Position numbers and translations under genes: made by a program
Notes under the pieces: model-generated
Told to the model about the DNA's origin: nothing
Seen by the model: the letters and a program-made list of their open reading frames with translations, nothing else
The model's database searches: none
Shown here: positions 1-64,000 of the stretch, one piece after another
Layout: each line of letters starts with the position of its first letter
How positions within the stretch are numbered: the stretch's first letter is position 1
Assembly: GCA_964387145.1 (NCBI GenBank)
Contig: CAYLVM010000003.1
Coordinates: 2,407-66,406, forward strand
Reading direction: 5' to 3'
DNA length: 64,000 bases
Source of the DNA: an uncultured Acidimicrobiaceae bacterium
GTDB lineage: Bacteria > Actinomycetota > Acidimicrobiia > Spongiisociales > UBA5794

Positions 1-766
1 CGAGTCCCGTGCACAAGCCGGGGTGCTATCGATGTGCCAGCCCGAGGACCTCAGGCAAGGCGACCTGTGGTGGGTCGAGTCGCCGTCCAACCCGAAGTGT
101 CTCCTCACCGACCTGAGTGACGTGGCGAAGCGCGCAGAGGCCGGGGAAGTTGTGACCGTGTGCGATTCCACATTCGCCACGCCGGTCCTCACACAACCAC
201 TCGACCACGGCATCGACATCGTGATGCACTCGACGACCAAGTCCATCGCGGGCCACTCGGATGCGCTCGGCGGCGTGCTCGTGGCGCGACCTGCACGGCT
301 CGCTGATGATCTTCGTGCCATGCGGACCCTCACCGGAGCGGTCCCCGGCTCACTCGACGTGTGGCTTGCGTTGCGCGGGGTGCGAACGCTGAAACTTCGG
401 GTGCTTCAGGCTTGCGAGTCGGCCCTGTCGATCGCTCGCTGGTTCGACTCGAGGGGTGTACACACCTGGTATCCGGGCCTGCCCACGCACCCGGGCCACG
501 AGGTAGCGGCCGGGCAGATGTCGGCGTTCGGCTCGATGCTGTCGGTCGACTTGGGATCGGCATCCGTTGCGGGGCGGTTCGTTGCCGACCTCGGCGTCTT
601 CGAGAACGCGACGTCCCTCGGTGGCGTCGAATCGCTTGCCGAGCACCGCATCGTGAGCGATCCGACGACGGACGCGGGCCTCGTGCGCCTCTCGATCGGG
701 ATCGAGGATGTCGAGGACCTCATCGCCGACCTCGATCAGGCCCTGGAGCATCCCCACGAGTCGTAG
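1..766 (+). CDS. Cys/Met-metabolism PLP-dependent enzyme (cystathionine gamma-synthase/beta-lyase family); C-terminal part, N-terminus upstream of the window
   Basis: ORF 23..766 is open to the window edge; the HSTTKSIAGHSDALGGVL segment matches the HS(A/T)TK...GHSD PLP-lysine region of the CGS/CBL family. Confidence 0.8.
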   Translation, partial: ESRAQAGVLSMCQPEDLRQGDLWWVESPSNPKCLLTDLSDVAKRAEAGEVVTVCDSTFATPVLTQPLDHGIDIVMHSTTKSIAGHSDALGGVLVARPARLADDLRAMRTLTGAVPGSLDVWLALRGVRTLKLRVLQACESALSIARWFDSRGVHTWYPGLPTHPGHEVAAGQMSAFGSMLSVDLGSASVAGRFVADLGVFENATSLGGVESLAEHRIVSDPTTDAGLVRLSIGIEDVEDLIADLDQALEHPHES

Positions 767-1350
767 AAGACGACCGCGTCGCGATCCAGCCAACCACGTT
801 CGATGCTGCCCGAACGGCGGTCCGGCAGCGGATAGCCGACCGTGACGATCCCGGCGATCAGGATCTCGGGCGGGATGTCGAGTGTCGTATGCAGGTCGTC
901 GACGGCGTGTGCCCCGAGGAACCCCGCCCCGAGCCCCTCGTCGACCGCAGCGAGCAGTATCGCCATCAGCGACGCTCCGGCATCGACCCACCAGTAGGGG
1001 ACCGTCCAGTCCTCCTCAGTCGATGCCCGGCCTCGGGCGGCTGCCTTGTCTGGCTCTGAGTAGCGTTGCAGGTAGGCGTCCCGATCGACGCAGAGCACGA
1101 TGTGTGCGGGTGCGCGAGATATCCACGGATCGAAGCCCCGCTCCACGTACTCGTGTTCGCCGCACGCCTCGGCGACGGCGATGCGCTGGGCTGTGTCTGT
1201 GACGACGACGAGTCGTTGACCCTGGGAGAACCCGGCGGAGGGTGCACGGAGACCGGCGTCGACGATCCGATCGAGGACATCGCTTGGGACGGCTTTGTCG
1301 CTGTAGTTGCGGACCATTCGGCGCTTCGCGAGGACCTCGCGTAGCTCCAT
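736..1350 (-). CDS. nitroreductase family protein
   Basis: ORF 736..1401; the likely start is the internal ATG giving MELREVLAKRRMVRNYSD, the typical nitroreductase N-terminus; its 3' end overlaps the convergent PLP-enzyme gene by 31 nt. Confidence 0.7.
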   Translation of the reverse strand: MELREVLAKRRMVRNYSDKAVPSDVLDRIVDAGLRAPSAGFSQGQRLVVVTDTAQRIAVAEACGEHEYVERGFDPWISRAPAHIVLCVDRDAYLQRYSEPDKAAARGRASTEEDWTVPYWWVDAGASLMAILLAAVDEGLGAGFLGAHAVDDLHTTLDIPPEILIAGIVTVGYPLPDRRSGSIERGWLDRDAVVFYDSWGCSRA

Positions 1351-1351
1351 C

Positions 1352-2758
1352 TCAGAGGTTGCCGAGTGCTGCCAGCGTATCCTCGAGCGCAGCCTTGGCA
1401 TCGGAGAAGAACATCATCGTCCCGTCCTCGTAGAAGAGGGGGTTGTCGATACCGGCGAAGCCGGGGGAGAGGCTCCTCTTGACGACGATGACCGTCCGTG
1501 CCTCATCCACGTTGAGGATCGGCATTCCGTATATCGGGCTGTCCGGGTCGTTCTTCGCTGCAGGGTTGATGACGTCGTTGGCGCCGATGACGAGGACGAC
1601 GTCGGTCTGGCCGAACTTCGGGTTCGACTGGTCGAGATCCAGGAGAAGGTCGTAGGAGATATCGGCCTCGGCAAGGAGAACGTTCATGTGTCCCGGCATG
1701 CGACCGGCGACGGGGTGAATCGCGTAGTGGACCTCGATGTCGCGTTCTTCGAGTGCAGCGGCGAGATCGCGAACGGCGTGTTGAGCCTGGGCTACGGCGA
1801 GACCGTACCCGGGAACGACCATCACTGACTGCGCGTAGGCAAGGGCGATGGCTGCATCGTCTGGTGTTGCCCGCTTCACGGGTTTCGTGCCGATCTCGTC
1901 GGCGCCTGCAACGGTGCCCCCGAACCCTGAGAACAAGATGTTGGGGATGGACCGGTTCATGGCCACCGACATGTCGAGTGTCAGGATCAACCCTGCTGCA
2001 CCGACCAGGGCACCACCGATGATGAGTGCCTGGTTCCCGATCGTGAAACCGGCCATCGCTGCTGCGAGACCGGAGAACGAGTTGAGGAGAGAGATGACGA
2101 CGGGCATGTCCGCGCCGCCGATAGGGAGCACAGCGGTGACACCGAGTATGAGTGCGAGGGCGGTTGCCACCCAGTAGCCGGCAACGTTTCCGGTCGCGAT
2201 GGACAAGACGCTTGCAGCGAGGGCGGCAGCTGCAATGATCGCGTTCGTCGCGGGACCACCCGGGATTGCGATGGGCTTGCCGCCGATCAGGCCCTGGAGC
2301 TTGGCGTAGGCGATGAACGATCCCGTCAGGGTGATCGCTCCGATGATGAGCGACAGTGCTGTTGTGACTCCGATCTCGGCGGAGAACGTCTCTGTAGATG
2401 AGACGATGACCTCGGCTGCCACGAGAGCGGACGCTCCACCGCCGAAGCCGTTGAAGGCGGCGACGAGCTGTGGCATGTCCGTCATCTGGACGCGAATGGC
2501 GAGGAAGGCACCGATCGCGCCACCCACGATCATGCCGGCAACGACGATGCCCCAGGCCGTTGCGGCACTGACCACGTCGTGGGCGACCAGGTCGAAGATG
2601 ACGACGAGGATGGCGACGAGCATGCCGACGGCTGCGATGCGGTTGCCTCTCCGTGCAGTCTTGGGAGAGGTGAGGCCCTTGAGGCCGATGATGAAGATGA
2701 CGCCTGCTGCGAGGTACGCGAGAGCGATGACGATCTCGGCGAAGGAGAGTTCGTTCAT
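1352..2758 (-). CDS. pntB: NAD(P) transhydrogenase subunit beta
   Basis: 468 aa polytopic membrane N-terminus plus C-terminal NADP(H) domain; sits immediately downstream of the pntA genes with a 4-nt overlap. Confidence 0.9.
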   Translation of the reverse strand: MNELSFAEIVIALAYLAAGVIFIIGLKGLTSPKTARRGNRIAAVGMLVAILVVIFDLVAHDVVSAATAWGIVVAGMIVGGAIGAFLAIRVQMTDMPQLVAAFNGFGGGASALVAAEVIVSSTETFSAEIGVTTALSLIIGAITLTGSFIAYAKLQGLIGGKPIAIPGGPATNAIIAAAALAASVLSIATGNVAGYWVATALALILGVTAVLPIGGADMPVVISLLNSFSGLAAAMAGFTIGNQALIIGGALVGAAGLILTLDMSVAMNRSIPNILFSGFGGTVAGADEIGTKPVKRATPDDAAIALAYAQSVMVVPGYGLAVAQAQHAVRDLAAALEERDIEVHYAIHPVAGRMPGHMNVLLAEADISYDLLLDLDQSNPKFGQTDVVLVIGANDVINPAAKNDPDSPIYGMPILNVDEARTVIVVKRSLSPGFAGIDNPLFYEDGTMMFFSDAKAALEDTLAALGNL

Positions 2759-3051
2759 CGGCTCTTACCAGGGATCTTCTTGAACATCTCGAGCATGCGG
2801 TCGGTGACGAGGAAACCGCCAACGACGTTGATCATGGCGAACACCACGGCGAGGAAGCCAAGGACGCCGGCGATGACTCCGTTCCCGGTGGCTGCTGCGA
2901 TGATCGCACCGACGATGGTGATTCCCGAGATGGCGTTGGCTCCCGACATCAGCGGCGTGTGAAGTGTTGGAGGGACGCGTCTGATCACCTCGAACCCGAC
3001 GAAGGATGCGAGGACGAACACGACGATCCCCTGGATGAACGCTGCGCTCAT
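2755..3051 (-). CDS. pntAB: NAD(P) transhydrogenase subunit alpha part 2 (membrane)
   Basis: 98 aa with three TM helices in the PntA-II pattern; overlaps pntAA and pntB by 4 nt each. Confidence 0.85.
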   Translation of the reverse strand: MSAAFIQGIVVFVLASFVGFEVIRRVPPTLHTPLMSGANAISGITIVGAIIAAATGNGVIAGVLGFLAVVFAMINVVGGFLVTDRMLEMFKKIPGKSR

Positions 3052-4148
3052 TCGCTGGCTCCTCGCGAGTCGGGTCGTGCTGCGATCGCCGGACCCACTA
3101 CGGGATCTTCAGGGTCGATGGTGAGCACGCCGTCGACGACCATGCGTTGGGCCATCTCGAGAAGGTTGCGTGCGTACATGCGGCTTGCATCGGCTGCGAC
3201 ACGTGACGGGAGGTCCGTTGGACCGAAGACTCGGACACCGTTGATGTCGACCTCGGTGTCCGGCTCGGAGCCCTCGACGTTGCCGCCCGAGGCTGCTGCC
3301 ATGTCGATGATCACCGAACCCGGCTTCATCCGTTCGACGACGGCGCGTTCGACGAGTCTGGGGGCCTGACGTCCCGGTACCTGTGCGGTCGTGATGACAA
3401 GATCGCTCTCTGCAACAGCGGATGCGAGGATCTCGCGTTGTGCTGCAGCGGTCTCTTCGTCGACGGCTCGGGCGTAGCCGCCTTCGTCCATCTCCTGGGT
3501 CGGGGCGTCGACGAACTTGGCGCCGAGGCTCTCGACCTGCTCCCTCGTCTCGGGGCGGATGTCGTAGGCGTTGACGATGGCACCGAGCCTGCGGGAAGTC
3601 GCAATCGCCTGGAGTCCGGCAACGCCGACGCCGAGAATCAGGATGCGACCGGGGGGGATCGTGCCTGCTGCGGTGACGAGCATCGGGAGGAACTTCGGGA
3701 GGCGGGTCGCTCCGAAGAGCACGGCGGCGTAGCCTGCTGCGGTCGCCTGTGAGGAGAGTGCATCCATGGATTGTGCGAGCGTGGTTCTCGGTACGAGCTC
3801 CATCGCGATCGAGGTGATTCCCCGCTCGGCGAACGAAGCGAGTTGATCGGCGTTGGCCGACGGGTCGAGGAGCCCCATGACCACACCGGTGCCGCCGAGC
3901 ACCTGCGTGTCGTCGGGTTCGACGGATCCCACGGTCAAGAGCAAGTCGATGGGTGCGGCGTCGGCGAGCGTCGTAACGATCGTTGCACCTGCGTCGGCGA
4001 AGTCTTGATCGGTGATGCTCGACAGGCTTCCGGCGCCAGACTCGACGATGACCTCGAAACCGAGGTCGATGAGTGAGGAAACGGACGCAGGTGTCCCAGC
4101 AACCCGAGCTTCGGTGGTTGATGGTTCTTTTCGAATCCCTAGTCGCAT
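3048..4148 (-). CDS. pntAA: NAD(P) transhydrogenase subunit alpha part 1 (alanine-dehydrogenase-like dI domain)
   Basis: ORF 3048..4391; the real start is the internal ATG at 4148 (MRLGIRKE...); Rossmann motif LGVGVAGLQAI. Confidence 0.85.
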   Translation of the reverse strand: MRLGIRKEPSTTEARVAGTPASVSSLIDLGFEVIVESGAGSLSSITDQDFADAGATIVTTLADAAPIDLLLTVGSVEPDDTQVLGGTGVVMGLLDPSANADQLASFAERGITSIAMELVPRTTLAQSMDALSSQATAAGYAAVLFGATRLPKFLPMLVTAAGTIPPGRILILGVGVAGLQAIATSRRLGAIVNAYDIRPETREQVESLGAKFVDAPTQEMDEGGYARAVDEETAAAQREILASAVAESDLVITTAQVPGRQAPRLVERAVVERMKPGSVIIDMAAASGGNVEGSEPDTEVDINGVRVFGPTDLPSRVAADASRMYARNLLEMAQRMVVDGVLTIDPEDPVVGPAIAARPDSRGASE

Positions 4149-4363
4149 GGTGCAGGATGCTAGGGGAACGAAGCGACCAATCAGCTCTCTATCTTGCACA
4201 CATCGGGCGTGATGGCAGAGGCCTCTCGAGACGGTCGGGACCCGGTCGTGGTGACAAGGGAACGGTGGACCCGACAGCGGTTGGAGGATGTCGGCGAGTC
4301 GGTGTCGGTTCTGTTCTCTCACCGAAAGATCGCAGCACCTCGACCTCTTGGTAGGGTTGCTCG

Positions 4364-5695
4364 ATGTCCCCCGATGCACAGGTCTCAGCAACCGACCGCA
4401 CTCCGATGACGGTCACGCGTGCCGTGTCCCTCGGTATCGGTTCGATGGTCGGCGCAGGGATCTTCGCTCTCCTCGGAGAGGTCGGGGCGGTCGCAGGCTC
4501 GGCGGTGTGGCTCGCCTTTGCAGGAGGTGGCATCGTGGCGCTCCTCAACGGGTACTCCTACGGCCGACTCGGAGCACGGTACCCATCTGCGGGTGGCCCT
4601 GTCGACTATCTGACGCGTGGATACGGTGTGGGCGTCTTTGCAGGTGGACTGTCCATCTTCTACTACGCGGCAGGTGTCATCGGCATGGCCATGGTCGCCA
4701 GAACATTCGGCTCGTACGGTGCGGCACTGATCGTCCCGGGCGGATCGTCGACGCTCGTGGCTTCGAGTCTCGCTGCCGTGATCATCGTCGTGCTCACGCT
4801 GCTGAACGCTGCCGGGTCGGCATCAGTCGGGAAGGCCGAGGTCGTGGTCGTAGCGATCAAGCTCTCGATACTCGCCATCTTCGTCGTCGGTGGTGCCTTC
4901 GGAATCAACAAGGTTCTGCTGTCCGGCGAGTTCCTGGTGTCGTCCCCGCTGTCGATGATGGCCGCAGTCGGATTCGCCTTCTTCGCCTACACGGGGTTCG
5001 GGGTCATCACGAACGCTGCCGGTGAGATGGCCCATCCCGAGCGCGAGCTTCCGCGTGCTCTCATGATCGCGATCGGCGTGGTCGTCGTCCTGTACATTTC
5101 GATAGCGCTCGTCGCGTACGGGAGCCTCCCCGTCGCCGAGATCATCAAAGACAAAGAGACCGCTCTTGCAGTGGCCGCAGAGCCCTTCTTCGGTCGGACC
5201 GGGTTCACGATCATGGCGGTCGCAGCGATGCTGTCCACTGCCTCGGCCATCAACGCAGCCCTGTATGGGTCGACGAACGTCACGTACGTGCTCGCCAAGG
5301 AAGGCGAGCTCCCCGAAGGCTTCGATCGCCGGTCCTGGCATCACGCACCGGAAGGACTCTTCATCACAGCAGCGATGGTTCTGGTGCTCGCCACCATCCT
5401 CGATCTTTCCCAGGTGGCGTCTCTCGGTGGCCTCGCCGCGCTCCTCGTGTACGTCGCCGTCGGTGCGGCTCACCTGCGTCTTCGAGGCAAGACGGGCGCA
5501 CACACCTCGATTCTCGTGGTGACCATCGTTGCAACCGCAGGTGTCGCGGTCGCGTTCATCGTGCGGATGGTGACCGACCAACCCATCGTCCTGGTTTTCG
5601 GCGTTCTCGTACTTGGCGCCTCGTTCGGTGGGGAGTGGCTGCTTCGTAAGCGTCTCGGGCGTGTCATCGGCCCCGACCGTTCGATCCTCGACTGA
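4364..5695 (+). CDS. APC-family amino acid permease
   Basis: 443 aa with 12 predicted TM segments and APC-type motifs (SLGIGSMVGAGIF). Confidence 0.8.
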   Translation: MSPDAQVSATDRTPMTVTRAVSLGIGSMVGAGIFALLGEVGAVAGSAVWLAFAGGGIVALLNGYSYGRLGARYPSAGGPVDYLTRGYGVGVFAGGLSIFYYAAGVIGMAMVARTFGSYGAALIVPGGSSTLVASSLAAVIIVVLTLLNAAGSASVGKAEVVVVAIKLSILAIFVVGGAFGINKVLLSGEFLVSSPLSMMAAVGFAFFAYTGFGVITNAAGEMAHPERELPRALMIAIGVVVVLYISIALVAYGSLPVAEIIKDKETALAVAAEPFFGRTGFTIMAVAAMLSTASAINAALYGSTNVTYVLAKEGELPEGFDRRSWHHAPEGLFITAAMVLVLATILDLSQVASLGGLAALLVYVAVGAAHLRLRGKTGAHTSILVVTIVATAGVAVAFIVRMVTDQPIVLVFGVLVLGASFGGEWLLRKRLGRVIGPDRSILD

Positions 5696-5809
5696 TCGGC
5701 TACGGGCATCGAGGTGCCGATACCCCTGTGGGAGACTCGGGAATCCTCACCTTCGAGATCAGTCCATGTCCACGGTGTTTCTGTCATAGGCCGCTGATAC
5801 GTTGGAGGC

Positions 5810-6962
5810 ATGTTCAGAGAAGACCTCTCCATCAGCGAGTTCGAAGCCGAGTTGGCGGACCGTGAGTCCAGGATCGCACTGCTGCGAGCCGAGCAGGTCG
5901 TGTTGGTGCAGCGTGCAGAGTGGGCTCAGGCGACCCAGTCGGACGATTCCCGCTCGATGGAGGAGTGGGTGCAGGCCCGTCTCGACGTTCGGTCCGACGT
6001 AGCGAGAGACCTCGTTCTCGCATCCCGTCGTATCGCTCACCACCGCCCTATCTCGCATCGGTTGGCCGACGGTCGGATCTCGTTCGATCGGGGCGATCGC
6101 GACGCTGAGGTACGCAGAGGCGGGAGCGACGCCCGACCAGGTCGAGGAGAGTTTCGATCGAGATCTCGCGGGGCTGTCCCGGTTGAAGGCGAGGCAGCGA
6201 CGCATGACGGCCGGCGACGAACGTTCACTGTTCACCGACCGTTACTTCGTCGTCCAACCATCCCTCGACGAGTCGACCTATCGCATGTGGGGGCAGCTCC
6301 CCGGTGTCATGGGCCACACCGTGGAGAAGGCCATCACCCAACGCGCCGATGAGCTCCGCTCGATCGCAGAATCGACGGGAATCTCCTCGACCCGAGGCCA
6401 ACGCCAGGCCGACTCCCTCGTGGCGATCGCCCAGGATGCGCTCGACTCCGAGTACGACACCGGGGCCGCTCCATCCCGCACCATGGCGCCCTCCGGGAAC
6501 GTCACGGTGTTCGTCGACGCGAGCGGTACCGATGCATCCGAGACCGGTGCCGAGATCATGTACGGTCCTCGTGTCGGCCCGAACACCCTCGAAGCCATGC
6601 TCTGTGGCGGCGCAGCCGTCAACGTGGTCGGCCTCCTAGACGGTGTCCCGGTTGTGACCAGTCGAGCATCGAGAGCGATTCCACCGGCGATCCGTCAAAG
6701 AGTTGCGCAGCGGGACGGTGGTTGCACCATCGATGGATGCACCTCACGGCACCGGCTCCAGCCGCACCACATCATCCGGGTCGCCGACGGTGGCACGAAC
6801 AACATCGAAAATCTCACAACGCTGTGTTGGTACCACCATCACGTCGCCATCCACGGATCCGGGTATCGCATCGATCCCGATTCGCCTTCCCACCGCAGGC
6901 GCCTCTCGCGCTGTCCCACCGGGAACCGGGGGCCGCCGCCAGGGAGTCCCGATCCCGGCTGA
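5810..6962 (+). pseudogene. DUF222/HNH endonuclease (REP13E12-like), disrupted by a frameshift near 6085-6095
   Basis: ORF 5810..6352 (frame 2) carries the DUF222 N-terminal region; ORF 6183..6962 (frame 0) carries the C-terminal HNH domain (HHIIRVADGGTNNIENLTTLCWYHHHVAIH); frame 0 stays protein-like back to ~6093, where frame 2 stops being protein-like. Confidence 0.6.
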
Positions 6963-7028
6963 TCGGCCGGGACCACGTACCGACCGCGCCCCCGCATCCG
7001 CTGAGACCGCGCTTCCCCTCGAATCAGA

Positions 7029-7889
7029 TCACGAAACCGCCATCAACCGGTGATAGGCGTTTGTGATCGCGCTCTGCGTGTCTTGACCGAGGTGGGGGAG
7101 TGGAGCTCGTCCCGGTCCCGGGCGTAGGCCTGCAACCGAAGCGGCGAACTTCGTTCCCGGAACTCCGTACTGCTCGACGACCGACGTGACGTCGAGCAGG
7201 GTTGCCTGGGCAGCTCGATCCCCGGACGCGGCCGCAGCGACGGTGGAGTACGCGTAGTTGGCACTCGCGGTGATCGCTCCGTGAGCACCCCGATCGAAGC
7301 TGTCGGCGAGAGCACGGGAGGCACCGGCGTAAACGACAAAGTCATCGCTGAGTATCGCCGCGATGTCATCGAGGCGGCTCACGTCGCCACCGCTGTCCTT
7401 CATCCCCGCGACGTTGGGATGTCCCGCAAGCTCGGCGACCGATGCACACGGGAGCTCGTACCCCGTGACACCGGGGACCGTATAGAGGAATACGGGAACC
7501 GGAGATGTGTCGGCGACCCACTCGAAGTAATCGACGATCCACTCGCGACGGTTACGGACGAGTGTCGTCGGTGTGACGACGAGGACGGCGTCGGCGCCCC
7601 CATCGGTGGCCTCACAGATCTGGGTGTGGGCCTGGCGGGTGGACTCGGCGAAGATTCCACACAGGATCGTCAGATCGGGGAAGGCCTCGTGTGCGGCGGC
7701 GACAAGGATCGTGCGTTCGCCTGCCTCGAGATACGGTCCCTCTCCGGTGGACCCGCCGATGAGGATCCCCTTGGCTCCGGACTCGACCGCCGCGGCGACG
7801 TTGTGGATGTGACCGTCGCGGTGGATGTTGCCGTCCGGGTCGAGTGCTGTGACGAGGGCGGGCATCGCCCGGGGCCATGATTCGGTCAT
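7029..7889 (-). CDS. dihydrodipicolinate synthase family lyase (DapA/NAL family)
   Basis: GSTGEG motif and the MKDSGGD Schiff-base lysine region; start taken at MTESW, where the ATG overlaps the gnd stop as ATGA. Confidence 0.7.
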   Translation of the reverse strand: MTESWPRAMPALVTALDPDGNIHRDGHIHNVAAAVESGAKGILIGGSTGEGPYLEAGERTILVAAAHEAFPDLTILCGIFAESTRQAHTQICEATDGGADAVLVVTPTTLVRNRREWIVDYFEWVADTSPVPVFLYTVPGVTGYELPCASVAELAGHPNVAGMKDSGGDVSRLDDIAAILSDDFVVYAGASRALADSFDRGAHGAITASANYAYSTVAAAASGDRAAQATLLDVTSVVEQYGVPGTKFAASVAGLRPGPGRAPLPHLGQDTQSAITNAYHRLMAVS

Positions 7890-9313
7890 ACGTCGTACCT
7901 TCCTGAGGTCACGGTGCCTCCGCGGCCAGTCCAATCAGTGTGGAACCACTCACCGCGTGGTCTGTCCACTCGCTCGTAGGTGTGTGCACCAAAGTAGTCG
8001 CGCTGTGCCTGGATGAGGTTCGCCGGTAGCCGACGAGATCGGTACGCGTCGAAGAAGGCGAGCGCCGATCCATACGCCGGTGTCGGGATCCCAGCGGTTG
8101 CCGCCCTGGCCACGGTTCGGCGCCATCCCGGGAGGGCTGCAGTGATCTCGCCCGAGAAGTGATCGTCGAGGAGGAGGTTCACGGGAGCATCGTGTGCCTC
8201 CCTGTACGCAGCGGTGATGTCGTCGAGGAATCGTGAGCGGATGATGCAACCTGCCCGCCACAGCCCTGCGATCGTCCCGATATCGAGGCCCCAGTCGTAT
8301 GCGTCACTCGCGACATCGAGAAGCATGAACCCTTGTGCGTACGAGACGATCTTGGATGCATAGAGGGCGTCTTGGAGATCCGAGATGGCTTCCTCGTCGG
8401 CGAATGGAGCCGGATCGATGGGGTCGTCGAATCGCTGCCTGGCGACGAGCCGCTCATCGATGAGGGAGGAGAGGAAGCGGGCGTAGACGGCCTCGCCGAC
8501 GAGGGTGACGGGCACGCCGTGGTCCATCGACGAGTTCACCGCCCACTTACCCGTGCCTTTCTGACCCGCCGAGTCGAGGATGACGTCGAGTGTCGATCCG
8601 TCGGCGTCGTCGTGCCCAAGGATGTCCGCGGTGATCTCAATCAGGTAGGAGCCGAGTTTGCCTTCGTTCCATGCGTGGAAGTGCCGCCGCATCTCTCCCG
8701 GGCTGAGGGTGAGGCCTCTGCGCATGATGTCGTACGCCTCGGCGATCACCTGCATGTCGCCGTACTCGATTCCGTTGTGGACCATCTTGACGTAGTGCCC
8801 GGATCCACCCGGACCGATCCACGCTGCCATGGATTCGCCATCCTTGTCCGCTGCGATCGCCGTGAGCGTGTCCCCGATGATCGGCCAAGCGTCGGGGTTG
8901 CCACCGGGCATTATCGACGGCCCGAACCTCGCTCCGTCCTCACCCCCGGAGATGCCTGCACCGACAAAGGAGATCTGCTGCGTCTCGAGTTCTCTACAGC
9001 GGCGTTCCGTGTCCGAGTGCAGGGAGTTCCCTCCATCGATGATGACATCCCCCGGATCGAGCAGCGGGACGAGTGCAGTGATCTGATCGTCGACGGGTTC
9101 GCCTGCCTTGATCATGAGGAGGATCGAACGAGGGCGTTCGAGCGATGCGACGAAGGACTCGAGGTCGTAGAACGGAAGCAGCGGCCGGCCGCTAGCTTCA
9201 CCTTCGGCGAACGAACGTGTGCGCTGGGCTGTGCGATTGAACACGGCGACCGTTCGTCCGTGGTCCATGAGGTTGAGAACCAGGTTGCGGCCCATCACAG
9301 CAAGCCCGATCAC
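7886..9313 (-). CDS. gnd: 6-phosphogluconate dehydrogenase (decarboxylating)
   Basis: Full-length Gnd homology (IGLAVMGRNLVLN, GPGGSGHYVKMVHNGIEYGDMQ); the annotated start is GTG at 9313, but the expected N-terminus lies about 8 codons upstream where only an in-frame ATC follows a GGAGG. Confidence 0.9.
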   Translation of the reverse strand: MIGLAVMGRNLVLNLMDHGRTVAVFNRTAQRTRSFAEGEASGRPLLPFYDLESFVASLERPRSILLMIKAGEPVDDQITALVPLLDPGDVIIDGGNSLHSDTERRCRELETQQISFVGAGISGGEDGARFGPSIMPGGNPDAWPIIGDTLTAIAADKDGESMAAWIGPGGSGHYVKMVHNGIEYGDMQVIAEAYDIMRRGLTLSPGEMRRHFHAWNEGKLGSYLIEITADILGHDDADGSTLDVILDSAGQKGTGKWAVNSSMDHGVPVTLVGEAVYARFLSSLIDERLVARQRFDDPIDPAPFADEEAISDLQDALYASKIVSYAQGFMLLDVASDAYDWGLDIGTIAGLWRAGCIIRSRFLDDITAAYREAHDAPVNLLLDDHFSGEITAALPGWRRTVARAATAGIPTPAYGSALAFFDAYRSRRLPANLIQAQRDYFGAHTYERVDRPRGEWFHTDWTGRGGTVTSGRYDV

Positions 9314-9387
9314 GCCGAAGTCGGCTCGCGAACCGATGGTGTACCTCCAGGTGTGCGCCTATCGACCAGCGTACTTGTGAGCCGGGT

Positions 9388-10464
9388 TCACGACATCGGC
9401 CGATCGAGTGCCTCGACCACGGCGGTTCCCATCTCGACGGTTGACACGACAGGCCCTCCAGCAGCGATGTCGGGGGTGCGTAACCCTGCGTCGAGAACGG
9501 CGTCGACCGCCCGACGAATACGTGTCGCCTCATCGTCGAGATCGAGCGAGTGTTCCAGCGCCATTGCAGCAGCGAGGATCATCGCAAGAGGGTTCGCGGT
9601 CCCGGTTCCCGCGATGTCGGGTGCCGAGCCGTGGATCGGCTCGAACAGTCCGGGGCCAGATGCGCCCAACGATGCAGAAGCGAGCATGCCCATCGACCCG
9701 GGGAGCATCGATGCCTCGTCGGTGAGGATGTCTCCAAAGAGGTTGCCGGTGACGACGACGTCGAAGTCTCGTGGGCGTGAGAGAAGGTGCATCGCCATGG
9801 CGTCGACGAGGACGGTCTCGTAGTCGACGTCGGGGAACTCGTTGGTCATGACACGGTCGGTGACCGATCTCCACAGGCGCGAAACTGCAAGCACGTTCGC
9901 CTTGTCGACCGAGGTGAGTTTCCCCCGTCGGTGCCGTGCAGCTTCTGCCGCGAGTCTGACGATTCGCTCGATCTCATGCACCGAGTAGCGCATGTGATCC
10001 TCGACGGTTGCTCCATCGTCCGACGTCGTCGACCCACCGAAGTAGATCCCGCCCGTCAATTCGCGGAAGAACAGGATGTCGACATCCTCGACGATCTCGC
10101 GCTTGAGCGGGGAGGCATCCGCGAGCTGCGGTTGCGTCCGAACGGGACGCACGTTCGCGAAGAGGCCGAGTTCGCTGCGAATCGAGAGAAGCCCATCCTC
10201 GGGCCGAGACGAAGCGAGCGGATCGCTCCACCGGGGCCCGCCGACTGCGCCGAGCAAGATGGCATTGGCACTGCGTGCTCCTTCGAGGGTCGCCTCGGGC
10301 AACGCCACGCCGTGGTCGTCGATGGCGCAGCCACCGATCGCGTACTCGGTGAACGAGAACGTGTGACCGGCGAGCCCGGCGACAGTCTCGAGCACTCGCC
10401 GGGCTTCAGCGATGACCTCAGGGCCGATCCCGTCTCCGGGGAGAAGCGCAAATCGTGCTTCCAT
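9388..10464 (-). CDS. leuB: 3-isopropylmalate dehydrogenase
   Basis: 358 aa; [12 protein letters not shown]-terminus and the isocitrate/IPM dehydrogenase family signature. Confidence 0.9.
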
Positions 10465-10466
10465 GT

Positions 10467-11996
10467 TCAGGCCTCATCTGCCTCGGCTGCTCGCTCATAC
10501 GCAGCCTTGTTCAGCGCAGAGACCATCGCCCTCGCAGATCCCTCGACGACGTCCGTGGACACGCCGGTCCCTGCGTAGGTCGCCGATCCAACCTTGATGA
10601 TCACATTGACGTTCGCCATGGCATCGGCACCAGAGGTCAGTGGCGAGACCCGGTAATCGACGAGGGTTGCCGGAATCGAGTAGGCGTCCTGGAGCGCAAC
10701 GAACGTCGCGTTCACCATGCCGTCACCCTCGGCCTTGGACACCTGCGTGTCGCCGTTGCGCTCGAGCGTCACTGTGGCGACGGGAACATCCTGTGAACCA
10801 CCAGAGACATGGATTCCGGCGAGTGACCACTCTCCGGTGTCGAGTGTTGTCTCTGCAGCGACGATCGCCTTGATCCCTTCCTCCGAGATCTCGCCTTTGC
10901 GATCTGCGAGCTCCTTGAATCGAGCGAAGCAGTGGGCGAACTCGTCGTCGGCCAGCGAGATACCGAGCTTCCCGAGGGCGTCCGCGAACGCTGCCCGGCC
11001 CGAGTGCTTCCCGAGGACGATCGTAGAGTGCTGACCGACCGTTTCGGGGTCCATGATCTCGTAGGTCTCTCGATTGCGCAGGACACCGTGTTGATGGATC
11101 CCCGACTCGTGGGCGAAGGCGTTGCGGCCGACGACGGCCTTGTTGTACTGGATTGGATACCCCGTCAGGCTCGACACGAGGCGGGACGTCTCGAAGATCT
11201 CCGTGGTGTCTGCATCGATCTCCACGTCGAAGTGATCCGGCCTCGTCGTGATCGCCATGATGATCTCCTCCGTGGAGGTGTTCCCAGCGCGTTCACCGAT
11301 GCCGTTGATGGCCCCTTCGATCTGACGTGCACCGGCATGGATCGCAGACAGCGAGTTCGCTACGGCGAGTCCAAGATCGTTGTGGCAGTGCGTCGAGATG
11401 ATCACATCTTCGTTACCGCCGCGAACGTCGGTGAACACCCTCGTGAGCAGTTCCACGAAGTCTTCCGGCATCGCGTACCCGACGGTGTCCGGGATGTTGA
11501 TCGTCGTTGCGCCGGCTTCGACGGCGGCCCGACACACCTCGACGATGAAATCAGGATCCGAGCGTGTTGCATCCTGAGGGGAGAACTCGACGTCATCGAC
11601 GTAGCGCTTCGCTCGCGCCACACCTTCACGGGCAGCGACGAGAACCTGAGCAGGTGTCATCCGGAGCATCTGTTCCATGTGGATCGGCGACGTCGACGTG
11701 AACACGTGGATGCGCTTGCGGTCGGCACGTTTGAGAGCATCGGCTGCCTTGTCGATGTCATCGGGGTGTGTCCTGGCCAGCGTCGCTATGACGGGTCCCT
11801 TCACCTCCGCAGCGATGCGCGATACCGATTCGAAGTCGCCGGGGCTCGACGCGGCGAACCCGGCCTCGATCACGTCGACCTTGAGCTTGGCGAGTTGCCG
11901 TGCAATGGCGACCTTGTCATCGGGGGAGAGGGCAATTCCGGGCGCCTGCTCGCCGTCGCGTAGTGTGGTGTCGAAGATGATCAGTTTGTCGTTCAT
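10467..11996 (-). CDS. leuA: 2-isopropylmalate synthase
   Basis: 509 aa; [10 protein letters not shown] motif, [14 protein letters not shown]. Confidence 0.9.
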
Positions 11997-12029
11997 GGAT
12001 ATGCCTTTCGAAGGAGGATCAGGACTCGC

Positions 12030-12053
12030 GTAGCCGGCCGCACCGCCGGCTAC
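12030..12053 (-). terminator. GC-rich 9-bp hairpin between ilvC and leuA (partial terminator or processing site)
   Basis: GTAGCCGGC-loop-GCCGGCTAC, preceded by a second short CCTCC/GGAGG hairpin at 12068..12081; no U-tract. Confidence 0.35.
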
Positions 12054-12089
12054 CGAAGTCGGGTGATCCCTCCGGCGGAGGCAACGGAG

Positions 12090-13103
12090 CTATACATCGT
12101 CTTGTGGAGTCTTGGGGACGAGGAACGTCATCATGTCACGCAGCTCCCTCCCTGTGGTCTCGACGGGATGAACTGCGATCGCCTCGCGGGCTGCCGCGAG
12201 TTTCGGTGCACCGTTCGCGTACTCATCCATCCACTCGCGGGCGAACTCACCCGACTGGATCTCGGAGAGGATCTTCTTCATCTCGGCCTTGGTATCTGGG
12301 GTGATGATGCGCGGCCCCCTCGTGATGTCGCCGTACTCGGCGGTGTCCGAGATGGAGTGACGCATCCACTCGATGCCACCTTCCCACAGGAGGTCGACGA
12401 TCAGCTTGAGTTCGTGGAGCACCTCGAAGTAGGCCATCTCGGGTTCGTATCCGGCCTCAGTGAGGGTCTCGAAGGCGGCCTGGATGAGTGAGTCGACACC
12501 ACCACAGAGGATGACCTGTTCACCGAAGAGGTCGGTCTCGGTCTCGGCGTCGAACGTCGTCTCGATAACGCCACCCCGCGTCCCACCGATGCCGTGCGCG
12601 TACGACAGACCGAGCCGTTTGGCTTCCCCCGTCGCATCCTGGTGGATCGCAAGCAGCGTCGGGACGCCCGATCCCTCGACGAACTGTCTCCGCACGAGAT
12701 GGCCCGGGCCCTTGGGAGCGACCATCACGACATCGACGTCGGGTGGGGGAGTGATGAACCCGAAGTGGATCGAGAACCCGTGAGCGAACAACAAGGCGTC
12801 ACCGGAGCTGAGGTTCGGGGCGATGACCTGCTCGTAGACGGTCGGCTGTACCTGATCGGGGACGAGCACCATGATGACATCTGCCCACTCGACTGCTGTG
12901 GCTGGGTCGACGACCTTGAGGCCTGCATCGGATGCGGCCCGGAATCGTGGAGAGCCATCACGAAGGCCAACGACGACGTCGACGCCGGAGTCCTTCAGGT
13001 TCAGCGCATGGGCGTGGCCCTGGCTTCCGAAACCGAGGACGGCGACCTTGCGGCGGGTGATGAACCCCGGGTCGGCGTCCGCTTCGTAGTAGATCTTTGT
13101 CAT
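12090..13103 (-). CDS. ilvC: ketol-acid reductoisomerase
   Basis: 337 aa; [20 protein letters not shown] motif. Confidence 0.92.
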
Positions 13104-13115
13104 AGTGGTGGCTCC

Positions 13116-13619
13116 CTACGCCGATTTCCGTTGTTTCTTCGATGCCGATTTGGTGTCTCTTGCGAGAACGATCCGGCCGGACTTGACGAGGCTGACGATC
13201 CCATACGTCTTCATGATCTCGAGGAAGTCTGCAAGGTGTGATGGTTCGCCCACGACCTCGAAGGTGATCGTCTGGACTCCGACATCGACTGCCTTGGCTT
13301 CGAAGATCGTTGCTGCGTCGAGGATCTCGCCGCGACGCTGCGCCTCGGCGTTGACCCGCACGAGCATGATCTCACGTTCGACGGCTTCGCCGGGGGCGTG
13401 TTCGACGACCTTGAGGGTGTGGATCAGCTTGTAGAGCTGCTTGACGATCTGCTCCATCTCAGGGCCGTCGACGACGACGGTCATGCGTGACCGGTTCGGA
13501 TCTTCGGTGGGCCCGACGGTGAGAGAGTGGATGTTGAAGTCCCTCCTCGCGAACATCGACGACACCCTGGCAAGCACACCCGGCTTGTTCTCGACGGTGA
13601 CTGAGATGACGTGCTGCAT
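13116..13619 (-). CDS. ilvN: acetolactate synthase small (regulatory) subunit
   Basis: 167 aa ACT-domain protein (VENKPGVLARVSSMFARRDFNIHSLTV) directly downstream of ilvB. Confidence 0.9.
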   Translation of the reverse strand: MQHVISVTVENKPGVLARVSSMFARRDFNIHSLTVGPTEDPNRSRMTVVVDGPEMEQIVKQLYKLIHTLKVVEHAPGEAVEREIMLVRVNAEAQRRGEILDAATIFEAKAVDVGVQTITFEVVGEPSHLADFLEIMKTYGIVSLVKSGRIVLARDTKSASKKQRKSA

Positions 13620-15334
13620 CAGAGATCCTCCGGTCCCATGAGGATCTCGTCGTTCGATCCTCCCGCTTTGATCATCGGGAACACCATCGCGTCGGGGTCA
13701 CAGACGAACTCCATGACGACGGGACGGTCGTTGATCGCCAACGCCTTTTCGATGGTTGGTACGACCTCGTCGGGTGACTCTGCACGGAAGCCGGCGCACC
13801 CGAGCGCTTCGGCGAGCATCACGATGTTGGGGATCGATGAGGACAACTCTGTCGCGCTGTACCGGTTGTCGTAGAAGATCTTCTGCCACTGTCGGACCAT
13901 GCCGAGGTTCGCGTTGTTCATGACGGCGATCTTGACGGGGATCTTCTCGACCGCAGCGGTGATCAGCTCCTGGAAGGTCATCTGGAAGCAGCCGTCACCG
14001 TCGATGGCGACGACGGTCGTGTCCGGCATGCCGGCCTTTGCTCCGATCGCAGCCGGTACGGCGAACCCCATGGTTCCGAGGCCACCGGAGTTGATCCACG
14101 TGTTCGGCTTCTCGAATCCCCAGAACTGGGACGCCCACATCTGATGCTGTCCGACACCGGCGATCACGATCGTGTCGGTGTCGGTTCGTTTGGAGAGCTC
14201 GTCGATGACGTACTGCTGGAGTATCGGGCCGTCGGGTTGCTGGTCGTAGGCGAGTGGGAAGTCCCTCTGCCACGCGGCGATCGTCGAGAGCCACTCGGAG
14301 CGTTCCGGGGATGGTGCACCGTCGAGAGCTCGCTCTCCCGCCTCGATCAACTGTTGGAGCACAGCTTTGGCATCTCCGACGATCGGAACGTCGGCCTTCC
14401 TGATCTTGCCGATCTCAGCGGGGTCGACGTCGACGTGGATCACTTTGGCGTTCGGTGCGAAGAACGTGGGATCCCCGGTTACACGATCGTCGAAGCGGGC
14501 ACCGATCGTGACGAGCAGGTCGGAACGCTGCATCGCCGTCGAAGCGGTGTAGGTGCCGTGCATACCCGACATGCCGAGTGTCAGCGGGTGAGAGTCGGGG
14601 ATCGCCCCTCGTGCCATGAGCGTTGTCACGACCGGGAGGTTCTGCTGGGTTGCGAACTGCACCAGCTCCTCGCTTGCACCGGCTCGGATGATGCCGCCCC
14701 CTGCATACAGGACGGGTCGCTCGGACTTCAAGATCAACTCGATCGCCGACGTCACCTGGCGGGGGTGCCCCTTGACGGATGGCTTGTATCCGGGGAGGTC
14801 GAGCTGCCCGGGGCCTCGCCAGGACGTCTCGTCGACGAGGGCGTCTTTGGTGATGTCGACGAGTACTGGCCCTGGTCGCCCGGTCGACGCGATATGGAAC
14901 GCCTCGCGGATCGTCGATGCGATCTCATCGACGTTGGTGACGAGGTAGTTGTGCTTCGTGGCCGGCATGGAGATCCCCCAGGTGTGGGCCTCCTGGAAGG
15001 CGTCGAGGCCGATCGAGCGGGAGCCGACCTGTCCGGTGATCGCGACGACGGGGATCGAGTCCATGTAGGCGTCGGCAAGCGGTGTGATCAGGTTCGTCGC
15101 TCCGGGACCCGACGTGGCGAAGGTCACACCGACGCGGCCCGTTGCGTGGGCGTACCCCGCAGCCATGTGGCCGCCGCCCTGCTCGTGACGGGCGAGGACG
15201 TGGCGGATGGAACTGTCGTACAGCGAGTCGTATGCACGAAGGATCGCTCCCCCGGGCACCCCGAAGATGATCTCTACGCCCTCGTGCTCGAGAGCTCGTA
15301 TGAGGATGTCTGCGCCTGTGAGTTGCTCGCCCAT
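13619..15334 (-). CDS. ilvB: acetolactate synthase large subunit
   Basis: TPP enzyme motifs (GDGCFQM...N); start taken at [11 protein letters not shown] (ATG 15334..15332) after the GGAGAAG RBS. Confidence 0.9.
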
Positions 15335-15350
15335 GATCTGTCTTCTCCGG

Positions 15351-15380
15351 AAAAACGAAACCCTCCGGGACACGGAGGGT
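15351..15380 (-). terminator. attenuator terminator hairpin plus U-tract upstream of ilvB
   Basis: Perfect 7-bp GC-rich stem CCCTCCG/CGGAGGG with a 5-nt loop, followed by TTTCGTTTTT on the ilvB coding strand. Confidence 0.55.
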
Positions 15381-15406
15381 TGGGCGCATCGCTTGGTCTG
15401 ATGCGC

Positions 15407-15445
15407 CTATATAAGAATGAGTACGACGTTGAGTGGTGTGTTCAT
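15407..15445 (-). CDS. ilvL: ilvB leader peptide (12 aa, MNTPLNVVLILI)
   Basis: Tiny ORF immediately upstream of ilvB; 7 of its 12 codons are Leu/Val/Ile; followed by the hairpin GGCGCATC...GATGCGCC and then the terminator hairpin plus T-tract. Confidence 0.6.
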   Translation of the reverse strand: MNTPLNVVLILI

Positions 15446-15536
15446 TTGGTGTTCCGCCCCGTAGAGCGCCACGCAAGTATTGCACCATGTGCTTTCATGT
15501 CAAGATGACCGGACCAGCGGGCACAAGATCGAACCG

Positions 15537-16739
15537 ATGATGGCAGCTCATGAGCGCTCGATTCTGCACAACGTGATCGCCGTTGCACGCCGTGAACTGG
15601 CGGACAGAGACGCCGATTCGGTTCCCGTCCGTCTCCGGCGTGTCGCAAAGAATTCGTCGCGGACACTGCCACCACCGTTCGCAGACTCCGTCCTTCGCGA
15701 GGTTCGAGAGGACCCGGTGTTCAGAGATTCGGTGAGGGATCGCTGGGATCAGGAAGGGGTCGATGATGCCATCGGACGGAACTTCCTCGAGAACCCAGAG
15801 GACGCCAGGCTCGAGATCGTCGAAACCTCCAGGGACGTACAGCTCCGTGATCTCGAGTGTGAGCTCACCGCGGCACGCGAGAAGATCGAGACACTCCAAG
15901 AGCGCCTGGTCGAGGCCAAGAAGAGGCTGTCCAGGGTGCGAGCAGAACACGAGATCGCTCTGCATCGACGCCAGAAAGCCGAGGATGCATCGCGAGCGGG
16001 GTTGTTGCGTACGATCGGGCGGTACGAGGCGGAGGTGCGCTCGGGACACCACGAAAGGGGAGAGCTCACCGATCGCATCGATGAGCTCGAGGCGGCTCTC
16101 GAGGTTGCAGAGGAGCGTGTCGTACGTTCGGTCGAACGAGCCGCCCGGCGCCGTGCCCCCGTGTCGGCACCGAGAGATGTGCATCGTGCCCAGCCACCGA
16201 AGGATCCCATAGCCTTCGCCACCTGGCTCGATACGATGGAGCGGACACAACGACCGTATCGTGAAGCCGAGCGCGTGAACGCGGTCGGCAGCACACCCCG
16301 GCCGATCACGATTCCGAGTGGGATGCAGCCTGATACCCGTGAGGCGGTCTCGGCCGTCATCGCCCAGCAGCCATCGCTCGTCGTCGTCGACGGGTACAAC
16401 GTTTCGGGAACGTTCATGCACGACGACTTCTCCTCTCATGCGGCTCGGGTATCGGTCATCGCCAAGGCGGAGCGTCTCGCTGCATCATGCGGTTCAGGCG
16501 TCGTGGTCGTGTTCGACTCGTCCGACGTCGAGGGCAGGCCATCGTTCCGATCCACCGGTGGCGTCGATGTCGTGTTCTCACGGAACTGCACGGCTGACGA
16601 CGAGATCGTCGAGATCGTCGAGAGTGTCGGCGAGCGAACCGTCGTCGTGACGACCGATCGGGAACTGCGAGAACGATGTGCACGGTACGGTGCCGTCTCG
16701 CTGTGGTCGAACGCCTTTGTGGAGTGGGCGAACTGCTAA
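15537..16739 (+). CDS. NYN-domain (YacP-like predicted RNase) protein with N-terminal coiled-coil
   Basis: C-terminal LVVVDGYNV...VVVFD...TADDEIVE...VVVTTDREL matches the NYN/YacP pattern; start uncertain, since the ORF opens at 15480 inside the ilvB leader region and the ATG at 15537 is the first plausible one. Confidence 0.55.
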   Translation: MMAAHERSILHNVIAVARRELADRDADSVPVRLRRVAKNSSRTLPPPFADSVLREVREDPVFRDSVRDRWDQEGVDDAIGRNFLENPEDARLEIVETSRDVQLRDLECELTAAREKIETLQERLVEAKKRLSRVRAEHEIALHRRQKAEDASRAGLLRTIGRYEAEVRSGHHERGELTDRIDELEAALEVAEERVVRSVERAARRRAPVSAPRDVHRAQPPKDPIAFATWLDTMERTQRPYREAERVNAVGSTPRPITIPSGMQPDTREAVSAVIAQQPSLVVVDGYNVSGTFMHDDFSSHAARVSVIAKAERLAASCGSGVVVVFDSSDVEGRPSFRSTGGVDVVFSRNCTADDEIVEIVESVGERTVVVTTDRELRERCARYGAVSLWSNAFVEWANC

Positions 16740-16790
16740 ACACATGCTTGGAACACACCGATAGATAGTCCAGCGATCATCCGGAGTTCT

Positions 16791-19052
16791 GTGGCTGCCA
16801 CGCTTTCGCGTTCACATCTCGACAATCCCCATGTGTCGCAGTCCACGCGTGCAGCCGTGACCGGGCGTTGGCACGAGATGCGCCGCTTGACGGGCCTGAT
16901 CGCCGTCGTTCTCTCGGTCACGAGCGGACTCATGCTCTCGTGGCCGGCGATGGCGGTGATCTCCGTCCTTGGCCTCGGTCTCGTAGTCGACTCCATCCTT
17001 GCCCTGCGAACTGACCGGGTCGCGACCGGGCCGACGCTCGTCGCCGATATCTCCCTCGCCGGTTTCGCGATGATCCTCATCGGCGTCCCATCGGCGGCGA
17101 TCGGCGTGATGGTCGCGTATTTCGTGCTCGTCGTTGCAGTTCTCGGCCGGTCCGCACGTTCGTGGTGGATCGGCCTCTACGCGATCACCGTCGGCGCGGC
17201 CGCATCGGTTGCAACCATCCCTCATCTGACTGCGGCTCACAGCGGCGTACATGCCCTCGTGGCGGGGATCATCGTGGTCGCCGTGTTCGGGATGTCGACC
17301 ATCTCGATGGTGCGAGAGTTCGTGATCGTATCGAAACTGGGAAGTGAGTCAACCGGGCGACGGATCGAGATCGCGGACGCAATCGCGAGGGCCTCGAGGG
17401 CCATGGTCGCAGACGACGACGCCGGTGCCCTCGCCCGATCGCTCGAGCCCATCCGCGAGGCGCTCGACGTCTCTGTCGTGTTCATCGAAAAGAACATCGA
17501 AGATCCGGAGCTCGGATTGTGCGCCGTCGTCGTCGAGCGAGTGGTCCCGGATATATATGTCCACCCGTCCGTCGATCGGCGAGCGATGGTGGCCTGGTCC
17601 GAGATGCCGGGCGCGCGCTCACACCTCGAGGGAGGGGCGCCGTTCTTGTTCCGCGTCGAGGAGGCACGAGGCACACCCGGTGATCGTGGCGGGGAAGCCG
17701 GGTTGCAGGTCGAGGTGGACATACCGATCGTCCAGAACGGTGATTGGGTAGGCGTTGTCGGGGCCGGCCACCACGATGGAGGGCGGGTCTGGCGGTCAGA
17801 CGATCTCATGCTGCTGAGGACCCTCGCCGATCTCATATCAGCGTTCTGGCAGAGGCGAGACGACGAGAAGGTCCGTGACTCTCTGATCGGGTCTCTCGAC
17901 GGACGGTTGCGTTTCGAGGAGGCGCTTGCCCGTTCGTCGCGGGTGCTCCTCGCTGGGAGCTCGAGCGATCTCTCACCTGCGCTCGATGCGATCGGGACGG
18001 CTGCGAGCGTCGATGAGGTGGTCGTCACGAGGACTGTGGCAGATGAGTCCGGCGAACCTGTTGCCGAAGTGCTCGCCGTGTGGTCTCCCAAGGGGTCGCG
18101 ACCGCGTGCTCGGGTGGGTGACGTCGCCCCATACGCCGAGAAGCCTGGAGTTCGTGACAAGCTTCAACGCGGCGATACGGTCGAAATCGACGAATCCGAA
18201 GAGCGACATCTCATCACCGGAATCGAAGTCGGTGGCGGATGGTTCGGCTCGGTCGGGTTCATTGCATCGCCAGCATCCGAACCGTGGACACCCCGCACAC
18301 AGGCGTTCCTACGAACGATCGCGGACATCTTCGGTGCCTTCTACGAGCGGGCGCAGTACCGCGCCAGGCTCGAGCAGTCCCTCGCCTCGAAGGACCAGCT
18401 GATCGGATCTGTGAGCCACGAGCTACGGACGCCGCTCACGGCCGTGGCCGGGCTTGCCGAGGAGCTGATCGCTTACGACGAGATGTTCACCACCGAGGAA
18501 CGAAAGGAGCTGCTCGAAGTCATCGCAGAAGAGAGCAGAGAGATGGACGCCCTCGTCGAGGACCTGCTCATCGCTGCACGATCAGAGGATGCCGCGGTCC
18601 CCGTGTTCCCAGAGGTGATAGATCTGTGCCTACTGGCTCATGATGTGCTGGCTGATCTGACCATCCCCGCCGGTGTGTCCGTGACGGTCTCCGACGGTCC
18701 GGTCGACACCTTCGCCGACCCCGTCCGGGTTCGCCAGATCGTTCGGAACCTCGTGACCAACGCGCTGCGGTACGGCGGTCCGAACATCGAGATCGACGTC
18801 CGCGGCGATGTAGATAGCGTGTCCCTCCGTGTGAGCGATGACGGTTCCGGCATCAAAGCAGGGGATAGGGAAGCCGTGTTCGAGCCGTACGGCCGTGCAT
18901 CACAAGGTGCGACACACAAGGCTTCCGTCGGTCTCGGTCTGACGTTGTCGCGACGACTTGCAGGACTCATGGACGGAACGCTCGAGTACGTCGACGGTGA
19001 CGGTGCGACGTTCCTCCTCAGGTTGCCCCTGCCTGGGACGGCTTCGGTCTGA
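16791..19052 (+). CDS. membrane sensor histidine kinase, orphan (no adjacent response regulator)
   Basis: About 6 N-terminal TM helices, a central GAF-like region, HisKA H-box SHELRTPL and a HATPase_c region with N and G boxes; GTG start with a GGAG RBS. Confidence 0.8.
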   Translation: MAATLSRSHLDNPHVSQSTRAAVTGRWHEMRRLTGLIAVVLSVTSGLMLSWPAMAVISVLGLGLVVDSILALRTDRVATGPTLVADISLAGFAMILIGVPSAAIGVMVAYFVLVVAVLGRSARSWWIGLYAITVGAAASVATIPHLTAAHSGVHALVAGIIVVAVFGMSTISMVREFVIVSKLGSESTGRRIEIADAIARASRAMVADDDAGALARSLEPIREALDVSVVFIEKNIEDPELGLCAVVVERVVPDIYVHPSVDRRAMVAWSEMPGARSHLEGGAPFLFRVEEARGTPGDRGGEAGLQVEVDIPIVQNGDWVGVVGAGHHDGGRVWRSDDLMLLRTLADLISAFWQRRDDEKVRDSLIGSLDGRLRFEEALARSSRVLLAGSSSDLSPALDAIGTAASVDEVVVTRTVADESGEPVAEVLAVWSPKGSRPRARVGDVAPYAEKPGVRDKLQRGDTVEIDESEERHLITGIEVGGGWFGSVGFIASPASEPWTPRTQAFLRTIADIFGAFYERAQYRARLEQSLASKDQLIGSVSHELRTPLTAVAGLAEELIAYDEMFTTEERKELLEVIAEESREMDALVEDLLIAARSEDAAVPVFPEVIDLCLLAHDVLADLTIPAGVSVTVSDGPVDTFADPVRVRQIVRNLVTNALRYGGPNIEIDVRGDVDSVSLRVSDDGSGIKAGDREAVFEPYGRASQGATHKASVGLGLTLSRRLAGLMDGTLEYVDGDGATFLLRLPLPGTASV

Positions 19053-20087
19053 TCACACGACGTGCTCGGCGATGACGCGCATCGTCGAGAGATCAGACGT
19101 TGCCACGATCAGCGTCGAGACACCTGCGGCTCTCCACGCGTCGAGACGGTCGGCGATACGGTCGGGAGATCCTACGAGACAGACCTCATCGACGAGTTCG
19201 TCGGGAACGGCCATCGTTGCTTCCATCTTCTTGCCGGCGAGATAGAGATCTTGGATCGTTTCGGCTTCCGCCTCGTACCCGTACCTCCGTGTGAGGTCGT
19301 TGTAGAAGTTCCTGCCCTTGGCCCCCATGCCACCGATGTAGAGGGCGAGCATGGGCTTCATCTGGAGCCGTCCAGCATCGAGGTCGTCGGTCACGAGAGC
19401 ACCGACGGTGGGTGCGATCGCGAAGCGTTCTGCCTTGCCGTCCTCCCCGCTGAGGGCGAAGCCTTCGTCGAGGAGCGGTTGGTACATTTCGGAGGTCCGC
19501 TCGGGTGAGAAGAACACCGGGAGCCATCCGTCGGCGATCTCGGCTGCGAGCTTCACGTTCTTCGGCCCGATCGCTGCGAGGTAGATCGGCAGGTCCGGGT
19601 TCTTGGGATGCAACATCATCTTGAGTGGCTTGCCGAGTCCGGTGGCATCGTCCCCCGTGTAGGGCATCTGGTAGTAGACACCTTGGAACTCGACCGGTTC
19701 GTCACGGGCGAAGATCATTCTCAGAATCGCGATGTACTCGCGTGTGACCGTGAGCGGTTTGCCGAACGCTCGTCCGTGCCAGCCTTCGACTACCTGGGGA
19801 CCCGATACGCCGAGTCCGAGGATGAACCTCCCATTCGACATCACGTCGATCGTCGCAGCGGTCATGGCGGTCATCGCCGGAGTCCGTGCCGGCATCTGGA
19901 AGACGGCGGATCCGACTTTGATACGCTCGGTGCGCGCCGCAACCCATGCCAGCGGGGTGAGCGCATCGGAGCCGTACGCCTCGGCCGTCCACACCGAGTC
20001 GTATCCGAGGTCCTCCGCCTCTTGAATGAGCGTGAAGTTGTCCGCGATAGCGGTGCCGTAGTAGCCGATGTTGAGCCCGAGTTTCAT
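19053..20087 (-). CDS. LLM-class flavin/F420-dependent oxidoreductase
   Basis: MKLGLNIGYY...SVWTAEAYGSDALTPLAW luciferase-like monooxygenase signature; its stop abuts the kinase stop with zero intergenic bases. Confidence 0.8.
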   Translation of the reverse strand: MKLGLNIGYYGTAIADNFTLIQEAEDLGYDSVWTAEAYGSDALTPLAWVAARTERIKVGSAVFQMPARTPAMTAMTAATIDVMSNGRFILGLGVSGPQVVEGWHGRAFGKPLTVTREYIAILRMIFARDEPVEFQGVYYQMPYTGDDATGLGKPLKMMLHPKNPDLPIYLAAIGPKNVKLAAEIADGWLPVFFSPERTSEMYQPLLDEGFALSGEDGKAERFAIAPTVGALVTDDLDAGRLQMKPMLALYIGGMGAKGRNFYNDLTRRYGYEAEAETIQDLYLAGKKMEATMAVPDELVDEVCLVGSPDRIADRLDAWRAAGVSTLIVATSDLSTMRVIAEHVV

Positions 20088-20130
20088 GGCGTCGACTCTA
20101 GACGTGCCGCGTCGCGTGCATCCCACGACG

Positions 20131-20197
20131 GTGATCTGTGAACTGTGATCTGTGAACTGTGAACTGTTCCTGTCATCTGTTGTCTATTTCCTGTCGT
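20131..20197. repeat. tandem heptamer array, about 9 units of GAWCTGT (site A)
   Basis: GATCTGT GAACTGT GATCTGT GAACTGT GAACTGT TCCTGT CATCTGT ... in the divergent intergenic region between the LLM oxidoreductase and the small Cys ORF/queG. Confidence 0.7.
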
Positions 20198-20237
20198 ACC
20201 CACCCGATAGCGTGTCACCCATGACCTGGAGGTACGG

Positions 20238-20441
20238 ATGATCATCGATTGTGACCGTTGTGTGATGGCGAACACGGATGCGTGCGATGGGTGCGTCGTG
20301 AGCGCCCTCGTCGGAAGTACCGGCGTACTCGCCCTGGCAGAGGAGGAAGCGCGAGCGATCGAGGCCATGAGCAGGGTCGGGCTCGTTCCCCCACTGCTCC
20401 TCGTCGAGGGAGGAGTCCGTGCAGCGGATTCGAGGTCGTAG
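20238..20441 (+). CDS. small Cys4 (CxxC-x7-CxxC) zinc-ribbon-like protein, hypothetical
   Basis: 67-aa ORF with a GGAGG RBS 5 nt upstream of ATG; about 75% GC at third positions; four cysteines in MIIDCDRCVMANTDACDGC. Confidence 0.4.
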   Translation: MIIDCDRCVMANTDACDGCVVSALVGSTGVLALAEEEARAIEAMSRVGLVPPLLLVEGGVRAADSRS

Positions 20442-20450
20442 CATGGTGGC

Positions 20451-21518
20451 ATGGATCTCCGTGACGATCTCGTATCGCTCGCAGCTGCACACGCTGCAAC
20501 GATCGGGGTGACGGATCTCGCTCCGTTCCCTGAGGTCGGCGACGAGATGCGTGCCAGGATCGACGCCGGGTCGACGTCGAAGCTCGGGTTCACCTACAAG
20601 GATGTCGGCGTGGCGGCGGCGCCGTTGCTCTCGTTTCCGTGGGGGCGCTCGATCATCGTCGTCGCCGTCGGGTATCTGCGCGACGGCGACGGCCCACGCG
20701 ATGGCCGATCCGTCGCGCGATTCGCCGATGGCGACCGGTACCACACGCTCACCACCATCCTGGGGGAACTCGCCGATCACCTGGATCGATCCGGCCACCG
20801 GGTCGAGATCGTCTTCGACGATGATCGGCTCGTCGACAGGGCAGTCGCGGCGCGAGCGGGGGTGGGGTGGTCGGGGAAGAGCTCGATGCTGCTCGTCCCG
20901 GGGCACGGACCCTGGGTGCTCCTTGGCTCCATCGTGACCGACGCGTTGCTTCCGAGAGATGAAGCGATGCTGCGGACGTGCGGTACGTGTGACGACTGCA
21001 TCCCTGCATGTCCAACGGCAGCGATCGTCGCACCGGGAGTGATCGATGCTCGTCGCTGTCTCGCAGCCATCTTTCAATCTCGAGGTGACATCCCGCGAGA
21101 GGTTCGCACTGCGGCAGGGGGGCGGATCTATGGGTGCGATGACTGTCTGACATCATGCCCTCCCGGGGCCCGTGACCTGGAATCTCGATCGCTGGAACCC
21201 GATGCCTTCACCGCACTCGATCTTCTCGGTATGAGCGATCGGGAGCTTGCCTCGTCCGTCGCTCACTGGTACGTTCCGGGCCGCCGGATGCGTTTCCTGC
21301 GGCGCAACGCGCTGGTCGCTCTCGGCAACACAGGGAGCGAGACGGCGGTTCCGGTCATCCTCGGGTACCTCGGGCACCCCGACGCCATGCTGGCAAGACA
21401 TGCCGCGTGGTCCCTCGGGGCCCTCGCACCCGATCTCGTGGGGAGCATCAGGGATCGACTCGTCGCCACAGAGCAGGACGATGGTGTCCGCCGCGAACTC
21501 GACGCCGCCTGCGCGTGA
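20451..21518 (+). CDS. queG: tRNA epoxyqueuosine(34) reductase
   Basis: Two 4Fe-4S ferredoxin motifs (CGTCDDCIPACP, CDDCLTSCPPG) and C-terminal HEAT-like repeats. Confidence 0.85.
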   Translation: MDLRDDLVSLAAAHAATIGVTDLAPFPEVGDEMRARIDAGSTSKLGFTYKDVGVAAAPLLSFPWGRSIIVVAVGYLRDGDGPRDGRSVARFADGDRYHTLTTILGELADHLDRSGHRVEIVFDDDRLVDRAVAARAGVGWSGKSSMLLVPGHGPWVLLGSIVTDALLPRDEAMLRTCGTCDDCIPACPTAAIVAPGVIDARRCLAAIFQSRGDIPREVRTAAGGRIYGCDDCLTSCPPGARDLESRSLEPDAFTALDLLGMSDRELASSVAHWYVPGRRMRFLRRNALVALGNTGSETAVPVILGYLGHPDAMLARHAAWSLGALAPDLVGSIRDRLVATEQDDGVRRELDAACA

Positions 21519-21582
21519 AGCCGGTCGGGCGGGTCTACGCTGAAGTGTCGCAACGGCGGCGGTTCGCTGAAGGGAGACGACG

Positions 21583-21873
21583 ATGACGATGCTGTTCGGC
21601 GCTGCGCTGTTGGTCGGGTTCGTCATGCTGCTCGCCTGGGTGGCAGCCGCAACCGTTGCCGGAAGCGTCGAGGGCCACGAGCACCAGGACCCCGAGCGGT
21701 ATCTCGGCGTCGTTGGGCGCTCGGTGATGGCGGCGTTCCTTGGATTCGGCATGGCAGGACTGTCGTCTCTCTATGCGGGCTGGCCCGTTCCCCTCGTTGT
21801 CGTGGCGTCGCTCGGCGGTGCTGGTGCATTGGTCGGTGTCGGCGTCTGGCTCGGCCCGTCCGGGGTCGAGTAG
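21583..21873 (+). CDS. small membrane protein, hypothetical
   Basis: 96 aa with two or three TM helices and a GAAGGGAGA RBS. Confidence 0.5.
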   Translation: MTMLFGAALLVGFVMLLAWVAAATVAGSVEGHEHQDPERYLGVVGRSVMAAFLGFGMAGLSSLYAGWPVPLVVVASLGGAGALVGVGVWLGPSGVE

Positions 21874-21875
21874 CC

Positions 21876-22670
21876 GTGCTCATCGTCGCCGATGTCCACG
21901 CAGCAAGTGAAGCCCTCGCGCGTGTTGCCTCCCGCGGTGAGACGCTGCTCATCCTTGGTGATCTCGTGAACCTGATCGACTACCGCACCGGCGAGGGGAT
22001 CGTTGCAGACGTCGTTGGACTCGACACGGTCACCGCTATCGCGACCCTTCGTGAGCAGAATCGTTTCGATGAGGCGTCTGCAGTCTGGTCGACACGTGTC
22101 GCCGGTATCGAGGATCGCGTGCGAAACGACGTCGGTGTGGCAATGGCGAGTCAGTACGAGCAGGTTGCTGAGGCGCTCGGAGGGGTCGACGCGTACGTCA
22201 CCTACGGGAACGTCGACCGGCCCGACATGCTCGAAGCGAGCCTTCCCCCGTCATCGAGGTACGTCGATGCCGACGTCGTGGACATCGAAGGATGGAGTGT
22301 CGGATTCGTCGGTGGCGGTGTACCGAAGCTCGGCACCGATGGTGAGGTCACCCCGTCGGTCATGGCGGACAAACTCGGTCGTCTCGGCCCGGTCGACGTG
22401 CTGTGCAGCCACGTGCCACCGGCGATCGAGCCGCTGGCACGCGATGTCGTTGGGAGAGGATTCAAGGGGTCTGTCGAGATCCTCGAGTACATCGACGAGT
22501 TCCAGCCTGCTTTCCACTTCTTCGGTGACATCCATCAACCCCAGGCCCTGGTGTGGCGCCGCGGTGTCACCGTCTGTCGGAACGTTGGCTACTTCCGAGC
22601 GACGGGTCGACCGTTCCCGTTCCCGGCCAAATACGGGAAGGATCGCCCTTCGCTCCCGGAGGGCCCGTGA
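21876..22670 (+). CDS. metallophosphoesterase (calcineurin-like)
   Basis: MLIVADVHA...LLILGDLV and GNVD/GDIH motifs; GTG start. Confidence 0.7.
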   Translation: MLIVADVHAASEALARVASRGETLLILGDLVNLIDYRTGEGIVADVVGLDTVTAIATLREQNRFDEASAVWSTRVAGIEDRVRNDVGVAMASQYEQVAEALGGVDAYVTYGNVDRPDMLEASLPPSSRYVDADVVDIEGWSVGFVGGGVPKLGTDGEVTPSVMADKLGRLGPVDVLCSHVPPAIEPLARDVVGRGFKGSVEILEYIDEFQPAFHFFGDIHQPQALVWRRGVTVCRNVGYFRATGRPFPFPAKYGKDRPSLPEGP

Positions 22671-23386
22671 GCTCGATCGATCTCGATGACCTCGCCAGGG
22701 GGTACGCATACCGGCAGCCGTCGTCGGCCACACGGAAACGTGCCCGTGATGCTGCCCGGGACCAGAGCGGCATCCTGCTCGATGTCGGTGGCGGTACGGG
22801 AGCACACGCCGGTGAGTGGGCTATGGGCGGGGGCGTGCCCATCGTCGTAGACCCCTCTGGACAGATGTGTTCGATCGCAGCGACACGGCGAGGCGTCGAG
22901 GTCGTCACCGCCAGAGCAGAGGCTCTTCCGTTCGTCGGACGAAGTGCCGGACTCGTGTACTTCCACCTCTCCATCCACTACGGCGCGCTCGACGCGGTGA
23001 TCGACGAGGCGTGTCGCGTGGCCGTACCCGGTGCCAGGATCGAGATATGGACGTTCGCTCCTGAAACGATGGCATCGTCCGCCCTTGCACGATGGTTCCC
23101 TTCGATCGGACCGATCGACGCTGCAAGGTTCCCGGAGATCGACCGGATCGTCGAGCATCTCTCACAACGCGGCGCCTCCGTCGAAGTGCTGGCCATGCCC
23201 GAGGTGGTGGAACGAACTGCTGCATCGTGGCAGGAGGCAGTGGCCAACAGGTTCGTCTCGACGTTGCAGCTCATCTCGAGCAATGAGATGGCCCGAGGCC
23301 TCGCCCGGTTCACCGAGACGTACCCCGATCCCAACGATGTCTACCGCTACACGATCGACTTCGTCCGTGTCCGGGCGACACGATGA
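22667..23386 (+). CDS. class I SAM-dependent methyltransferase
   Basis: LLDVGGGTGAHA motif I; probable GTG start overlapping the upstream stop as GTGA (the ORF-track ATG at 22553 lies inside the upstream gene). Confidence 0.6.
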   Translation: MSSIDLDDLARGYAYRQPSSATRKRARDAARDQSGILLDVGGGTGAHAGEWAMGGGVPIVVDPSGQMCSIAATRRGVEVVTARAEALPFVGRSAGLVYFHLSIHYGALDAVIDEACRVAVPGARIEIWTFAPETMASSALARWFPSIGPIDAARFPEIDRIVEHLSQRGASVEVLAMPEVVERTAASWQEAVANRFVSTLQLISSNEMARGLARFTETYPDPNDVYRYTIDFVRVRATR

Positions 23387-23440
23387 GCGACGCTACCTGT
23401 GGCGCTAACCTGCGCCACCAAGATCACAAAGGAGGTACGC

Positions 23441-23884
23441 GTGACCGTGGAGGGAACCGTACAACGCATCGAGGTATCTGCCGAGCCACAGCACGTCTAC
23501 GAGGTCGCTCTCGATCTCGAGGCGTACCCGGAGTGGGCCGGCGGCGTCAAGACGGTCGCGGTCACCAAACAGGATGAGTACGGAAGGCCCCAAGAGGCAG
23601 ACTTCGTAGTCGACGGCATGGTCAAGGAGATTTCCTACACGCTCGTGTACGACTTCAACCACGACAATGGTTTCTCCTGGAAAGCGATCCCGAACGACGA
23701 CATCACGGAACTCAAGGGTCAGTACGAGTTCAACGAGATGGAAGAGGGCTGTTGTGAGGTCGTGTACGCACTCAAGGTAGATCCGGCCTTCACCGTCCCC
23801 GGGTTCCTCCGTCGTCAGGCCGAGAAGCAGATCGTCGGCACAGCACTGCGTGGGCTCAAGAAGCGGGCTGAAGAGACCAACTGA
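23441..23884 (+). CDS. SRPBCC (polyketide cyclase/START-like) family protein
   Basis: About 150 aa with the Bet v1-like pattern; GTG start after an AAAGGAGG RBS. Confidence 0.6.
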   Translation: MTVEGTVQRIEVSAEPQHVYEVALDLEAYPEWAGGVKTVAVTKQDEYGRPQEADFVVDGMVKEISYTLVYDFNHDNGFSWKAIPNDDITELKGQYEFNEMEEGCCEVVYALKVDPAFTVPGFLRRQAEKQIVGTALRGLKKRAEETN

Positions 23885-25062
23885 TGCGGATTATCCTGGT
23901 CACTGGCAAGGGGGGAGTCGGCAAGACCACCGTCTCGGCAGCGACAGCACTGCGGGCAGCCGACCTTGGCTACCGCACGCTCGTGATGTCGACCGACCCG
24001 GCACACTCTCTCGCTGACGCATTCAGTTGTCGGCTCGGAGACGACCCCACACCTGTGGTCCCGAACCTCGATGCACAACAGATCGACAGTCAGCAACGAC
24101 TCGAAGAGTCGTGGGGAGACGTTCGAGACCACCTCACCGAGTTGTTCGACTGGTCAGGGCTCAAGGGGATCGAGGCTGAGGAGCTCACCGTGTTCCCCGG
24201 GATGGACGAACTGTTCTCGCTTGCATCGGTGCGTGACCACGCGCGTTCCGATGAGTACGACCTCATCGTCGTCGACTGTGCGCCGACGGCGGAGACTCTT
24301 CGATTGCTGAGCTTGCCCGAGGTGATGTCGTGGTACATGGACAAGATGTTCCCGCTTTCACGACGCGTCGTGAAAGTCGTTCGGCCCGTGCTGGCCAAGA
24401 TGTCGTCGATGCCGGTGGCCGACGACGCCGTCTTCGATGCAGTCGCCCGGTTCTATGAGCGCCTCGATGGGATCCGCGAGTTGTTGTCAGACCCCGAGAT
24501 CACGACGGCGAGGCTCGTCATGAACCCGGAGAAGATGGTGATTGCCGAAGCCCGCAGGACGTACACCTACCTCGGGCTCTTCGGCTACGGTGTCGACTCG
24601 GCGATCGTCAACCGCGTTCTCCCCGACTCGGTCACGGACCCCTACTTCGACCGATGGCGCGAGATCCAGGAGGGTCATCTCGAGACGGTGGCCGATGGGT
24701 TCATCGGCACCGACATCCGAACGCTGCGACTCTTCGACGAGGAGATGGTCGGAATCGAGTTGTTGAGGGTGGTTGCCGAGGAGCTCTACGGGGACGATGA
24801 CCCGACAGACCGGCTCTCAGCGATCGATCCGCTCAGGATTGAAGACGAGGCCGATTCCGACGACGTCGCCCTCGTGCTCAGCGTTCCCCTCGCAGAGAAG
24901 GGCGACGTCGACGTCATGAGGCACGACGACGAGCTCTTCGTGACGATCGGGCCGTACCGACGAAGCCTCGTGCTCCCCGATTCACTGAAGCGACGCAAGA
25001 TCAAACGAGCCAAGCTCGACGCGGGAGAGCTCCGCGTCTTGTTCACATTGGAGGATCGATGA
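23884..25062 (+). CDS. ArsA/GET3-family anion-transporting ATPase with C-terminal Hsp20/CS-like domain
   Basis: Deviant Walker A GKGGVGKTT, STDPAHSL, ~300-aa ATPase core plus a C-terminal beta-sandwich-like extension. Confidence 0.8.
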   Translation: MRIILVTGKGGVGKTTVSAATALRAADLGYRTLVMSTDPAHSLADAFSCRLGDDPTPVVPNLDAQQIDSQQRLEESWGDVRDHLTELFDWSGLKGIEAEELTVFPGMDELFSLASVRDHARSDEYDLIVVDCAPTAETLRLLSLPEVMSWYMDKMFPLSRRVVKVVRPVLAKMSSMPVADDAVFDAVARFYERLDGIRELLSDPEITTARLVMNPEKMVIAEARRTYTYLGLFGYGVDSAIVNRVLPDSVTDPYFDRWREIQEGHLETVADGFIGTDIRTLRLFDEEMVGIELLRVVAEELYGDDDPTDRLSAIDPLRIEDEADSDDVALVLSVPLAEKGDVDVMRHDDELFVTIGPYRRSLVLPDSLKRRKIKRAKLDAGELRVLFTLEDR

Positions 25063-25247
25063 GCAACGAGAAATCGACTGATGCACTCGTGGACGGCGTC
25101 AAGACGGCAGTCGTTCACTTCGGGAAGGCCGCATTCGAGGTCGCAGCAGGTGTTGGCTCCCTCTTCATCGGGATCACCCAAACGGTACGATCCGGTTCAC
25201 AGCCCGATGACAACGACACCGGCCCACAGAAGGTCCCCGTCGAGTAG
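25059..25247 (+). CDS. small hypothetical protein
   Basis: 62-aa ORF whose start overlaps the ArsA stop as ATGA; no recognisable domain. Confidence 0.3.
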   Translation: MSNEKSTDALVDGVKTAVVHFGKAAFEVAAGVGSLFIGITQTVRSGSQPDDNDTGPQKVPVE

Positions 25248-25259
25248 GAGGTCGCGTTC

Positions 25260-26192
25260 ATGTCAACGATCGGGATCGATCTCGGTGGAACCAAGGCGCT
25301 TGCCGTGCTTGTCGACGACGGCGAGGTCACAGAGACGCGGCGCGTTGGCCTCGATCGCTCTCTCGGCACCATCGATGCGGTCATCGCATCGATCGAGGCC
25401 ATCCAGAGCGACGACACGACGTCGATCGGCGTGGGTGTCGCCGGACTCGTACGGACGTCCGATGGTGTTCTGGTCTGGGGTCCCCACCTTCCGGGAAGCA
25501 ACGTCGCGATCGGTTCGGAGATCTCGAAACGGTTCGGCGTCCCGGTGTTCGTCGACAACGACGCGAACACGGCCCTGTACGGCGAGCTGAAGTTCGGTGT
25601 GGCGAGCGGCTATCGCGATGTCGTGCTGGTCACGCTCGGCACGGGGATCGGTGGTGCGATCGCCGTCGACGGTGAGATCTACCGCGGGTCCGGGTTCGCA
25701 GGCGAGTGGGGGCACGTGCGTGTGGAAGGTGACGGTCTGCTGTGCGACTGTGGTCGCAGAGGATGTTGGGAGACCCGAGCGTCCGGGCCCGCACTGGTAC
25801 GACTTGCAAAGGAGGTCACGACGGGGAACCCCGATTGTGCATTGGCACGGATCTTGAACGGCGCCCCGATCACGGGAGAGACCGTCGTTGCTGCAGCCGA
25901 TGCGGGTGACGAGACGGCTCGTGCCCTCGTCACCGAGGTCGGTCGTGCACTCGGGCAAGGTCTCGCCGACCTGACGGCCATTCTCGATCCAGAGTTGATC
26001 GTCGTTGGCGGCGGTCTCGGTTCGATCGGCGAGTCGATCGTCGGACCTGCACGCCGGGTTCTCGCCGACTCGCTTCATGGTGGGAATCTTCGGGTTCCTC
26101 CTACCGTTCAGGTAGCGAAGCTCGGACCAACGGCAGGTGCTGTTGGTGCTGCGCTCATGGCTGAAGAGGAGACGCGTGGACGACTTGGGTAG
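25260..26192 (+). CDS. ROK-family glucokinase / sugar kinase
   Basis: IGIDLGGTK N-terminus and the ROK zinc motif CDCGRRGCWE. Confidence 0.85.
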   Translation: MSTIGIDLGGTKALAVLVDDGEVTETRRVGLDRSLGTIDAVIASIEAIQSDDTTSIGVGVAGLVRTSDGVLVWGPHLPGSNVAIGSEISKRFGVPVFVDNDANTALYGELKFGVASGYRDVVLVTLGTGIGGAIAVDGEIYRGSGFAGEWGHVRVEGDGLLCDCGRRGCWETRASGPALVRLAKEVTTGNPDCALARILNGAPITGETVVAAADAGDETARALVTEVGRALGQGLADLTAILDPELIVVGGGLGSIGESIVGPARRVLADSLHGGNLRVPPTVQVAKLGPTAGAVGAALMAEEETRGRLG

Positions 26193-26199
26193 AAACCAG

Positions 26200-26592
26200 A
26201 TGCGTGGTGTCGACGATTCGACGCCGATCGACCGGCGCGGATGGCGTGAGGTGTCGATGGAAGCAGTCCTACTGATCCCGAACCTCGTCAAACTGCTCAT
26301 GCGACTGATGCGTGATCCACGGGTCCCGATACGTCGAAAGGTGCTCGTCGGGGCAGTCATCGTCTACGTCGTGTCCCCGATCGACCTGATCCCCGATTTC
26401 ATCGTCGGATTCGGCAAACTCGACGACATCGTCGTTCTGTCCGTAGCGATCAACCACCTCATGGCCGGTGCCGAGGCGACCATCGTCGAAGAACACTGGG
26501 ACGGTTCCGTCGACTCCCTCGACCTCGTGCTCTCTGTCTTTCGTTGGGGTGCTGAGATCGTCCCTGGACTCGACAAGGTGCTGCCGGAGTAG
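26200..26592 (+). CDS. DUF1232 (YkvA-like) membrane protein
   Basis: VYVVSPIDLIPDFIVGFGKLDDIVV signature; start taken at ATG 26200 after the ROK stop. Confidence 0.55.
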   Translation: MRGVDDSTPIDRRGWREVSMEAVLLIPNLVKLLMRLMRDPRVPIRRKVLVGAVIVYVVSPIDLIPDFIVGFGKLDDIVVLSVAINHLMAGAEATIVEEHWDGSVDSLDLVLSVFRWGAEIVPGLDKVLPE

Positions 26593-26627
26593 GCCGGGCG
26601 CTGTACGATCGGCGCTATCGTCGTCCC

Positions 26628-27809
26628 ATGCAGTTTCGACGAATCGACAATCTTCCTCCCTACGTGTTCGCCGAGGTGAACGAGCGGACGAGGCAAGCCC
26701 GCAGGGCCGGCATCGACGTCATCGACCTCGGCTTCGGCAACCCCGACATCCCATCTCCTCCCGGCGTCGTCGACAAGCTCGTCGAGGCGGCCCGCCAGGG
26801 AAAGAACCATCGCTACTCGGCATCACGCGGGATACCGAACCTGCGCAAAGCGGTGGCAGACCGGTACCTGCGGGCGTTCGGCGTGTCCCTCGACCCCGAC
26901 ACGGAGATCATCAACACGATCGGAGCAAAGGAGGGGCTCTCACATCTGATGTGGGTGCTCGTCCAGCCGGGAGACGTTGCTCTCGTTCCCGAACCGTCGT
27001 ACCCGATACACATCTACGCTCCCGTCCTTGCAGGCGCAGAGGTACGCCGAGTGCGTCTGACCACCGACTCGGACTTCTTCGATCGCTTGACAGCGGCGTT
27101 CCGCACATCCTGGCCAAAGCCCAAGGTGATCGTCACGTCTTTCCCACACAACCCGACGACGGTGGCGGTAGACCTCGATTTCTTCGAGCGGCTCGTCGAC
27201 TTCGCTCACCGCAACGACGTCGTCATCGTCCACGACTTCGCCTACGCCGACATCAGCTTCGATGGGTATCGGCCCCCGTCCCTGCTTCAGGTCGACGGAG
27301 CCAAGGATGTGGCGGTCGAGCTCTACACCCTTTCCAAGTCCCACTCGATGGCGGGATGGCGAGTCGGGTTCGTCGTCGGCAACGCAGAGATCGTCGATGC
27401 CCTTGGCCAGTTGAAGTCCTACCTCGACTACGGCACGTTCCAACCCATCCAGATCGCCTCGATCATCGCGTTGAATGAACACGATGCGTACATCGATGAG
27501 GTCGTCGATGTCTACCGAACACGTCGTGACACGTTGATCGAAGGGCTGCATCGAGCAGGATGGGAGGTCGAAGCTCCCCGGGCCACCATGTTCGTATGGG
27601 CGAGGATCCCGGAGCGCTTCATCGATCGTGGAAGCCTTCAGTTCGCCTTCGACCTCCTCGACCATGCCCAGGTCGCCGTCAGCCCCGGCATCGGCTTCGG
27701 GCCGTCGGGAGATCACCACGTCCGTTTCGCCTTGGTCGAGAACGAACAACGAATCTCCCAGGCCATGCGGAACATTCGAAGGTACCTGTCCACCGGAACA
27801 CCTTCGTGA
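26628..27809 (+). CDS. pyridoxal-phosphate-dependent aminotransferase, class I (Ala/Asp aminotransferase type)
   Basis: 393 aa; LPPYVFAEV, SKSHSMAGWRVGF PLP-lysine region. Confidence 0.85.
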   Translation: MQFRRIDNLPPYVFAEVNERTRQARRAGIDVIDLGFGNPDIPSPPGVVDKLVEAARQGKNHRYSASRGIPNLRKAVADRYLRAFGVSLDPDTEIINTIGAKEGLSHLMWVLVQPGDVALVPEPSYPIHIYAPVLAGAEVRRVRLTTDSDFFDRLTAAFRTSWPKPKVIVTSFPHNPTTVAVDLDFFERLVDFAHRNDVVIVHDFAYADISFDGYRPPSLLQVDGAKDVAVELYTLSKSHSMAGWRVGFVVGNAEIVDALGQLKSYLDYGTFQPIQIASIIALNEHDAYIDEVVDVYRTRRDTLIEGLHRAGWEVEAPRATMFVWARIPERFIDRGSLQFAFDLLDHAQVAVSPGIGFGPSGDHHVRFALVENEQRISQAMRNIRRYLSTGTPS

Positions 27810-27866
27810 AACCGGTCTGCACCACGACAGGTCACAACGTCGTCACCAATCCGGGGTAGGAAGAAC

Positions 27867-28793
27867 ATGAGCTACGCGGTGCTGTTCCCAGGCCAAGGCA
27901 GTCAACGCGTCGGGATGTGCCCCGACGTCCGAGAACGCCGAACCGACCTTCTCGGGCCGGCAGCGAACGACGTACTCGGTTGGAACCTCGATCGAATGAT
28001 CGCCGAGGGCCCGCCGGAGGACCTCGTCAAGACGCAGCATGCTCAACCAGCGCTGTACGCAACTTCATTCGCCCTGTGGAGCGAGTTTTCCGATGCGGTC
28101 GAGGTGCCGCCATCTGCCGCGGCAGGCCACTCGCTCGGGGAGTACACCGCCCTTGCAGCAGCAGGTGCGTTCTCGTACATCGATGGGCTGGCGCTCGTAG
28201 CCAGACGCGGGTTGGCGATGGCCGATGCAGCAGCACAGGCATCGTCGGGGATGGCTGCGCTCATCGGCGCCGACATCGCGACCGCTGAAGACGTCGTATC
28301 CCACCGACGCGCGATCGGCGGAGATCTCGTCATAGCCAACATCAACGCTCCGGGCCAGATCGTCGTAGCCGGCAGTACAGACGACATCGAGTGGCTGGCC
28401 GCCAACGCCAGGGAACACGGCATACGCAGGGCGATCGTCCTCGAAGTCGCCGGAGGGTTCCACTCCCCGTTCATGGCTCCGGCGGCAAAGTCGCTGCGCA
28501 GGGCACTTGAAGGTGTGGCAATGGCCCCGCCACACTTCGCCGTGTACGCGAACGTCTCAGCGGAACCGACGGACGATCCGGTCAGGACCCTGAGCGCGCA
28601 GCTGACCGCACCGGTTCGTTTCTCTGAGACACTTACGGCTATCGCTGCTTGTGGTGTCGACACGTTCATCCACATCGGTCCGGGTGACGTCACCGCCGGA
28701 CTCGTCAAACGGACCGTCGACGACGCTACGGTTCACGTCGTTTCGAGCATCGAGCAAGCGCGTGAAGTCGCGAGTGTGGTGTCCGTACAATGA
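27867..28793 (+). CDS. fabD: malonyl-CoA:ACP transacylase
   Basis: FPGQGSQ and GHSLGEY motifs. Confidence 0.9.
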   Translation: MSYAVLFPGQGSQRVGMCPDVRERRTDLLGPAANDVLGWNLDRMIAEGPPEDLVKTQHAQPALYATSFALWSEFSDAVEVPPSAAAGHSLGEYTALAAAGAFSYIDGLALVARRGLAMADAAAQASSGMAALIGADIATAEDVVSHRRAIGGDLVIANINAPGQIVVAGSTDDIEWLAANAREHGIRRAIVLEVAGGFHSPFMAPAAKSLRRALEGVAMAPPHFAVYANVSAEPTDDPVRTLSAQLTAPVRFSETLTAIAACGVDTFIHIGPGDVTAGLVKRTVDDATVHVVSSIEQAREVASVVSVQ

Positions 28794-28818
28794 TGCCCTC
28801 AGGGAAGGAATCACACTC

Positions 28819-29877
28819 ATGAACGCCACGATCACCGGCTGGGGAAACTGTGTCCCCCAGTCCGTCCTCTCCAACGATGACCTGTCGAGCGTCATCGACA
28901 CATCGGACGAGTGGATCACGTCGCGCTCCGGGATCAAGGAGCGTCGCGTCTCGCATGTCAACAACTCCGACATGGCGGCCCTTGCAGGCAAGCGCGCGCT
29001 TAGCGCAGCGGGCCTCGACGCCTCGGACCTCGACTACATCATCGTGGCCACGTGTACGGCCGACCGTCAGATCCCCTCGACGGCGTGTTACGTCCAGGCC
29101 AAGATCGGGGCCCTCAACGCAGCTGCTACAGATCTCAACGCCGGATGCACCGGCTTCCTCTACGGGCTGTCGATGGGCCACGGCCTTCTCGCCACCGGCC
29201 AGGCACGCAGGGTGCTCGTGATCGGATCTGAGCGGATCTCGTCGTTCCTCAACCTCGAGGAGCGCTCGACGGCGGTGCTTTTCGGTGACGGAGCAGGTGC
29301 CGTGATCCTGGAGGGAACAGAGAGTTCCGACGGTATGGCGGCAACGCTGCTCGGCTCCGACGGCAACGGCGCCGAGGCCCTCACTGCCCATGGTGTCGGC
29401 ACCGAGTTCATCGGCAGCGGGGTGGATACGGCGATCGTCATGGATGGGGCAGAGATCTTCCGCAACGCGGTCGTTCGTATGGAGGAGTCCGTCGTGCGCG
29501 TCGCTGAGCTTGCAGGTTGGGACCTCGATGAGATCGATCTCATCATCCCGCACCAGGCGAACATCAGGATCATCGATGCGGTCAGGCGGCGGGTCGGCGT
29601 CTCTGAGGACAAGGTGTTCGTCAACATCCATCGGTACGGCAACACGTCGGCTGCCACGATCCCCATCGCTCTTGCAGAGGCGGTCGATGAGGGCCGCATT
29701 CAGCCCGGTCACAAGATGGTGTTCGTAGCATTCGGTGCCGGTATGACGTGGGGCGCCGTCGCCCTCAAGTGGGGCGAACGCGTCGACCCGATCGAGACGA
29801 TCGACGAGGAACTCCCTGTACCCGAGATGACCGCACTCGAGATGGTTGTGAGCAATCAGAAGGCGTTGCACGCATGA
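28819..29877 (+). CDS. fabH: 3-oxoacyl-ACP synthase III
   Basis: True start is the internal ATG at 28819 after an AGGGAAGGAA RBS (MNATITGWG); active-site Cys in [24 protein letters not shown]. Confidence 0.9.
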
Positions 29878-30608
29878 GCGGTGTTGCACTCGTCACGGGG
29901 GCGTCGAGAGGTATCGGCGCAGCCATCGCCACAGCGCTCGCGGCCGATGGATTCGCCGTTGCTGTGAACTATGCAAAGAGCGTCGAGGGGGCACAGCGTG
30001 TGGTCGACGACATCGTGGCAGATGGTGGGACGGCGATCTCGATCCAGGCAGATGTTTCCGATGCCGAGCACGTCGCTGCCATGTTCACGACCGTTGCAGA
30101 GAAACTCGGTCCCGTATCGGTGCTCGTGAACAACGCGGGGATCACCGACGATGGACTGCTGTTGCGTATGGGCCTCGACCAGTGGGACACGGTGATCGCG
30201 ACGAATCTTCGATCGGTCTACCTGTGCACGAAAGCGGCGCTCAAGCCGATGATCCGGGCGAAGGCGGGTCGCATCATCTCTATCAGTTCGGTGTCGGGGG
30301 TATCTGGCAACCCTGGTCAGAGTAACTACGCGGCGTCCAAGGCCGGGATCATCGGCTTCACACAGTCGATCGCCAAGGAGGTAGGGTCGCGTGGTATCAC
30401 CGTCAACGCCATCGCCCCCGGGTTCATCGCAACAGACATGACAGATGCACTCGGCGACGCCGTCGCCGAAGGTGTCGTCCAGCAGATCTCTTTGGGCCGC
30501 CTCGGCCGTCCAGAAGAAGTGGCGTCCGTCGTTCGCTATCTTGCATCCGACGGTGCTTCGTACATCACAGGCCAAACGCTCGTCGTCGACGGCGGGTTGG
30601 CTCTATAG
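29874..30608 (+). CDS. fabG: 3-oxoacyl-ACP reductase
   Basis: True start ATG at 29874 overlapping the fabH stop (ATGA); [22 protein letters not shown] motifs. Confidence 0.9.
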
Positions 30609-30628
30609 ACATCAGGGAGGCGCGAGCC

Positions 30629-30874
30629 ATGGAACGTGCAGAGATCGAATCGAAGATGAGGGAACTCCTCGTCGAGGAACTGGGACTAGATGCCGACGCC
30701 ATCGCTATGGACGCCCGGTTCGAAGAGGACCTCGAGGTCGACTCGCTCGGCGTCGTCGAACTCTTGATGGCACTCGAGGACAACTTCGGCGTACAGATCC
30801 CCGACGAGGAGGCCGAGTCCATCGGAACCGTCGGCCAGGCAGTCGATCTCGTCGAGCAGAAGCTCAACGGCTAG
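30629..30874 (+). CDS. acpP: acyl carrier protein
   Basis: 81 aa with the DSL phosphopantetheine attachment motif (LEVDSLGVVEL). Confidence 0.9.
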   Translation: MERAEIESKMRELLVEELGLDADAIAMDARFEEDLEVDSLGVVELLMALEDNFGVQIPDEEAESIGTVGQAVDLVEQKLNG

Positions 30875-30882
30875 GAGACACC

Positions 30883-32133
30883 GTGAATCAGCGCAGGGTG
30901 GTCGTCACCGGCCTCGGGTCCGTGACATCCCTCGGGTTGGACGTCGAAACGTACTGGTCGAACATCCTTGCCGGGAAGAGCGGGGTATCGGCGATCGAGC
31001 GAATCGACGTCTCGGACATCACAGCCAAGATCGCTGCCGAGATCAAAGATTTCGATATCGAGGAGTACATGTCGCGGCGCGATGCCCGGCGGCTCGACCG
31101 TGCGAGCCAGTACTTCTGGGTTGCCACGAAGCAGGCTCTCGAAGATGCAGACATCTCCTTCGATGAGGACGACCCCGACGCACTGCGCGCAGGTGTCCTC
31201 GCAGGAACGGGGATAGGTGGTATCGAGACGCTCGAAGAACAGGTCGGAGTTCTCATCTCCAAGGGGCCCCGGCGCATGTCGCCGTACGGTATTGCAAAGA
31301 TCATCTCGAACATGGCAGGTGGAGTGGCGTCGATCGATTTCCATCTCTACGGGCCGAACTCGACAACGGTCACCGCGTGTGCCGCATCGGCAAACGCGAT
31401 CGGTGACGGTGCTGCCATCATCGCCCGCGGTGCAGCTGACGTCATGGTCGCTGGTGGGGGAGAAGCCGCGATCACCCGGTTCGCCATGGCGGGGTTCGCT
31501 CAGGCAAGAGCGCTCAGCACCAACAACGATGATCCCGAAGGCGCTTCCCGACCTTTCGACCTCAACCGGGACGGATTCGTCATGGGTGAGGGAGCAGCCG
31601 TCTTGATCCTCGAGGAGTATGAACGTGCCGTTGCTCGCGGAGCACAGATCTACGCCGAGGTGCTCGGCTACGGCATGTCCGCCGATGGGTATCACATAAC
31701 ACTGCCACGTCCCGGGGGTGCGGGAGCGGCTCGCTCGATGCAAGCAGCGATGCTCGATGCCGGTCTCGAACCCTCCGAGATCGGCTACATCAACGCTCAC
31801 GGAACATCCACACCGGCCAACGACAAGACCGAGACTGCAGCGATCAAGACCGCGTTCGGTGAAGACGTCGCGTACACGGTGCCGATCTCATCGACGAAGT
31901 CGATGACCGGACACCTCCTCGGTGCCGCAGGAGCGATCGAGTCGTTGTCATGCATCCTTGCCATTCGCGACGGGGTCATCCCGCCGACGATCAACTACGT
32001 GACCCCGGATCCAGAGTGCGATCTCGGCTACGTGCCGAACGTCAAGCGTGAGGTTCCCATCACCACCGCAATGACGAACTCGTTCGGGTTCGGAGGCCAC
32101 AACGTGTCACTCATCTTCGGAGCGGTCGACTAA
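30883..32133 (+). CDS. fabF: 3-oxoacyl-ACP synthase II
   Basis: GTG start after an AGGAGA RBS (VNQRRVVVTGLG); KAS motifs CAAS, HGTST, GHLLGAAG; the ORF-track 5' extension overlaps fabG and acpP and is not coding. Confidence 0.9.
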   Translation: MNQRRVVVTGLGSVTSLGLDVETYWSNILAGKSGVSAIERIDVSDITAKIAAEIKDFDIEEYMSRRDARRLDRASQYFWVATKQALEDADISFDEDDPDALRAGVLAGTGIGGIETLEEQVGVLISKGPRRMSPYGIAKIISNMAGGVASIDFHLYGPNSTTVTACAASANAIGDGAAIIARGAADVMVAGGGEAAITRFAMAGFAQARALSTNNDDPEGASRPFDLNRDGFVMGEGAAVLILEEYERAVARGAQIYAEVLGYGMSADGYHITLPRPGGAGAARSMQAAMLDAGLEPSEIGYINAHGTSTPANDKTETAAIKTAFGEDVAYTVPISSTKSMTGHLLGAAGAIESLSCILAIRDGVIPPTINYVTPDPECDLGYVPNVKREVPITTAMTNSFGFGGHNVSLIFGAVD

Positions 32134-32136
32134 CAG

Positions 32137-32179
32137 CAGACGGCTTTCGGCCTACGGCTTTCGGTCTACGGTTCTCGGC
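32137..32179. repeat. three tandem copies of a 14-nt unit (CTACGGCTTTCGGY) immediately after the fabF stop
   Basis: ACGGCTTTCGG at 32140 and 32154, ACGGTTCTCGG at 32168. Confidence 0.6.
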
Positions 32180-32238
32180 GGAGAATGCCCTGGGGGGTGT
32201 TCGCGTACCGGGCTCGCAGGCTCGCAATCCCCCCTCGC

Positions 32239-32742
32239 TCACTGCGTTCGCTTGTCCCCCCTGAAGGGGGGACGGTCGGGTGTGGTGGGATCGTCTTCGC
32301 CGTCCTCGTCTGGCTGTGAACCGTCGGCTGTGAACTGTGAACCGTCCGGTACCTCACACCCGACTCCCGTCGGCGGCAACCCGGCGTCCACCCGTTCGTT
32401 GTACTCGTCGAAGGAGCGGCTCACGAGCGCAGCGACGATCCCGACGCCAACGAAAGCTGCGATCGCCGTGACGATCCCCGCGATGACCTCCAGGCCGGTA
32501 CAGGTGTTGGGGAGGCAGATCGTCGACACGATGCTCGAGCCGATCAGGCCGCCCGTCATCGCTCCGACGAACACCGTCATGACGATCGCGGGGCGGACGT
32601 TGAAACGGGCCGCACCGTATCCGAATCCGGCACCGAGTACGGCACCGACGGCACCTCCCACAGCACCGAGGAGGAGCCACCCGGTCACCGCTCCGAACAG
32701 AGCGTTGACGGAGATCGAGAGCAGGTCACTCGGACGCATCAT
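32239..32742 (-). CDS. glycine-zipper membrane protein, hypothetical
   Basis: GxxxG-rich TM helices and an acidic C-terminus; the 3' end is encoded through the heptamer array and a palindrome. Confidence 0.5.
   Translation of the reverse strand: MMRPSDLLSISVNALFGAVTGWLLLGAVGGAVGAVLGAGFGYGAARFNVRPAIVMTVFVGAMTGGLIGSSIVSTICLPNTCTGLEVIAGIVTAIAAFVGVGIVAALVSRSFDEYNERVDAGLPPTGVGCEVPDGSQFTADGSQPDEDGEDDPTTPDRPPFRGDKRTQ
32258..32277. terminator. perfect GC palindrome GTCCCCCC-TGAA-GGGGGGAC, candidate bidirectional terminator for convergent fabF and the membrane gene
   Basis: 8-bp G/C stem with a 4-nt loop; lies inside the last codons (PPFRGD) of the minus-strand gene. Confidence 0.4.
32312..32349. 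repeat. tandem heptamer array GGCTGT GAACCGT CGGCTGT GAACTGT GAACCGT (site D)
   Basis: Same CTGTGAAC core as site A; lies in the 3' end of the minus-strand membrane gene, just downstream of fabF. Confidence 0.65.
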
Positions 32743-33439
32743 CGGCTCTCTTGTGGTTCCGCACCACGGGTGCGGGCAGTGGTGGCGTTATGACGGTCGT
32801 TGCGCGGCGTGCGTCGGGAAGCCACGCGACGAGGGTTGTCGCCAGCACTGCTGCACCGAGGGGAAGCGTCCCCGGCCATACGGTTGCGCCCGTCGCGACG
32901 ATCCCCGCAACCGGAACCGCGATCCGTAGCCCCCAGATCCCGAAGCGGATGCCACGTCCGTACCCCCATGATGAGAGCATCACCACCACGATCAACACCA
33001 CATGGGCGCCTGAGAGACCGCCGAGTGCTGTGAGGCCCACGAAGAGCGGGGTTGCGGGACCGACCGAAATGAGCGTGACCACTGCGGGGTTGGGCGCATC
33101 GGCAACCGGAGCGTGGCGCACCCACAGGAGAAGCCACGGGCCGGCGATCCCGACTGTGGCGATGGCGGCGAGAAGGAGGTCGAGGAAGAACAACCATCCA
33201 CCGACGAGTGATGCGAGGAGAAGGCCGACGATCACGGTACTCAGCAGAGACCACCGGCCCCATGGTGCTCGAACGAGCACGAGTCCCACGAAAGCCGACA
33301 CTGCTGCCAGCACCATGCCGGCGAGGACAACGATCGTTGCACCCGTGTCGAACGCCCCGGGTTGCACAGCGAGCGAAGCCGCCCCCACCACCGCCGACAC
33401 TACGGCAACGACACCTATGAGGATGGGGAGACGTGCCAC
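32726..33439 (-). CDS. integral membrane protein, hypothetical
   Basis: 237 aa with about 7 TM helices; 17-nt overlap with the downstream gene. Confidence 0.5.
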   Translation of the reverse strand: MARLPILIGVVAVVSAVVGAASLAVQPGAFDTGATIVVLAGMVLAAVSAFVGLVLVRAPWGRWSLLSTVIVGLLLASLVGGWLFFLDLLLAAIATVGIAGPWLLLWVRHAPVADAPNPAVVTLISVGPATPLFVGLTALGGLSGAHVVLIVVVMLSSWGYGRGIRFGIWGLRIAVPVAGIVATGATVWPGTLPLGAAVLATTLVAWLPDARRATTVITPPLPAPVVRNHKRADDASE

Positions 33440-33460
33440 GGCACCAATCCAATGCTACGG

Positions 33461-33871
33461 CTACTGCTTGGGACGGGAGTCGACCGCGCCGGGGATGCGC
33501 TGCATGCCGATCAACGCCTTGTACCTGTGGATTCCCGGCTCGAGAGTCGAGTAGTCGAACTCGAAGACATCACCCTCGGCGAGGGTCGTCTCGAAGTTGC
33601 CGTCACTGTCGACCAAGACGTACTCCCGCGGATCCTCGTTGATCCACTGGACGATCCATATCTCGTCGAGGTCGATCTTGAGGTTCGCCGGCCGAAAGAC
33701 GCCGTTATCGATGAGAACCACCGTCACGCCCTCAGGTGGTGGCTCGGTCGTCGTCGTCGTCGTTGGCTGACGATCTGCCTCGATCGTCGATGCCGACGGG
33801 GTGGAGGTGTTGAGTGCACCGAGTACAAGCAGGACTGCGAACGCGCCAACGACCAGCAACATCGACTTCAT
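33461..33871 (-). CDS. secreted protein with signal peptide and Thr/Pro linker, hypothetical
   Basis: MKSMLLVVGAFAVLLVLGA signal peptide, TTTTTTEPPPEG linker, and a C-terminal ~90-aa beta-rich domain. Confidence 0.5.
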   Translation of the reverse strand: MKSMLLVVGAFAVLLVLGALNTSTPSASTIEADRQPTTTTTTEPPPEGVTVVLIDNGVFRPANLKIDLDEIWIVQWINEDPREYVLVDSDGNFETTLAEGDVFEFDYSTLEPGIHRYKALIGMQRIPGAVDSRPKQ

Positions 33872-33881
33872 GATGCTTCGG

Positions 33882-34550
33882 CTATCCAAGGCGCTCCTCG
33901 ATCTCGGTGGTGGGAGTGTACCTGTCCTCGATTCCTTCGCAGCGTCCGGTGCACGCTGACGGTTCCCACAGGGAGGTCTCCACCCAGCTATCGGATCGGG
34001 TAGATACGAGCGCGGTAGCCGACGCGTGCCCCGGCGGATCGCGACGCAGGTCTGACAGCGGTCGCCCCAAGAGCTTCAGACGCACGGCCTGGATGGGGTC
34101 CTGATGGCCGACCATCGCAAGGACCCGCTGCCCGGCACCGAACGAGTCGTATACGGCACGAACCATGCGTTCGGCGATGGTGTGGATCGACTCGACGACA
34201 TCGTCGAGGGCCGCAGCGTTCCTCAGATACCCTGTGAGCTGCTCGTGATGCATCTCGTCGACCTCAACCCATCGAAGCCCGGTCCATCCCGGATACATCC
34301 TGGCCTCGGTGAGACGCACGTCGGGGCGGACCTCGAGACCGTGGTGTGCAGCGATCGCTGCTGCCGTGTGGCGTGCACGGGGCAAGGGTGAGGACACGAC
34401 GACATCGATGGGGACGGTGTCGAGGTGACGCCCCACTGCGTGGGCTTCGAGCACGCCGAGCGGGGAGAGGTCGAAGCCGGGAAGATCGGCGTACACGACA
34501 TGATTCGGGTTGGCGACTTCGCCGTGGCGGATCAGGATCAGCGTGCGCAT
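33882..34550 (-). CDS. histidine phosphatase family protein (phosphoglycerate mutase-like)
   Basis: LIRHGE catalytic RHG motif at the N-terminus. Confidence 0.75.
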   Translation of the reverse strand: MRTLILIRHGEVANPNHVVYADLPGFDLSPLGVLEAHAVGRHLDTVPIDVVVSSPLPRARHTAAAIAAHHGLEVRPDVRLTEARMYPGWTGLRWVEVDEMHHEQLTGYLRNAAALDDVVESIHTIAERMVRAVYDSFGAGQRVLAMVGHQDPIQAVRLKLLGRPLSDLRRDPPGHASATALVSTRSDSWVETSLWEPSACTGRCEGIEDRYTPTTEIEERLG

Positions 34551-34677
34551 CGGGCTACCTTACGGCGGCGAGCACGCGCACGGGTATGACCCGGTCACGA
34601 CATTTCATCCGTAGCGGGTACGAGCATGAGCGGTATACTGTGGAGTGGAAGCTACTCGTCGACCCACGAGAGACGAA

Positions 34678-35019
34678 ATGCCGCTGAACGAGCACGAGCA
34701 GAAGATTCTCGACGAGATCGAGCGTCAGCTGTACGAAGAGGACCCCAAGCTGGCACAGAAGGTGGCGAAGGCCGTGCGCACCGGTAGCGACCGGTGGAGG
34801 ATGCGCCTCGCAGCGATTGTGTTCCTCCTGGGTGCAGTCGTGATGTTCTCCTCGTTCACGAGGTCCTGGGCGATTGCAGGACTGGGCTTCCTGATCATGG
34901 TCGGATCTGCAGGCTGGATGGCACATTCAGTGGGTGTGCACCGAGAAGCGCGCGGCTCGACCGGAGTGCTCGAATCGTTCGTAGAGCGCTTTGAGCGTAG
35001 GTGGCAACAGGGTGACTAG
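34678..35019 (+). CDS. DUF3040 domain membrane protein
   Basis: MPLNEHEQKILDEIERQL matches the DUF3040 N-terminal motif; two TM helices. Confidence 0.6.
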   Translation: MPLNEHEQKILDEIERQLYEEDPKLAQKVAKAVRTGSDRWRMRLAAIVFLLGAVVMFSSFTRSWAIAGLGFLIMVGSAGWMAHSVGVHREARGSTGVLESFVERFERRWQQGD

Positions 35020-35099
35020 GATGGCCCAGCTTGGCTCGATAGCAAGCCTGGGCAAGCAGTAGAGGACACGACGGGCAGCTCACTTCGCCCGCTCGATGA

Positions 35100-35615
35100 A
35101 TGAAAGGGAGATGGGCCTTGGATGGTTTCACCGCTGCACAGGCGTGCGAGCTGACTGGATGCACACCTCATCAGCTTCGATACTGGGACAAGGTCGGACT
35201 CATCGAACCGTCCATTCAGACCACCGATGGCCGTCCGGGCCGTCGGCGCATCTACAGCTTCCGTGACCTCGTCGGCTTGCGTGTCGTCAAGAGCCTCCTC
35301 GACAACGGTCTTTCGATCCAGCGCGTGCGTCGGGCGTGGGACTACCTTCGCCGGACGGGCGACATGGACGAGCAACTCTCGAACGTCAAGCTGATCACCG
35401 ACGGCCACTCGATCTTCGCTGTGGCCCACGATGAGGACGAGATCCTCGACGCGCTGCGCCAAGGCCAGTTGGCGTTCTTCGTCAAGATCGACGAGATCGC
35501 CCAGGATGTCGAAGACGACGTGACGAAGTTCGAACTCGATCGGGACAGTTTCCGCACGATGCTGGCCATGGTCGAGGATGATGTGAAGTCGGAAGCGACC
35601 GAAGCGTCAGGCTGA
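35100..35615 (+). CDS. MerR-family transcriptional regulator
   Basis: HTH in FTAAQACELTGCTPHQLRYWDKVGLIEP; exact start uncertain. Confidence 0.65.
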   Translation: MKGRWALDGFTAAQACELTGCTPHQLRYWDKVGLIEPSIQTTDGRPGRRRIYSFRDLVGLRVVKSLLDNGLSIQRVRRAWDYLRRTGDMDEQLSNVKLITDGHSIFAVAHDEDEILDALRQGQLAFFVKIDEIAQDVEDDVTKFELDRDSFRTMLAMVEDDVKSEATEASG

Positions 35616-35638
35616 CGAGGTCGCGACATCCGAGTACC

Positions 35639-38131
35639 TCAGTTCCGCGGTGGGTGCCCGCGGCGTCGCTTTCGCCCGTTTCGCTGACCGAGGAACGTTC
35701 TGTAGCGGGTGATGATGCGGGTCGGCCGGTAGGCTGCAAGAACTCTTTCGAGCGCTGAGTATCGACGTATCAAGTGCTCTTGGGCCTCGATGTGGGCCAC
35801 CGTTGCGCGTTCGATCACGGAAACAGACGTCTCACGGTCCCCGTACAACGTATCGCTGTACGTGCGGGCGAGGGGGAGGAATGCCCGATCGATGTTCTGT
35901 GCCGCCTCGAGCGGGGTCGTTGCCGGGTCGATCGGGTCACCGAGGTCGGCGAGCCTGTCCGTGATGTCCTCCCACGCCGCGGCCACGTCACCGTGAGCAA
36001 GGCGGTTGCGTCGCCGTCGTGCTCGGAGCCACTTCGTTGTAGGTGCCGCACCGGCGAGGATGGCGACGGCGGCGAGTGCGATGGTGAGGTCGACCAACCA
36101 CGCCGGCAACTCGATCCCGTTCGACGTCGAGTCGGCGGCTCCTCCACCCGAGGCACGGATACGGTCGACCGGCTCGGGGCGGTCGAAGCGGCTCTGGTCC
36201 GGGCCCGTCTCTCCGCCTTCGGTGTCGACTACATCGATGTCGGGGATCTCATCGATATACGCAACGGGTGAGAAGTCCAGGTACTCGGTGAGCGTGTCGT
36301 TGATGGTCGGTGCCGAGTACCCGGGGCGGGGAGTGGGGTCGAACATCATCCAACCGAACTGTGGGATCCAGATCTCGACCCAGCTGTGTGCGTTCTTGTC
36401 CTGGATCACTACCGTGTTGTCGTTCAGCAACTCTTTGCCTGGGGCGAATCCGAGGACGACTCGCGACGGTATCCCGAGTGCTCGTGCCATGAGGGCCATC
36501 GACGTCGCGTACTGTTCGCAGTAGCCGTTACGGACGTAGGGGTTGGATTCGTCTGTGAGCCAGTCCTCGACGGACGAGGTCGTGTACTGGGCGGGTACGC
36601 TGTCGTTGTAGGTGAACTCACCGTACTGCTCGTCGCCGTACCGGAAGTACTGTTCGAGGGCGATCGCCTTTTCGTAGTTGGTCTCGAGGTTCGTCGTGAG
36701 ACCCTCAGCGATCCGGATGACACCTGCTCCGAGGTCGTCCGGGTACTCGGTCCAGAACTCCTCGTTTGCCAGAGCAAGCGGTTCGAGTTCGATGCCCGGC
36801 TTCGGAAGGTAAGCGTTGTCGTCAGCGGCTGCTTGGAAAAGCGGGCTCAGCGTCCCATCCTCGGTGCGTGCCAGGGCCGCAAGGGTCGCTCCGGAGTACC
36901 TGGCCACCTCTGCACGCACGGTGTACTCCATGCCCTTGTAGGTCGTGTCGCCCGGGAGGAATAGCGACCCGTCGAGTCTCCGAACACGGATCGACCTGAG
37001 GTCCCCTTCGTTGGTCGTCCCCACGAAGTTCGATGTCGTAGGGGCGGGCATCCATGGCTGTGTGAGGTTCTCGATTCGGATTGCCACGGTCACCGGGAGA
37101 GTCTCGCCGCGATACACCTGGGACTCGTCGATCCACGTCTCTGTGTCGATCGGGAATGCCCGGACCCGGTCGGTCTGCCACCGTCCGTCCCGGTACACGT
37201 CGAGTGTCACGGTGCGGAACCGGAGCTGATCTGGCGAAACACCATCGATGGTGGCCACGAACAGCGGGAGGTTGGTCTGACTGATCAGCTGAGCCTTGAT
37301 GTCGGTGTACGGGTTGTACGAGACCGAGCCGGAGTAGTCGTCGGTGTATCCAGACGGTGCGCGCCATGTGATGAGGCCGTCGTTGGGAACGGTGCCGCCG
37401 AGGAAGGCAACGGATCCGATCGCCGCCACGATCGTTACAGCGACGAGAGCCATGACCGCCAACGACGGTCGCTTGCTCGGAGGGCGCGTCGCCCCGACGC
37501 GCTGAAGTCGACCGGATCCCTGATCGCGCTCATCCGCTCTGATCGCAAGCAGCGACAATGCAACGATTCCAAGGAACACGGCGACGTGGATGATCCCTTT
37601 CGGGCGACGGTCGATGATCACGAACTGAAGGGCGATGACGAGTGGCGTGATCACGGCGATGTACGGACGATCGGTGAGGAGCCCTGCAACGAGAAGGAAC
37701 CCGAGTATCCAGAACAAGACGGCAAGGAGGAGGATGAGGCCTGGTACCGGCCTGACAGGTTCGACGCCGTAGCGGATGATCTCGAGCGCCCGACCGATCT
37801 CGAACTGCACCGTCGTCCACGTTGCCGATGTGGGGAGCACCGTCCAGAGCGTATCGGGGGCGACCAGGAGGCCACCGGTGATCATGAAACCGACGACGTT
37901 TCCCGCAACGACCACCACAGCGTGGGCGCGGTACGCAAGGAGGATCCAAGTGACCGCAGCGCCGAGCGTCGTGGCGATGATGATGGCGAGCTGCCACGGT
38001 GTTCCGACCACCGAGGGGCGAAGCACGAACGACAGTTCCCAAAAGGCGATACCGAGCGCACCGGCGCCCGCTATCCAGCTGTAGCGGTAGACCATCCGTG
38101 CTCCATGGCGTGTCTCCAAGGCTCGTCCCAC
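35639..38131 (-). CDS. transglutaminase-like membrane protein (DUF3488 / TgpA-type)
   Basis: N-terminal multi-TM region, transglutaminase core (GYCEQYATSMALMARALGIPSRVV, H/D residues), C-terminal TM plus DUF4129-like tail. Confidence 0.8.
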   Translation of the reverse strand: MGRALETRHGARMVYRYSWIAGAGALGIAFWELSFVLRPSVVGTPWQLAIIIATTLGAAVTWILLAYRAHAVVVVAGNVVGFMITGGLLVAPDTLWTVLPTSATWTTVQFEIGRALEIIRYGVEPVRPVPGLILLLAVLFWILGFLLVAGLLTDRPYIAVITPLVIALQFVIIDRRPKGIIHVAVFLGIVALSLLAIRADERDQGSGRLQRVGATRPPSKRPSLAVMALVAVTIVAAIGSVAFLGGTVPNDGLITWRAPSGYTDDYSGSVSYNPYTDIKAQLISQTNLPLFVATIDGVSPDQLRFRTVTLDVYRDGRWQTDRVRAFPIDTETWIDESQVYRGETLPVTVAIRIENLTQPWMPAPTTSNFVGTTNEGDLRSIRVRRLDGSLFLPGDTTYKGMEYTVRAEVARYSGATLAALARTEDGTLSPLFQAAADDNAYLPKPGIELEPLALANEEFWTEYPDDLGAGVIRIAEGLTTNLETNYEKAIALEQYFRYGDEQYGEFTYNDSVPAQYTTSSVEDWLTDESNPYVRNGYCEQYATSMALMARALGIPSRVVLGFAPGKELLNDNTVVIQDKNAHSWVEIWIPQFGWMMFDPTPRPGYSAPTINDTLTEYLDFSPVAYIDEIPDIDVVDTEGGETGPDQSRFDRPEPVDRIRASGGGAADSTSNGIELPAWLVDLTIALAAVAILAGAAPTTKWLRARRRRNRLAHGDVAAAWEDITDRLADLGDPIDPATTPLEAAQNIDRAFLPLARTYSDTLYGDRETSVSVIERATVAHIEAQEHLIRRYSALERVLAAYRPTRIITRYRTFLGQRNGRKRRRGHPPRN

Positions 38132-39255
38132 TTCCCGGTCGCGCTCGTCCTCACCATGAGGGCACCCGCATGCGCGAAACGAACGACGGCGTCATCATCG
38201 TCCTCTGCAACAGAGAGTACGACCGTTCTGTAGAAATCCTGACTAAGAAGTTGGAACGTCGCAATATCTGCTTCGTCGGGTGTGCCCGTGACCATGACGA
38301 ATACACCGCCGGCCATACCCGACCTCCTCAGGCCAGCGACAACCTGGCGCAGGTCCATCGAGCGCACCGGGCGAACCGTTGCGAGCTCCTCCATGGCAAT
38401 GGTGTACGCGTCGGGTGAGCCGACGAGCGTCCCGTTCCCGAAGCCCGCCCACATCGTTGGTGTGTATCCGGATCGGAACAGATGGTGAAGCACAGACGCT
38501 GCCCCTCGCACCGCCTGCTCGAAGCTGTCACCAGAGGCGTGGGGCTCCGCTCTGGGATCGAGAGCGATGAACGCACGGGACTGCCACGGCATCTCGAGCT
38601 GTTTCACCATCAACGTGTCCCTGCGGGCCGATGAGGGCCAGTGGACCTTGCGGATATCGTCGCCATGCTGGTACTCGCGCAGGGTGAAGAAGTCCTCACC
38701 GCTGCTGTGCCAGAAGCTGGCCCGAGATGTGTTCATCGTCTGGTCCTGGCCACGCCCGGTGGGAACGCCCGTGAGATCCTCTACCCGCGGGTAGACGACG
38801 AGACGATCGGCGACGCCGAAGGTCGAGACGGACTCTGTGAACCCGAGTGGGTCTCCTATCGTCACCCTCGCCGGGCCGACGGTGTACACGCCGCGGGGGC
38901 GACACAGCACCTCGTAGCGGCCCGCCGTCGAGTCTCCATCGGCGATCCTGTCGGCAACGAACGTAGCGGATCCCAGACCGTGGACACGGTCCTCGATCGA
39001 GACGCGGAAGATCTTTCTTCGAGACTCGAGCGACAGATCGACGAGGGCCCGATCCCCATCGTGGAGCTGCATCGGGCTGATTCGACGCTTGAGCACGAGG
39101 CGCGGTACCGCCAGGCGCACGTACAAGGAACCGCCGGCAACCGCTGCAAGAAGGAACACGGCGAGTGCGAGCAAGAGATCCTCCCCGAACCCTGCCCAGA
39201 GAACCCCGAGTGCAACAGCGGCTCCGATCGCCGCCCAACCCCGGGTAGTCGGCAT
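38071..39255 (-). CDS. DUF58 (vWA-like) domain protein
   Basis: TLREYQHGDDIRKVHWPSSAR DUF58 signature; lies between MoxR and the transglutaminase gene as in known three-gene operons. Confidence 0.8.
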   Translation of the reverse strand: MPTTRGWAAIGAAVALGVLWAGFGEDLLLALAVFLLAAVAGGSLYVRLAVPRLVLKRRISPMQLHDGDRALVDLSLESRRKIFRVSIEDRVHGLGSATFVADRIADGDSTAGRYEVLCRPRGVYTVGPARVTIGDPLGFTESVSTFGVADRLVVYPRVEDLTGVPTGRGQDQTMNTSRASFWHSSGEDFFTLREYQHGDDIRKVHWPSSARRDTLMVKQLEMPWQSRAFIALDPRAEPHASGDSFEQAVRGAASVLHHLFRSGYTPTMWAGFGNGTLVGSPDAYTIAMEELATVRPVRSMDLRQVVAGLRRSGMAGGVFVMVTGTPDEADIATFQLLSQDFYRTVVLSVAEDDDDAVVRFAHAGALMVRTSATGKWDEPWRHAMEHGWSTATAG

Positions 39256-40283
39256 CAGACGGTGGGCCTCGTACCTGGTACCGGGATGGATGAAGCAACC
39301 TGGTCGATCACTTCGAGGGCAGTCACACCACGCATCTGAGCCTCTGGTCGGACGATCAGGCGGTGATTCAAGACGGGTTCGAGGATGGCTTTCACGTCGT
39401 CGGGACTCGCGTAGTCTCGGCCATCGGCCGCCGCCATCGATCGGGCAGCGCGCTGGAGGAACAATGTTGCACGGGGAGACGCGCCGAGGAGGATGTCGGG
39501 GTGGACCCTCGTTGCCTCGGCGACATCGATCAGGTAGCCGCGGAGCACGTCCGCGACGTGGACGCTCTGGACGATTGAAGCCATCCGCACGACGTCCTCA
39601 GCGTGGATGACGGGTTTGAGGTCGTGGAACGTCGAACCTGCGCCGTGGGTCTCGAGCATCTCGAGTTCCTTGGCACGTTCGGGGTAGCCCATCGTGACAC
39701 GCATCATGAATCGGTCGAGCTGTGCTTCAGGAAGCGGATACGTTCCCTCGTGTTCGATCGGGTTCTGGGTCGCGATCACGATGAACGGCCTATCGAGTAC
39801 GCGTGTCTCGGCGTCGACCGTCACCTGCTGTTCCTCCATCGCTTCGAGGAGAGCAGCCTGGGTCTTGGGGCTTGCGCGGTTGATCTCATCGCCAAGAACC
39901 ACGTTCGCGAACACCGGTCCCGGTCTGAACGTGAAGATGCCACGCTCGCGGTCCCATACAGAGACACCCGTCACGTCCGATGGGAGCAGATCCGGGGTGA
40001 ACTGGATCCGTTGGAATGTGCAATCGATCGATCGTGCGAGCGCCTTGGCGAGCAGCGTCTTGCCGACACCGGGGACGTCTTCGATCAGCACGTGGCCTTC
40101 AGCAACCAGGCTTGCCACGACGAGTTCGATCGTCGATCGCTTGCCCTGGATGATGCGTTCGATGTTGCTCGTCACCGTGGCGAAACGGTCACCGAACCAC
40201 GTCAGATCGTCTGGCGACAGGGACACGTTGCCTCCTCGTATGTCCTGTGGCGGTCTCCTGACGATACCCGTCCACATATCCAT
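39255..40283 (-). CDS. MoxR-family AAA+ ATPase
   Basis: Walker A DVPGVGKT, Walker B VVLGDEINRASPKTQ. Confidence 0.85.
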   Translation of the reverse strand: MDMWTGIVRRPPQDIRGGNVSLSPDDLTWFGDRFATVTSNIERIIQGKRSTIELVVASLVAEGHVLIEDVPGVGKTLLAKALARSIDCTFQRIQFTPDLLPSDVTGVSVWDRERGIFTFRPGPVFANVVLGDEINRASPKTQAALLEAMEEQQVTVDAETRVLDRPFIVIATQNPIEHEGTYPLPEAQLDRFMMRVTMGYPERAKELEMLETHGAGSTFHDLKPVIHAEDVVRMASIVQSVHVADVLRGYLIDVAEATRVHPDILLGASPRATLFLQRAARSMAAADGRDYASPDDVKAILEPVLNHRLIVRPEAQMRGVTALEVIDQVASSIPVPGTRPTV

Positions 40284-40589
40284 AGGTGCAGAGTTGGGTA
40301 CCTGCTGCGCTCTGAGCTCGCTACCGTGGAACCATGATCAGCTTCAACGCCGTGCGTGTGGTTGCGCGACACCCCACGCTCTGGATGACCGCCCTGGGTT
40401 CTGCTGCTGCGCTCGCCCCCCGGCGATGGTGGATGCGCTGGCCGTTTCTCCCGATTCCGGACCCCGACGTGGTGTCGTGGAGAGTGACTACTGCTTATGG
40501 ACACGGGGAAATGGCCCTTGTGCCCGAGGACCTCATTTTGTATCTTCGATGGAGGAGGAAGGCACCATTGTGAGCGTTGGGAGGAATAC

Positions 40590-41468
40590 GTGAGTCTGCG
40601 CTCTCTCGAAGATGATCTATGCAAGATACCCGGCGTCGAAGGTGCCGAGATCGATGGTTCCGGGGATACCCCCGGCGGTCTCCGCATCAGGATCGCTGAG
40701 GGGACAGACCAGCGCGCTGTGGGTCAGGCCATCCGCCAGGTACTCACCAAGCACGGTCTCGGTACTGATACTCGTCTGCCTGGGGAGGACCAGAACGACG
40801 CGGGAGCTGTCACGGCGCCCGGCGAGACCGCGACAGAAGTAGCAGCGGTCGAGGCTGTTGCCGAGGCGGCCCTCGACGTCCGAACATCCACCGTCGCGGT
40901 CATCGAGGACGAGGGCGGAGAGGAACCCGGGTCCACCATCGTGGATCTGACTGAGCACGCCGACGACGAGCATGAGGAACGAGACGATGGCGCCGGAGAG
41001 GACTCCGGCGCTGAGGAGCCACCGATCGAGGAGGTCGCGGACGCTGTGGAAGCATCACCATCTCCCGGATCATGGGTGGCTGCCGGACTTGATCCCGTTG
41101 CTCCCCGTGTCTCCGATGGCCCTCCAGGGTCCGGTGTCATTGCAAAGCTGGATCGTGTCGCCGTCGAGGAAGCCCGCAACGGCATCTCGGTGACGGTGTC
41201 AACGACAGACGGTCGCACCGCGACCGAGCCCGCTTCGAGCACAGAAGGTGGCGTCGAGGCCGCGGTGGTCAAGGCAGCAGCGAAGCTGGCACGGCCCGGT
41301 ACGCCCGCCCCGAGCATCGTGGAGATCGAAGACCGCAGGATCGAGGGGGTCGACGTTGTCATGATCGTCCTTAACGTCGACGGCACCCTTGCAGTTGGTG
41401 CCGCGATCGTCGTCGCAGGGCGGTCGTTCGCTCTCGGCCGTGCAACCTGGGCCGCACTCTCGATGTAG
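40590..41468 (+). CDS. acidic low-complexity hypothetical protein
   Basis: GTG start after a GGGAGG RBS; Glu/Asp/Ala-rich middle; structured N- and C-terminal segments; no confident family. Confidence 0.45.
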   Translation: MSLRSLEDDLCKIPGVEGAEIDGSGDTPGGLRIRIAEGTDQRAVGQAIRQVLTKHGLGTDTRLPGEDQNDAGAVTAPGETATEVAAVEAVAEAALDVRTSTVAVIEDEGGEEPGSTIVDLTEHADDEHEERDDGAGEDSGAEEPPIEEVADAVEASPSPGSWVAAGLDPVAPRVSDGPPGSGVIAKLDRVAVEEARNGISVTVSTTDGRTATEPASSTEGGVEAAVVKAAAKLARPGTPAPSIVEIEDRRIEGVDVVMIVLNVDGTLAVGAAIVVAGRSFALGRATWAALSM

Positions 41469-41473
41469 GTAGA

Positions 41474-41498
41474 GGTATCTGGTACTTGGTATCTGGTA
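41474..41498. repeat. direct repeat of the 11-mer GGTATCTGGTA (two copies, 3-nt spacer)
   Basis: Starts 6 nt after the stop of the acidic hypothetical gene. Confidence 0.5.
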
Positions 41499-41530
41499 GT
41501 TGGAGGATCAGCGGGTGGGGAGCATCCGTT

Positions 41531-41621
41531 CTCCGTTTACCGACTACCGGCGACTCGCAAGCACCCAGGAACAGTCCGGTTTTCCGACTGTGATCTGTGA
41601 TCTGTGAACTGTCAACTCACC
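41531..41621. repeat. left imperfect inverted repeat (heptamers + TCGGAAAACCGGACTGTTC + GCCGGTA..GGTAAACGG)
   Basis: Reverse complement of 41531..41621 aligns with 42771..42843, with 19/21 identity in the TCGGAAAMCCGGACTGYTC block. Confidence 0.6.
41586..41621. repeat. tandem heptamer array GACTGT GATCTGT GATCTGT GAACTGT CAACTCA (site B)
   Basis: Downstream of the recombinase-like gene; part of the left inverted repeat. Confidence 0.7.
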
Positions 41622-41644
41622 GGCGATCGAGTCACTCAGGTCGC

Positions 41645-42181
41645 TCAGGGAGTGGCGTGGAGTTGGATGATGACGTCGGTGGGGTCGTCGAGTTCTTGTG
41701 CGAGGTCGGTAGGGTCGAGGGATTCGACCGGGGCAGGCTCGACGGTGGGAACGGCGTCGTTGCTCAGCCCATAGGCTCCCTGATACTGATGGACCTTCGC
41801 AACGATGTCGCGCACGATCATCCGGGTGTGATCGTCGGCGGCGTCGCGCAGTGCCTCGAGGTCGTGCTCGTCGGTGGCGATCACCGTCGCACCGGCTTCC
41901 TTGATATCGACGATGATGATCTCCTGGGTCACCACATCGGGGGAGAGGGCAGCGAGGTTTCCCACGACGACGGCATCGACCCGACCGGCACGCACGATGT
42001 CGAGCAGAGCTCTGAGTCCCGGGCGGTCGAACGCCGTGCTCGCCGCTCGATGATCCTGGCACACCACGATGAGTTCATGGCCGGCGTCACGGACCCACCG
42101 TCGTACCCGCTCGCTCTGAGCGAACGCGCTATCCGGGTCTGTGTGCCCTGGGGCCTGCCTGACGTAGCCAGCGATGTTCAC
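41645..42181 (-). CDS. resolvase/serine-recombinase N-terminal-domain-like protein, predicted catalytically inactive
   Basis: Resolvase-fold pattern (VNIAGYVRQ..., DRPGLRALLDIVRAGRVDAVVVGNLAALSPD); the nucleophile Ser is replaced (YVRQA versus YARVS), the D67/R68 equivalents are replaced, and there is no C-terminal HTH; GTG start after a GGAAGG RBS. Confidence 0.55.
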   Translation of the reverse strand: MNIAGYVRQAPGHTDPDSAFAQSERVRRWVRDAGHELIVVCQDHRAASTAFDRPGLRALLDIVRAGRVDAVVVGNLAALSPDVVTQEIIIVDIKEAGATVIATDEHDLEALRDAADDHTRMIVRDIVAKVHQYQGAYGLSNDAVPTVEPAPVESLDPTDLAQELDDPTDVIIQLHATP

Positions 42182-42290
42182 GTGATGCCTTCCTGACCAA
42201 CTCAGTATCGCAGGTGTGCGATGCGCGTTCAATCATCGTCACAGAGTGGTCGGAGATCTTCCCGGGATCGGGTGGTACGCTGGCGCGATC

Positions 42291-42803
42291 GTGGTGCGAA
42301 CACTGGTGCTCAACGCGAGTAACGAGCCGCTGTCGGTGGTTGCGGCTCGACGCGCCATCGTGCTGCTCTACCGTGAGCGTGCCGACCTCGTTGCACGCAG
42401 CAACCGCGTATGGCACGCAGAATCTGTGTCGTTCGCTGTGCCATCGGTCGTCCGCCTTCGCCGCTATGTGCCCGTGCCATACAAGCGATCGATCCCGATC
42501 TCTCGACGGGCGATCTTCCTTCGTGACGACCATAGGTGTCAGTACTGCGGTCGACGAGCAGAGAACATCGATCACGTCATCCCGAAGGTGCAGGGGGGAG
42601 AGCACATCTGGGAGAACGTCGTGGCATCCTGCCAGCGGTGCAACTCTCGTAAGGGGGGACGGACGCCGTTGCAGGCCGGCCTGACACTCATCCGCACGCC
42701 TGTGCGGCCCGGCCGATTCGACTGGGTGTACGTGGCAGCCGGCGGTTACGCCGACGGTACCTGGCAACCGTTCATCGGTTCACAGTTGACCGTTCACAGT
42801 TGA
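42291..42803 (+). CDS. HNH endonuclease (McrA-like small HNH family)
   Basis: RTLVLNASNEPL N-terminus; HNH motif CQYCGRRAENIDHVIPKVQGGEHIWENVVASCQRCNSRKG; start taken at GTG 42291; the last ~10 codons run into the heptamer array. Confidence 0.7.
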   Translation: MVRTLVLNASNEPLSVVAARRAIVLLYRERADLVARSNRVWHAESVSFAVPSVVRLRRYVPVPYKRSIPISRRAIFLRDDHRCQYCGRRAENIDHVIPKVQGGEHIWENVVASCQRCNSRKGGRTPLQAGLTLIRTPVRPGRFDWVYVAAGGYADGTWQPFIGSQLTVHS

Positions 42804-42804
42804 C
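42771..42804. repeat. tandem heptamer array on the opposite strand: TTCACAG TTGACCG TTCACAG TTGACAG TTCACC (site C)
   Basis: Reverse complement of the GAACTGT units; overlaps the last codons of the HNH gene; part of the right inverted repeat. Confidence 0.7.
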
Positions 42805-42843
42805 AGTTCACCCTCGGAAACCCGGACTGCTCACGTGCTGCCG
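42771..42843. repeat. right imperfect inverted repeat partner
   Basis: Heptamers, then TCGGAAACCCGGACTGCTC, then TGCCGGTAAACGG, in the same module-proximal to module-distal order as the left repeat. Confidence 0.6.
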
Positions 42844-42887
42844 GTAAACGGCTGCTTCCTGCCCGCGCTTTCTTGCAGTGCGGATGT

Positions 42888-43400
42888 CTAGCGTACGACG
42901 AGGACCGGGACGACGGAGCGCCGGACGAGCTTGGCTCCCGTCGAGCCGAGGAGGCCCTGGAACGCGCCGTGGCCGTGGGACCCGATGACCACCACGTCGG
43001 CGTCGATCTCGGTGCACAAAGAGATGATGTCCGAAGCGACGTCCTCGCCCTCTCGGACGATGGATTCGACGGTTCCACCGAGTGCGCGGATGGCCTCGGC
43101 AACGGGACGGGCGATCTCGACACGCTTGTTCCCGAGGTACTGCTCGATGACCTTGTCGTCGCCGGGCCACCCCATCGGAGGTGTCGTATCGACGCTGGGC
43201 GAGGTCACATACTCGGCGTCGGAGTCGACGGTGACCCCCGCCTGCTCGCCGTACTGAGTCCGCAGCTCCTGTACCAGACGTCTCGGTATGCGAACGATCG
43301 TCGCAACAGTGGTCTCTCCGTCCGCGCCGGCGAGTGCCATGGCGAACTTCGCTGCCTCATCGATATCAAGGGTTCCGTCGGTGGCGACCAGTACGTGCAT
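42888..43400 (-). CDS. universal stress protein
   Basis: 170 aa; UspA pattern (VLVATDGT...VVVIGSHGHGAFQGLLGSTGAKLVRRSVVPVLVV); GGGAGGA RBS; the long 5' extension in the ORF track is not coding. Confidence 0.8.
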   Translation of the reverse strand: MHVLVATDGTLDIDEAAKFAMALAGADGETTVATIVRIPRRLVQELRTQYGEQAGVTVDSDAEYVTSPSVDTTPPMGWPGDDKVIEQYLGNKRVEIARPVAEAIRALGGTVESIVREGEDVASDIISLCTEIDADVVVIGSHGHGAFQGLLGSTGAKLVRRSVVPVLVVR

Positions 43401-43496
43401 GTGGCGGTTCCTCCCGTGTGCCTGCTTCCAGGCTAGGCGAGTCCGTCCCCGATGTGCGGCACCGTTGGCCCGGGGTCGCTCGAATGGGGCGAAAGG

Positions 43497-43540
43497 GTTG
43501 ACAAGTGGCGCGAAGTGGGCCATAGTGGGGGCCTGTGGGA
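43497..43540 (+). promoter_or_regulatory. mraZ promoter (-35 TTGACA, -10 CATAGT) with four GTGG(G/C) direct repeats at 10-bp spacing (candidate MraZ boxes)
   Basis: TTGACA at 43497, then 17 nt, then CATAGT; GTGGC/GTGGG at 43505, 43515, 43525 and 43535. Confidence 0.5.
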
Positions 43541-43571
43541 GATTGTACGGAGATGATGGAGACCGCGACCG

Positions 43572-44003
43572 ATGTTCCTTGGGGAGTACAGCCATTCGCT
43601 CGATCAAAAGGGTCGAGTCGTCATGCCTTCGAAGTTCCGACCGGGACTCGAGGACGGCTGCGTCGTGACCAAGGGACAGGAGCGTTGTCTCTACGTCTTT
43701 CCTCTCGATCGTTGGGATGGGGAGGCCGAGCGGGTACTCAAGCTTCCGCGTATGGATCGGCGGGCCAGAAGGTACGCACGGTCGTTCTTTGCCTCGGCGA
43801 GCGACCAGACCCTCGACAGGGCTGGACGCTGCCAGATCCCCGAATCCCTCAGAACGTACGCGGGGCTCGACAAGGACGTGACGGTGGTCGGCGTGGCTGA
43901 TCACATCGAGATCTGGGACACCCCGACGTGGGAGGCCGCTTCGAGTGATGCCGACGAGTACTACTCGGGTATCGAAGAGGTCTTGTCCGAGGAAGGAAGA
44001 TGA
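43572..44003 (+). CDS. mraZ: transcriptional regulator MraZ
   Basis: 143 aa with duplicated MraZ domains (MFLGEYSHSLDQKGRVVMP...). Confidence 0.9.
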   Translation: MFLGEYSHSLDQKGRVVMPSKFRPGLEDGCVVTKGQERCLYVFPLDRWDGEAERVLKLPRMDRRARRYARSFFASASDQTLDRAGRCQIPESLRTYAGLDKDVTVVGVADHIEIWDTPTWEAASSDADEYYSGIEEVLSEEGR

Positions 44004-44123
44004 CACAGAACCACAACGATGAATCACAGTGGGCTGGCTCGTGGTCAGTCCCCCGGATGCCAATTGGGAGGCCCCTTACTCCGCCCGCTTCCATCTTGGC
44101 GCCAGCGCTCCGGGGGACTGACC

Positions 44124-45059
44124 ATGGATCAGCCCACAGCACACGAACCGGCGTATCACGTCCCGGTCATGGTCAGCGAGGTAGTCGAGTGGTTCGCACC
44201 GGTCTCGTCCGGTTGGATCGTCGATGCGACGTTCGGTGGGGGAGGACACAGTCGTGCTCTCCTCGATGAGTATCCCGATCTTCGCGTTGTGGGCATCGAT
44301 CGTGACCCCGATGCTCTCGCACAAGCAGCGGACCATGATCGTCTCAGACTCGTTTCGGCGAACTACCGTGATCTCCCTTCGATTCTTGGGACGCGTGGCC
44401 TACCCGATCGTGTCGATGGCATCCTTCTCGATCTCGGCGTTTCGTCGCACCAGCTCGATGATCCCGAGCGGGGATTCTCGTACCACCGCGCAGGCCCCCT
44501 CGACATGCGGATGGGAACGGATGTCGACATCACAGCCGGGCAACTCGTCAACACCGCTTCGGCCGGTGAGCTCGAACAGATCATCTCGCGTTACGGTGAA
44601 GAGCGCTTCGCTCGCCGTATCGCCGACGCCATCGTCTCTGAGAGGCCGTTCGGCGACACGACGTCGCTCGCTGGCTGTGTCGCCGAGGCCGTTCCTGCCC
44701 CAGCACGGCGAAGCGGGCACCCCGCTCGAAAGACCTTCCAAGCGCTTCGGATCGCTGTCAACGATGAGCTATCGGGAGTCGAGGCCGTCATGGGGACGGT
44801 CTTTGACTGTCTCACCGTTGGAGGGCGAGTCGTCGTGATGGCGTACCACTCCCTCGAGGATCGCATCGTGAAGCGAGCGATGAAGGAGCGTGCCCGCGGG
44901 TGCGTATGCCCACCGGATCTTCCGATATGTGTCTGTGGCTCGCAACCCGACGTCAGGGTGCTCACCCGAAAGGCAGTTCGACCGTCCCAGGACGAGATCG
45001 AGAGGAACCCCCGAGCGCGAAGCGCTGTGTTGCGCGTCGCTGAAAAGGTGGCACCATGA
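44124..45059 (+). CDS. rsmH: 16S rRNA (cytosine1402-N4)-methyltransferase
   Basis: HVPVM, DATFGGGGHS, DLGVSSHQLD motifs; start at the internal ATG 44124. Confidence 0.9.
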   Translation: MDQPTAHEPAYHVPVMVSEVVEWFAPVSSGWIVDATFGGGGHSRALLDEYPDLRVVGIDRDPDALAQAADHDRLRLVSANYRDLPSILGTRGLPDRVDGILLDLGVSSHQLDDPERGFSYHRAGPLDMRMGTDVDITAGQLVNTASAGELEQIISRYGEERFARRIADAIVSERPFGDTTSLAGCVAEAVPAPARRSGHPARKTFQALRIAVNDELSGVEAVMGTVFDCLTVGGRVVVMAYHSLEDRIVKRAMKERARGCVCPPDLPICVCGSQPDVRVLTRKAVRPSQDEIERNPRARSAVLRVAEKVAP

Positions 45060-45454
45060 CCGCTCAGGCAGTACCCCACGCGGTAGGTCGATCGACGCGG
45101 GTGACGGGGGCGACACAGCAAGGAGGACCGCGACTTCTCCCGCTTGCGTTCTTCACCGTCCTCGTCGTGGCAGTGTTCTTCTCGATGATCTATCTGCGCA
45201 TCGCTCTCGACCGGTCGGCGTTCGAGCTCGACACGATCACCGATCAGATCGCTTTCGAGGAGTCCCTCCAGCTCGATCTGCGTCTGGAGCTTGCTCAGCT
45301 CCAGGACCCCGAGCGCATCGCATACCAGGCCGAACAGATCGGCCTCGTCTACCCCGACGAGCGGGTGGCGATCGTCGTCGATGGCCTCAACCCACCGCCA
45401 GACGTTCTCGACCCGTTCACCCCGATACGAGCGCTGGACGACGGGACTCCGTGA
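45056..45454 (+). CDS. ftsL: cell division protein FtsL-like
   Basis: Single TM plus coiled-coil, 132 aa, between rsmH and ftsI; ATGA overlap with rsmH. Confidence 0.7.
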   Translation: MTAQAVPHAVGRSTRVTGATQQGGPRLLPLAFFTVLVVAVFFSMIYLRIALDRSAFELDTITDQIAFEESLQLDLRLELAQLQDPERIAYQAEQIGLVYPDERVAIVVDGLNPPPDVLDPFTPIRALDDGTP

Positions 45455-45564
45455 TGAAGAGAACCGATACTCGATCCCGACACTGAGAACGGAGCACAGA
45501 TGACGAACTGGCCGAACGCTGGCGGCTGGATCTCGAGGCAGCACGATGACATCGGAGTGAGTTC

Positions 45565-47304
45565 ATGAAGCCACGCATCTGGAATCGTGGTGATCTCAGG
45601 CTGCTCGTTGTCGGTCTCGCCTTCGTCGTTGCATGGACGGGCATCGGTTACCGCCTCTTCGACCTCCAAGGAGCGCAAGCGGCCAGGATGGCGAGTGTCG
45701 GATTCGATCAACGCATCAAGACCCAGCCGATCCCTGCAGCGCGAGGGACGATCTACGACAGGGACGGTGTCGAGCTCGCGATGACGATCGACGGGTACAA
45801 CGTCGTCGTTGACCCCCAGCTGCTCGAAGACACAGCCGTAGCGGCAGCGGTGCTGGCACCTTTCTCTGAGCTCGACGAGCAGGCGCTCGCTTCGAAGCTT
45901 GCCGCAGCCCAGGCGTCGGGAAGCAGGTATGCCGAGATCGCCATGCGAGTGCCGACGGCAGTCAAGACCGAGATCGCAGCGGCTGTGAACGACGCCGACC
46001 TCACCGGTGTGTTCTACAGGAAGCAGCCGCTGCGAGTGTACCCGGCAGGTGCCGTCGCAGCTCAGGTCATCGGACTGACCCGATACGACGACGGCAGCGG
46101 GGTCGAAGGCCTCGAGCGTACATTCGACTCGGAGCTCCAGGGTCGTCCGGGACGCATGATCGTCGAGCGTGACCCCTACGGTCGTGTCATCCCTCAGGGA
46201 GAGACCCGTCTCGATCCGGCCGTGCCAGGATCGAACCTCGTCACCACGATCGACAGAGAGATCCAGTTCGCCGCCGAACAGGCACTTCGAAAAGCCATCG
46301 CTCGCACGTCGGCGCTTGGCGGCACCGTGGTCGTTCTGTCACCTGAGACCGGAGAGATCCTCGCCATGGCAAGCTGGCCGAGCGTCGATCTCAACGATCG
46401 TGCGTCCGCAACACCCGATGCCCTGCGCAACCGGGCGGTAGCAGACGTGTACGAACCCGGATCGACGCTCAAGGCGGTAACCGTCGCGGCGGCGATCGAC
46501 GCGGGGATCGTCACGAAGGACACCGTCATCGATACTCCGCCGACGGTCACCATCGGCGAGTTCCAGTACGCAGATCACGGACGAAACCGCCCCTACATGA
46601 GCGTTGCCGACGTCGTGAAGCGTTCATCGAACGTTGGCGCCATCGAGATCGAGCGCAGGCTCGGTCCTGAGCTCCACTACGAGTACCTGACGAAGTTCGG
46701 CCTCGGGAGCCCGTCGAGCATCGACGTCGCCGGCGAGCGTCACGGGAAGCTCGACCCCACATCGGAGTGGACGGCGACCACGGGATCCTCGATCGCGATC
46801 GGGTACGCGGTCGGGACCACGGCCTTGCAGATGGCAGCGGTCTACGCAACGATCGCCAATGACGGCGTGTGGGTGGAACCGTACGTCGTGAGTGAGATCC
46901 AGCAGGCCGATGGCAGCCGCCTGCTCACCAAGCCGCGAACCCGACAGGTTCTCACGGTCGAGACCGCCCAGACGATGCGTTGGATGCTCGGGCGGGTCGT
47001 CATGGAAGAGGGAACGGGGCGCCGAGCCAGGATGACCGATTACACGGCTGGAGGCAAGACGGGTACCAGCCAGAAGTTCGATTCTGAGACGGGTGTCTAT
47101 ACGGAGAGCACGACGGCGTCGTTCATCGGGATGGCTCCGCTCGACGACCCGAAGATCGTCATCGCCATCGTGCTGGATGCGCCACAGGGCAAAGGGGACG
47201 ATGGTGTGGATCTCTCTCTCGGGGGTGCCTCTGCTGCCCCCGTCTTTGCCGAGGTGGCCCAGACGGCTCTTCACCAGCTCGGTGTGGCACCCGATCGGAG
47301 ATGA
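45565..47304 (+). CDS. ftsI: peptidoglycan D,D-transpeptidase FtsI (class B PBP)
   Basis: TM anchor, PBP dimerisation domain, STLK, SSN and KTG(T) motifs. Confidence 0.85.
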   Translation: MKPRIWNRGDLRLLVVGLAFVVAWTGIGYRLFDLQGAQAARMASVGFDQRIKTQPIPAARGTIYDRDGVELAMTIDGYNVVVDPQLLEDTAVAAAVLAPFSELDEQALASKLAAAQASGSRYAEIAMRVPTAVKTEIAAAVNDADLTGVFYRKQPLRVYPAGAVAAQVIGLTRYDDGSGVEGLERTFDSELQGRPGRMIVERDPYGRVIPQGETRLDPAVPGSNLVTTIDREIQFAAEQALRKAIARTSALGGTVVVLSPETGEILAMASWPSVDLNDRASATPDALRNRAVADVYEPGSTLKAVTVAAAIDAGIVTKDTVIDTPPTVTIGEFQYADHGRNRPYMSVADVVKRSSNVGAIEIERRLGPELHYEYLTKFGLGSPSSIDVAGERHGKLDPTSEWTATTGSSIAIGYAVGTTALQMAAVYATIANDGVWVEPYVVSEIQQADGSRLLTKPRTRQVLTVETAQTMRWMLGRVVMEEGTGRRARMTDYTAGGKTGTSQKFDSETGVYTESTTASFIGMAPLDDPKIVIAIVLDAPQGKGDDGVDLSLGGASAAPVFAEVAQTALHQLGVAPDRR

Positions 47305-47305
47305 G

Positions 47306-48784
47306 ATGCCAGGTTACGGTGCCACACTCGAGGAGATCGCTGCATCGCTTGACGATGTGATATCGATCACGCGTCCACAGACCGTCGTGTTGTCGGTCAC
47401 CCATGACTCACGCAAGGTGGCACCCGGTTCCCTCTTCGTTGCGATCCCAGGGGCCACGAGCGATGGGCATCGCTTCATCGATTCGGCTGTCGAAGCAGGA
47501 GCGGTTGCGGTTCTCTCCGAGCACTCGATCGAGCCGGACGTGGGCTGTATCGTCGTCCCCGACACGAGGGCCGCCATGGCGTGGGCCGCCAACATCGTGT
47601 ACGACAGGCCCGACGAGGATCTCACGCTCGTCGGGATCACCGGGACGAACGGCAAGACGACGGTGTCGCACATGTGCGAGTCGATATGGCGGTCGGCCGG
47701 GCGCAAGGTGGGTGTGATCGGAACGCTCGGAGCGAGGATAGATGGCGAGCCGGAACCGATCGATCGGACGACCCCTGAATCTTCCGACCTCCAGGAACTC
47801 CTCGCGATGATGCGCGACGTCGATGTGGAGGTCGTCGCCATGGAGGTCTCCTCTCATGCAATGGAGCTGCATCGTGCCGATGCCATCACCTTCGAGGTTG
47901 TCGCCTTCACCAACCTGTCTCAGGACCACCTCGACTTTCACGGTGACATGGCGACGTATTTTGGAGCGAAGGCAGCGCTCTTCGATACCGACCGCGCACG
48001 CATGGGCATCATCAACATCGATGACGCGTACGGCCGGCGCCTGGTCGAGATGTGCACCGTACCCAGTGTGACCGTGGGGGCATCTGGGGATGCCGACTTT
48101 CGATTTCGTGATGTGGAGGGAACTCCTGAGAGGACGAGTTTCGTTCTCGAATACGATGATCGACGACTTGCACTCGGGATCCCCGTGATGGGATCGTTCA
48201 ACGTCGCGAACGCTGCAATTGCAGCAACGATCGCGATCTCCCTCGAGACTCCGACCGATGCGATCGTGAGTGGCCTCGCCTCCCTCCCGGTCGTCGATGG
48301 TCGGATGGAGGTGATCGAGCACGGTGGTCCGTTCACGGTCATCGTCGACTATGCACACAGCCCCGGAGCGATCTCTGAGGTACTTCAGGCGGCCCGCAGC
48401 GTCGCGGGAAGGAACGTGATCGCCGTCATCGGAGCGGCCGGAGATCGTGACCGCGACAAGCGAGCATTGATGGGTGCCGCTGCCGTCCGATTCGCCGACC
48501 TCGTCATCATCACAAGCGACAACCCGAGATCTGAGGATCCCGCAGCGATCGCCAGAGAGGTCCAACGCGGAGCGGACACTGCTCCGGAGGCCAACGCTGT
48601 GACGGTGATCGATCGCCGGGAAGCCATCACCGCTGCGATCGATGCAGCGGAGGCTGGAGATATCGTTCTCATACTCGGCAAGGGCCACGAGCAAGGGATC
48701 GAGAGACACGGCGTGATCGAACCGTTCGACGACCGCGTGACTGCACGTGCTGTGCTGGACGCGCTTGGATGGAGAGCACCGTGA
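47306..48784 (+). CDS. murE: UDP-N-acetylmuramoyl-L-alanyl-D-glutamate--2,6-diaminopimelate ligase
   Basis: Mur ligase GTNGKTT and DNPR motifs; start ATG at 47306, 2 nt after the ftsI stop. Confidence 0.9.
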   Translation: MPGYGATLEEIAASLDDVISITRPQTVVLSVTHDSRKVAPGSLFVAIPGATSDGHRFIDSAVEAGAVAVLSEHSIEPDVGCIVVPDTRAAMAWAANIVYDRPDEDLTLVGITGTNGKTTVSHMCESIWRSAGRKVGVIGTLGARIDGEPEPIDRTTPESSDLQELLAMMRDVDVEVVAMEVSSHAMELHRADAITFEVVAFTNLSQDHLDFHGDMATYFGAKAALFDTDRARMGIINIDDAYGRRLVEMCTVPSVTVGASGDADFRFRDVEGTPERTSFVLEYDDRRLALGIPVMGSFNVANAAIAATIAISLETPTDAIVSGLASLPVVDGRMEVIEHGGPFTVIVDYAHSPGAISEVLQAARSVAGRNVIAVIGAAGDRDRDKRALMGAAAVRFADLVIITSDNPRSEDPAAIAREVQRGADTAPEANAVTVIDRREAITAAIDAAEAGDIVLILGKGHEQGIERHGVIEPFDDRVTARAVLDALGWRAP

Positions 48785-50130
48785 CGTCGCGTCGAACTGA
48801 CCTCGGGTGGAGGCTCGCAGACATCGCCGGTCATCTCGGTGGGAACCTCGTCGGTGAGCCAGAGACCCCCGTCGCGTCGGTGACGATCGACAGCCGCAAC
48901 GTCGATGCGGACGCGCTGTTCGTCGCCATTGCGGGTGAGCACTTCGACGGTCACGACTTCGCAGCAGAGGCGATGGAGGCCGGTGCGGTTGCCGTCGTGG
49001 TGGGACGGGCCAGACACGTCGAGGTCGAACCACGAATCGAGGTCGATGACACGCTCGAAGCGCTCAGGTCCCTTGCCGTGCGACGCCGCGACGAGCTCGA
49101 GGTACCCGTCGTTGCCATCACCGGCTCAACAGGAAAGACGTCGACGAAGGACCTCATCGCTGCAGGTATTCCCGGTGCGTGGGCTTCACCTCGTTCGTAC
49201 AACAACGAGGTCGGCGTCCCCTTGACCGTGCTCGCCACGCCAATGGATGCCACCGCACTCATCGTTGAGGTGGGATCACGTGGCACGGGGCACATTGCAT
49301 GGTTGGCGTCGGCGATTCGACCGGACGTCGCGGTGGTGACGAACCTCGGTGTCGTGCATCTCGAGACGTTCGGTTCCCCCGCTGGCCTCGCGGATGCCAA
49401 GTTCGAGCTCATCGAATCACTTGGATCGACCGGTACCGCGATCATCCCTTCGGACGAGGAGCGCCTTGCCCGTCCGATACCGCAACACACTCTCACCTTC
49501 GGCCTAGCCCCTGCAGATGTCGAGGTGGCGAACGTGGGGGTCGACCCCGGCGGCGGCTCGCGGTTCACGCTCGACGTTGGTTCCCGATCCTTCGATGTGT
49601 CCCTTGCCATGGCAGGCAAACATCAGGCCTACAACGCTGCTGCAGCCGTGTCCGTCGCACACGCCCTCGAACTCCCGATCCGGGCGTTCATCGAACGTAT
49701 GAGCAGTGCGGTGGGATCGCTGTGGAGGATGGATGTCCACCGTGAGGGCCGCTACACGATCATCAACGATGCCTACAACGCCAACCCACAGTCGGTGGCC
49801 TCGGCACTCGAGACCGTCGCGCACATGCCGGGACGTTCTCTCGCGGTGCTCGGACCGATGGCAGAACTCGGGAGCGTGTGCGAGGAGGAACACCGAGCGA
49901 TGGGCCACCTCGCAGCATCGCTCGGCTTCCACCGGGTGATCGTCGTCGGTGCCGACCACGGATACGTCCTGGGAGCCCCCGGCATCGTCGAGCATGCAAC
50001 CGATATCACAGCAGCGATGGATACTCTCTCGGGCGTTCTCGAGTCTGGAGACGTCGTGGTGGTCAAGGCATCGCGTTCGGCGGGACTCGAACGTCTCGCC
50101 CTCTCCCTCATCAAGGAATCAAAACCGTGA
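48769..50130 (+). CDS. murF: UDP-N-acetylmuramoyl-tripeptide--D-alanyl-D-alanine ligase
   Basis: Mur ligase GSTGKTSTKD; start at ATG 48769 or at GTG 48781 (GTGA with the murE stop). Confidence 0.9.
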   Translation: MESTVTSRRTDLGWRLADIAGHLGGNLVGEPETPVASVTIDSRNVDADALFVAIAGEHFDGHDFAAEAMEAGAVAVVVGRARHVEVEPRIEVDDTLEALRSLAVRRRDELEVPVVAITGSTGKTSTKDLIAAGIPGAWASPRSYNNEVGVPLTVLATPMDATALIVEVGSRGTGHIAWLASAIRPDVAVVTNLGVVHLETFGSPAGLADAKFELIESLGSTGTAIIPSDEERLARPIPQHTLTFGLAPADVEVANVGVDPGGGSRFTLDVGSRSFDVSLAMAGKHQAYNAAAAVSVAHALELPIRAFIERMSSAVGSLWRMDVHREGRYTIINDAYNANPQSVASALETVAHMPGRSLAVLGPMAELGSVCEEEHRAMGHLAASLGFHRVIVVGADHGYVLGAPGIVEHATDITAAMDTLSGVLESGDVVVVKASRSAGLERLALSLIKESKP

Positions 50131-51185
50131 TCTCGCTGCTCCTGTCCTCTGCGCTGGCTTTCGTGCTCGTGATCTTTGCGACACCGGTGGTCATCAAGGC
50201 GCTTCGCCGGAGGAACATCGGGCAGTTCATTCAAGCTGAGGTCGAAGGTCACATGCACAAGCAGGGTGTCCCGACGATGGGCGGGATCGTGATCGTCGTC
50301 GGTGCGATGATCGGATACGTCATCGCCCATTTCAAGTTCTTCACCTTCGGTGCAGGGTTCGGCTTCTCATCCCAGGAGTTCGACGAGAAGGCCCTCCTCG
50401 CTCTCTTCGCCCTCGTCGGAATGGGTGTCATCGGGTTCTTCGACGACTTCGCGAAGTACGCGAAGAAGCGCAACGAAGGACTGTCGAAACGATGGAAGTT
50501 CGGTGGACAACTCCTCATCGCCGTCACGTTCGCCTGGGGTGCATCACGTACCGGCGTCAGTCACCAGCTGTCGTTCGCTCGACCGTTCGGGATCGATCTC
50601 GGTCCCGTCCTGTTCTTCGTCCTCGTGTTGTTCATGCTCACCGCAACGGCGAACGCGGTGAACCTCACCGACGGCCTCGACGGTCTCGTTGCAGGCTCTG
50701 CAGCCCTCGTCTTCGGCGCCTATGTGCTGATCGCGTTCTGGCAGTCGCGCAACCCGACCTTCTACCAGGTCGATGGAGCACTCGACCTCGCCGTATTCGC
50801 AGCGGCAGTTCTGGGAGCTGCGCTCGCCTTCCTGTGGTGGAACGCCGCCCCGGCCAAGATCATCATGGGTGATACCGGGTCGCACGCCATCGGTGGAGCG
50901 ATGGCGGCGCTCGCGCTTCTCACGAACACCCAACTCTTACTCATCATCCTTGGGGGGCTCTACGTGATGGAGACTGTGTCGGTGATCCTCCAGGTGATCT
51001 CTTTCCGTGGCTTCGGCAAGAGGATCTTCCGCATGGCACCGATCCATCACCACTTCGAGCTCAAGGGGTGGCCGGAGACGACGGTGATCATCCGGTTCTG
51101 GATCCTGTCGGGGATCATGGTCGCTTTCGGGATCGGGCTGTTCTACGCGGATTGGGTTTCGGGTCCAGGATCGATCAGCCCGTGA
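50127..51185 (+). CDS. mraY: phospho-N-acetylmuramoyl-pentapeptide transferase
   Basis: GTG start overlapping the murF stop; MraY motifs (NAVNLTDGLDG, MGDTGS). Confidence 0.9.
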   Translation: MISLLLSSALAFVLVIFATPVVIKALRRRNIGQFIQAEVEGHMHKQGVPTMGGIVIVVGAMIGYVIAHFKFFTFGAGFGFSSQEFDEKALLALFALVGMGVIGFFDDFAKYAKKRNEGLSKRWKFGGQLLIAVTFAWGASRTGVSHQLSFARPFGIDLGPVLFFVLVLFMLTATANAVNLTDGLDGLVAGSAALVFGAYVLIAFWQSRNPTFYQVDGALDLAVFAAAVLGAALAFLWWNAAPAKIIMGDTGSHAIGGAMAALALLTNTQLLLIILGGLYVMETVSVILQVISFRGFGKRIFRMAPIHHHFELKGWPETTVIIRFWILSGIMVAFGIGLFYADWVSGPGSISP

Positions 51186-52462
51186 GATACCTCTTCGTCG
51201 GTGCAAGCCTGCGCGGCATCCTGGACGCAGCGAGAACGGCCGCCGTCGAGGGTGCAGAGGTGCTGCTGTTCGACGAGGAACGAACCATCGACGTGAGCGG
51301 TCTTGCGGGCGACGTGAGCGCACTCGCATCGACGTGGTCGACCGCGTACCTCGACGGGGTCGACCGGGTCGTGACGAGTCCCTGGTTCCCCGAGACACGA
51401 CCACCGCTGAGCGACGCGATCGAACGCGACATCCCGATCGCCACTGAAGCGGGCTTCGGACTCGAGCGGATCACGACGACGTACCTCGCTGTAACGGGTA
51501 CGAACGGCAAGACGACGGTCACGGAGGTAGCGACCGAGATGCTCGTAGCGTCTGGCATCGATGCCCTGGCGTGTGGGAACATCGGTACGGCCGTGTCCTC
51601 CCTGTCAGACGACGACGCCGACGTGCTCGTGATGGAGTTGTCGTCCTATCAGCTTCGCTTCATGGATCACCTTGCTCCAACGGCCGGTGCCCTGCTCAAC
51701 ATCTCCCCGGATCATCTCGACTGGCACGGGTCGTTCGAGCGGTACGTGGCGGCAAAAGCGATGCTCGTCGCTGCGATGTCACCCGATGCCGTTCTGGCCT
51801 ACAACGCTGACGACCCGATCGTGCTCGATGTGATCGAGGATGCGCGTTGTCGGCTGGTTCCGTGCTCGGGCGTTCGCCTTCCCGACGGGGGGAACGGTGT
51901 CGTCGACGGCACGATCGTCGTTGCAGGTCACCGCTTCGCACCGACGGTGACGGACCCGAGCTTTCTCTTCGACCTGGTGGTCGCCGCAACGATCGCGTTG
52001 GAAGCTGGGGCGAGCGCCGACGGGGTGTCCCGCGTGATCTCGCAGTTCACGACAGGGGAACATCGGCGCCGTGTGGTCGATATCGTCGATGGTGTCACAT
52101 GGGTCGACGACTCGAAGGCGACGAACCCACACGCTGCGGTCGCTGCAGCCCAGGCGTTCGACAGCGTGATACTGCTTGCCGGAGGCAGGAACAAGGATCT
52201 CGACCTCAGCCCGTTGACCCGGGTTCGCGGGGTGCACACTCTCATCGCTTTCGGGGAAGCCGCCGGCGAGATCGCCGAGGCGGCACGCCGGGACGTCATC
52301 ACAACGTCCACGATGGCCGAAGCTGTCGCGAAAGCCAGAGAGATCGCGGTGCAAGGCGATACCGTGTTGTTGTCACCAGGGTGTGCGAGCTTCGATGAGT
52401 TCGCATCGTACGCCGAACGCGGCGAGGTGTTTGCACGCCTGGTGTACGAGAACGAGGAGTAG
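51182..52462 (+). CDS. murD: UDP-N-acetylmuramoylalanine--D-glutamate ligase
   Basis: GTG start overlapping the mraY stop; GTNGKTT. Confidence 0.9.
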   Translation: MRYLFVGASLRGILDAARTAAVEGAEVLLFDEERTIDVSGLAGDVSALASTWSTAYLDGVDRVVTSPWFPETRPPLSDAIERDIPIATEAGFGLERITTTYLAVTGTNGKTTVTEVATEMLVASGIDALACGNIGTAVSSLSDDDADVLVMELSSYQLRFMDHLAPTAGALLNISPDHLDWHGSFERYVAAKAMLVAAMSPDAVLAYNADDPIVLDVIEDARCRLVPCSGVRLPDGGNGVVDGTIVVAGHRFAPTVTDPSFLFDLVVAATIALEAGASADGVSRVISQFTTGEHRRRVVDIVDGVTWVDDSKATNPHAAVAAAQAFDSVILLAGGRNKDLDLSPLTRVRGVHTLIAFGEAAGEIAEAARRDVITTSTMAEAVAKAREIAVQGDTVLLSPGCASFDEFASYAERGEVFARLVYENEE

Positions 52463-52465
52463 ACC

Positions 52466-53629
52466 ATGACAGACACTGCCGAGAGAAAGCGAACGCCGGT
52501 ACATCCGCGTACGCGTGCTCGCGCGCACTCTGCGGGCGGACGCCGGGCTGGACTCCTGCTCGTCGTTGTTGCCATGCTGCTCGTCATCGGGCTCGGAGCG
52601 ATGCTGTCCGCGTCGTCTGTCATCTCGATCTCGGCGAACAGTGACCAGTTCCGCCTGTTCACGAAACAGGTGATGTGGGTCGGACTCGGGCTCAGTGCCC
52701 TCGTCGTTGCCGCGTTCATCCCTCACTCGGTGTGGCGGCGTTTCGCGTTGCCCCTGTACCTCGCTGTGGTCGTCGGACTGATCGTCACGATCATGATCGG
52801 TGACGAACGCGGAGGAGCAGCGCGCTGGATCGAAGTCGGGCCGATCACCATCCAGGTAGCCGAGTTCGCGAAGTTCGCTACGCTCGCCCTCCTCGCGACG
52901 GTACTGACGAAGAAGCGTGATCTGCTGAACAACCTGTGGCACGTCGTCATCCCCGTGGCAGCGATACTCGGCACCGTGTCGGTGCTTCTCCTTGCTCAAC
53001 CGGACTACGGCAACGTGCTGCTCATCGTCGTCCCCGCGTTCATCGTCCTTGCAGTATCGGCCGTCCCCCTGAGGTTCGTTTTCGGCCTCGGGGCGCTTGG
53101 CAGTCTCGCCATGGTTGCAGCAGCCATGTCCGCGGACTACCGAAAGGATCGATTGCTCAGCTTCCTCGATCCGTTCGCCTCGGCGCAGGGCACAGGGTTG
53201 CAGGCAGTCCAGAGCATGGTGGCCCTGGGAACCGGCGGGTTCTTCGGCGTGGGGCTCGGTCAGAGCCGGGCCCGGTGGTCGTGGCTACCGAACGCCCACA
53301 CCGACTTCATCTTCGCCATCATCGGTGAGGAGACGGGGTTCGCCGGTGCGATCATCGTGGTGACACTGTTCGCCATCCTCGCCGCGGTCGGGGTGTCCAT
53401 CGCGTTTCGCGCCCCGGACGTCTTCGGCAGGCTTCTTGCGATCGGGATCGTCGCTTGGCTCAGTATCCAGGCCCTCGTCAACATCGGAGGTGTCGTTGCC
53501 GTGCTTCCGATCACCGGTGTACCGCTCCCGTTCATCTCGAGTGGCGGAAACGCCATGCTCGTCAACCTGTTCGCGATAGGAGTACTCCTCAGCATTGCTC
53601 GAGCGAACGAGTCGGGTGCGAAAGAGTGA
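52466..53629 (+). CDS. ftsW: peptidoglycan glycosyltransferase FtsW (SEDS family)
   Basis: 10-TM SEDS protein located between murD and murG. Confidence 0.9.
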   Translation: MTDTAERKRTPVHPRTRARAHSAGGRRAGLLLVVVAMLLVIGLGAMLSASSVISISANSDQFRLFTKQVMWVGLGLSALVVAAFIPHSVWRRFALPLYLAVVVGLIVTIMIGDERGGAARWIEVGPITIQVAEFAKFATLALLATVLTKKRDLLNNLWHVVIPVAAILGTVSVLLLAQPDYGNVLLIVVPAFIVLAVSAVPLRFVFGLGALGSLAMVAAAMSADYRKDRLLSFLDPFASAQGTGLQAVQSMVALGTGGFFGVGLGQSRARWSWLPNAHTDFIFAIIGEETGFAGAIIVVTLFAILAAVGVSIAFRAPDVFGRLLAIGIVAWLSIQALVNIGGVVAVLPITGVPLPFISSGGNAMLVNLFAIGVLLSIARANESGAKE

Positions 53630-54705
53630 GCGTCGGCATCGCGGCCGCCGGATCCGGGGGGCACGTCTACCCTGCACTCGCCGTCGCCGATGAGATCGTC
53701 TCACGCGGGACCGCACGCGATGATGTCATCTTCTTCGGCGGAGATCGCATGGAGGCCACGGTGGTCCCCGAAGCGGGGTACCCGTTCGTGAGCGTCGACA
53801 TCCATGGGATCCGCCGATCGATGTCGATCGACAACCTGAAACTCCCGTTCAAGGTCAGGACCGCCCGGGACATCATCGCGGAGTCGATCGTGGCACGCGG
53901 TGTTCGCTCGATGGTCATCTTCGGTGGTTACGTGTCGGGACCTGCGGCACTCGCAGCGAGGAAGACCGGCATCCCGCTCATCATCCACGAGGCGAACGCT
54001 GTTCCTGGCGTAGCGAACCGTCTCGCCGCTCGGGGCGCAGACACGGTGTTCGTGGCGTTCGAGCCCGCCCTTGCCAAGCTCCCCGGTGCAGCCGTCATCG
54101 GGAGCCCACTGCGCAGTGCCTTCAACACGTTCGATCGAGACGCGTTGCGCGGCTCGGCCCGGGAACACTATGGCCTCGACTCGGATGCGACCGTGCTCGG
54201 AGTCATCGGGGGGAGTCTCGGTGCGAGTGCCCTCAACGAGATCGCCCATCGTCTCGCGTCCTCGTCCGACCGCTCCTTCGAGATACTCCACATCACCGGC
54301 CCGACCCACGAGGAACTCGTCGGCGCCCAGGCTCTCGGAGTCGAGGGATGGGTGGTGCGAGGCTACGAGAACGACATGCCCCGGTTGTACGCAGCTGCCG
54401 ACCTCGTCCTGTCCCGCGGCGGCGCGCTCACTGTTGCCGAGCTGCACGCCACGCGCACGCCGGCGGTGATCATCCCACTGCCCGCAGGCGGTGGCTATCA
54501 AGGCATCAACGCCACGGACGTCGTCGGTCTCGGCGGTGCGTTCGTGATCGATCAAGAGCGTGCCGATGAGATCATTTCCACGGTGCTGTCGCTCCTTGGG
54601 GACCGCGGCCGGTTGAGCGAGATGCGTGCAAGGCTCGAGAACGCGCCGCATCTGACGGCTGCCAGTCGCGTTGCAGATCGCGTGTTGGAGGTCCAGGGTG
54701 CTTGA
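53626..54705 (+). CDS. murG: undecaprenyldiphospho-muramoylpentapeptide beta-N-acetylglucosaminyltransferase
   Basis: GTG start overlapping the ftsW stop; GGSGGHVYPALAVA N-terminus. Confidence 0.9.
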   Translation: MSVGIAAAGSGGHVYPALAVADEIVSRGTARDDVIFFGGDRMEATVVPEAGYPFVSVDIHGIRRSMSIDNLKLPFKVRTARDIIAESIVARGVRSMVIFGGYVSGPAALAARKTGIPLIIHEANAVPGVANRLAARGADTVFVAFEPALAKLPGAAVIGSPLRSAFNTFDRDALRGSAREHYGLDSDATVLGVIGGSLGASALNEIAHRLASSSDRSFEILHITGPTHEELVGAQALGVEGWVVRGYENDMPRLYAAADLVLSRGGALTVAELHATRTPAVIIPLPAGGGYQGINATDVVGLGGAFVIDQERADEIISTVLSLLGDRGRLSEMRARLENAPHLTAASRVADRVLEVQGA

Positions 54706-56065
54706 CGACAGGAACATCCCGCACAGAGTCCACATCGTTGGAGCCGGAGGCGCCGGAATGTCGGGGCTGGCGAAGCTGCTCAGTCAGCTCGGGCACGATG
54801 TGTCCGGGTCCGACATGAAGCCCGGCTACATGCTCGACACGCTGCGCGATGTCGACGTCGACATCTGGGTCGGGCACCGGCCCGATCGGATCGAGGGTGT
54901 CGACCTCGTCATAGCGTCGTCTGCGGTGCCAGATTCGGATCCAGAGCTCCGTGCTGCGAGAACCTCCGGGATCGACGTATGGCGGCGCCCCGCGCTGCTG
55001 AGCGCCCTGTCGAGCCGTCAGACCACGATCGGGTTCGCCGGTACCCATGGGAAGACGACCTCGACAGCTCTTGCGGTAACGGCGATGCGCGGGTCAGGCA
55101 AGGATCCGACGTTCCTCGTGGGAGGAGAGATGGTCGGGATGAACACCGGTGCTTCTCTCGGATCAGAGGATCTCTTCCTGCTCGAGGCCGACGAAGCGTT
55201 CGGAACCTTCAGGCATCTCGACCTCGATGCGATTCTCGTCACCAACATCGAGTCCGACCATCTCGACCACTACGGAACGGTCGCCGCACTCGAGGACGCC
55301 TTTGCCCAGGTAGCCGACCGCGTACCGGGTCCAACGATCGGATGTATCGACGACGCCGGGGTTCGCAGGCTCGCACAGCGGACGCCGATCATCACGTACG
55401 GTTTCTCCCAGGACGCTGTTTGGCGTATCACCGGACTCGACCACATCGACGGCGGCGTGACGTTCACGCTGATGGGACCGGGCGGAGCAACGCCTGTGAC
55501 ACTTCCAAAACCGGGTGAACACCTGGCAGCCAACGCGGCCGGGGTGCTGGCACTCCTCGCAGAACTCGGCGTCGATCTCGACACGGCTGCGGCCGCTCTT
55601 CGTGGGTTCAGCGGTGTGCGACGACGCTATGAGATCAAGGCCAAGGTCCGTGACGTCACGATCGTCGACGACTACGCCCACCATCCAACAGAGGTAGCTG
55701 CAACGATCGCCGCCGCGTCGGTTGGCTCCCAGGGTCGGGTCATCGTCGTGTTCCAACCGCACCGGTACACGAGGACGGCTGACCTTGCCCCCGACTTCGG
55801 TGCCCCCCTCGCCCTCGCCGACGCCGTCATCGTGACCGACATCTATGCGGCAGGTGAGCAGCCGATCATCGGAGTCAGCGGCCGACTCGTCGTTCAGGCG
55901 ACAGATGCTGCAGGAGGTGAGGTTCAGTTCGTGCCGAGGATCACCGATGTCGCAGCTGTCGTTTCCGACCTTGTGGAGCCGGGTGACACAGTTTTGCTCC
56001 TCGGAGCAGGGGACATCACATCGATCGCCAGAGAGGTCGCGCTCGCCATCGAGGCACAGCGATGA
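54698..56065 (+). CDS. murC: UDP-N-acetylmuramate--L-alanine ligase
   Basis: GTG start; HIVGAGGAGMSGLA, GTHGKTT. Confidence 0.9.
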   Translation: MLDDRNIPHRVHIVGAGGAGMSGLAKLLSQLGHDVSGSDMKPGYMLDTLRDVDVDIWVGHRPDRIEGVDLVIASSAVPDSDPELRAARTSGIDVWRRPALLSALSSRQTTIGFAGTHGKTTSTALAVTAMRGSGKDPTFLVGGEMVGMNTGASLGSEDLFLLEADEAFGTFRHLDLDAILVTNIESDHLDHYGTVAALEDAFAQVADRVPGPTIGCIDDAGVRRLAQRTPIITYGFSQDAVWRITGLDHIDGGVTFTLMGPGGATPVTLPKPGEHLAANAAGVLALLAELGVDLDTAAAALRGFSGVRRRYEIKAKVRDVTIVDDYAHHPTEVAATIAAASVGSQGRVIVVFQPHRYTRTADLAPDFGAPLALADAVIVTDIYAAGEQPIIGVSGRLVVQATDAAGGEVQFVPRITDVAAVVSDLVEPGDTVLLLGAGDITSIAREVALAIEAQR

Positions 56066-56961
56066 TCGATCACCCGAGCGTGCGGGACAACGTTCAGCTC
56101 GCACCGTTCACGACGTACAAGGTCGGTGGCACCGCACGTTTCTTCGCCGAGCCTGGGGATCTTGGTGAACTGCGCGAGGTGCTCTCGCTCGCACCTCCCG
56201 ATACCAGCGTCGTCGTACTCGGGAGGGGAAGTAACGTCGTGGTCTCCGAGAGGGGCATCGACGGCCTCGTCATCAAGCTCGGTCGATCGTTTCAAGCGGT
56301 GTCTGTCGGAGACGATGGAGACGTGACGGCGGGCGGAGGGGCTGCGCTTCCAAAGGTCGCGCGCCTCGCTGCCAGTTGGGGACGCGGGGGACTTGGCTTC
56401 TTCGTCGGTATCCCTGGAAGTGTCGGGGGAGCCGTTCGCATGAACGCAGGGGGTCACGGTTCCGATACCGCTCATGTGATGCGCCACGCGCTGATCCTGG
56501 ACGCAACGACACGGCAGTTGACGCGCTCGACACCCCGGGACCTCGAGCTGGGCTATCGGTGTTCGAACCTCGTCGATCCAGACATCGTCGTCCAGGCGAC
56601 GTTCGCGACCACGGAGGCAGACGCCGACGTCCTCGAAGACGAGATTCGCGAGATCACGCGATGGCGAAAGGCGAACCAGCCCGGTGGAACCCTCAACGCC
56701 GGAAGCGTGTTCAAGAACCCTGATGGTGACTTCGCCGGGGCGATCATCGAACGTGTCGGGCTGAAGGGGAAGCGTTTCGGGCCGGTTCGTGTATCGCCCG
56801 TCCACGCGAACTTCCTCGTTGCCAGCGGCGACGCCACAGCCGACGATATCTTCTCCTTCGTGGAGCGCATCAGAGCCATCGTTCGCGAGAGGGCCGGCAT
56901 CGATCTCGAACCGGAGATCAAGTTTCTCGGTGAGTTCGCCGGAGAAGGGGAGGCATCGTGA
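56062..56961 (+). CDS. murB: UDP-N-acetylenolpyruvoylglucosamine reductase
   Basis: FAD-binding PCMH-type domain (LAPFTTYKVGG...VVLGRGSN); ATGA overlap with murC. Confidence 0.85.
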   Translation: MIDHPSVRDNVQLAPFTTYKVGGTARFFAEPGDLGELREVLSLAPPDTSVVVLGRGSNVVVSERGIDGLVIKLGRSFQAVSVGDDGDVTAGGGAALPKVARLAASWGRGGLGFFVGIPGSVGGAVRMNAGGHGSDTAHVMRHALILDATTRQLTRSTPRDLELGYRCSNLVDPDIVVQATFATTEADADVLEDEIREITRWRKANQPGGTLNAGSVFKNPDGDFAGAIIERVGLKGKRFGPVRVSPVHANFLVASGDATADDIFSFVERIRAIVRERAGIDLEPEIKFLGEFAGEGEAS

Positions 56962-57728
56962 CCACGATGGAGCCCCGTGTTGCCGAGCGCCGCCGAAGCG
57001 TATCTGAGGATCGGGCCCGTCGTAGGCTGCGGTGGATTCTGCTTGCCATCGTGCTGGTAGCGGTCACCGCGTTCGGTTTCTGGCTGATCCGCAGCCCGCT
57101 TCTTTCGATCTCGACCGTCGAGATCACCGGGGCAGAACGCTCTGACCCCGGCGCAGTCCTCAACGCTCTCGGAGTCGGTGTGGGAACACCGACGATCGAC
57201 GTGCGAGCCTCAACCATCGAGAGAGCAGTTGCGGCAGATTCGTGGGTGGCGTCTGTCGATGTCGCACTGGCGTGGCCGGGCTCGATCGTCATCACGGTCA
57301 CCGAGCACGTCCCCGTGGCACCAGTGCGCTCTGGAGACACGTGGGTGCTGGTGTCTGAGGAGGCAACGGTTCTCGAGGAAGTGGTGGGAGTCTCGCCGGA
57401 CAGCGCGATCGTCGACATCGACGTGGGAAGCGTCGTCCCCGGATCCTCGATAGACGACCCGTTCGTCGCCGGTTCGATGGTGTTCATCGCTGCCCTCCGT
57501 CCCGATCTGAGAGCGGGGACCGTGCTCGTGCGCGACGGAGATGGGTTGTTCGCCGTGGTCGCAGGACACAGGGTTCGCCTCGGGCGTCCGGTCGACCTCG
57601 AGGCGAAGGCGACGGTACTCGGGACCCTCATCGACAGCGGTCTGGCAGAGGGCGTCTCCATCGACCTGATCGCACCGCTACGTCCCGCTGTCACCAACCC
57701 TCAACCTCAGCTAGAGGGTGAGCAATAA
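56958..57728 (+). CDS. ftsQ: cell division protein FtsQ/DivIB
   Basis: TM anchor plus POTRA domain; GTGA overlap with murB. Confidence 0.8.
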   Translation: MTTMEPRVAERRRSVSEDRARRRLRWILLAIVLVAVTAFGFWLIRSPLLSISTVEITGAERSDPGAVLNALGVGVGTPTIDVRASTIERAVAADSWVASVDVALAWPGSIVITVTEHVPVAPVRSGDTWVLVSEEATVLEEVVGVSPDSAIVDIDVGSVVPGSSIDDPFVAGSMVFIAALRPDLRAGTVLVRDGDGLFAVVAGHRVRLGRPVDLEAKATVLGTLIDSGLAEGVSIDLIAPLRPAVTNPQPQLEGEQ

Positions 57729-57785
57729 GCGCCCCGGATACCTCGACCTGGCGACTAAGGTTGCGATGAACCTTCCTGGGGAGGG

Positions 57786-58892
57786 ATGGAGAAGATGACA
57801 GATTCGAGCAGACCGCCGAACACGTATCTCGCGGTGATCAAGGTCGTCGGTGTCGGTGGCGGCGGTGTAAACGCCGTGAACCGCATGATCGAAGAGGGCG
57901 TCGGCGGTGTCGAGTTCATCGCGATCAACACGGACGCCCAGGCACTCTTGATGTCCGACGCAGATGTGAAACTCGACATCGGACGCGAATCGACCCGCGG
58001 CCTCGGTGCTGGAGCCAACCCCGAGATCGGCCGGGGGGCTGCAGAAGATCACCGTGACGAGATCGAAGATGCCCTCGAGGGCGCAGACATGGTGTTCATC
58101 ACCGCGGGGGAAGGTGGGGGCACCGGGACCGGTGGCGCACCCGTTGTTGCTGAGGTCGCACGATCGATCGGCGCATTGACTGTCGGAGTGGTGACGCGCC
58201 CGTTCGGGTTCGAAGGGCGCCGTCGAAGTGTTCAAGCCGAACAGGGCATCCAGGGACTCAAAGCTGCGGTCGATACGTTGATCATCATCCCCAACGAGCG
58301 GCTCCTCGAGATCGCAGACCCGAACACACCCATCACGGATGCTTTCCGCATGGCCGATGAGGTGCTGACGTCGGGTGTCAAAGGGATCACCGAGCTCATC
58401 ACGACCCCGGGTCTGATCAACGTCGACTTCGCCGATGTCCAGGCGGTGATGTCGGACGCAGGCTCTGCTGTGATGGGCATCGGTGTCTCGACCGGGGACT
58501 CACGCTCACAGCAGGCGGCCGAGAAGGCGATCTCGAGTCCCCTCCTCGAGACCTCGATGGAGGGGGCACGCGGCGTGCTGTTGTCCATTGCAGGCCCACG
58601 AGACATGACGCTGCACGAGGTCAACACGGCAGCGACTCTCATCTCGGACCACTCGGATGCCGACGCGAACATCATCTTCGGTGCAGTGATCGACGACACG
58701 CTCGGCGACGAGATGCGGGTAACCGTCATCGCTGCCGGTTTCGACCATGATCGGAGAGGCTCGTTTTCGCCGACGACCCCGAGTTCGACACCGCGTTCGC
58801 GGCCTTCCATCTTGAGGGATGATGACGCTCCGATGTCGGGTGACGACCGTGGAACGGACGAGATGGACATCCCAGGATTCGTCCAGGGATGA
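57786..58892 (+). CDS. ftsZ: cell division GTPase FtsZ
   Basis: [10 protein letters not shown] and [10 protein letters not shown] tubulin signature. Confidence 0.95.
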
Positions 58893-59518
58893 TCCTACCT
58901 CCCGGTATCGGGGGGGTTGTCTTCGGTACGAGAGCCCTCGGGGATGGGCGTCGCGACGAAGCTGCACGTTCGGCAATCTCCGCAGAACTCGGTATCTCAC
59001 AGGATTGGGCGACGATCGACCAGGTCCACGGGACACGCGTGGTGCAAGCATCAGAAGCCGGCCTCTACGGTGAGGCAGACGCTCTCGTCACTGCGGCGAT
59101 CGGACTGCCGATCGCTATCGCCACAGCAGACTGCGTACCCGTCGTCCTGCTCGGCGAGGTGACACGCGCTGTTGCACACGCAGGATGGAGAGGAGTTGCC
59201 CGAGGAGTCGTCCCGGCTACGATCGACCGGATGCATGCTCTCGGGGACACACCGACCGTAGCGATCCTCGGTCCCCATATCGGATCGTGCTGCTACGAGG
59301 TTGGCCCAGAGGTGATCGAAGCTGTGGGAGGGTTCCCATCCCAGACGAGATCTGGAACGTTGAGTGTGGAACTCTCTGGCGCGATCCGATCGCAGCTCGG
59401 CGATGTCGACGTGATCGATATCGGCTGCTGTACCCACGACGACCCATCGATGGCGTCGTATCGTGAAGATGGAACGTCGGAAAGGCAGGTGACGATCGTA
59501 TGGATTCCCCAGGGCTGA
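58889..59518 (+). CDS. pgeF: peptidoglycan editing factor PgeF (YfiH/DUF152 laccase-domain family)
   Basis: ADCVPV, HAGWRG, CCYEV motifs; ATGA overlap with ftsZ. Confidence 0.8.
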
Positions 59519-60171
59519 ACACGGTTCGTCGGAGGATGGTGGCCGCTGCCGAGCGCGCCGGTCGCAACGCCGACGAGATCGATCTGGTAGTGGTTTCCAA
59601 GATGCGATCCAACGAGGAGGTTCTCAGCGTCTATCGGTCGGGGGAGAGGATCTTCGGGGAGAACCGTCAGCAGGGCCTCAGAGCGAGAGTCGAAGCGGAC
59701 TTCCCCGATGACATCACGTGGCACTTCATAGGCCCGTTGCAGTCTCGCAAGGCCCGGTACGTGGCTGCCCATGTCGGGCTGCTCCACTCACTCGATCGCT
59801 TGTCCCTTGCCGAGCGTTGGGTTGCCGTGCACGGCGGCCCAGCGCTCGTTCAGTTCAATCTCGCCGGTGAACCTCAGAAGGTCGGGTTCGATCCACAGAG
59901 CGCAGACGAGGTACTCGCAGGTGTCCTCGAGATCGGTGTCGATGTCCGCGGTGTCATGGCCATCCCGCCGCTCGTCGAAGACCCCGCAGAGTCAGCGCCG
60001 TGGTTCGCCCTGTTGCGAGGGATCTTCGAACGCTATCGTGAGGAGTCGCCACTCATCGATGTGTGTTCGATGGGCATGACGAACGACTTCGAGGTCGCCA
60101 TAGCGGAGGGTGCCACCACCATTCGCGTGGGAAGGGCTATCTTTGAGGGTACGAACACCGCCCGGCACTGA
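59500..60171 (+). CDS. yggS: YggS-family pyridoxal phosphate homeostasis protein
   Basis: VVVSK PLP-lysine, HFIGPLQSRK, alanine-racemase N-terminal fold. Confidence 0.85.
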   Translation: MDSPGLNTVRRRMVAAAERAGRNADEIDLVVVSKMRSNEEVLSVYRSGERIFGENRQQGLRARVEADFPDDITWHFIGPLQSRKARYVAAHVGLLHSLDRLSLAERWVAVHGGPALVQFNLAGEPQKVGFDPQSADEVLAGVLEIGVDVRGVMAIPPLVEDPAESAPWFALLRGIFERYREESPLIDVCSMGMTNDFEVAIAEGATTIRVGRAIFEGTNTARH

Positions 60172-60191
60172 CGACACGTGGGAACGACGCA

Positions 60192-60794
60192 ATGGCATCA
60201 ATCTGGAACAAGACGCTCTTCTATCTCGGGCTCGTCGACGACGAGGAGCAAGGTGCAGACACAGCTGCTCCTGTCGTCGACACACGCTCGACTACGCCTC
60301 AAGCGCCTCCGCCAAGGGCCCCGGAACCCTACGAGTCTGCGACCGCGTCGGTTCGGCCCCCCGGCACCGTCCCGGTGTCTGGGCGACGTGTCGAACCGCC
60401 CGCATCGACGGCGCGTCAGGTGTCTGGCGATCGAAAGCATGCGGAAGCAGGTGTCCTCATTCACCCCAACGCAGGTTCGATGTCGACCGCCGAAGTGCCG
60501 GTGCGCCGTTCGGAGCCCGAGTCCCAGATCATCGTCGCCCGGAACTTCTCTGATGCCCAGACGCTTGCAGACTCGATCCGGGCCGGACGCACCGTCGTGC
60601 TCGATCTGAGAAGTACGGAACCAGAGATGGTCCGCAGGATCGTCGATTTCGCATCAGGTCTCACCTACGCGCTCGACGGCAAGATGTCCAAGACGACCCA
60701 GGGGGTCATCCTCGTGACACCGACGGGTGTTTCTCTCGGTGTCGGTGAGCAGGAGCGACTCGCGCGTCTCGGTCTCTTCGCCCAGTCGATCTGA
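60192..60794 (+). CDS. sepF: cell division protein SepF
   Basis: MASIWNKTLFYLGLVDDEE N-terminus and the C-terminal SepF domain (VVLDLRSTEPEMVRRIVDFASG). Confidence 0.85.
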   Translation: MASIWNKTLFYLGLVDDEEQGADTAAPVVDTRSTTPQAPPPRAPEPYESATASVRPPGTVPVSGRRVEPPASTARQVSGDRKHAEAGVLIHPNAGSMSTAEVPVRRSEPESQIIVARNFSDAQTLADSIRAGRTVVLDLRSTEPEMVRRIVDFASGLTYALDGKMSKTTQGVILVTPTGVSLGVGEQERLARLGLFAQSI

Positions 60795-60795
60795 C

Positions 60796-61059
60796 GTGAG
60801 TCTCCTCCGATCACTGATCCAACTGCTCTCGCTTGCGCTGCTGGCGTGGATTGTCCTGTCGTACATCGTCGTGTTCGGTCGCGTGCCGTGGGATCACCCG
60901 ATCCGCAAGGCGTATGACTTCCTTTCACGGATGATCGAGCCGATCCTCCGGCCAATTCGCGCCGTGGTTCCTCCGCTACGGATGGGCGGCGGGGCACTCG
61001 ATCTGTCTCCACTGATCCTCATCTTCGGTCTTCAGATCCTCTCGAACCTTCTCCGCTGA
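60796..61059 (+). CDS. yggT: YggT-family membrane protein
   Basis: GTG start 1 nt after the sepF stop; two-TM YggT pattern. Confidence 0.7.
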   Translation: MSLLRSLIQLLSLALLAWIVLSYIVVFGRVPWDHPIRKAYDFLSRMIEPILRPIRAVVPPLRMGGGALDLSPLILIFGLQILSNLLR

Positions 61060-61071
61060 CACGACGAGGCG

Positions 61072-64000
61072 TCACTCGATCCTGTCGATACCGAGACCGA
61101 CGCTGGAACCGGCGATATCGACGCGCTCTGTGCCACCGGACGCGTCGGCGACGATCTCTGTAGCCAGTACCTCGCCTGCGATGAAGGACTCGTGCCTGGA
61201 GAACGCCTCGGCGATGTTGTCGTCGGGACAGTTCCATCGCAGGACGATCCGGTCGGTGACGTCGAGACCATGGGACCGTCTCAGCCCCTGAACGCGGTTG
61301 ACCAGTTCCCTCGCGAGACCCTCGATGCGTAGATCGTCGTCGAGTCTCGTGTCGAGGGCGACCGATATCGGTCCTTCGGAAGCGACGACCGTGCCTTCGC
61401 GCGGCGTGCGGGCCACGATGAGGTCGTCCTGTGTGACGGTGACTCCCCCCGCGTCGGTGGTGCCACCGTCGAGGAGAGCTGCGATCGCTTCGTGCCCGAG
61501 TTCAGCGATAGCGGAGGCAACCGTCTTCATGTCCTTCCCGAGTTTCGGGCCGAGGACTTTGAAGTTCGCCTTGGCTTCGAGATCGACGAGTCCTGCTTCG
61601 TCGCTATGGACCTCGACGGTTCGCACGTTGAGCTCGTCGGTGATCAGCGCGCTGTGGCTTTCAACGGCTCGCTTCACTTCCTCAGATCGCGTCACGATCG
61701 TCACTGTGTGGAGGGGTTGACGGACGCGGAGGTCGTGGCGCTTGCGCAGACCGCGTCCGAGGTTGACGACGGTGCGAACGATGGACATCCCAGACTCGAG
61801 TTCGGCGTCGATCGACGTGTGATCGGCGACCGGGTAGTCGGTGTGGTGGACACTGGCGGGAGCGTCCGGGTCGACCGAGCGGACGAGGCCCTGGTACATC
61901 TCCTCGGTGATGAACGGCAGTATCGGAGCGGCAACTGCTGCGAAGGTGGTGAGTACCTCGTAGAGCGTTGCGAACGCAGCCATCTTGTCGACGATGTCGT
62001 CGCTGTCGCGTCGGGACCAGAAGCGGCGCCGGGAACGTCGTATGTACCAGTTCGTGAGATCGCCGACGAATCCAATGATCGGTGGTACGACCGCGTAGAG
62101 GCGGTACGCCTCCATCTCCTCGTTCACACTCCCGATCAGGGATTGGAGCACCGAGACGACCCAGCGATCGATCTCTGGCCGCTCGGCGAGCGGGGGAGCC
62201 GTGGCGAGGTCGTGTGCCGTGAGACCGTCGGCATCGGCGTACGTCGCAAAGAACGAGTACGAGTTCCACAGTGGCAACAGGACGGTGCGAATGACCTCGC
62301 GCACACCGGCCTCGGAGAAGCGCAGCGGCTCGCCGCGCACGATCGGTGAGTTGATCAGATAGGCACGGAGGGCATCGGCGCCGAAGGCGTCGATCACGTG
62401 GGATGGATCCGGGTAGTTCTTGAGTGATTTGGACATCTTGCGGCCGTCTTCAGCGAGAACCATGCCGGTGACGATGCAGTTCTGGAACGGTGCCTCGTCG
62501 CGGATCGCCGTCGACAGGACGAGCAGCGTATAGAACCATCCACGCGTCTGATCGAGACCCTCAGCGATGAAGTCTGCTGGAAAGCGGTTCTCGAAGCGTG
62601 CCTCGTTCTCGAACGGGTAGTGGATCTGGGCGAAGGGCATCGAGCCGCTCTCGAACCAGCAGTCGAGGACCTCAGGGATCCTCGTCATGGTCCCGCCACA
62701 GGTCGCACACGGGAACGTGACGAGATCGACGACGTGCTTATGGAGATCGTCGAGCATCGTGCCAGACAGATCGAACAGCTGCTCACGAGAGCCCACAGCG
62801 ATCTGTTCGTCGCACCGATCGCACTCCCACACCGGGATGCACGATCCCCAGTAGCGGTTCCGTGAGATCGCCCAGTCACGTGCACCTTCGAGCCAGTTCC
62901 CGAACCTCTTCTCTCCAATGGCGGTGGGCACCCACAGGATGTCCCGGTTCACCTCGACCATGCGGTCTCGGAACTTCTCGACGGCCACGAACCAGGTCGG
63001 GATCGCCTTGTAGATGAGCGGTGTTCCGGTCCTCCAGCAGAAGGGGTACGAGTGCCTCAGCGTGGAGCGACGTACGAGAGCACCTCGTTCGTCGAGGAGG
63101 TCCATCAGCCTGGCATCCGCGTCCTTGACGTTGACGCCTGCAACCTCGGGGACCTCATCGGTGAAGCGCGCTTCGGCATCGACCGGGTCGACGAGTGAGG
63201 TGATCCCGGCGGCCTGCATCGCAAGGAAGTCGGCCTCACCGTACGCAGGCGCCATGTGGACGAGGCCGGTCCCTTCGACGGTCGTGACCTCGGGTGAGGT
63301 GATCACGTTGAATGCACCATCGGCACGTTCAGAGGTGAAGTAGTCGAACGGAGGCTCGTACACCGTGCCGACCAGGTCTCTGCCGGGCGCCGTCGTATCG
63401 ATCGATACATCCTCACCGAAGACGGTAGCGACGAGATCGCTTGCCACCCAGTAGCGGCGATCATCCTGTGGCACCGATACGCGTGCGTACTCGATGTCCT
63501 CTCCAACGGCGATGGCCAGGTTGGAGGGAACGGTCCATGGTGTCGTCGTCCAGAACACGAGCCAATCGCCAACAGCAACCGGGCCGCTGGCGTCGGTGAC
63601 GCGCACACGAACGGTGATGGCAGGATCATCGACGTCGCGATAGTCGAGGTTCGCCTCGAAGTTCGACAAGGGTGTCGTTGCCCCGTATGAGTAGGGAAGC
63701 ACCTTGAAGTCCTGGTAGATGTACCCGCGATCCCAGAGTTCCTTGAACACCCACCACACGGACTCCATGAAGTCGGTGTCCATCGTCTTGTAGTCGTTGT
63801 CGAAATCGACCCAGCGCCCGATACGCCTCGTGATGTCGTACCAGTCCTCAGTCGTGTTGTTGACCATCACACGGCACGCCTCGTTGAACGTGTCGATGCC
63901 AAGTTCTGCGATCTCGCGTGGCCCGGAGACACCGAGTTGTTTCTCGACCTCCATCTCGACGGGAAGGCCGTGTGTGTCCCAGCCGAACCGACGCTCGACC
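61072..64000 (-). CDS. ileS: isoleucine--tRNA ligase (partial; N-terminus beyond the window end)
   Basis: Class I aaRS motifs (KMSKS) and Zn-binding CxxC pairs; the ORF is still open at position 64000. Confidence 0.9.
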   Translation of the reverse strand, partial: VERRFGWDTHGLPVEMEVEKQLGVSGPREIAELGIDTFNEACRVMVNNTTEDWYDITRRIGRWVDFDNDYKTMDTDFMESVWWVFKELWDRGYIYQDFKVLPYSYGATTPLSNFEANLDYRDVDDPAITVRVRVTDASGPVAVGDWLVFWTTTPWTVPSNLAIAVGEDIEYARVSVPQDDRRYWVASDLVATVFGEDVSIDTTAPGRDLVGTVYEPPFDYFTSERADGAFNVITSPEVTTVEGTGLVHMAPAYGEADFLAMQAAGITSLVDPVDAEARFTDEVPEVAGVNVKDADARLMDLLDERGALVRRSTLRHSYPFCWRTGTPLIYKAIPTWFVAVEKFRDRMVEVNRDILWVPTAIGEKRFGNWLEGARDWAISRNRYWGSCIPVWECDRCDEQIAVGSREQLFDLSGTMLDDLHKHVVDLVTFPCATCGGTMTRIPEVLDCWFESGSMPFAQIHYPFENEARFENRFPADFIAEGLDQTRGWFYTLLVLSTAIRDEAPFQNCIVTGMVLAEDGRKMSKSLKNYPDPSHVIDAFGADALRAYLINSPIVRGEPLRFSEAGVREVIRTVLLPLWNSYSFFATYADADGLTAHDLATAPPLAERPEIDRWVVSVLQSLIGSVNEEMEAYRLYAVVPPIIGFVGDLTNWYIRRSRRRFWSRRDSDDIVDKMAAFATLYEVLTTFAAVAAPILPFITEEMYQGLVRSVDPDAPASVHHTDYPVADHTSIDAELESGMSIVRTVVNLGRGLRKRHDLRVRQPLHTVTIVTRSEEVKRAVESHSALITDELNVRTVEVHSDEAGLVDLEAKANFKVLGPKLGKDMKTVASAIAELGHEAIAALLDGGTTDAGGVTVTQDDLIVARTPREGTVVASEGPISVALDTRLDDDLRIEGLARELVNRVQGLRRSHGLDVTDRIVLRWNCPDDNIAEAFSRHESFIAGEVLATEIVADASGGTERVDIAGSSVGLGIDRIE

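Follow-up and report, generated by a model that had tools for sequence, protein, structure and literature searches.

We found that, in the window (the whole stretch of DNA that we analysed, 64 kb in length, from an uncultured Acidimicrobiaceae bacterium), the ilvB gene is preceded by a short leader that most probably acts as a ribosome-mediated transcription attenuator, which would sense the supply of leucine, valine and isoleucine and control the genes ilvB-ilvN-ilvC-leuA. The regulatory logic that we propose is drawn by analogy with the tested leaders of Mycobacterium tuberculosis and Corynebacterium glutamicum, and the leader is the Acidimicrobiia version of a well-known actinobacterial switch by which a shortage of these amino acids steps up their synthesis, and is ordinary in function. 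The original prediction for this DNA had placed a leader-peptide attenuator for branched-chain amino acids (BCAA) in front of ilvB, and this reading gained support from the ilvBNC-leuA operon, from conservation throughout the class and from the M. tuberculosis and C. glutamicum precedents.

Downstream of the leader, on the minus strand, four genes make up the operon ilvB-ilvN-ilvC-leuA (10467..15334), each with an NCBIfam equivalog match: ilvB at 13619-15334 (E 1e-272, with a full-length acetolactate synthase large subunit match from 15334), ilvN at 13116-13619 (E 3e-56), ilvC at 12090-13103 (E 1e-159) and leuA at 10467-11996 (E 7e-209). The leuA gene is of the bacterial type (509 aa) and, as it follows ilvC in the same orientation after 93 nt, control by the ilvB attenuator is probable here as well; leuA of other Actinobacteria has a separate leader, the LEU element (PMC1262725). 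On the other side of the leader lies a divergent ORF (15480-16739, plus strand) that had been named as an NYN-domain gene. Its domain stood, as an NYN_YacP match restricted to residues 301-415 (the last 115 residues) was obtained, with no match in Pfam or NCBIfam for the first 300 residues, whereas its real start is uncertain: the TTG listed as its start falls on the ilvB promoter, which makes a shorter gene probable.

All parts of the leader lie on the minus strand of the window. A promoter-like site (15476..15503) consists of a -35 TTGACA at 15503-15498, the hexamer to which the original prediction had pointed, a 16-nt spacer and an extended -10 TGcAATACT at 15484-15476, amounting to 10/12 consensus matches with the TG present, and many related loci have a TGnCATACT box equivalent to this -10 ahead of their mini-ORF. 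Judging from these motifs, transcription would start near 15470-15468, ~25 nt upstream of the leader ORF. Upon folding, the 5' UTR of ~24 nt gave a small hairpin ahead of the leader ORF (CGCUC-UACG-GGGCG, 15455..15468), and a weak Shine-Dalgarno (SD)-like GGCGGA stands 7 nt upstream of the leader-ORF ATG. The closest relative of the window (L001, 95% identical) has a different 5'-UTR sequence that also folds (GCCC-CAUA-GGGC), and in many other relatives the leader ATG is found within ~12 nt of the -10 box, which makes these mini-ORFs leaderless or nearly so; hence, the 5'-UTR hairpin is not general.

The leader ORF (uORF) itself, MNTPLNVVLILI, runs from the ATG at 15445 to the TAG at 15409-15407 (15407..15445) and has 12 codons, followed by the stop: ATG AAC ACA CCA CTC AAC GTC GTA CTC ATT CTT ATA TAG. 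Seven of the 12 specify Leu, Val or Ile (CTC, GTC, GTA, CTC, ATT, CTT, ATA), with the sensor codons GTC-GTA-CTC-ATT-CTT-ATA at 15427-15410 and the GTA at 15424-15422. The G of the TAG stop is also the first G of a hairpin, which we call A (15383..15407; dG -14.2 kcal/mol), in which the 5' arm GGCGCATC (GGCGCAUC) at 15407-15400 pairs over 8 bp with the 3' arm GATGCGCC (GAUGCGCC) at 15390-15383 around the loop AGACCAAGC. A single unpaired nucleotide, C15382, separates A from a candidate terminator T (15351..15381; dG -15.3 kcal/mol), where AACCCTCCG (AACCCUCCG) at 15381-15373 and CGGAGGGTT (CGGAGGGUU) at 15367-15359 form 9 bp around the loop UGUCC, followed by the U-tract TTTCGTTTTT (UUUCGUUUUU) that ends at 15351; the centroid structure contains both hairpins. 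The ilvB SD GGAG (15348-15345) and start ATG (15334-15332) complete the region (15332..15348). The mini-ORF with its seven Leu/Val/Ile codons, read directly from the ilvB strand, the stop within an 8-bp hairpin, and the GC hairpin with U-tract next to it were thus as first described, apart from the ilvB ATG, which had been placed 35 nt further on and which we measured at 16 nt past the last U and ~25 nt past the terminator stem. A short conserved word occurs right behind the U-tract in most loci (15341-15350 in the window, and the equivalent positions in L001-L080), reading C/G-GUACCC, CAUAUC, CUAUCCGGAG or UGUAUCCGGAG, and where the spacer is short, this word runs into the ilvB ribosome-binding site.

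Within the window alone, the numbers were modest. One terminator-like site was found in 1.4 kb, compared to 0.6 expected, which is not significant alone, and the fold z-score of the leader was only -1.9. A scan of both strands of the 64-kb window for ATG mini-ORFs with a BCAA-rich end (5-25 codons, with at least 6 I/L/V among the last 8 codons) returned two. The second of these, MRTTVTPSGGGSVVVVVVG at 33711-33770 (plus strand), is antisense to a repeated ACG stretch in a minus-strand ORF (33461-33889) and, as no hairpin or terminator follows it, we regard it as an artefact and not an attenuator. The N-terminus of that minus-strand ORF (reverse complement of 33830-33889) resembles a signal peptide by eye.

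Comparison with related loci was far more informative. A scan with IlvB, keeping one genome per species, yielded 80 loci with 66-95% identity, all of them from metagenome-assembled genomes of Acidimicrobiia or unclassified Actinomycetota, and the series of parts seen in the window recurs upstream of ilvB in these loci. A covariance model, R1, that we built from 50 of the related loci matched 76 of the 80, in each case with a single match immediately ahead of ilvB and on its strand, and its matches include loci outside its seed; in the window, it matched 15349-15437 with 73.8 bits. The loci that R1 did not match were three with a different upstream region and one that is truncated, such that 76 of 79 evaluable loci were recognised. 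The window and L001 (95% IlvB identity) are identical from the leader-ORF ATG through the terminator stem, while the flanks differ. Taken as sequence, the ilvB leader element is real and conserved. The three loci without the attenuator (L057, L058 and L062) share another conserved stretch ~100-170 nt upstream of ilvB (..TTTTTTG(C/T)TT(T/C)AAT..GCATAGCAT(T/C)C(C/A)ATA(G/A)GTTG..), with a GTG start, which suggests that the attenuator was replaced there by a different regulatory element.

The mini-ORF was conserved as a reading frame, as the original prediction would have it. An ATG...stop frame with ..LVLI.. was present in 65 of the 68 loci that match the first terminator pattern, a count that leaves aside the 12 of the 80 loci outside this pattern. 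Around the Val codon, Ile, Leu and Val codons swap with one another between loci (for example GUC GUA AUC CUU CUC, UUC GUA GUA AUC CUC, and CUC GUA GUC CUU AUC), which is the pattern of a translated sequence and not of an RNA motif. The leader codons are strongly biased to rare synonyms, GUA above all: upon comparing the codon shares in the last nine codons of 64 unique uORFs with those in ilvB coding sequences, we obtained 78% vs 4.2% for GUA (Val), 30% vs 5.3% for CUU (Leu), and 38% vs 7.2% for AUU (Ile). GUA is also present in the leaders that we recovered from Nocardia, Tsukamurella and Nonomuraea. Since Acidimicrobiia, Corynebacterium and Mycobacterium all retain a GUA sensor, it is apparently a particular rare tRNA, and not the amino acid alone, that selection acts on.

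The alignment supports both hairpins. Overall, 95.6% of cells were paired and 7 of 11 pairs showed changes on both sides, with both values exceeding those of all 500 shuffles and of all slid controls. For hairpin A, 94% of cells were paired and the covariation was located in its upper part, where two-sided changes of inner pairs occurred in 20 and 25 of 50 sequences; for T, 97% of cells were paired, and the U-tract is near-invariant in relatives, as are the stem bases of both hairpins (GCGCA/UGCGC in A and, as the core of T, CCCUCC/GGAGGG). The two hairpins are tightly packed. Among 72 unique loci, the linker between A and T measures 0 nt in 18, 1 nt in 29, 2 nt in 11 and 3-5 nt in 14, so that 81% of the loci have a linker of 0-2 nt, and A and T have no nucleotide in common in any of the 72. 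Between the GUA and A there are 17 nt in the window, and of 54 parsed loci, two-thirds have 14-17 nt (the range of 3-17 nt includes low values that come from extended hairpin boundaries or an out-of-frame GTA), and the stop codon overlaps the first bases of A or falls inside A. In folds with a masked ribosome footprint, A remained intact with the ribosome at the GUA, whereas its 5' arm was removed with the ribosome at the stop. The uORF, A and T keep a fixed spacing, whereas the distance from T to ilvB varies between 11 and 72 nt across relatives. By this predicted layout, A occupies the position of the antiterminator in a classical attenuator. When the 5' arm of A is masked in the window, AAGCGA (15389-15394) can pair with UCGUUU (15353-15358) in the interrupted U-tract (minus strand), a pairing that is probably incidental because it is not conserved in relatives.

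Classical attenuators have four segments that pair as 1:2, 2:3 and 3:4, with segment 3 being common to the antiterminator and the terminator. Such mutually exclusive structures were part of the textbook architecture originally claimed for this leader, and here the claim failed: an antiterminator that shares nucleotides with T was not found in the 72 unique loci, neither in the folds nor in the alignment. Upon folding 68 loci, the probability of T was ~0.95 without a ribosome, with a ribosome at the GUA and with a ribosome at the stop. When the transcript was cut before the 3' arm of T, the 5' arm of T was paired in 26-32%, with no difference between the ribosome states, and its partner, where paired, was an SD-like CGGAG upstream of the uORF that is missing in many relatives. 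The alignment of the Acidimicrobiia elements contained no conserved alternative helix. Several specific candidates were rejected. Pairing between the loop of A and the 3' arm of T (compare the P1-loop:P2a model of Narunsky et al.) was no better than with shuffled loops (mean z 0.07). An antiterminator formed by the 5'-UTR UACGGGG(C)GG and the 5' arm of T was marginal in energy (-26.7 vs -26.4 kcal/mol), did not depend on the position of the ribosome, and is missing from most relatives, where the uORF is often near-leaderless. Pairing of a 'CCUC' in the uORF with the 3' arm of T occurs in some sub-families only, is absent in the window and is explained by codon choice, and an extension of T into the 3' arm of A, or of A into T, lacks complementarity. 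In the absence of mutually exclusive pairings, the regulation needs another explanation.

A 2005 study predicted BCAA leader peptides, together with terminators, ahead of ilvB in Corynebacterium, Mycobacterium and Streptomyces and described the mode of regulation as 'not clear' (Seliverstov 2005, PMC1262725). The Corynebacterium element is the ilvB-II motif, with which a reporter was repressed in rich medium (Narunsky et al. 2023, PMC10272879), and a mutational study of C. glutamicum ilvBNC favours a model with three hairpins, in which antiterminator and terminator adjoin at their bases and compete for a common GCC trinucleotide, the control codons are CUU/GUA, and mutants of G110-G112 show that the lowest terminator pairs matter (Ryabchenko et al. 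2025, PMC11857589). For M. tuberculosis ilvB1, a 2026 report describes a terminated leader RNA of 120 nt, a uORF occupied by ribosomes and a regulatory GUA codon (PMC13236596), and in Streptomyces lividans the leader peptide IlvL, MRTRILVLGKRVG, is transcribed leaderless (PMC8079986). The literature that we searched made no mention of such an element in Acidimicrobiia.

The resemblance to Corynebacterium is close in plan. In both, a short uORF with CUU/GUA control codons stands at or near the 5' end, a GGCGC...GCGCC hairpin (the antiterminator H2 in Corynebacterium) has its 5' arm at the uORF stop, and a CCCUC...GAGGG terminator with a U-tract follows right after, with the bases of the hairpins adjacent. 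By its position and its GGCGC/GCGCC stem, hairpin A was confirmed as the counterpart of C. glutamicum H2. However, unlike in Corynebacterium, the Acidimicrobiia leaders have no H1 (P1) anti-antiterminator helix around the uORF, which is unpaired in both the consensus and the single-sequence folds; the uORF has 8-14 codons instead of 15-17 and mostly stops just before the hairpin and not inside it; and the element spans ~95 nt from uORF start to U-tract, compared to 115-135 nt. Upon re-folding nine published ilvB-II sequences, GGCGCYUG paired with CAAGCGCC in most, and the last three bases of the CAAGCGCC arm were the first three of the terminator, whereas in the Acidimicrobiia leader GCGCC is followed by C-AA-CCCUCC and the overlap is 0 nt instead of the 3 nt of the shared GCC. 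With an nhmmer profile of 50 Acidimicrobiia elements, the scores of the nine ilvB-II sequences did not exceed those of shuffled decoys, and the only words common to both elements are GUA, GGCGC/GCGCC and CCCUC/GAGGG. With no H1, no common boundary trinucleotide and no profile similarity, the leader is a compact two-hairpin variant and not a member of ilvB-II.

Other actinobacterial leaders were compared as well. Those of M. tuberculosis (compared by its published description), Nocardia, Tsukamurella, Nonomuraea and Streptomyces likewise have L-V-(V/I/L) sensor codons that include GUA, a hairpin that is masked by the terminating ribosome, and, ahead of ilvB, a Rho-independent terminator. Only 0-1 nt separate this hairpin from the terminator in Nocardia, Tsukamurella and Nonomuraea, where the folds predict that the two form together, as in Acidimicrobiia. 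Beyond the Acidimicrobiia, R1 reached only Tsukamurella (22.7 bits, E 0.0075) and Nonomuraea (18.6 bits, E 0.084), with weak matches that were correctly placed. Unlike in most Acidimicrobiia, the uORF of these genera crosses the 5' arm of the hairpin (..G-R-R-V..) and stops in the loop, an arrangement found among the Acidimicrobiia only in six loci (L024, L028, L031, L032, L033 and L039). It is the chromosomal-type ilvB of Nocardia, Tsukamurella and Nonomuraea that carries the BCAA mini-ORF and terminator (several of the PLSDB 'plasmids' that we used are plainly chromosomes, such as an 11.85-Mb Nonomuraea record), and upstream of the plasmid ilvB paralogues of Rhodococcus and Streptomyces (L082, L083, L086 and L087) no BCAA mini-ORF or terminator was seen by eye. 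With the enterobacterial trp, his, leu, ilvBN and ilvGMEDA attenuators, the leader has in common that a leader peptide with cognate, often rare, codons sets the position of the ribosome and that this position decides whether an intrinsic terminator acts; it differs from them in having two independent hairpins, with no segment in common and no 1:2 protector.

We propose the following sequence of events for the Acidimicrobiia leader. When BCAA-tRNAs are charged and plentiful, the ribosome would reach the UAG, where its footprint would unwind the 5' arm of A, and with A melted, transcription would end at T and the U-tract, short of ilvB. Under scarcity of a BCAA-tRNA, the ribosome would stall 10-17 nt upstream of A, such that A could fold, which would lessen termination at T and allow the operon to be transcribed. 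How A would act on T is a matter of tentative judgement, and our best guess, to which we give somewhat less than even weight, is that A blocks T sterically. The lowest pairs of T would have to close well inside the polymerase's RNA exit channel, beside the RNA-DNA hybrid, and a stable helix A at 0-2 nt from the base of T may keep them from closing, an effect that a ribosome stalled close behind A may strengthen; the terminating ribosome, by melting A, would turn it into a flexible single strand that permits termination. The linkers of 3-5 nt in 14 of the 72 loci weaken a purely steric model. That attenuation works by adjacency instead of competing base pairs throughout the class, and apparently also in Nocardia, Tsukamurella and Nonomuraea, is a wider claim that we consider less likely than not.

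The predicted coexistence of A and T in every ribosome state, together with the lack of an alternative pairing, is also what one would expect if A were merely a pause (synchronisation) or transcript-stabilising hairpin and T a constitutive partial terminator, with any BCAA control residing elsewhere, for instance in a protein regulator at the promoter. Codon mutations in the S. coelicolor ilvB leader, reportedly without effect (Craster 1999, as cited in PMC1262725), point the same way. Yet this reading leaves unexplained why rare BCAA codons are conserved, why these codons are spaced from A such that a stalled ribosome just spares A and a terminating one melts it, and why A and T lie so tightly adjacent, and a reporter result in M. 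tuberculosis ilvB1, in which replacing LVVI by AAAA abolishes induction, argues for codon sensing (PMC13236596). We therefore consider it unlikely.

Sensing by the ribosome with termination at T, as we prefer, can also be set against control of ilvB translation, through masking of its ribosome-binding site or through re-initiation, in favour of which one may note that the 5' arm of T (CCCUCCG) could pair with the GGAG region of ilvB and that the SD begins just 3 nt past the U-tract. We judge this improbable, as T has the form of a canonical GC stem with 6-10 U behind it, the predicted folds leave the ilvB SD free of pairing, and the T-ilvB distance is the one that varies, in contrast to the fixed distances from uORF to A to T. 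Even less credence is due to a ligand- or protein-dependent riboregulator (a ppGpp riboswitch, a T-box or a protein site) with an incidental ORF, for which regulation would hang on the CUCGUACU nucleotides and not on the peptide. The nucleotide conservation is indeed unusually strong (CUCGUACUY and the two stems), but the conserved single strand lies in frame between start and stop and varies by swaps of BCAA codons, the structure consists of two simple hairpins only with no conserved internal loops, and Rfam 15 (considering ilvB-OMG, the ppGpp/ykkC riboswitches, T-box and known amino-acid leaders) gave no relevant match even at E<=10 in 15000-16000 and none at gathering score across the window. 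A chance co-occurrence of mini-ORF and hairpins, with which the terminator count and the fold z-score of the window alone would be compatible, is excluded for practical purposes, since the whole element is kept in 76 of 80 relatives, in one copy per locus, at the same place and with covariation.

Overall, the finding provides a regulatory annotation for ilvBNC-leuA throughout the Acidimicrobiia, a class for which metagenome-assembled genomes are almost the only source, and with R1 a model that covers an element for which Rfam has no family. The points of interest are the GUA sensor codon, which is phylum-wide, and the hairpins that touch and do not overlap; predictions of attenuators by mutually exclusive folds would miss or misjudge leaders of this kind. 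If the adjacency reading is true, it would explain why thermodynamic folding fails to predict the regulation of these actinobacterial ilvB leaders.

Follow-up and report, generated by a model that had tools for sequence, protein, structure and literature searches.

Four sites in the window, the 64,000-nucleotide stretch of Acidimicrobiaceae DNA analysed here, carry tandem arrays of a 7-nt unit, raising the question of what kind of repeat they represent. The initial annotation considered a MITE/REP-like family, iterons for a DNA-binding protein, or a repeat associated with replication or recombination. All four arrays are present as described. Array A (20131–20197, forward strand) consists of five intact GTGAWCT units at 20131–20167 (GTGATCT GTGAACT GTGATCT GTGAACT GTGAACT), followed by four to five decayed units (GTTCCT GTCATCT GTTGTCT ATTTCCT). 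On the same strand, array B (32312–32349) reads CTGTGAA CCGTCGG CTGTGAA CTGTGAA CCGTCCG, and array C (41586–41621) reads CTGTGAT CTGTGAT CTGTGAA CTGTCAA. Array D, on the reverse strand, is slightly longer than first annotated (42771–42813) and reads GGGTGAA CTGTCAA CTGTGAA CGGTCAA CTGTGAA CCGATGA. Tandem Repeats Finder calls A, C and D as period-7/14 arrays, and B as a period-14 row (32307–32335) plus a short period-7 row (32328–32342).

The pattern CTGTN3CTGTN3CTGT matches the window five times, with 0.00 matches expected from 100 shuffles, and a two-unit pattern with two mismatches allowed matches 12 times (0.5 expected). Chance, which the initial annotation had left standing as a possible source of the four arrays, is thereby excluded. 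Using self-similarity at lags 2–21, where multiples of 3 reflect coding sequence, we observe non-coding signal in the window only at lags 7 and 14, restricted to 20111–20196, 32123–32183, 32296–32369, 41462–41638 and 42755–42831. In 176 kb comprising the window and related Acidimicrobiia loci, lag 7 gives 24 regions and lag 14 gives 21, compared with 0–7 regions for each of eight control lags, none of them a multiple of 3. The period of 7 is specific. According to Mrazek (2007), as cited in two later papers (PMC4679880, PMC4692102), the long simple-sequence repeats that are over-represented in many bacteria are the heptameric ones; the initial annotation was thus mistaken in treating a 7-nt period as atypical.

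The gene positions bear out the assignment of one array to a divergent gap and three to convergent ends. Array A separates a luciferase-like oxidoreductase gene (start 20087, reverse strand) from a 67-aa ORF (start 20238, forward strand) that shares its side of the gap with a QueG-like gene; with its decayed units, the array takes up most of the 150 nt between the two start codons. B, C and D each lie between convergent gene ends, as do about 16 of the 21 period-7 regions across the lineage, by our tally from gene tables. Two arrays overlap the last codons of ORFs, again as annotated: B lies inside the 3' tail of the reverse-strand ORF 32239–32742 (translated ..GSQFTADGSQ..), and D encodes the last eight codons (GSQLTVHS*) of the HNH ORF, whose stop is at 42803.

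Arrays of other units occupy the same gaps, an observation absent from the initial annotation. The array (ACGGCTT TCGGCCT) x 2.9 (32140–32179, forward strand) begins 7 nt past the stop of a ketoacyl-synthase gene, and GGTATCT GGTACTT GGTATCT GGTAGTT (41474–41503, forward strand) adjoins the left arm of the element that contains array C. The latter unit family also appears in relatives L001 and L003, as (GGTACTT)n / (AAGTACC)n. The B gap also holds a G+C hairpin between its two arrays, GTCCCCCC-TGAA-GGGGGGAC (32254–32273). It is probably a terminator-type stem, though it lacks a T tract, and was not called by the consensus terminator scan. A comparable hairpin (GTCCCCC TTCAAA GGGGGAC) adjoins heptamer arrays in L003.

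C and D form the arms of a 49-nt inverted repeat with 84% identity, a point missed in the initial annotation. The two arrays make up the cores of inverted copies of a non-coding element of ~158 nt, ordered as a left inverted-repeat arm, a short core, a ACAGTCGG/CCGACTGT hairpin, the (CTGTGAW)n array, a CTCACCG flank and a right arm. The hairpin directly precedes the array in all copies of the element. Copy C (41491–41658, forward strand; nhmmer E = 6e-55, model positions 9–177) retains a left arm homologue, GGAGGATCAGCGGGTGGGGAGC (41502–41523), the core, the hairpin ACAGTCCGG-TTTT-CCGACTGT (41571–41591, forward strand), the array and the CTCACCG flank. This hairpin is the flank shared by C and D, and its 3' arm extends into the first heptamer unit of array C. 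The right arm of copy C is decayed and overlaps the stop of a resolvase-like gene; a search for an inverted-repeat pair in this copy found none. Copy D (42775–42873, reverse strand; E = 3e-9, model positions 22–141) is diverged, shortened and oriented opposite to C, between the stops of the Usp and HNH genes. At array B the profile matches the array part only; CTCACACCCGAC, directly after array B, resembles by eye the right flank of the element.

The element is also present, ~88–90% identical, in two metagenome contigs (L224 and L246) that have only the element in common with the window, with no match among flanking genes. These two copies and window copy C are the full-length profile matches (E = 3e-61 to 6e-55); the partial ones are L127/L128 (E = 4e-14), window D and L129. 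In the two intact copies the inverted arms measure 26 nt (81%) and 19 nt (79%) and are 106 nt apart, and the copies with both flanks visible (window C and D, L224, L246) all sit just past a stop codon, between convergent genes. The four units of array C are identical in L224 and L246, which fits recent spread and also fits selection on the array. The MITE/REP-like reading of the initial annotation holds in part: C and D belong to a dispersed element with terminal inverted repeats and unrelated neighbours, and contig L237 has the array A block and its flanks among other genes, with nine units where the window has five intact ones. Neither a target-site duplication nor a parent transposon or insertion sequence with matching ends was found for the element copies, so their spread by transposition is no more than a possibility. 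The Correia elements of Neisseria and the ERIC/IRU elements of enterobacteria are non-coding, multi-copy and intergenic, about 100–170 nt long, with imperfect terminal inverted repeats of about 20–26 nt, and can form a long hairpin when transcribed. The ~158-nt element shares these features and, like them, sits at gene ends. It differs from them in its internal microsatellite and in the missing target-site duplication and parent insertion sequence.

Comparison of orthologous sites, which the initial annotation had proposed, shows that relatives carry period-7 arrays in the same intergenic positions, mostly at convergent ends, with different units and copy numbers. At the A site, L253 is 98% identical in the flanking protein and its flanking DNA is the same, yet its array is (TGGCCGA)n; in the 88% relative L254 the intact units are missing, and (CGTCTGT TGTCTGT TGTCTGT) is kept. 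At the C position, the 98% relative L127 has at least 10 units in the opposite orientation, and its contig stops within the array. At C and D, L001, L003, L005 and L129 carry GGTACTT, GTAGTAC or CTGTCRT units. In L251 and L252, relatives at about 60% identity, the B, C and D positions hold period-7 arrays of unrelated or distantly related units, and L251 has arrays in all four convergent gaps. L250, whose convergent gaps are short, has no arrays at B, C and D. Relatives' contigs frequently stop within arrays (L001, L127, L128, L129, L253), as expected of sequences that are repeated within a genome.

The array family, documented here from four arrays in 64 kb and a handful of copies in related contigs, is a fast-changing 7-base tandem repeat in the gene-end gaps of a marine Acidimicrobiia lineage. 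On balance we favour the explanation that the arrays are dispersed heptanucleotide simple-sequence repeats of this chromosome, similar to the STRR of cyanobacteria, spread by an element or by recombination, turned over by slippage, and served by no dedicated binding protein. The element itself, or recombination between arrays, would carry a given unit to new gaps, where slipped-strand mispairing could expand, contract and mutate the array. Copies would survive where insertion does the least harm, between convergent gene ends, and an array may at times overwrite the last codons of a gene with the reading frame kept. No sequence-specific protein would be needed. Function is probably neutral, or limited to incidental effects on termination or promoter spacing: the hairpin-plus-array module may act as a 3'-end or terminator-like structure, and at array A the unit number may alter promoter spacing. 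Some points weigh against this explanation. Slippage alone does not account for a period of 7, nor does it explain the replacement of units between 98% relatives with identical flanks, and the fact that relatives of about 60% identity have arrays in the same gaps could reflect function rather than mere tolerance.

The family matches a kind of bacterial repeat already known from cyanobacteria (STRR), Xanthomonas and Beggiatoaceae. Like the window arrays, the STRR of Calothrix PCC 7601 and Nostoc/Anabaena are tandem 7-nt units forming dispersed families at many intergenic loci, with several unit families per genome, often concatenated, and variable copy number. The window differs in its high-G+C Acidimicrobiia host and in its units (CTGTGAW, GGTAYYT, CGGCYTW). 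Part of the window family, moreover, lies inside a 158-nt element that has inverted-repeat arms and a hairpin, an arrangement not known from STRR. The units of STRR were reportedly described by Mazel (1990). Three heptanucleotide repeats are reported from Calothrix PCC 7601 (PMC4692102). The dispersed heptamer families described earlier behave in the same way: they are intergenic, lie near the 3' end of the upstream ORF and are mixed with other heptamers, and close relatives share the occupied gaps with varying length and sequence (PMC4692102; PMC4679880). In Xanthomonas and Nostoc, whose genomes are specifically over-represented in heptamer simple-sequence repeats, about 90% of the GGGAATC and GGGGAYT repeats, respectively, are intergenic (Rehm et al. 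2015, PMC4692102). These repeats are on average 28 nt from the upstream (5') ORF but 160 nt from the downstream one, and they are found in the same gaps across related species with extensive length and sequence variation (PMC4692102). Their units are G-rich and quadruplex-capable, whereas CTGTGAW cannot form quadruplexes, and only 16% of the Xanthomonas repeats lie between convergent genes (PMC4692102), compared with most arrays here. The TAACTGA direct repeats of marine Beggiatoaceae, cyanobacteria and Bacteroidetes (MacGregor 2015, PMC4679880) resemble the window family as dispersed heptamers mixed with others, with strain-specific indels in 7-nt steps, contigs that break in arrays, and shorter, repeat-free gaps in close relatives (PMC4679880). 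The Beggiatoaceae sets lie mostly a few nt upstream of start codons, suggesting translational control (PMC4679880), whereas three of the four arrays here are at 3' ends.

We asked whether the element might instead act as RNA. Transcripts of the upstream gene would carry the ~158-nt module as their 3' untranslated end, or the module would form a small RNA; its closing stem, internal hairpin and U/G-rich heptamer tail would serve as a bidirectional terminator, an mRNA-stabilising structure or a platform for a multimeric RNA-binding protein. Compared with shuffled sequences, both intact copies have the better fold (z = -3.2), although window copy C does no better than chance (z = -1.1). The constant hairpin 5' of the array, the placement of four copies just after stop codons, the four occupied convergent gaps of L251 and the array identical in three copies all point the same way. 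However, the element matches no Rfam family, scanning for a terminator consensus gives no call at the arrays, and no compensatory changes are seen between the arms of L224 and L246, a sample of just two intact copies. Units turn over completely between relatives, and L250 manages without arrays at the same gaps. We therefore consider an RNA-level role possible but unlikely. For array A only, gain or loss of 7-bp units might shift promoter spacing and so switch or tune the oxidoreductase gene, the 67-aa ORF plus QueG operon, or both. This contingency-type regulation, compatible with dispersed simple-sequence repeats, would fit an array that fills most of the gap and varies in unit number and type at the exact site between close relatives. 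Haemophilus influenzae is said to tune hmw expression through 7-bp promoter repeats. In Nostoc, heptamer repeats alter recF and recO promoter output (preprint 10.1101/2022.06.06.494920). Regulation of this kind is nevertheless doubtful here: no promoter consensus was detected in the region, and the flanking genes are of housekeeping type rather than the surface or host-interaction genes usual at contingency loci.

Readings that call for a dedicated protein fare worse. The omega repressor of plasmid pSM19035, a ribbon-helix-helix protein, polymerises on 7–10 contiguous heptads of consensus WATCACW. The arrays resemble these operator or centromere-like (parS) heptads in their contiguous 7-bp units, direct or inverted, and the reverse complement of the unit (GATCACA / GTTCACA) matches WATCACW in 5–6 of 7 positions, with the ATCAC core in GATCACA. 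We regard this as a resemblance only, and an omega-like system as very improbable. Only one of the four arrays is at promoters, the other three being at convergent 3' ends; several unrelated units coexist in the same gaps; and orthologous loci differ in unit sequence and copy number, even among 88–98% relatives. No candidate binding-protein gene adjoins the arrays; a Pfam and/or NCBIfam scan of 18 ORFs around them found no ribbon-helix-helix or ParA-type gene, with the 67-aa ORF and three larger ORFs matching no family. The window is chromosomal, and no plasmid similarity was found. The same observations on conservation, location and neighbouring genes speak against the iterons or operators of the initial annotation, and we found nothing in support of a replication- or recombination-associated repeat. 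A 1.26-kb mobile or invertible segment with C and D as its inverted ends, carrying a serine recombinase and an HNH nuclease, is also scarcely credible. Their inverted repeat does bracket two genes with Pfam Resolvase and HNH domains: a 178-aa resolvase-fold protein gene (41645–42181, reverse strand), a context gene outside the repeat, and its HNH endonuclease-domain partner (42216–42803, forward strand). In the resolvase-like family, however, the catalytic Ser position is variable (Ala in the window), and the equivalents of Arg68 and Arg71 and the C-terminal DNA-binding helix-turn-helix are missing. C and D thus do not bound such a segment. Nine Acidimicrobiia contigs that vary in relatedness keep the pair in conserved synteny beside the cell-division (dcw) cluster, with HNH called in four (L001, L003, L005, L129) and an uncalled gap at its position in L250–L252, and the same boundaries in relatives carry other heptamer arrays or none. 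For practical purposes, these observations refute the segment.

A genome scan with the degenerate three-unit pattern CTGTSAWCNGTSAWCNGTSAWC returned mostly cyanobacterial (CTGTCAA)n and (CAGTCAA)n arrays.

All four loci at which the initial annotation had claimed heptamer arrays carry them, as read directly. Array A (20131-20197, + strand) consists of GTGATCT GTGAACT GTGATCT GTGAACT GTGAACT followed by the decayed units GTTCCT GTCATCT GTTGTCT ATTTCCT. Array B (32312-32349, +) reads CTGTGAA CCGTCGG CTGTGAA CTGTGAA CCGTCCG, array C (41586-41621, +) reads CTGTGAT CTGTGAT CTGTGAA CTGTCAA, and array D (42771-42813, - strand) reads GGGTGAA CTGTCAA CTGTGAA CGGTCAA CTGTGAA CCGATGA. Further period-7 arrays share the gaps of B and C: (ACGGCTT TCGGCCT)x3 at 32140-32179 and (GGTATCT GGTACTT)x2 at 41474-41503, respectively. 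Tandem Repeats Finder assigns period 7/14 to A, C and D, and reports B as one period-14 row and one short period-7 row; in B, three CTGTGAA units alternate with two CCGTCNG units. The arrays are not due to chance, as CTGTN3CTGTN3CTGT is observed 5 times versus 0.00 expected, and a two-unit pattern with up to 2 mismatches 12 times versus 0.5 expected in the window. As in dispersed heptanucleotide repeats, at least three 7-nt units stand head to tail, and one unit family is present at four separate loci within 64 kb. The unit counts could be collapsed if the window comes from a metagenome assembly, as its uncultured closest relatives may hint.

The gene calls confirm that the arrays lie at gene boundaries, one in a divergent gap (A) and three in convergent gaps (B, C, D). 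Array A fills the space between a luciferase-like oxidoreductase gene on one side and a 67-aa ORF and a QueG-like gene on the other. The reported overlap of two arrays with ORF ends also holds: D forms the last 8 codons of the HNH ORF, and B falls within the 3' tail of ORF 32239-32742. Scans of the arrays for sigma-70 promoter and intrinsic terminator consensus sequences gave nothing above shuffled expectation. A two-unit look-alike, CGGTGAACAGTGAAC (2 mismatches), is found at 6224-6237 (-), where ORFs 5759-6235 (-) and 6183-6962 (+) overlap; it is probably a chance match, as 0.5 are expected at such stringency. The 67-aa Cys-rich ORF beside A (20238-20441, +; MIIDCDRCVMANTDACDGCVV...) is conserved, has a strong GGAGG ribosome-binding site and directly precedes the QueG-like gene. 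The gene calls include it in L253 and L254 too, relatives at 98% and 88%, and it matches no Pfam or NCBIfam family.

Period 7 is a specific signal in this lineage. In a lag scan of the window, only lags 7 and 14 stand out besides the multiples of three, which reflect coding repeats, and the signal is limited to four intergenic gaps (20111-20196; 32123-32183 with 32296-32369; 41462-41638; 42755-42831). Across 176 kb of the lineage, 24 regions are detected at lag 7 and 21 at lag 14, compared with 0-7 at each of eight control lags, so that period 7 is over-represented relative to other non-coding periods. About three quarters of the period-7 regions are flanked by convergent genes, as tallied from the gene tables of the lineage.

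Comparison with relatives, one of the checks proposed in the initial annotation, shows that unit number and unit identity both vary at orthologous sites. At the A site, flanking DNA of the 98% relative L253 is identical to the window from TTCCTGTCGTACCCACCC onwards, and its QueG is 98% identical, but TGGCCGA TGGCCGA TGGCCGT takes the place of the GTGAWCT units, and the contig starts inside the array. Aligning window 20111-20200 with L253:1-43 shows that one heptamer unit is replaced by another at a fixed point, not by gradual mutation. In the 88% relative L254, the intact units are absent (46-nt gap), and CGTCTGT TGTCTGT TGTCTGT is the counterpart of the decayed units of the window. At the C position, the 98% relative L127/L128 carries, after the resolvase-like gene and in the opposite orientation, a copy of the element family to which window C belongs (described below); outside the array the identity of this copy is only about 70%, and its array runs on to the contig end with at least 10 units, versus 4 in the window. 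Relatives at 67-89% (L001, L003, L005 and L129) have (AAGTACC)n/(GGTACTT)n, GTAGTAC-type or CTGTCRT units beside the HNH/resolvase-like pair. At D, the C-terminus of the window HNH protein (..TWQPFIGSQLTVHS*) has the same length as ..GKPLSAARST* in L005 and ..SEQLSAARTT* in L001, indicating that the native last codons were overwritten by the array with the frame kept.

The positions of B, C and D are also covered by three 20-kb loci from relatives at about 60%. In L251, period-7 arrays occur in each of the four convergent gaps and in one co-directional gap, built from GGACGTC, CAGAAGT, CTGTGAG, CTGAAAG and GGTCATC. In L252 they are found at the positions of B and D and in two other gaps, with units GCCTACC/GGTAGGC, CGTTTTC, GAGAACA and CTGAAAG/CTGATAG. 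L250 has no period-7 arrays, and the gaps between its convergent genes span just 25-110 nt. The arrays are intergenic repeats whose length and sequence vary among close relatives. Beside the Usp stop in L252 (9070-9300), about 130 nt comprising a (GCCTACC/GCCTTGC) array and adjacent sequence are tandemly duplicated, which suggests that arrays promote local duplication.

One unit family is carried on a small inverted-repeat element. We scanned metagenomes with the pattern CTGTGATCTGTGAWCTGTGAWC; the matches listed were mostly from unrelated low-G+C taxa and from a CT-rich dispersed element of one marine metagenome, and the sole informative contigs among them were L224, L246 and L237, all high-G+C. 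Arrays similar to those of the window are also held by L227, L234 and L167 among these matches. L224 and L246 align with window 41491-41658 at about 88-90% identity across roughly 160-170 nt and nothing beyond, and none of the genes near C corresponds to those flanking these two copies. In these two intact copies the element is composed, in order, of a left arm (GTACTTGGAGGATCCGCGGATAGGGA), a core (ATCCGTTCTCCGTTTGCCGTCTACCGACGACTCACAGGCACCCAGAA), a hairpin (ACAGTCGG-GGTTT-CCGACTGT), the array CTGTGAT CTGTGAT CTGTGAA CTGTCAA, a flank (CTCACCGAC) and a right arm (TCGCTATCCACTGATCTTCCATGTAC). Arm length and complementarity are 26 nt and 81% in L224 and 19 nt and 79% in L246, with a spacing of 106 nt in both, giving an element size of about 158 nt. 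A profile of the element matches L246, L224 and window C over its full length (E = 3e-61 to 6e-55), L127 and L128 as far as the contig end (E = 4e-14), and window D at 42775-42873 (-) with E = 3e-9; the match to L129 is partial, and A and B are matched in the array part only. Array A with its immediate flanks (CGACGG...CTGTTCCTGTCnnACCCACCC) recurs in L237 in a different gene context, with 9 units versus 5.

These results support in part the proposal of the initial annotation that the arrays could be a MITE/REP-like family or iterons: the dispersed family stands and the iterons do not. L224 and L246 are short non-coding elements with terminal inverted repeats, and the profile matches lie at unrelated sites with no flanking genes in common. 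Size, arms and dispersal resemble those of a MITE; in window C the right arm has been lost. Target-site duplication argues the other way, as no direct repeat is present in the flanks of L224 (GAAGAG / TCGGCG) or L246 (GATGTTCCT / AGACGCC), which is weak evidence from two intact copies. No parent for the repeat was matched in plasmids, phages or viral contigs; two viral matches to the arm motif fall in coding sequence and are coincidental. The left-arm motif RRAGGATCAGYGRRTRGGGARC shows conservation between genomes (window 41502-41523, L003:278-297, L127:896-915, L129:2447-2466), and GGTACTT/GTACCAAG-type heptamers precede it in every case; the arm may therefore stem from, or seed, a heptamer array. 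We rejected a tiny ORF in element C (GGAGGA Shine-Dalgarno-like sequence and GTG, MGSIRSPFT...), as frame-shifting indels separate the copies and L129 and L003 lack the start codon. A tblastx match had suggested that the gene next to the L246 element is homologous to the ORF next to array B, but this proved to be an artefact (BLASTP E = 7).

Several known repeat families are similar. Heptameric repeats are reportedly the over-represented class of long SSRs in many bacteria, including actinobacteria, and polymerase slippage has been proposed for the 7-nt length (Mrazek 2007, as cited in PMC4679880 and PMC4692102). Dispersed heptamers include the STRR of Calothrix/Nostoc. GGGAATC of Xanthomonas and GGGGAYT of Nostoc are about 90% intergenic, lie nearest to the upstream (5') neighbouring ORF, and are found in corresponding gaps of sister species, where their length and sequence vary (PMC4692102). 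TAACTGA of Beggiatoaceae shows mixed heptamers, 7-nt indels between strains and contig breaks, with shorter, empty gaps in relatives (PMC4679880). REP/BIME units, in contrast, are imperfect palindromes of 20-40 nt with a RAYT transposase, whereas the window arrays repeat a direct 7-mer. The window arrays display every defining feature of dispersed heptanucleotide repeats that was tested. A genome-collection scan with CTGTSAWCNGTSAWCNGTSAWC listed mainly cyanobacterial and Bacteroidota (CTGTCAA)n arrays; among the matches listed, (CTGTCAA)n and (CTGTGAA)n are common in these two groups and sporadic in many other phyla. In those matches (L007-L126), (CTGTCAA)n is widespread in Microcoleus, Nostoc, Calothrix, Richelia and Bacteroidota, the longest array having at least 43 units, and (CTGTGAA)n is sporadic in Acidobacteriota, Limnohabitans, Thermoleophilia, an archaeal MAG and others. 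The opposite strand of (CTGTCAA)n, (TTGACAG)n, contains the sigma-70 -35 hexamer TTGACA.

We consider it probable that the arrays are dispersed heptanucleotide simple-sequence repeats. Several unit families are present per genome and are concatenated within single gaps, one of them is carried on the inverted-repeat element in unrelated contexts, unit number and identity turn over fast among close relatives, and the arrays are concentrated at convergent gene ends, with contigs breaking inside them. The arrays would have spread via the element or via recombination between arrays, slipped-strand mispairing would expand and contract them, and they would persist at sites where insertion harms least, without a dedicated sequence-specific binding protein. 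Two incidental effects are plausible: the hairpin and array may act as a 3'-end structure, and a change in unit number at A must alter promoter geometry. This explanation leaves over the choice of period 7 and the replacement of units between near-identical strains. Both would follow if the arrays were not passive products of slippage but were made and replaced by an active heptamer-specific process, for example a templated repeat-adding or cassette-exchanging activity at gene 3' ends. Such a process, which we regard as clearly unlikely, would explain why 7 is the only non-coding period in 176 kb of the lineage, why the same gaps are arrayed in relatives at about 60% yet with unrelated units, and why (TGGCCGA)n stands for the window (GTGAWCT)n in a relative whose flanking DNA is identical and whose flanking protein is 98% identical.

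A role of the element at the RNA level, as a 3'-UTR, terminator or small RNA, is unlikely. The intact copies L224 and L246 fold better than shuffled sequence (z = -3.2), copies are placed just after stop codons, and the four-unit array is identical in three copies. Window copy C, however, folds no better than shuffled sequence (z = -1.1), its decayed right arm overlapping the stop of the resolvase-like gene; the element has no relevant Rfam match at the gathering cut-off or at E <= 1, units turn over between relatives, and L250 does without arrays. Contingency-type tuning confined to A would be compatible with simple-sequence repeats but is quite improbable; the hmw repeats of Haemophilus influenzae are reportedly a precedent. 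Heptamer repeats at recF and recO in Nostoc are another (preprint 10.1101/2022.06.06.494920). We also weighed an omega-type ribbon-helix-helix heptad operator or centromere, and find it very improbable. The omega heptad consensus is WATCACW. GATCACA resembles it, but the opposite-strand units GATCACA / GTTCACA deviate in that position 1 is G and half of them have T for A. Three of the four arrays lie at convergent 3' ends rather than at promoters of regulator or partition operons, none of 18 neighbouring ORFs scanned matches a ribbon-helix-helix or ParA family (four match no family at all), and the units are not conserved, unrelated ones coexisting.

C and D form the arms of a 49-nt, 84% inverted repeat, including a shared outer flank CAGTCCGGnTTTCCGA, that brackets a Pfam Resolvase ORF (41645-42181, -) and the HNH ORF (42216-42803, +). 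It is nevertheless extremely unlikely that the C-D segment is a mobile or invertible serine-recombinase element, because synteny is conserved and the catalytic Ser/Arg residues are lost. The gene order (dcw cell-division cluster, Usp, HNH, resolvase-like, hypothetical, MoxR, DUF58, transglutaminase (TgpA)) is constant in nine relative contigs at 57-98% identity; HNH is called in four of the nine (L001, L003, L005, L129), and L250-L252 have an uncalled gap at its position. The resolvase-like protein belongs to a family of ~174 aa in Acidimicrobiia metagenome-assembled genomes, in which the catalytic serine position is variable (GYVRQ[A/T/S/I/G]PG; Ala in the window). In an hhalign comparison with gamma-delta resolvase, Ser10 lies opposite this variable column and Arg68 and Arg71 opposite Ala and Pro. 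The protein has no C-terminal helix-turn-helix; neither the Ser10, Arg68 and Arg71 nor the DNA-binding domain of an active recombinase is found in it, and a PDB sequence search returned spurious RecA matches only. The protein resembles a recombinase fold that has been domesticated or repurposed. A functional tie between the gene pair and the arrays was rejected, as L250 has the pair without arrays and arrays also occur in other gaps. The conserved synteny identifies the window as chromosomal DNA of an Acidimicrobiia-class actinobacterium; no plasmid similarity was found, and its closest relatives are from a hydrothermal-vent metagenome. The resolvase-fold protein (about 175 aa) ends in an acidic low-complexity tail and DVVIELI, its HNH-domain partner has ~190 aa, and the divergent pair is conserved beside dcw across Acidimicrobiia (window, L001, L003, L005, L129, L250-L252).

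Observations from 1990-2007 onwards show that heptamers are enriched among long bacterial SSRs and that one heptamer can spread to many loci, and one review finds no detailed literature focused on heptameric repeats (PMC4692102). Our literature search found no earlier description of such repeats for Acidimicrobiia, and the window adds this actinobacterial example to the heptamer-repeat families. The physical joining of a heptamer array to a small inverted-repeat element could provide a dispersal vehicle, and the graded relatives (98%, 88%, about 60%) reveal unit replacement besides copy-number change at orthologous sites. For annotation, such arrays break assemblies, extend or overwrite ORF 3' ends, and can give a conserved gene pair the look of a mobile element. 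The CT-rich dispersed element is very abundant in the Ga0115005 metagenome and related samples (L131-L241), ends in ...ctctttctctcttt CTGTGAT CTGTGAT CTGTGAT cgattgtgatattcgc, and, among the matches listed, is present in up to three copies on contigs of 1-2 kb with about 42-59% G+C; it is unrelated to the organism of the window, and its source may be a eukaryote or a different bacterial lineage.

Follow-up and report, generated by a model that had tools for sequence, protein, structure and literature searches.

The locus contains two divergently transcribed genes, resL, encoding a recombinase-like protein, and a gene encoding an HNH nuclease, flanked by two copies (E1 and E2) of a heptamer-based element (Table 1). 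The window, that is, the whole stretch of DNA that was analysed, is 64 kb long. The original prediction took the inverted repeats as the mark of a transposable or invertible two-gene module, and we considered the genes, the flanks and their counterparts in related genomes separately. A GC3-based gene finder was dropped for the window, as it chose antisense frames, one of them over resL.

Table 1. Features of the resL–HNH locus and related repeats in the window.
Feature	Position	Strand	Remarks
GTTCACA/GATCACA-type array	20122..20165	(-)	degenerate units to ~20200; between two divergent ORFs
WCGGYYT heptamer array	32140-32179		in the composite spacer of the 32314..32343 array
G6/C6 hairpin repeat	32200-32275		in the same composite spacer
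GTTCACA-type array	32314..32343	(-)	composite spacer
GGTATCT/GGTACTT tandem heptamer (14-mer) array	41474..41503	(.)	adjoins stop codon of upstream 323-aa gene; TRF period 14, 93% matches
Element copy E1 (left arm)	41480..41622	(-)	array 41587-41617; core TCGGAAAACCGGACTG 41572-41587
E1, end motif	41511-41523	(-)	GCTCCCCACCCGC
E1, continued (minus-strand reading)	41531-41551	(-)	GCCGGTA and degenerate GGTAAAC units
resL	41645..42181	(-)	178 aa; serine-recombinase catalytic domain only; predicted catalytically dead; disordered acidic tail
Divergent control region	42182..42290	(.)	spacer comparison, 51 loci
resL RBS, AGGAAGG	42188-42194	(-)	motif match
resL promoter-like TTGAAC-17-GATACT	42204-42232	(-)	motif match
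HNH extended -10-like TGGTACGCT	42273-42281	(+)	~9 nt before start codon; motif match
HNH nuclease gene	42291..42803	(+)	small N-terminal beta domain and intact CxxC..DH..N..CxxCN HNH domain
Element copy E2 (right arm)	42778..42890	(+)	array 42778-42811; core TCGGAAACCCGGACTG 42814-42829
E2, continued	from 42840	(+)	GCCGGTAAACGG; degenerate end motif GCTTCCTGCCCGC 42854-42866

The resL product matches the Pfam Resolvase family (PF00239, 1.8e-13) and has 81 homologues of 168–225 aa. Its AF2 model (pLDDT 80) has the catalytic-domain fold of the serine recombinases and their long E helix (residues 118–137), and all 47 Foldseek matches at E<=1e-3 are serine recombinases. A PDB sequence search placed designed TIM barrels and RecA topmost; these matches were judged spurious, being short or repeat-inflated, and the one to RecA is a 23-residue VDxxVVxxxAALxP stretch. 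The nucleophilic Ser of the Y-x-R-x-S motif is absent, the window protein reading YVRQA. With this position placed by the offsets of the Pfam and TP901-1 matches, 25 homologues have A, S, T, I, G or P in it, hence it is unconstrained. The D67/R68/R71 cluster (in gamma-delta numbering) is replaced by a conserved L-x-A-L-S-P-D, and part of the recombinase pocket is retained, namely R8, Q, and the D36-like and R45-like residues. Neither a second Pfam domain nor a DNA-binding domain, be it an HTH or a large C-terminal one, was found in resL. Residues 138–178 are acidic and modelled with low confidence, with one short helix. Thus the earlier suggestions that the protein is not a working recombinase and has no DNA-binding HTH are borne out, and, judging by its residues, resL is predicted to be incapable of serine-recombinase activity. 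At the same time dN/dS is 0.11–0.26, indicating purifying selection. No resL relatives were found on viral contigs, PADLOC matched resL to no defence family, and a literature search yielded no paper on an inactive stand-alone resolvase domain.

The HNH product matches the Pfam HNH family (1.8e-13). Residues C83, C86, D94, H95, N109, C114, C117 and N118 are invariant in 40 sequences, and the initial description of the resL partner as a nuclease agrees with this intact motif. The best sequence and structure matches are the HNH domains of Cas9d and IscB; the N-terminal beta domain matched no solved structure, and the PADLOC matches are generic HNH models only, e.g. PtuB and PDC-M01B. The last eight codons (GSQLTVHS) come from the right heptamer array, the usual C-terminal end in the family being W.PF[LI]. 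The family is strongly conserved, the match at rank 120 of 2356 still being 60% identical, and, with dN/dS of 0.08–0.13, is under purifying selection. It has about 30 times as many homologues as resL, hence the HNH gene also occurs without resL. A homing unit, one of the options proposed originally, is not supported: homing endonucleases are sporadically distributed in introns, inteins or mobile DNA, and this gene has a fixed position beside usp and resL in most loci.

Both genes seem to be preceded by a conserved promoter-like motif of their own: among the 51 spacers compared, the resL pattern is seen in 39 and the box ahead of the HNH start in 46.

The gene order ftsI-rsmH-mraZ-usp-HNH-resL-323aa-moxR-duf58 is kept in 71 Acidimicrobiia loci, as far as the contigs extend. 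In all 71 recovered loci resL lies between the MoxR-DUF58 operon and usp/mraZ, and it is mostly divergent from the HNH gene. The exceptions are two loci where resL by itself is flipped (L017 and L038), four where the dcw-side genes are entirely absent from view (L052, L055, L057 and L060), and ten where the HNH gene alone is missing and resL is retained without an adjacent HNH. The four assemblies that have an identical resL and reach the HNH side all match the window gene order. In none of the genomes examined was the pair seen twice, the apparent duplicates being whole-region duplicates from mixed bins only. Hence the pair does not occupy an accessory gap between core blocks, as had been assumed, but is itself part of the conserved gene order; the presence and absence among relatives that a mobile element would produce is replaced by synteny across the 71 loci.

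The inverted repeat has two 49-nt arms (41569-41617 and 42784-42832) that are complementary at 84% of positions and include a perfect 14-nt core, and a gapped alignment extends the match through TCGGAAAMCCGGACTGYTC, GCCGGTA and AACGG.TGCT.CC..CCCGC. The non-array parts of the two flanks align locally with a score of 30, compared with 14.2 +/- 2.3 for dinucleotide shuffles, none of 1000 reaching 30. Thus the mutually inverted homologous 3' flanks reported at the outset are real, and their homology exceeds the heptamer array. The element consists of (GTTCACA)n, the core TCGGAAAMCCGG, (GGTGAAC)m and then the end motif GCTCCCCAYCCGC, about 110–140 nt in total, and is a decayed palindrome. Both copies begin at, or at most about 30 nt from, stop codons in convergent-gene spacers, and E2 occupies the whole HNH–usp spacer. 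The elements lack sharp boundaries, and no direct repeat that could be a target-site duplication was seen by eye at the outer ends. The array at 41474..41503 belongs to a block of the form (GGTAYYT)n-GGAGGATCAGCGGRTRGGG that recurs in other spacers of relatives, between HNH and usp in L202 and reverse-complemented in L201.

The window contains only two full-length copies. The heptamer pattern has 10 overlapping matches at four loci in it, 0.07 being expected, and two of these loci (the GTTCACA/GATCACA-type array and the GTTCACA-type array of Table 1) are far from the gene pair; the former has neither core nor end motif. The copy number in this genome, of which these 64 kb were covered, may be high. 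In Rfam, no family reached the gathering threshold anywhere in the window, and around the locus no relevant family appeared at E<=1. Folding of E1 and E2 on both strands is no better than that of shuffles (z about 0), and a structured RNA in the window copies is therefore unsupported. A scan of both copies for promoter and intrinsic-terminator consensus yielded nothing, in particular no GC-rich stem followed by a T run; together with the folding result, this leaves a terminator role of E1 and E2 unsupported. Both copies look decayed.

The elements turn over from strain to strain: their presence, orientation, number of units and sequence differ, and the genes stay put. In L197, the resL DNA is identical to that of the window at 532 of 537 positions, and the upstream 333 nt at 330 of 333. 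The homology ends at the stop codon, and the L197 spacer holds the same element in inverted orientation, 87/115 identical (76%). At this 99% identity of resL DNA, there are about four array units in the window and at least 11 in L197. In L199, an 89% strain, GTACCAA arrays are found instead, and the GTTCACA element is absent after HNH. In the sister MAG, the copies (L019 and L022) are in direct orientation. Four element copies align over the full length, and their profile retrieves a further copy of nearly full length at a locus unrelated to this one (L014, 15380-15470), together with copies elsewhere that consist of the array only. Most relatives keep the genes without the element: the two spacers have median lengths of 51 and 63 nt, with arrays in 7 of 34 and 3 of 25, respectively, and the 11-mer core has its sole match among the 71 loci in L019. 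Eight of nine independent contigs end within an array just downstream of resL. A metagenome scan for TCGGAAAMCCGGACTG gave at least 120 matches; those listed are bare 16-18-mers, that is, chance matches, with a single longer one (L126), in apparently coding, unrelated sequence. The genes are syntenic in the 71 loci, and the repeats are absent or different in most of them.

Throughout this lineage, heptamer arrays lie mainly in spacers. With the spacers bounded by tblastn hits of nine conserved proteins, 27 period-7 arrays were counted in 76 kb of spacer (0.35 per kb) and two in 357 kb of coding sequence (0.006 per kb), an approximately 60-fold difference in density. The spacer counts for periods 6, 8 and 9 are 3, 10 and 1, respectively. 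Arrays of many different units are found in the mraZ–usp and 323aa–moxR spacers and at unrelated loci, including divergent (promoter-side) spacers; in many relatives they cluster around the resL–HNH locus. Inverted array pairs in L022, L007, L071 and L014 form very stable predicted hairpins (folding z from -5.0 to -6.0). Heptameric SSRs are known to be over-represented in bacterial intergenic DNA, to vary among close relatives and to occur as inverted pairs, and polymerase slippage is a proposed explanation for their excess (PMC4692102; see also PMC4679880). The arrays described here share with them the over-represented tandem 7-nt units, the intergenic bias, and the variation of unit number and sequence in close relatives. 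We found no paper on heptamer repeats in Acidimicrobiia.

Hence the locus is best described as two unrelated things, and we hold this description to be probably correct as a whole. One is a fixed chromosomal gene pair of Acidimicrobiia, in all likelihood not a mobile element, in which resL would be a domesticated serine-recombinase catalytic domain, a conserved pseudo-recombinase. The other is a family of non-coding spacer elements built of 7-base units and changing fast, E1 and E2 being, with good probability, two diverged copies of it. Each copy has its array nearest the stop codon that it follows, and since the two genes are divergent, this alone makes the copies inverted relative to each other, so that they resemble terminal inverted repeats. 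The arrays may grow by replication slippage, the explanation proposed for the general bacterial heptameric excess, and the palindromic arms may be retained or decay via hairpin template switching. Copies could be transferred between spacers by recombination or by an unknown trans-acting enzyme. Young, well-paired copies probably serve, where convergent transcripts end, as 3' hairpins lacking a U-tract.

A transposable element, active or decaying, formed by both genes with the flanks as its terminal inverted repeats, would account for a true inverted repeat with homology past the heptamers and for the recombinase-fold gene inside it. We find it hardly credible, since the position and order are fixed in the whole class, purifying selection acts on both genes, the nucleophile and the DNA-binding domain are missing from the recombinase-like protein family-wide, a second copy of the pair is seen only as mixed-bin duplicates of the whole region, and viral contigs yielded no resL relatives. 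Moreover, the repeats do not travel with the genes: most gene-carrying relatives lack them, the copies have direct orientation in the sister MAG, the strain with 99% identical resL DNA has a flipped one, and other arrays lie elsewhere in the window. An invertible switch, with the 1.2-kb gene pair flipped by recombination between the inverted flanks, is highly improbable as well, despite the bracketing repeats, the opposite orientation of the resL-side spacer element in the near-identical strain, and resL flipped by itself in two loci. The two-gene segment is flipped in no contig and in none of the 71 loci, and no active recombinase is encoded nearby. The longest perfect match of the arms, 14 nt, is short for homologous recombination, which usually needs a minimum of 20-30 bp. 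It is the spacer element that differs in orientation between strains, and its identity of only 76% points to replacement rather than a simple flip.

The remaining alternatives concern the function of the repeats. The conserved and mostly divergent pair, the intact HNH motif, the partial recombinase pocket and long helix of resL, and the clustering of arrays round the locus in many relatives might suggest a two-gene system whose proteins bind or cut the repeats as cis sites. Such binding was also among the original proposals, and it is unlikely because the repeats do not share the conservation of the proteins; since, in addition, diverse heptamer arrays fill the mraZ–usp, 323aa–moxR and unrelated spacers, resL lacks an adjacent HNH in ten loci, and the HNH gene, with its about 30-fold larger number of homologues, also occurs without resL, we give this system little chance. 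In a related and slightly more doubtful reading, the pair would be a recombinase-derived housekeeping system recognising and nicking hairpin- or cruciform-forming heptamer palindromes, with resL as the structure-binding scaffold and HNH as the nuclease; it would drive or police the strain-level turnover, and the palindromes would represent a novel type of non-autonomous mobile DNA in Acidimicrobiia. The one observation that speaks for it is co-location. Finally, the copies could be functional cis elements maintained by selection, e.g. bidirectional terminators or 3'-end stabilisers of convergent transcripts, and not selfish or neutral repeats. Their start at or near stop codons in convergent spacers and the occurrence of very stable palindromic counterparts at these positions in relatives agree with that, but those of the window show no folding advantage over shuffled sequence and have no U-tract terminator, most relatives do with array-less spacers of 50-60 nt, and arrays occur in divergent spacers too. 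Hence we consider this fairly unlikely.

The description as a fixed gene pair with two spacer-element copies removes a false lead: where intergenic repeats are abundant, finding a recombinase-fold gene between inverted repeats does not suffice for calling a mobile element. It documents heptamer-based, often palindromic spacer repeats in marine and hydrothermal Acidimicrobiia, whose turnover is faster than 1% gene divergence and at which short-read assemblies are broken at gene ends. What is added is a further example of heptameric intergenic repeats and an uncharacterised pseudo-recombinase family. The latter, a small, class-restricted family of apparently catalytically dead serine-recombinase domains under selection beside the cell-division cluster, is a candidate case of recombinase domestication.

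Among known systems, small serine recombinases (the gamma-delta/Tn3 resolvase, Hin/Gin/Pin) share with resL the catalytic-domain fold and the long E helix, and resL, like hin, lies between inverted repeats. Unlike them, resL has a variable residue at the Ser position, LxALSPD in place of D67/R68/R71 and no HTH; and, unlike Hin-type invertible segments, it is fixed in place and its flanking repeats are not conserved. The HNH protein resembles the IscB/Cas9d and McrA-type HNH and homing endonucleases in the zinc-binding CxxC...CxxC core with intact catalytic His and Asn, but it is a stand-alone, syntenic and highly conserved protein of 160-190 aa with its own N-terminal beta domain, outside any intron, intein or phage context. 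The elements resemble the REP/BIME (REPIN) sequences of enterobacteria and pseudomonads, being short imperfect palindromes in post-gene spacers in either orientation, modular, mosaic, strain-variable and assembly-breaking; they differ in having arms built of tandem heptamers, and their copies in this genome are known from 64 kb. We also compared them with the heptameric intergenic SSRs, i.e. the cyanobacterial STRR (Calothrix/Nostoc), GGGAATC of Xanthomonas and TAACTGA of Beggiatoaceae. As there (PMC4692102, PMC4679880), tandem 7-nt units have a strong intergenic bias and many loci per genome, vary in length and sequence at the same gene boundaries, and occasionally form inverted pairs capable of stem-loops. 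In contrast to these SSRs, the arrays considered here comprise many different units, no single heptamer being dominant, and these units do not form G-quadruplexes; the arrays are set within a longer element, whose core and end motif are unique, and the host belongs to a high-GC actinobacterial class from which we found no such report.

The recombinase-like gene (resL) and the divergent HNH nuclease gene (HNH) form a fixed pair. The resL homologues number 81, nearly all of them 168–205 aa long with a single Resolvase domain; a scan with one genome per species yields 71 resL loci, nearly all titled Acidimicrobiia or unclassified Actinomycetota. As seen by tblastn with nine window proteins, the order ftsI-rsmH-mraZ-usp-HNH-resL-323aa-moxR-duf58 is constant as far as the contigs reach, with several exceptions. 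HNH is absent from this position in ten numbered loci (L002, L004, L007, L008, L009, L012, L013, L014, L016, L020), a clade of relatives with usp 76–86 nt from resL; hence resL needs no adjacent HNH. The dcw-side genes are not seen at all by tblastn in L052, L055, L057 and L060. Finally, L017 (7971–8504) and L038 (7439–7801) have resL turned around while all its neighbours keep their orientation. The flip in L017 puts 323aa, resL and HNH on one strand, and both flipped genes are flanked by weak heptamer-containing inverted repeats only (19 nt, 74%). Where resL seems to occur twice in one MAG, either a single locus has been split into two halves, or the entire region is doubled, dcw genes included; the latter indicates mixed bins. 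The original prediction placed the pair in an accessory gap, while in fact it sits within a conserved gene order. The dN/dS values, calculated for the window against three relatives, are 0.11–0.26 for resL and 0.08–0.13 for HNH. By their sequence features, both are resident genes and appear to be expressed, the promoters being assigned by motif.

Their divergent spacer, 109 bp long, has conserved signals. Motif searches place a promoter-like TTGAYN-17-NATACT and an AGGAAGG RBS before resL in 39 of 51 loci; in 46 of them, a TGGTACGCT-type box lies some 8 nt upstream of the HNH start, suggesting that the HNH transcript is leaderless. The motif GACCACTC(A/T)G occurs in 31 of the 51 spacers, including the resL −35 region of relatives, and in many loci it is found twice, about 21 nt apart, one of the copies then covering part of the resL −35 box (TTGACCACTCA). 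The motif may be the operator of some regulator.

Both gene calls agree with the original prediction, the resL product matching Pfam Resolvase (1.8e-13) and its partner HNH (1.8e-13) and HNH_5 (3.1e-13). The predicted structure of resL (pLDDT 80) features the beta-alpha core and the long helix (118–137) of serine-recombinase catalytic domains, followed by an acidic tail of low confidence. Foldseek gives 47 hits at E≤1e-3, every one a serine recombinase; IS607 TnpA, TP901-1, phiC31, Bxb1, Sin and gamma-delta are among them. The 25 aligned family members retain R8, the Gln of FAQSER, QD, RPG and the DAVVV strand; the position of the nucleophilic Ser is occupied by A, S, T, I, G or P, and a conserved LxALSPD stands in place of the D-R-x-x-R cluster. 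No HTH is seen by Pfam, in the alignment or in the predicted structure. Thus resL was correctly read as an inactive recombinase; however, it is a conserved pseudo-enzyme and not a decaying one. It matches no defence-system family. Residues 61–83 (DIVRAGRVDAVVVGNLAALSPDV, 23 residues) resemble RecA residues 106–128 of the matched PDB chains, with a score inflated by tandem RecA fusions in PDB; this is probably chance or convergence.

For the HNH protein, a search at E≤1e-10 gives 2356 homologues; the CxxC..DH..N..CxxCN residues are invariant in the 40 sequences compared. The closest counterparts of its HNH domain are found in Cas9d, IscB and McrA, and no solved structure matched the N-terminal beta domain. 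Members of the family end at W.PF[LI]; the window protein adds the tail GSQLTVHS, a translation of the heptamer array.

The predicted inverted repeat of the 3' flanks is real: a repeat search of the window yields arms of 49 nt, 84% complementary, with a 14-nt perfect core. Aligned with gaps, the right flank and the reverse complement of the left one go on matching through TCGGAAAMCCGGACTGYTC, GCCGGTA and AACGG.TGCT.CC..CCCGC. When the arrays are removed, the best local alignment score is 30, compared to 14.2±2.3 for dinucleotide shuffles, none of 1000 reaching 30; hence the homology is not limited to the heptamers. The arms belong to a spacer element whose four copies, E1–E4, align over the full length and share the layout (GWTCACA)n, TCGGAARACCGG core, GCCGG(TGAACGG)m, then GCTCCCCAYCCGC..GATC. 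E1 and E2 are inverted because each of the two divergent genes is followed, after its stop codon, by one copy with the array in front. The element is palindromic in its own right, as GTTCACC is the reverse complement of GGTGAAC; in E1 and E2 the palindrome has decayed.

Coordinates of the features (window positions unless a numbered related locus, L, is named)
Feature	Location	Strand	Basis
resL	41645–42181	−	Pfam
HNH	42291–42803	+	Pfam
Inverted-repeat arms	41569–41617 and 42784–42832		repeat search
E1	41480–41622	−	full-length alignment
E2	42778–42890		full-length alignment
E3	L197, strain with 99% identical resL DNA		full-length alignment
E4	L022, sister MAG, after HNH		full-length alignment
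GTTCACA-type array	20122–20165, to ~20200 with decayed units		
GTTCACA-type array	32314–32343		
Other heptamer arrays	41474–41503 and 32140–32179		
GTCCCCCCTTCAGGGGGGAC-AAGCGAACGCAGTGAGCGAGGGGGG-..TGCGAGCCTGCGAGCC repeat	32200–32275	−	
The same repeat	L201 ~4160–4300 (two copies); L202 ~5620–5780		
GACCACTC(A/T)G motif	42240–42251	−	
mraZ-rsmH hairpin	44029–44137	+	

The spacer elements are hypervariable. The window and L197 agree at 532/537 positions of resL and at 330/333 of the upstream 333 nt, and the stop codon marks the end of this homology. The element in the L197 resL spacer is oppositely oriented, with only 87/115 identical positions, and at least 11 heptamer units stand beside resL, compared to about four in the window. 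In an 89%-identical strain (L199/L200), a GTACCAA array directly follows the resL stop, and a different, hairpin-containing end follows HNH. The sister MAG has its copy beside resL (L019) in the orientation opposite to that in the window, so the two copies there are direct. Across the 71 loci, the median lengths of the two flanking spacers are 51 and 63 nt, with arrays in 7/34 and 3/25. Eight of nine independent contigs stop inside an array just downstream of resL, an effect of repeated or length-variable sequence on short-read assemblies. With the four-copy profile, complete elements are recovered from the window's species complex and L022 only; an unrelated locus (L014, 15380–15470) has one of nearly full length, and elsewhere the profile matches arrays alone. 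The metagenome scan with a 16-mer produced chance matches only, among the matches listed. The spacer elements behave independently of the resL and HNH genes.

The GTTCACA-type pattern has 10 overlapping matches in the window vs 0.07 expected. The array at 20127–20200 (GTGATCT/GTGAACT, decaying into GTTCCT, GTCATCT and GTTGTCT) lies between two divergently oriented ORFs and not after a stop codon, hence arrays are not limited to 3' ends. In 0.83 Mb of related loci, period 7 outnumbers every other period from 4 to 15. Period-7 arrays are biased to spacers, 27 in 76 kb of spacer vs 2 in 357 kb of the bounding conserved genes, with arbitrary detection thresholds and spacers taken between nine conserved genes only. 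The units vary (GTCTACC, CAGCTCT, GTCAGAC, CTGTCTG, TCGTCTT, CTGTGAG, GTACCAA and others). Inverted array pairs are frequent, and palindromic versions in relatives fold into very stable hairpins (z from −5.0 to −6.0 in L022, L007, L071 and L014); E1, E2 and the L197 and L019 copies fold no better than shuffles, and no U-tract terminator was found in the window elements. A second dispersed spacer repeat, GTCCCCCCTTCAGGGGGGAC-AAGCGAACGCAGTGAGCGAGGGGGG-..TGCGAGCCTGCGAGCC, in relatives occupies the very spacers flanking resL and HNH; its Rfam match to whalefall-1 is weak and below threshold (E 0.009).

Another structure is a long hairpin (−73.6 kcal/mol, z=−6.4) in the mraZ-rsmH spacer; its 3' arm includes the rsmH start codon and an SD-like GGGGGA. 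The hairpin hardly varies among 13 Acidimicrobiia loci, with compensatory changes in 9/39 pairs. Rfam includes an actinobacterial mraW motif; the hairpin itself matches no Rfam family, giving only weak matches to miRNA-precursor hairpin models. The apical loop bears CCGCCCG, a heptamer also present in 16S rRNA around C1402, the RsmH target, which suggests substrate-mimic autoregulation of rsmH. RsmH methylates this base (PMC2831307).

The pair and its flanks had originally been read as a possibly mobile module, and the inverted arms are indeed there. Still, a transposon is very improbable: no locus duplicates the pair alone, the genes are syntenic across the 71 loci with the listed exceptions, dN/dS is low, and no resL relatives were found in the viral contigs searched. 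The same arms could bound a 1.2-kb invertible switch, but this is hardly credible, as the two-gene segment is flipped in none of the 71 loci. It is also unlikely that the repeats are sites for the resL and HNH proteins. We consider a fixed gene pair with hypervariable non-coding spacer elements to be the probable overall picture. Slippage would expand the heptamer arrays, template switching may maintain the palindromic arms or let them decay, and recombination or some enzyme could spread copies between spacers; young copies may serve as hairpin 3'-end structures of convergent transcripts.

Most of this array behaviour has already been published for bacteria. In PMC4692102 (citing a 2007 survey and Calothrix repeats) and, for TAACTGA repeats, PMC4679880, heptameric simple repeats are described as over-represented in bacterial intergenic DNA, variable between close relatives and present as inverted pairs, with polymerase slippage as the proposed cause. 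We found no report of heptameric repeats in the Acidimicrobiia. The nearest functional analogue is REP/BIME, defined by copy number and the RAYT transposase. The analysis covers 64 kb of the window's genome. Unlike the published repeats, those of the Acidimicrobiia have many unit sequences, and their arrays form part of a longer element that also has a unique core and an end motif.
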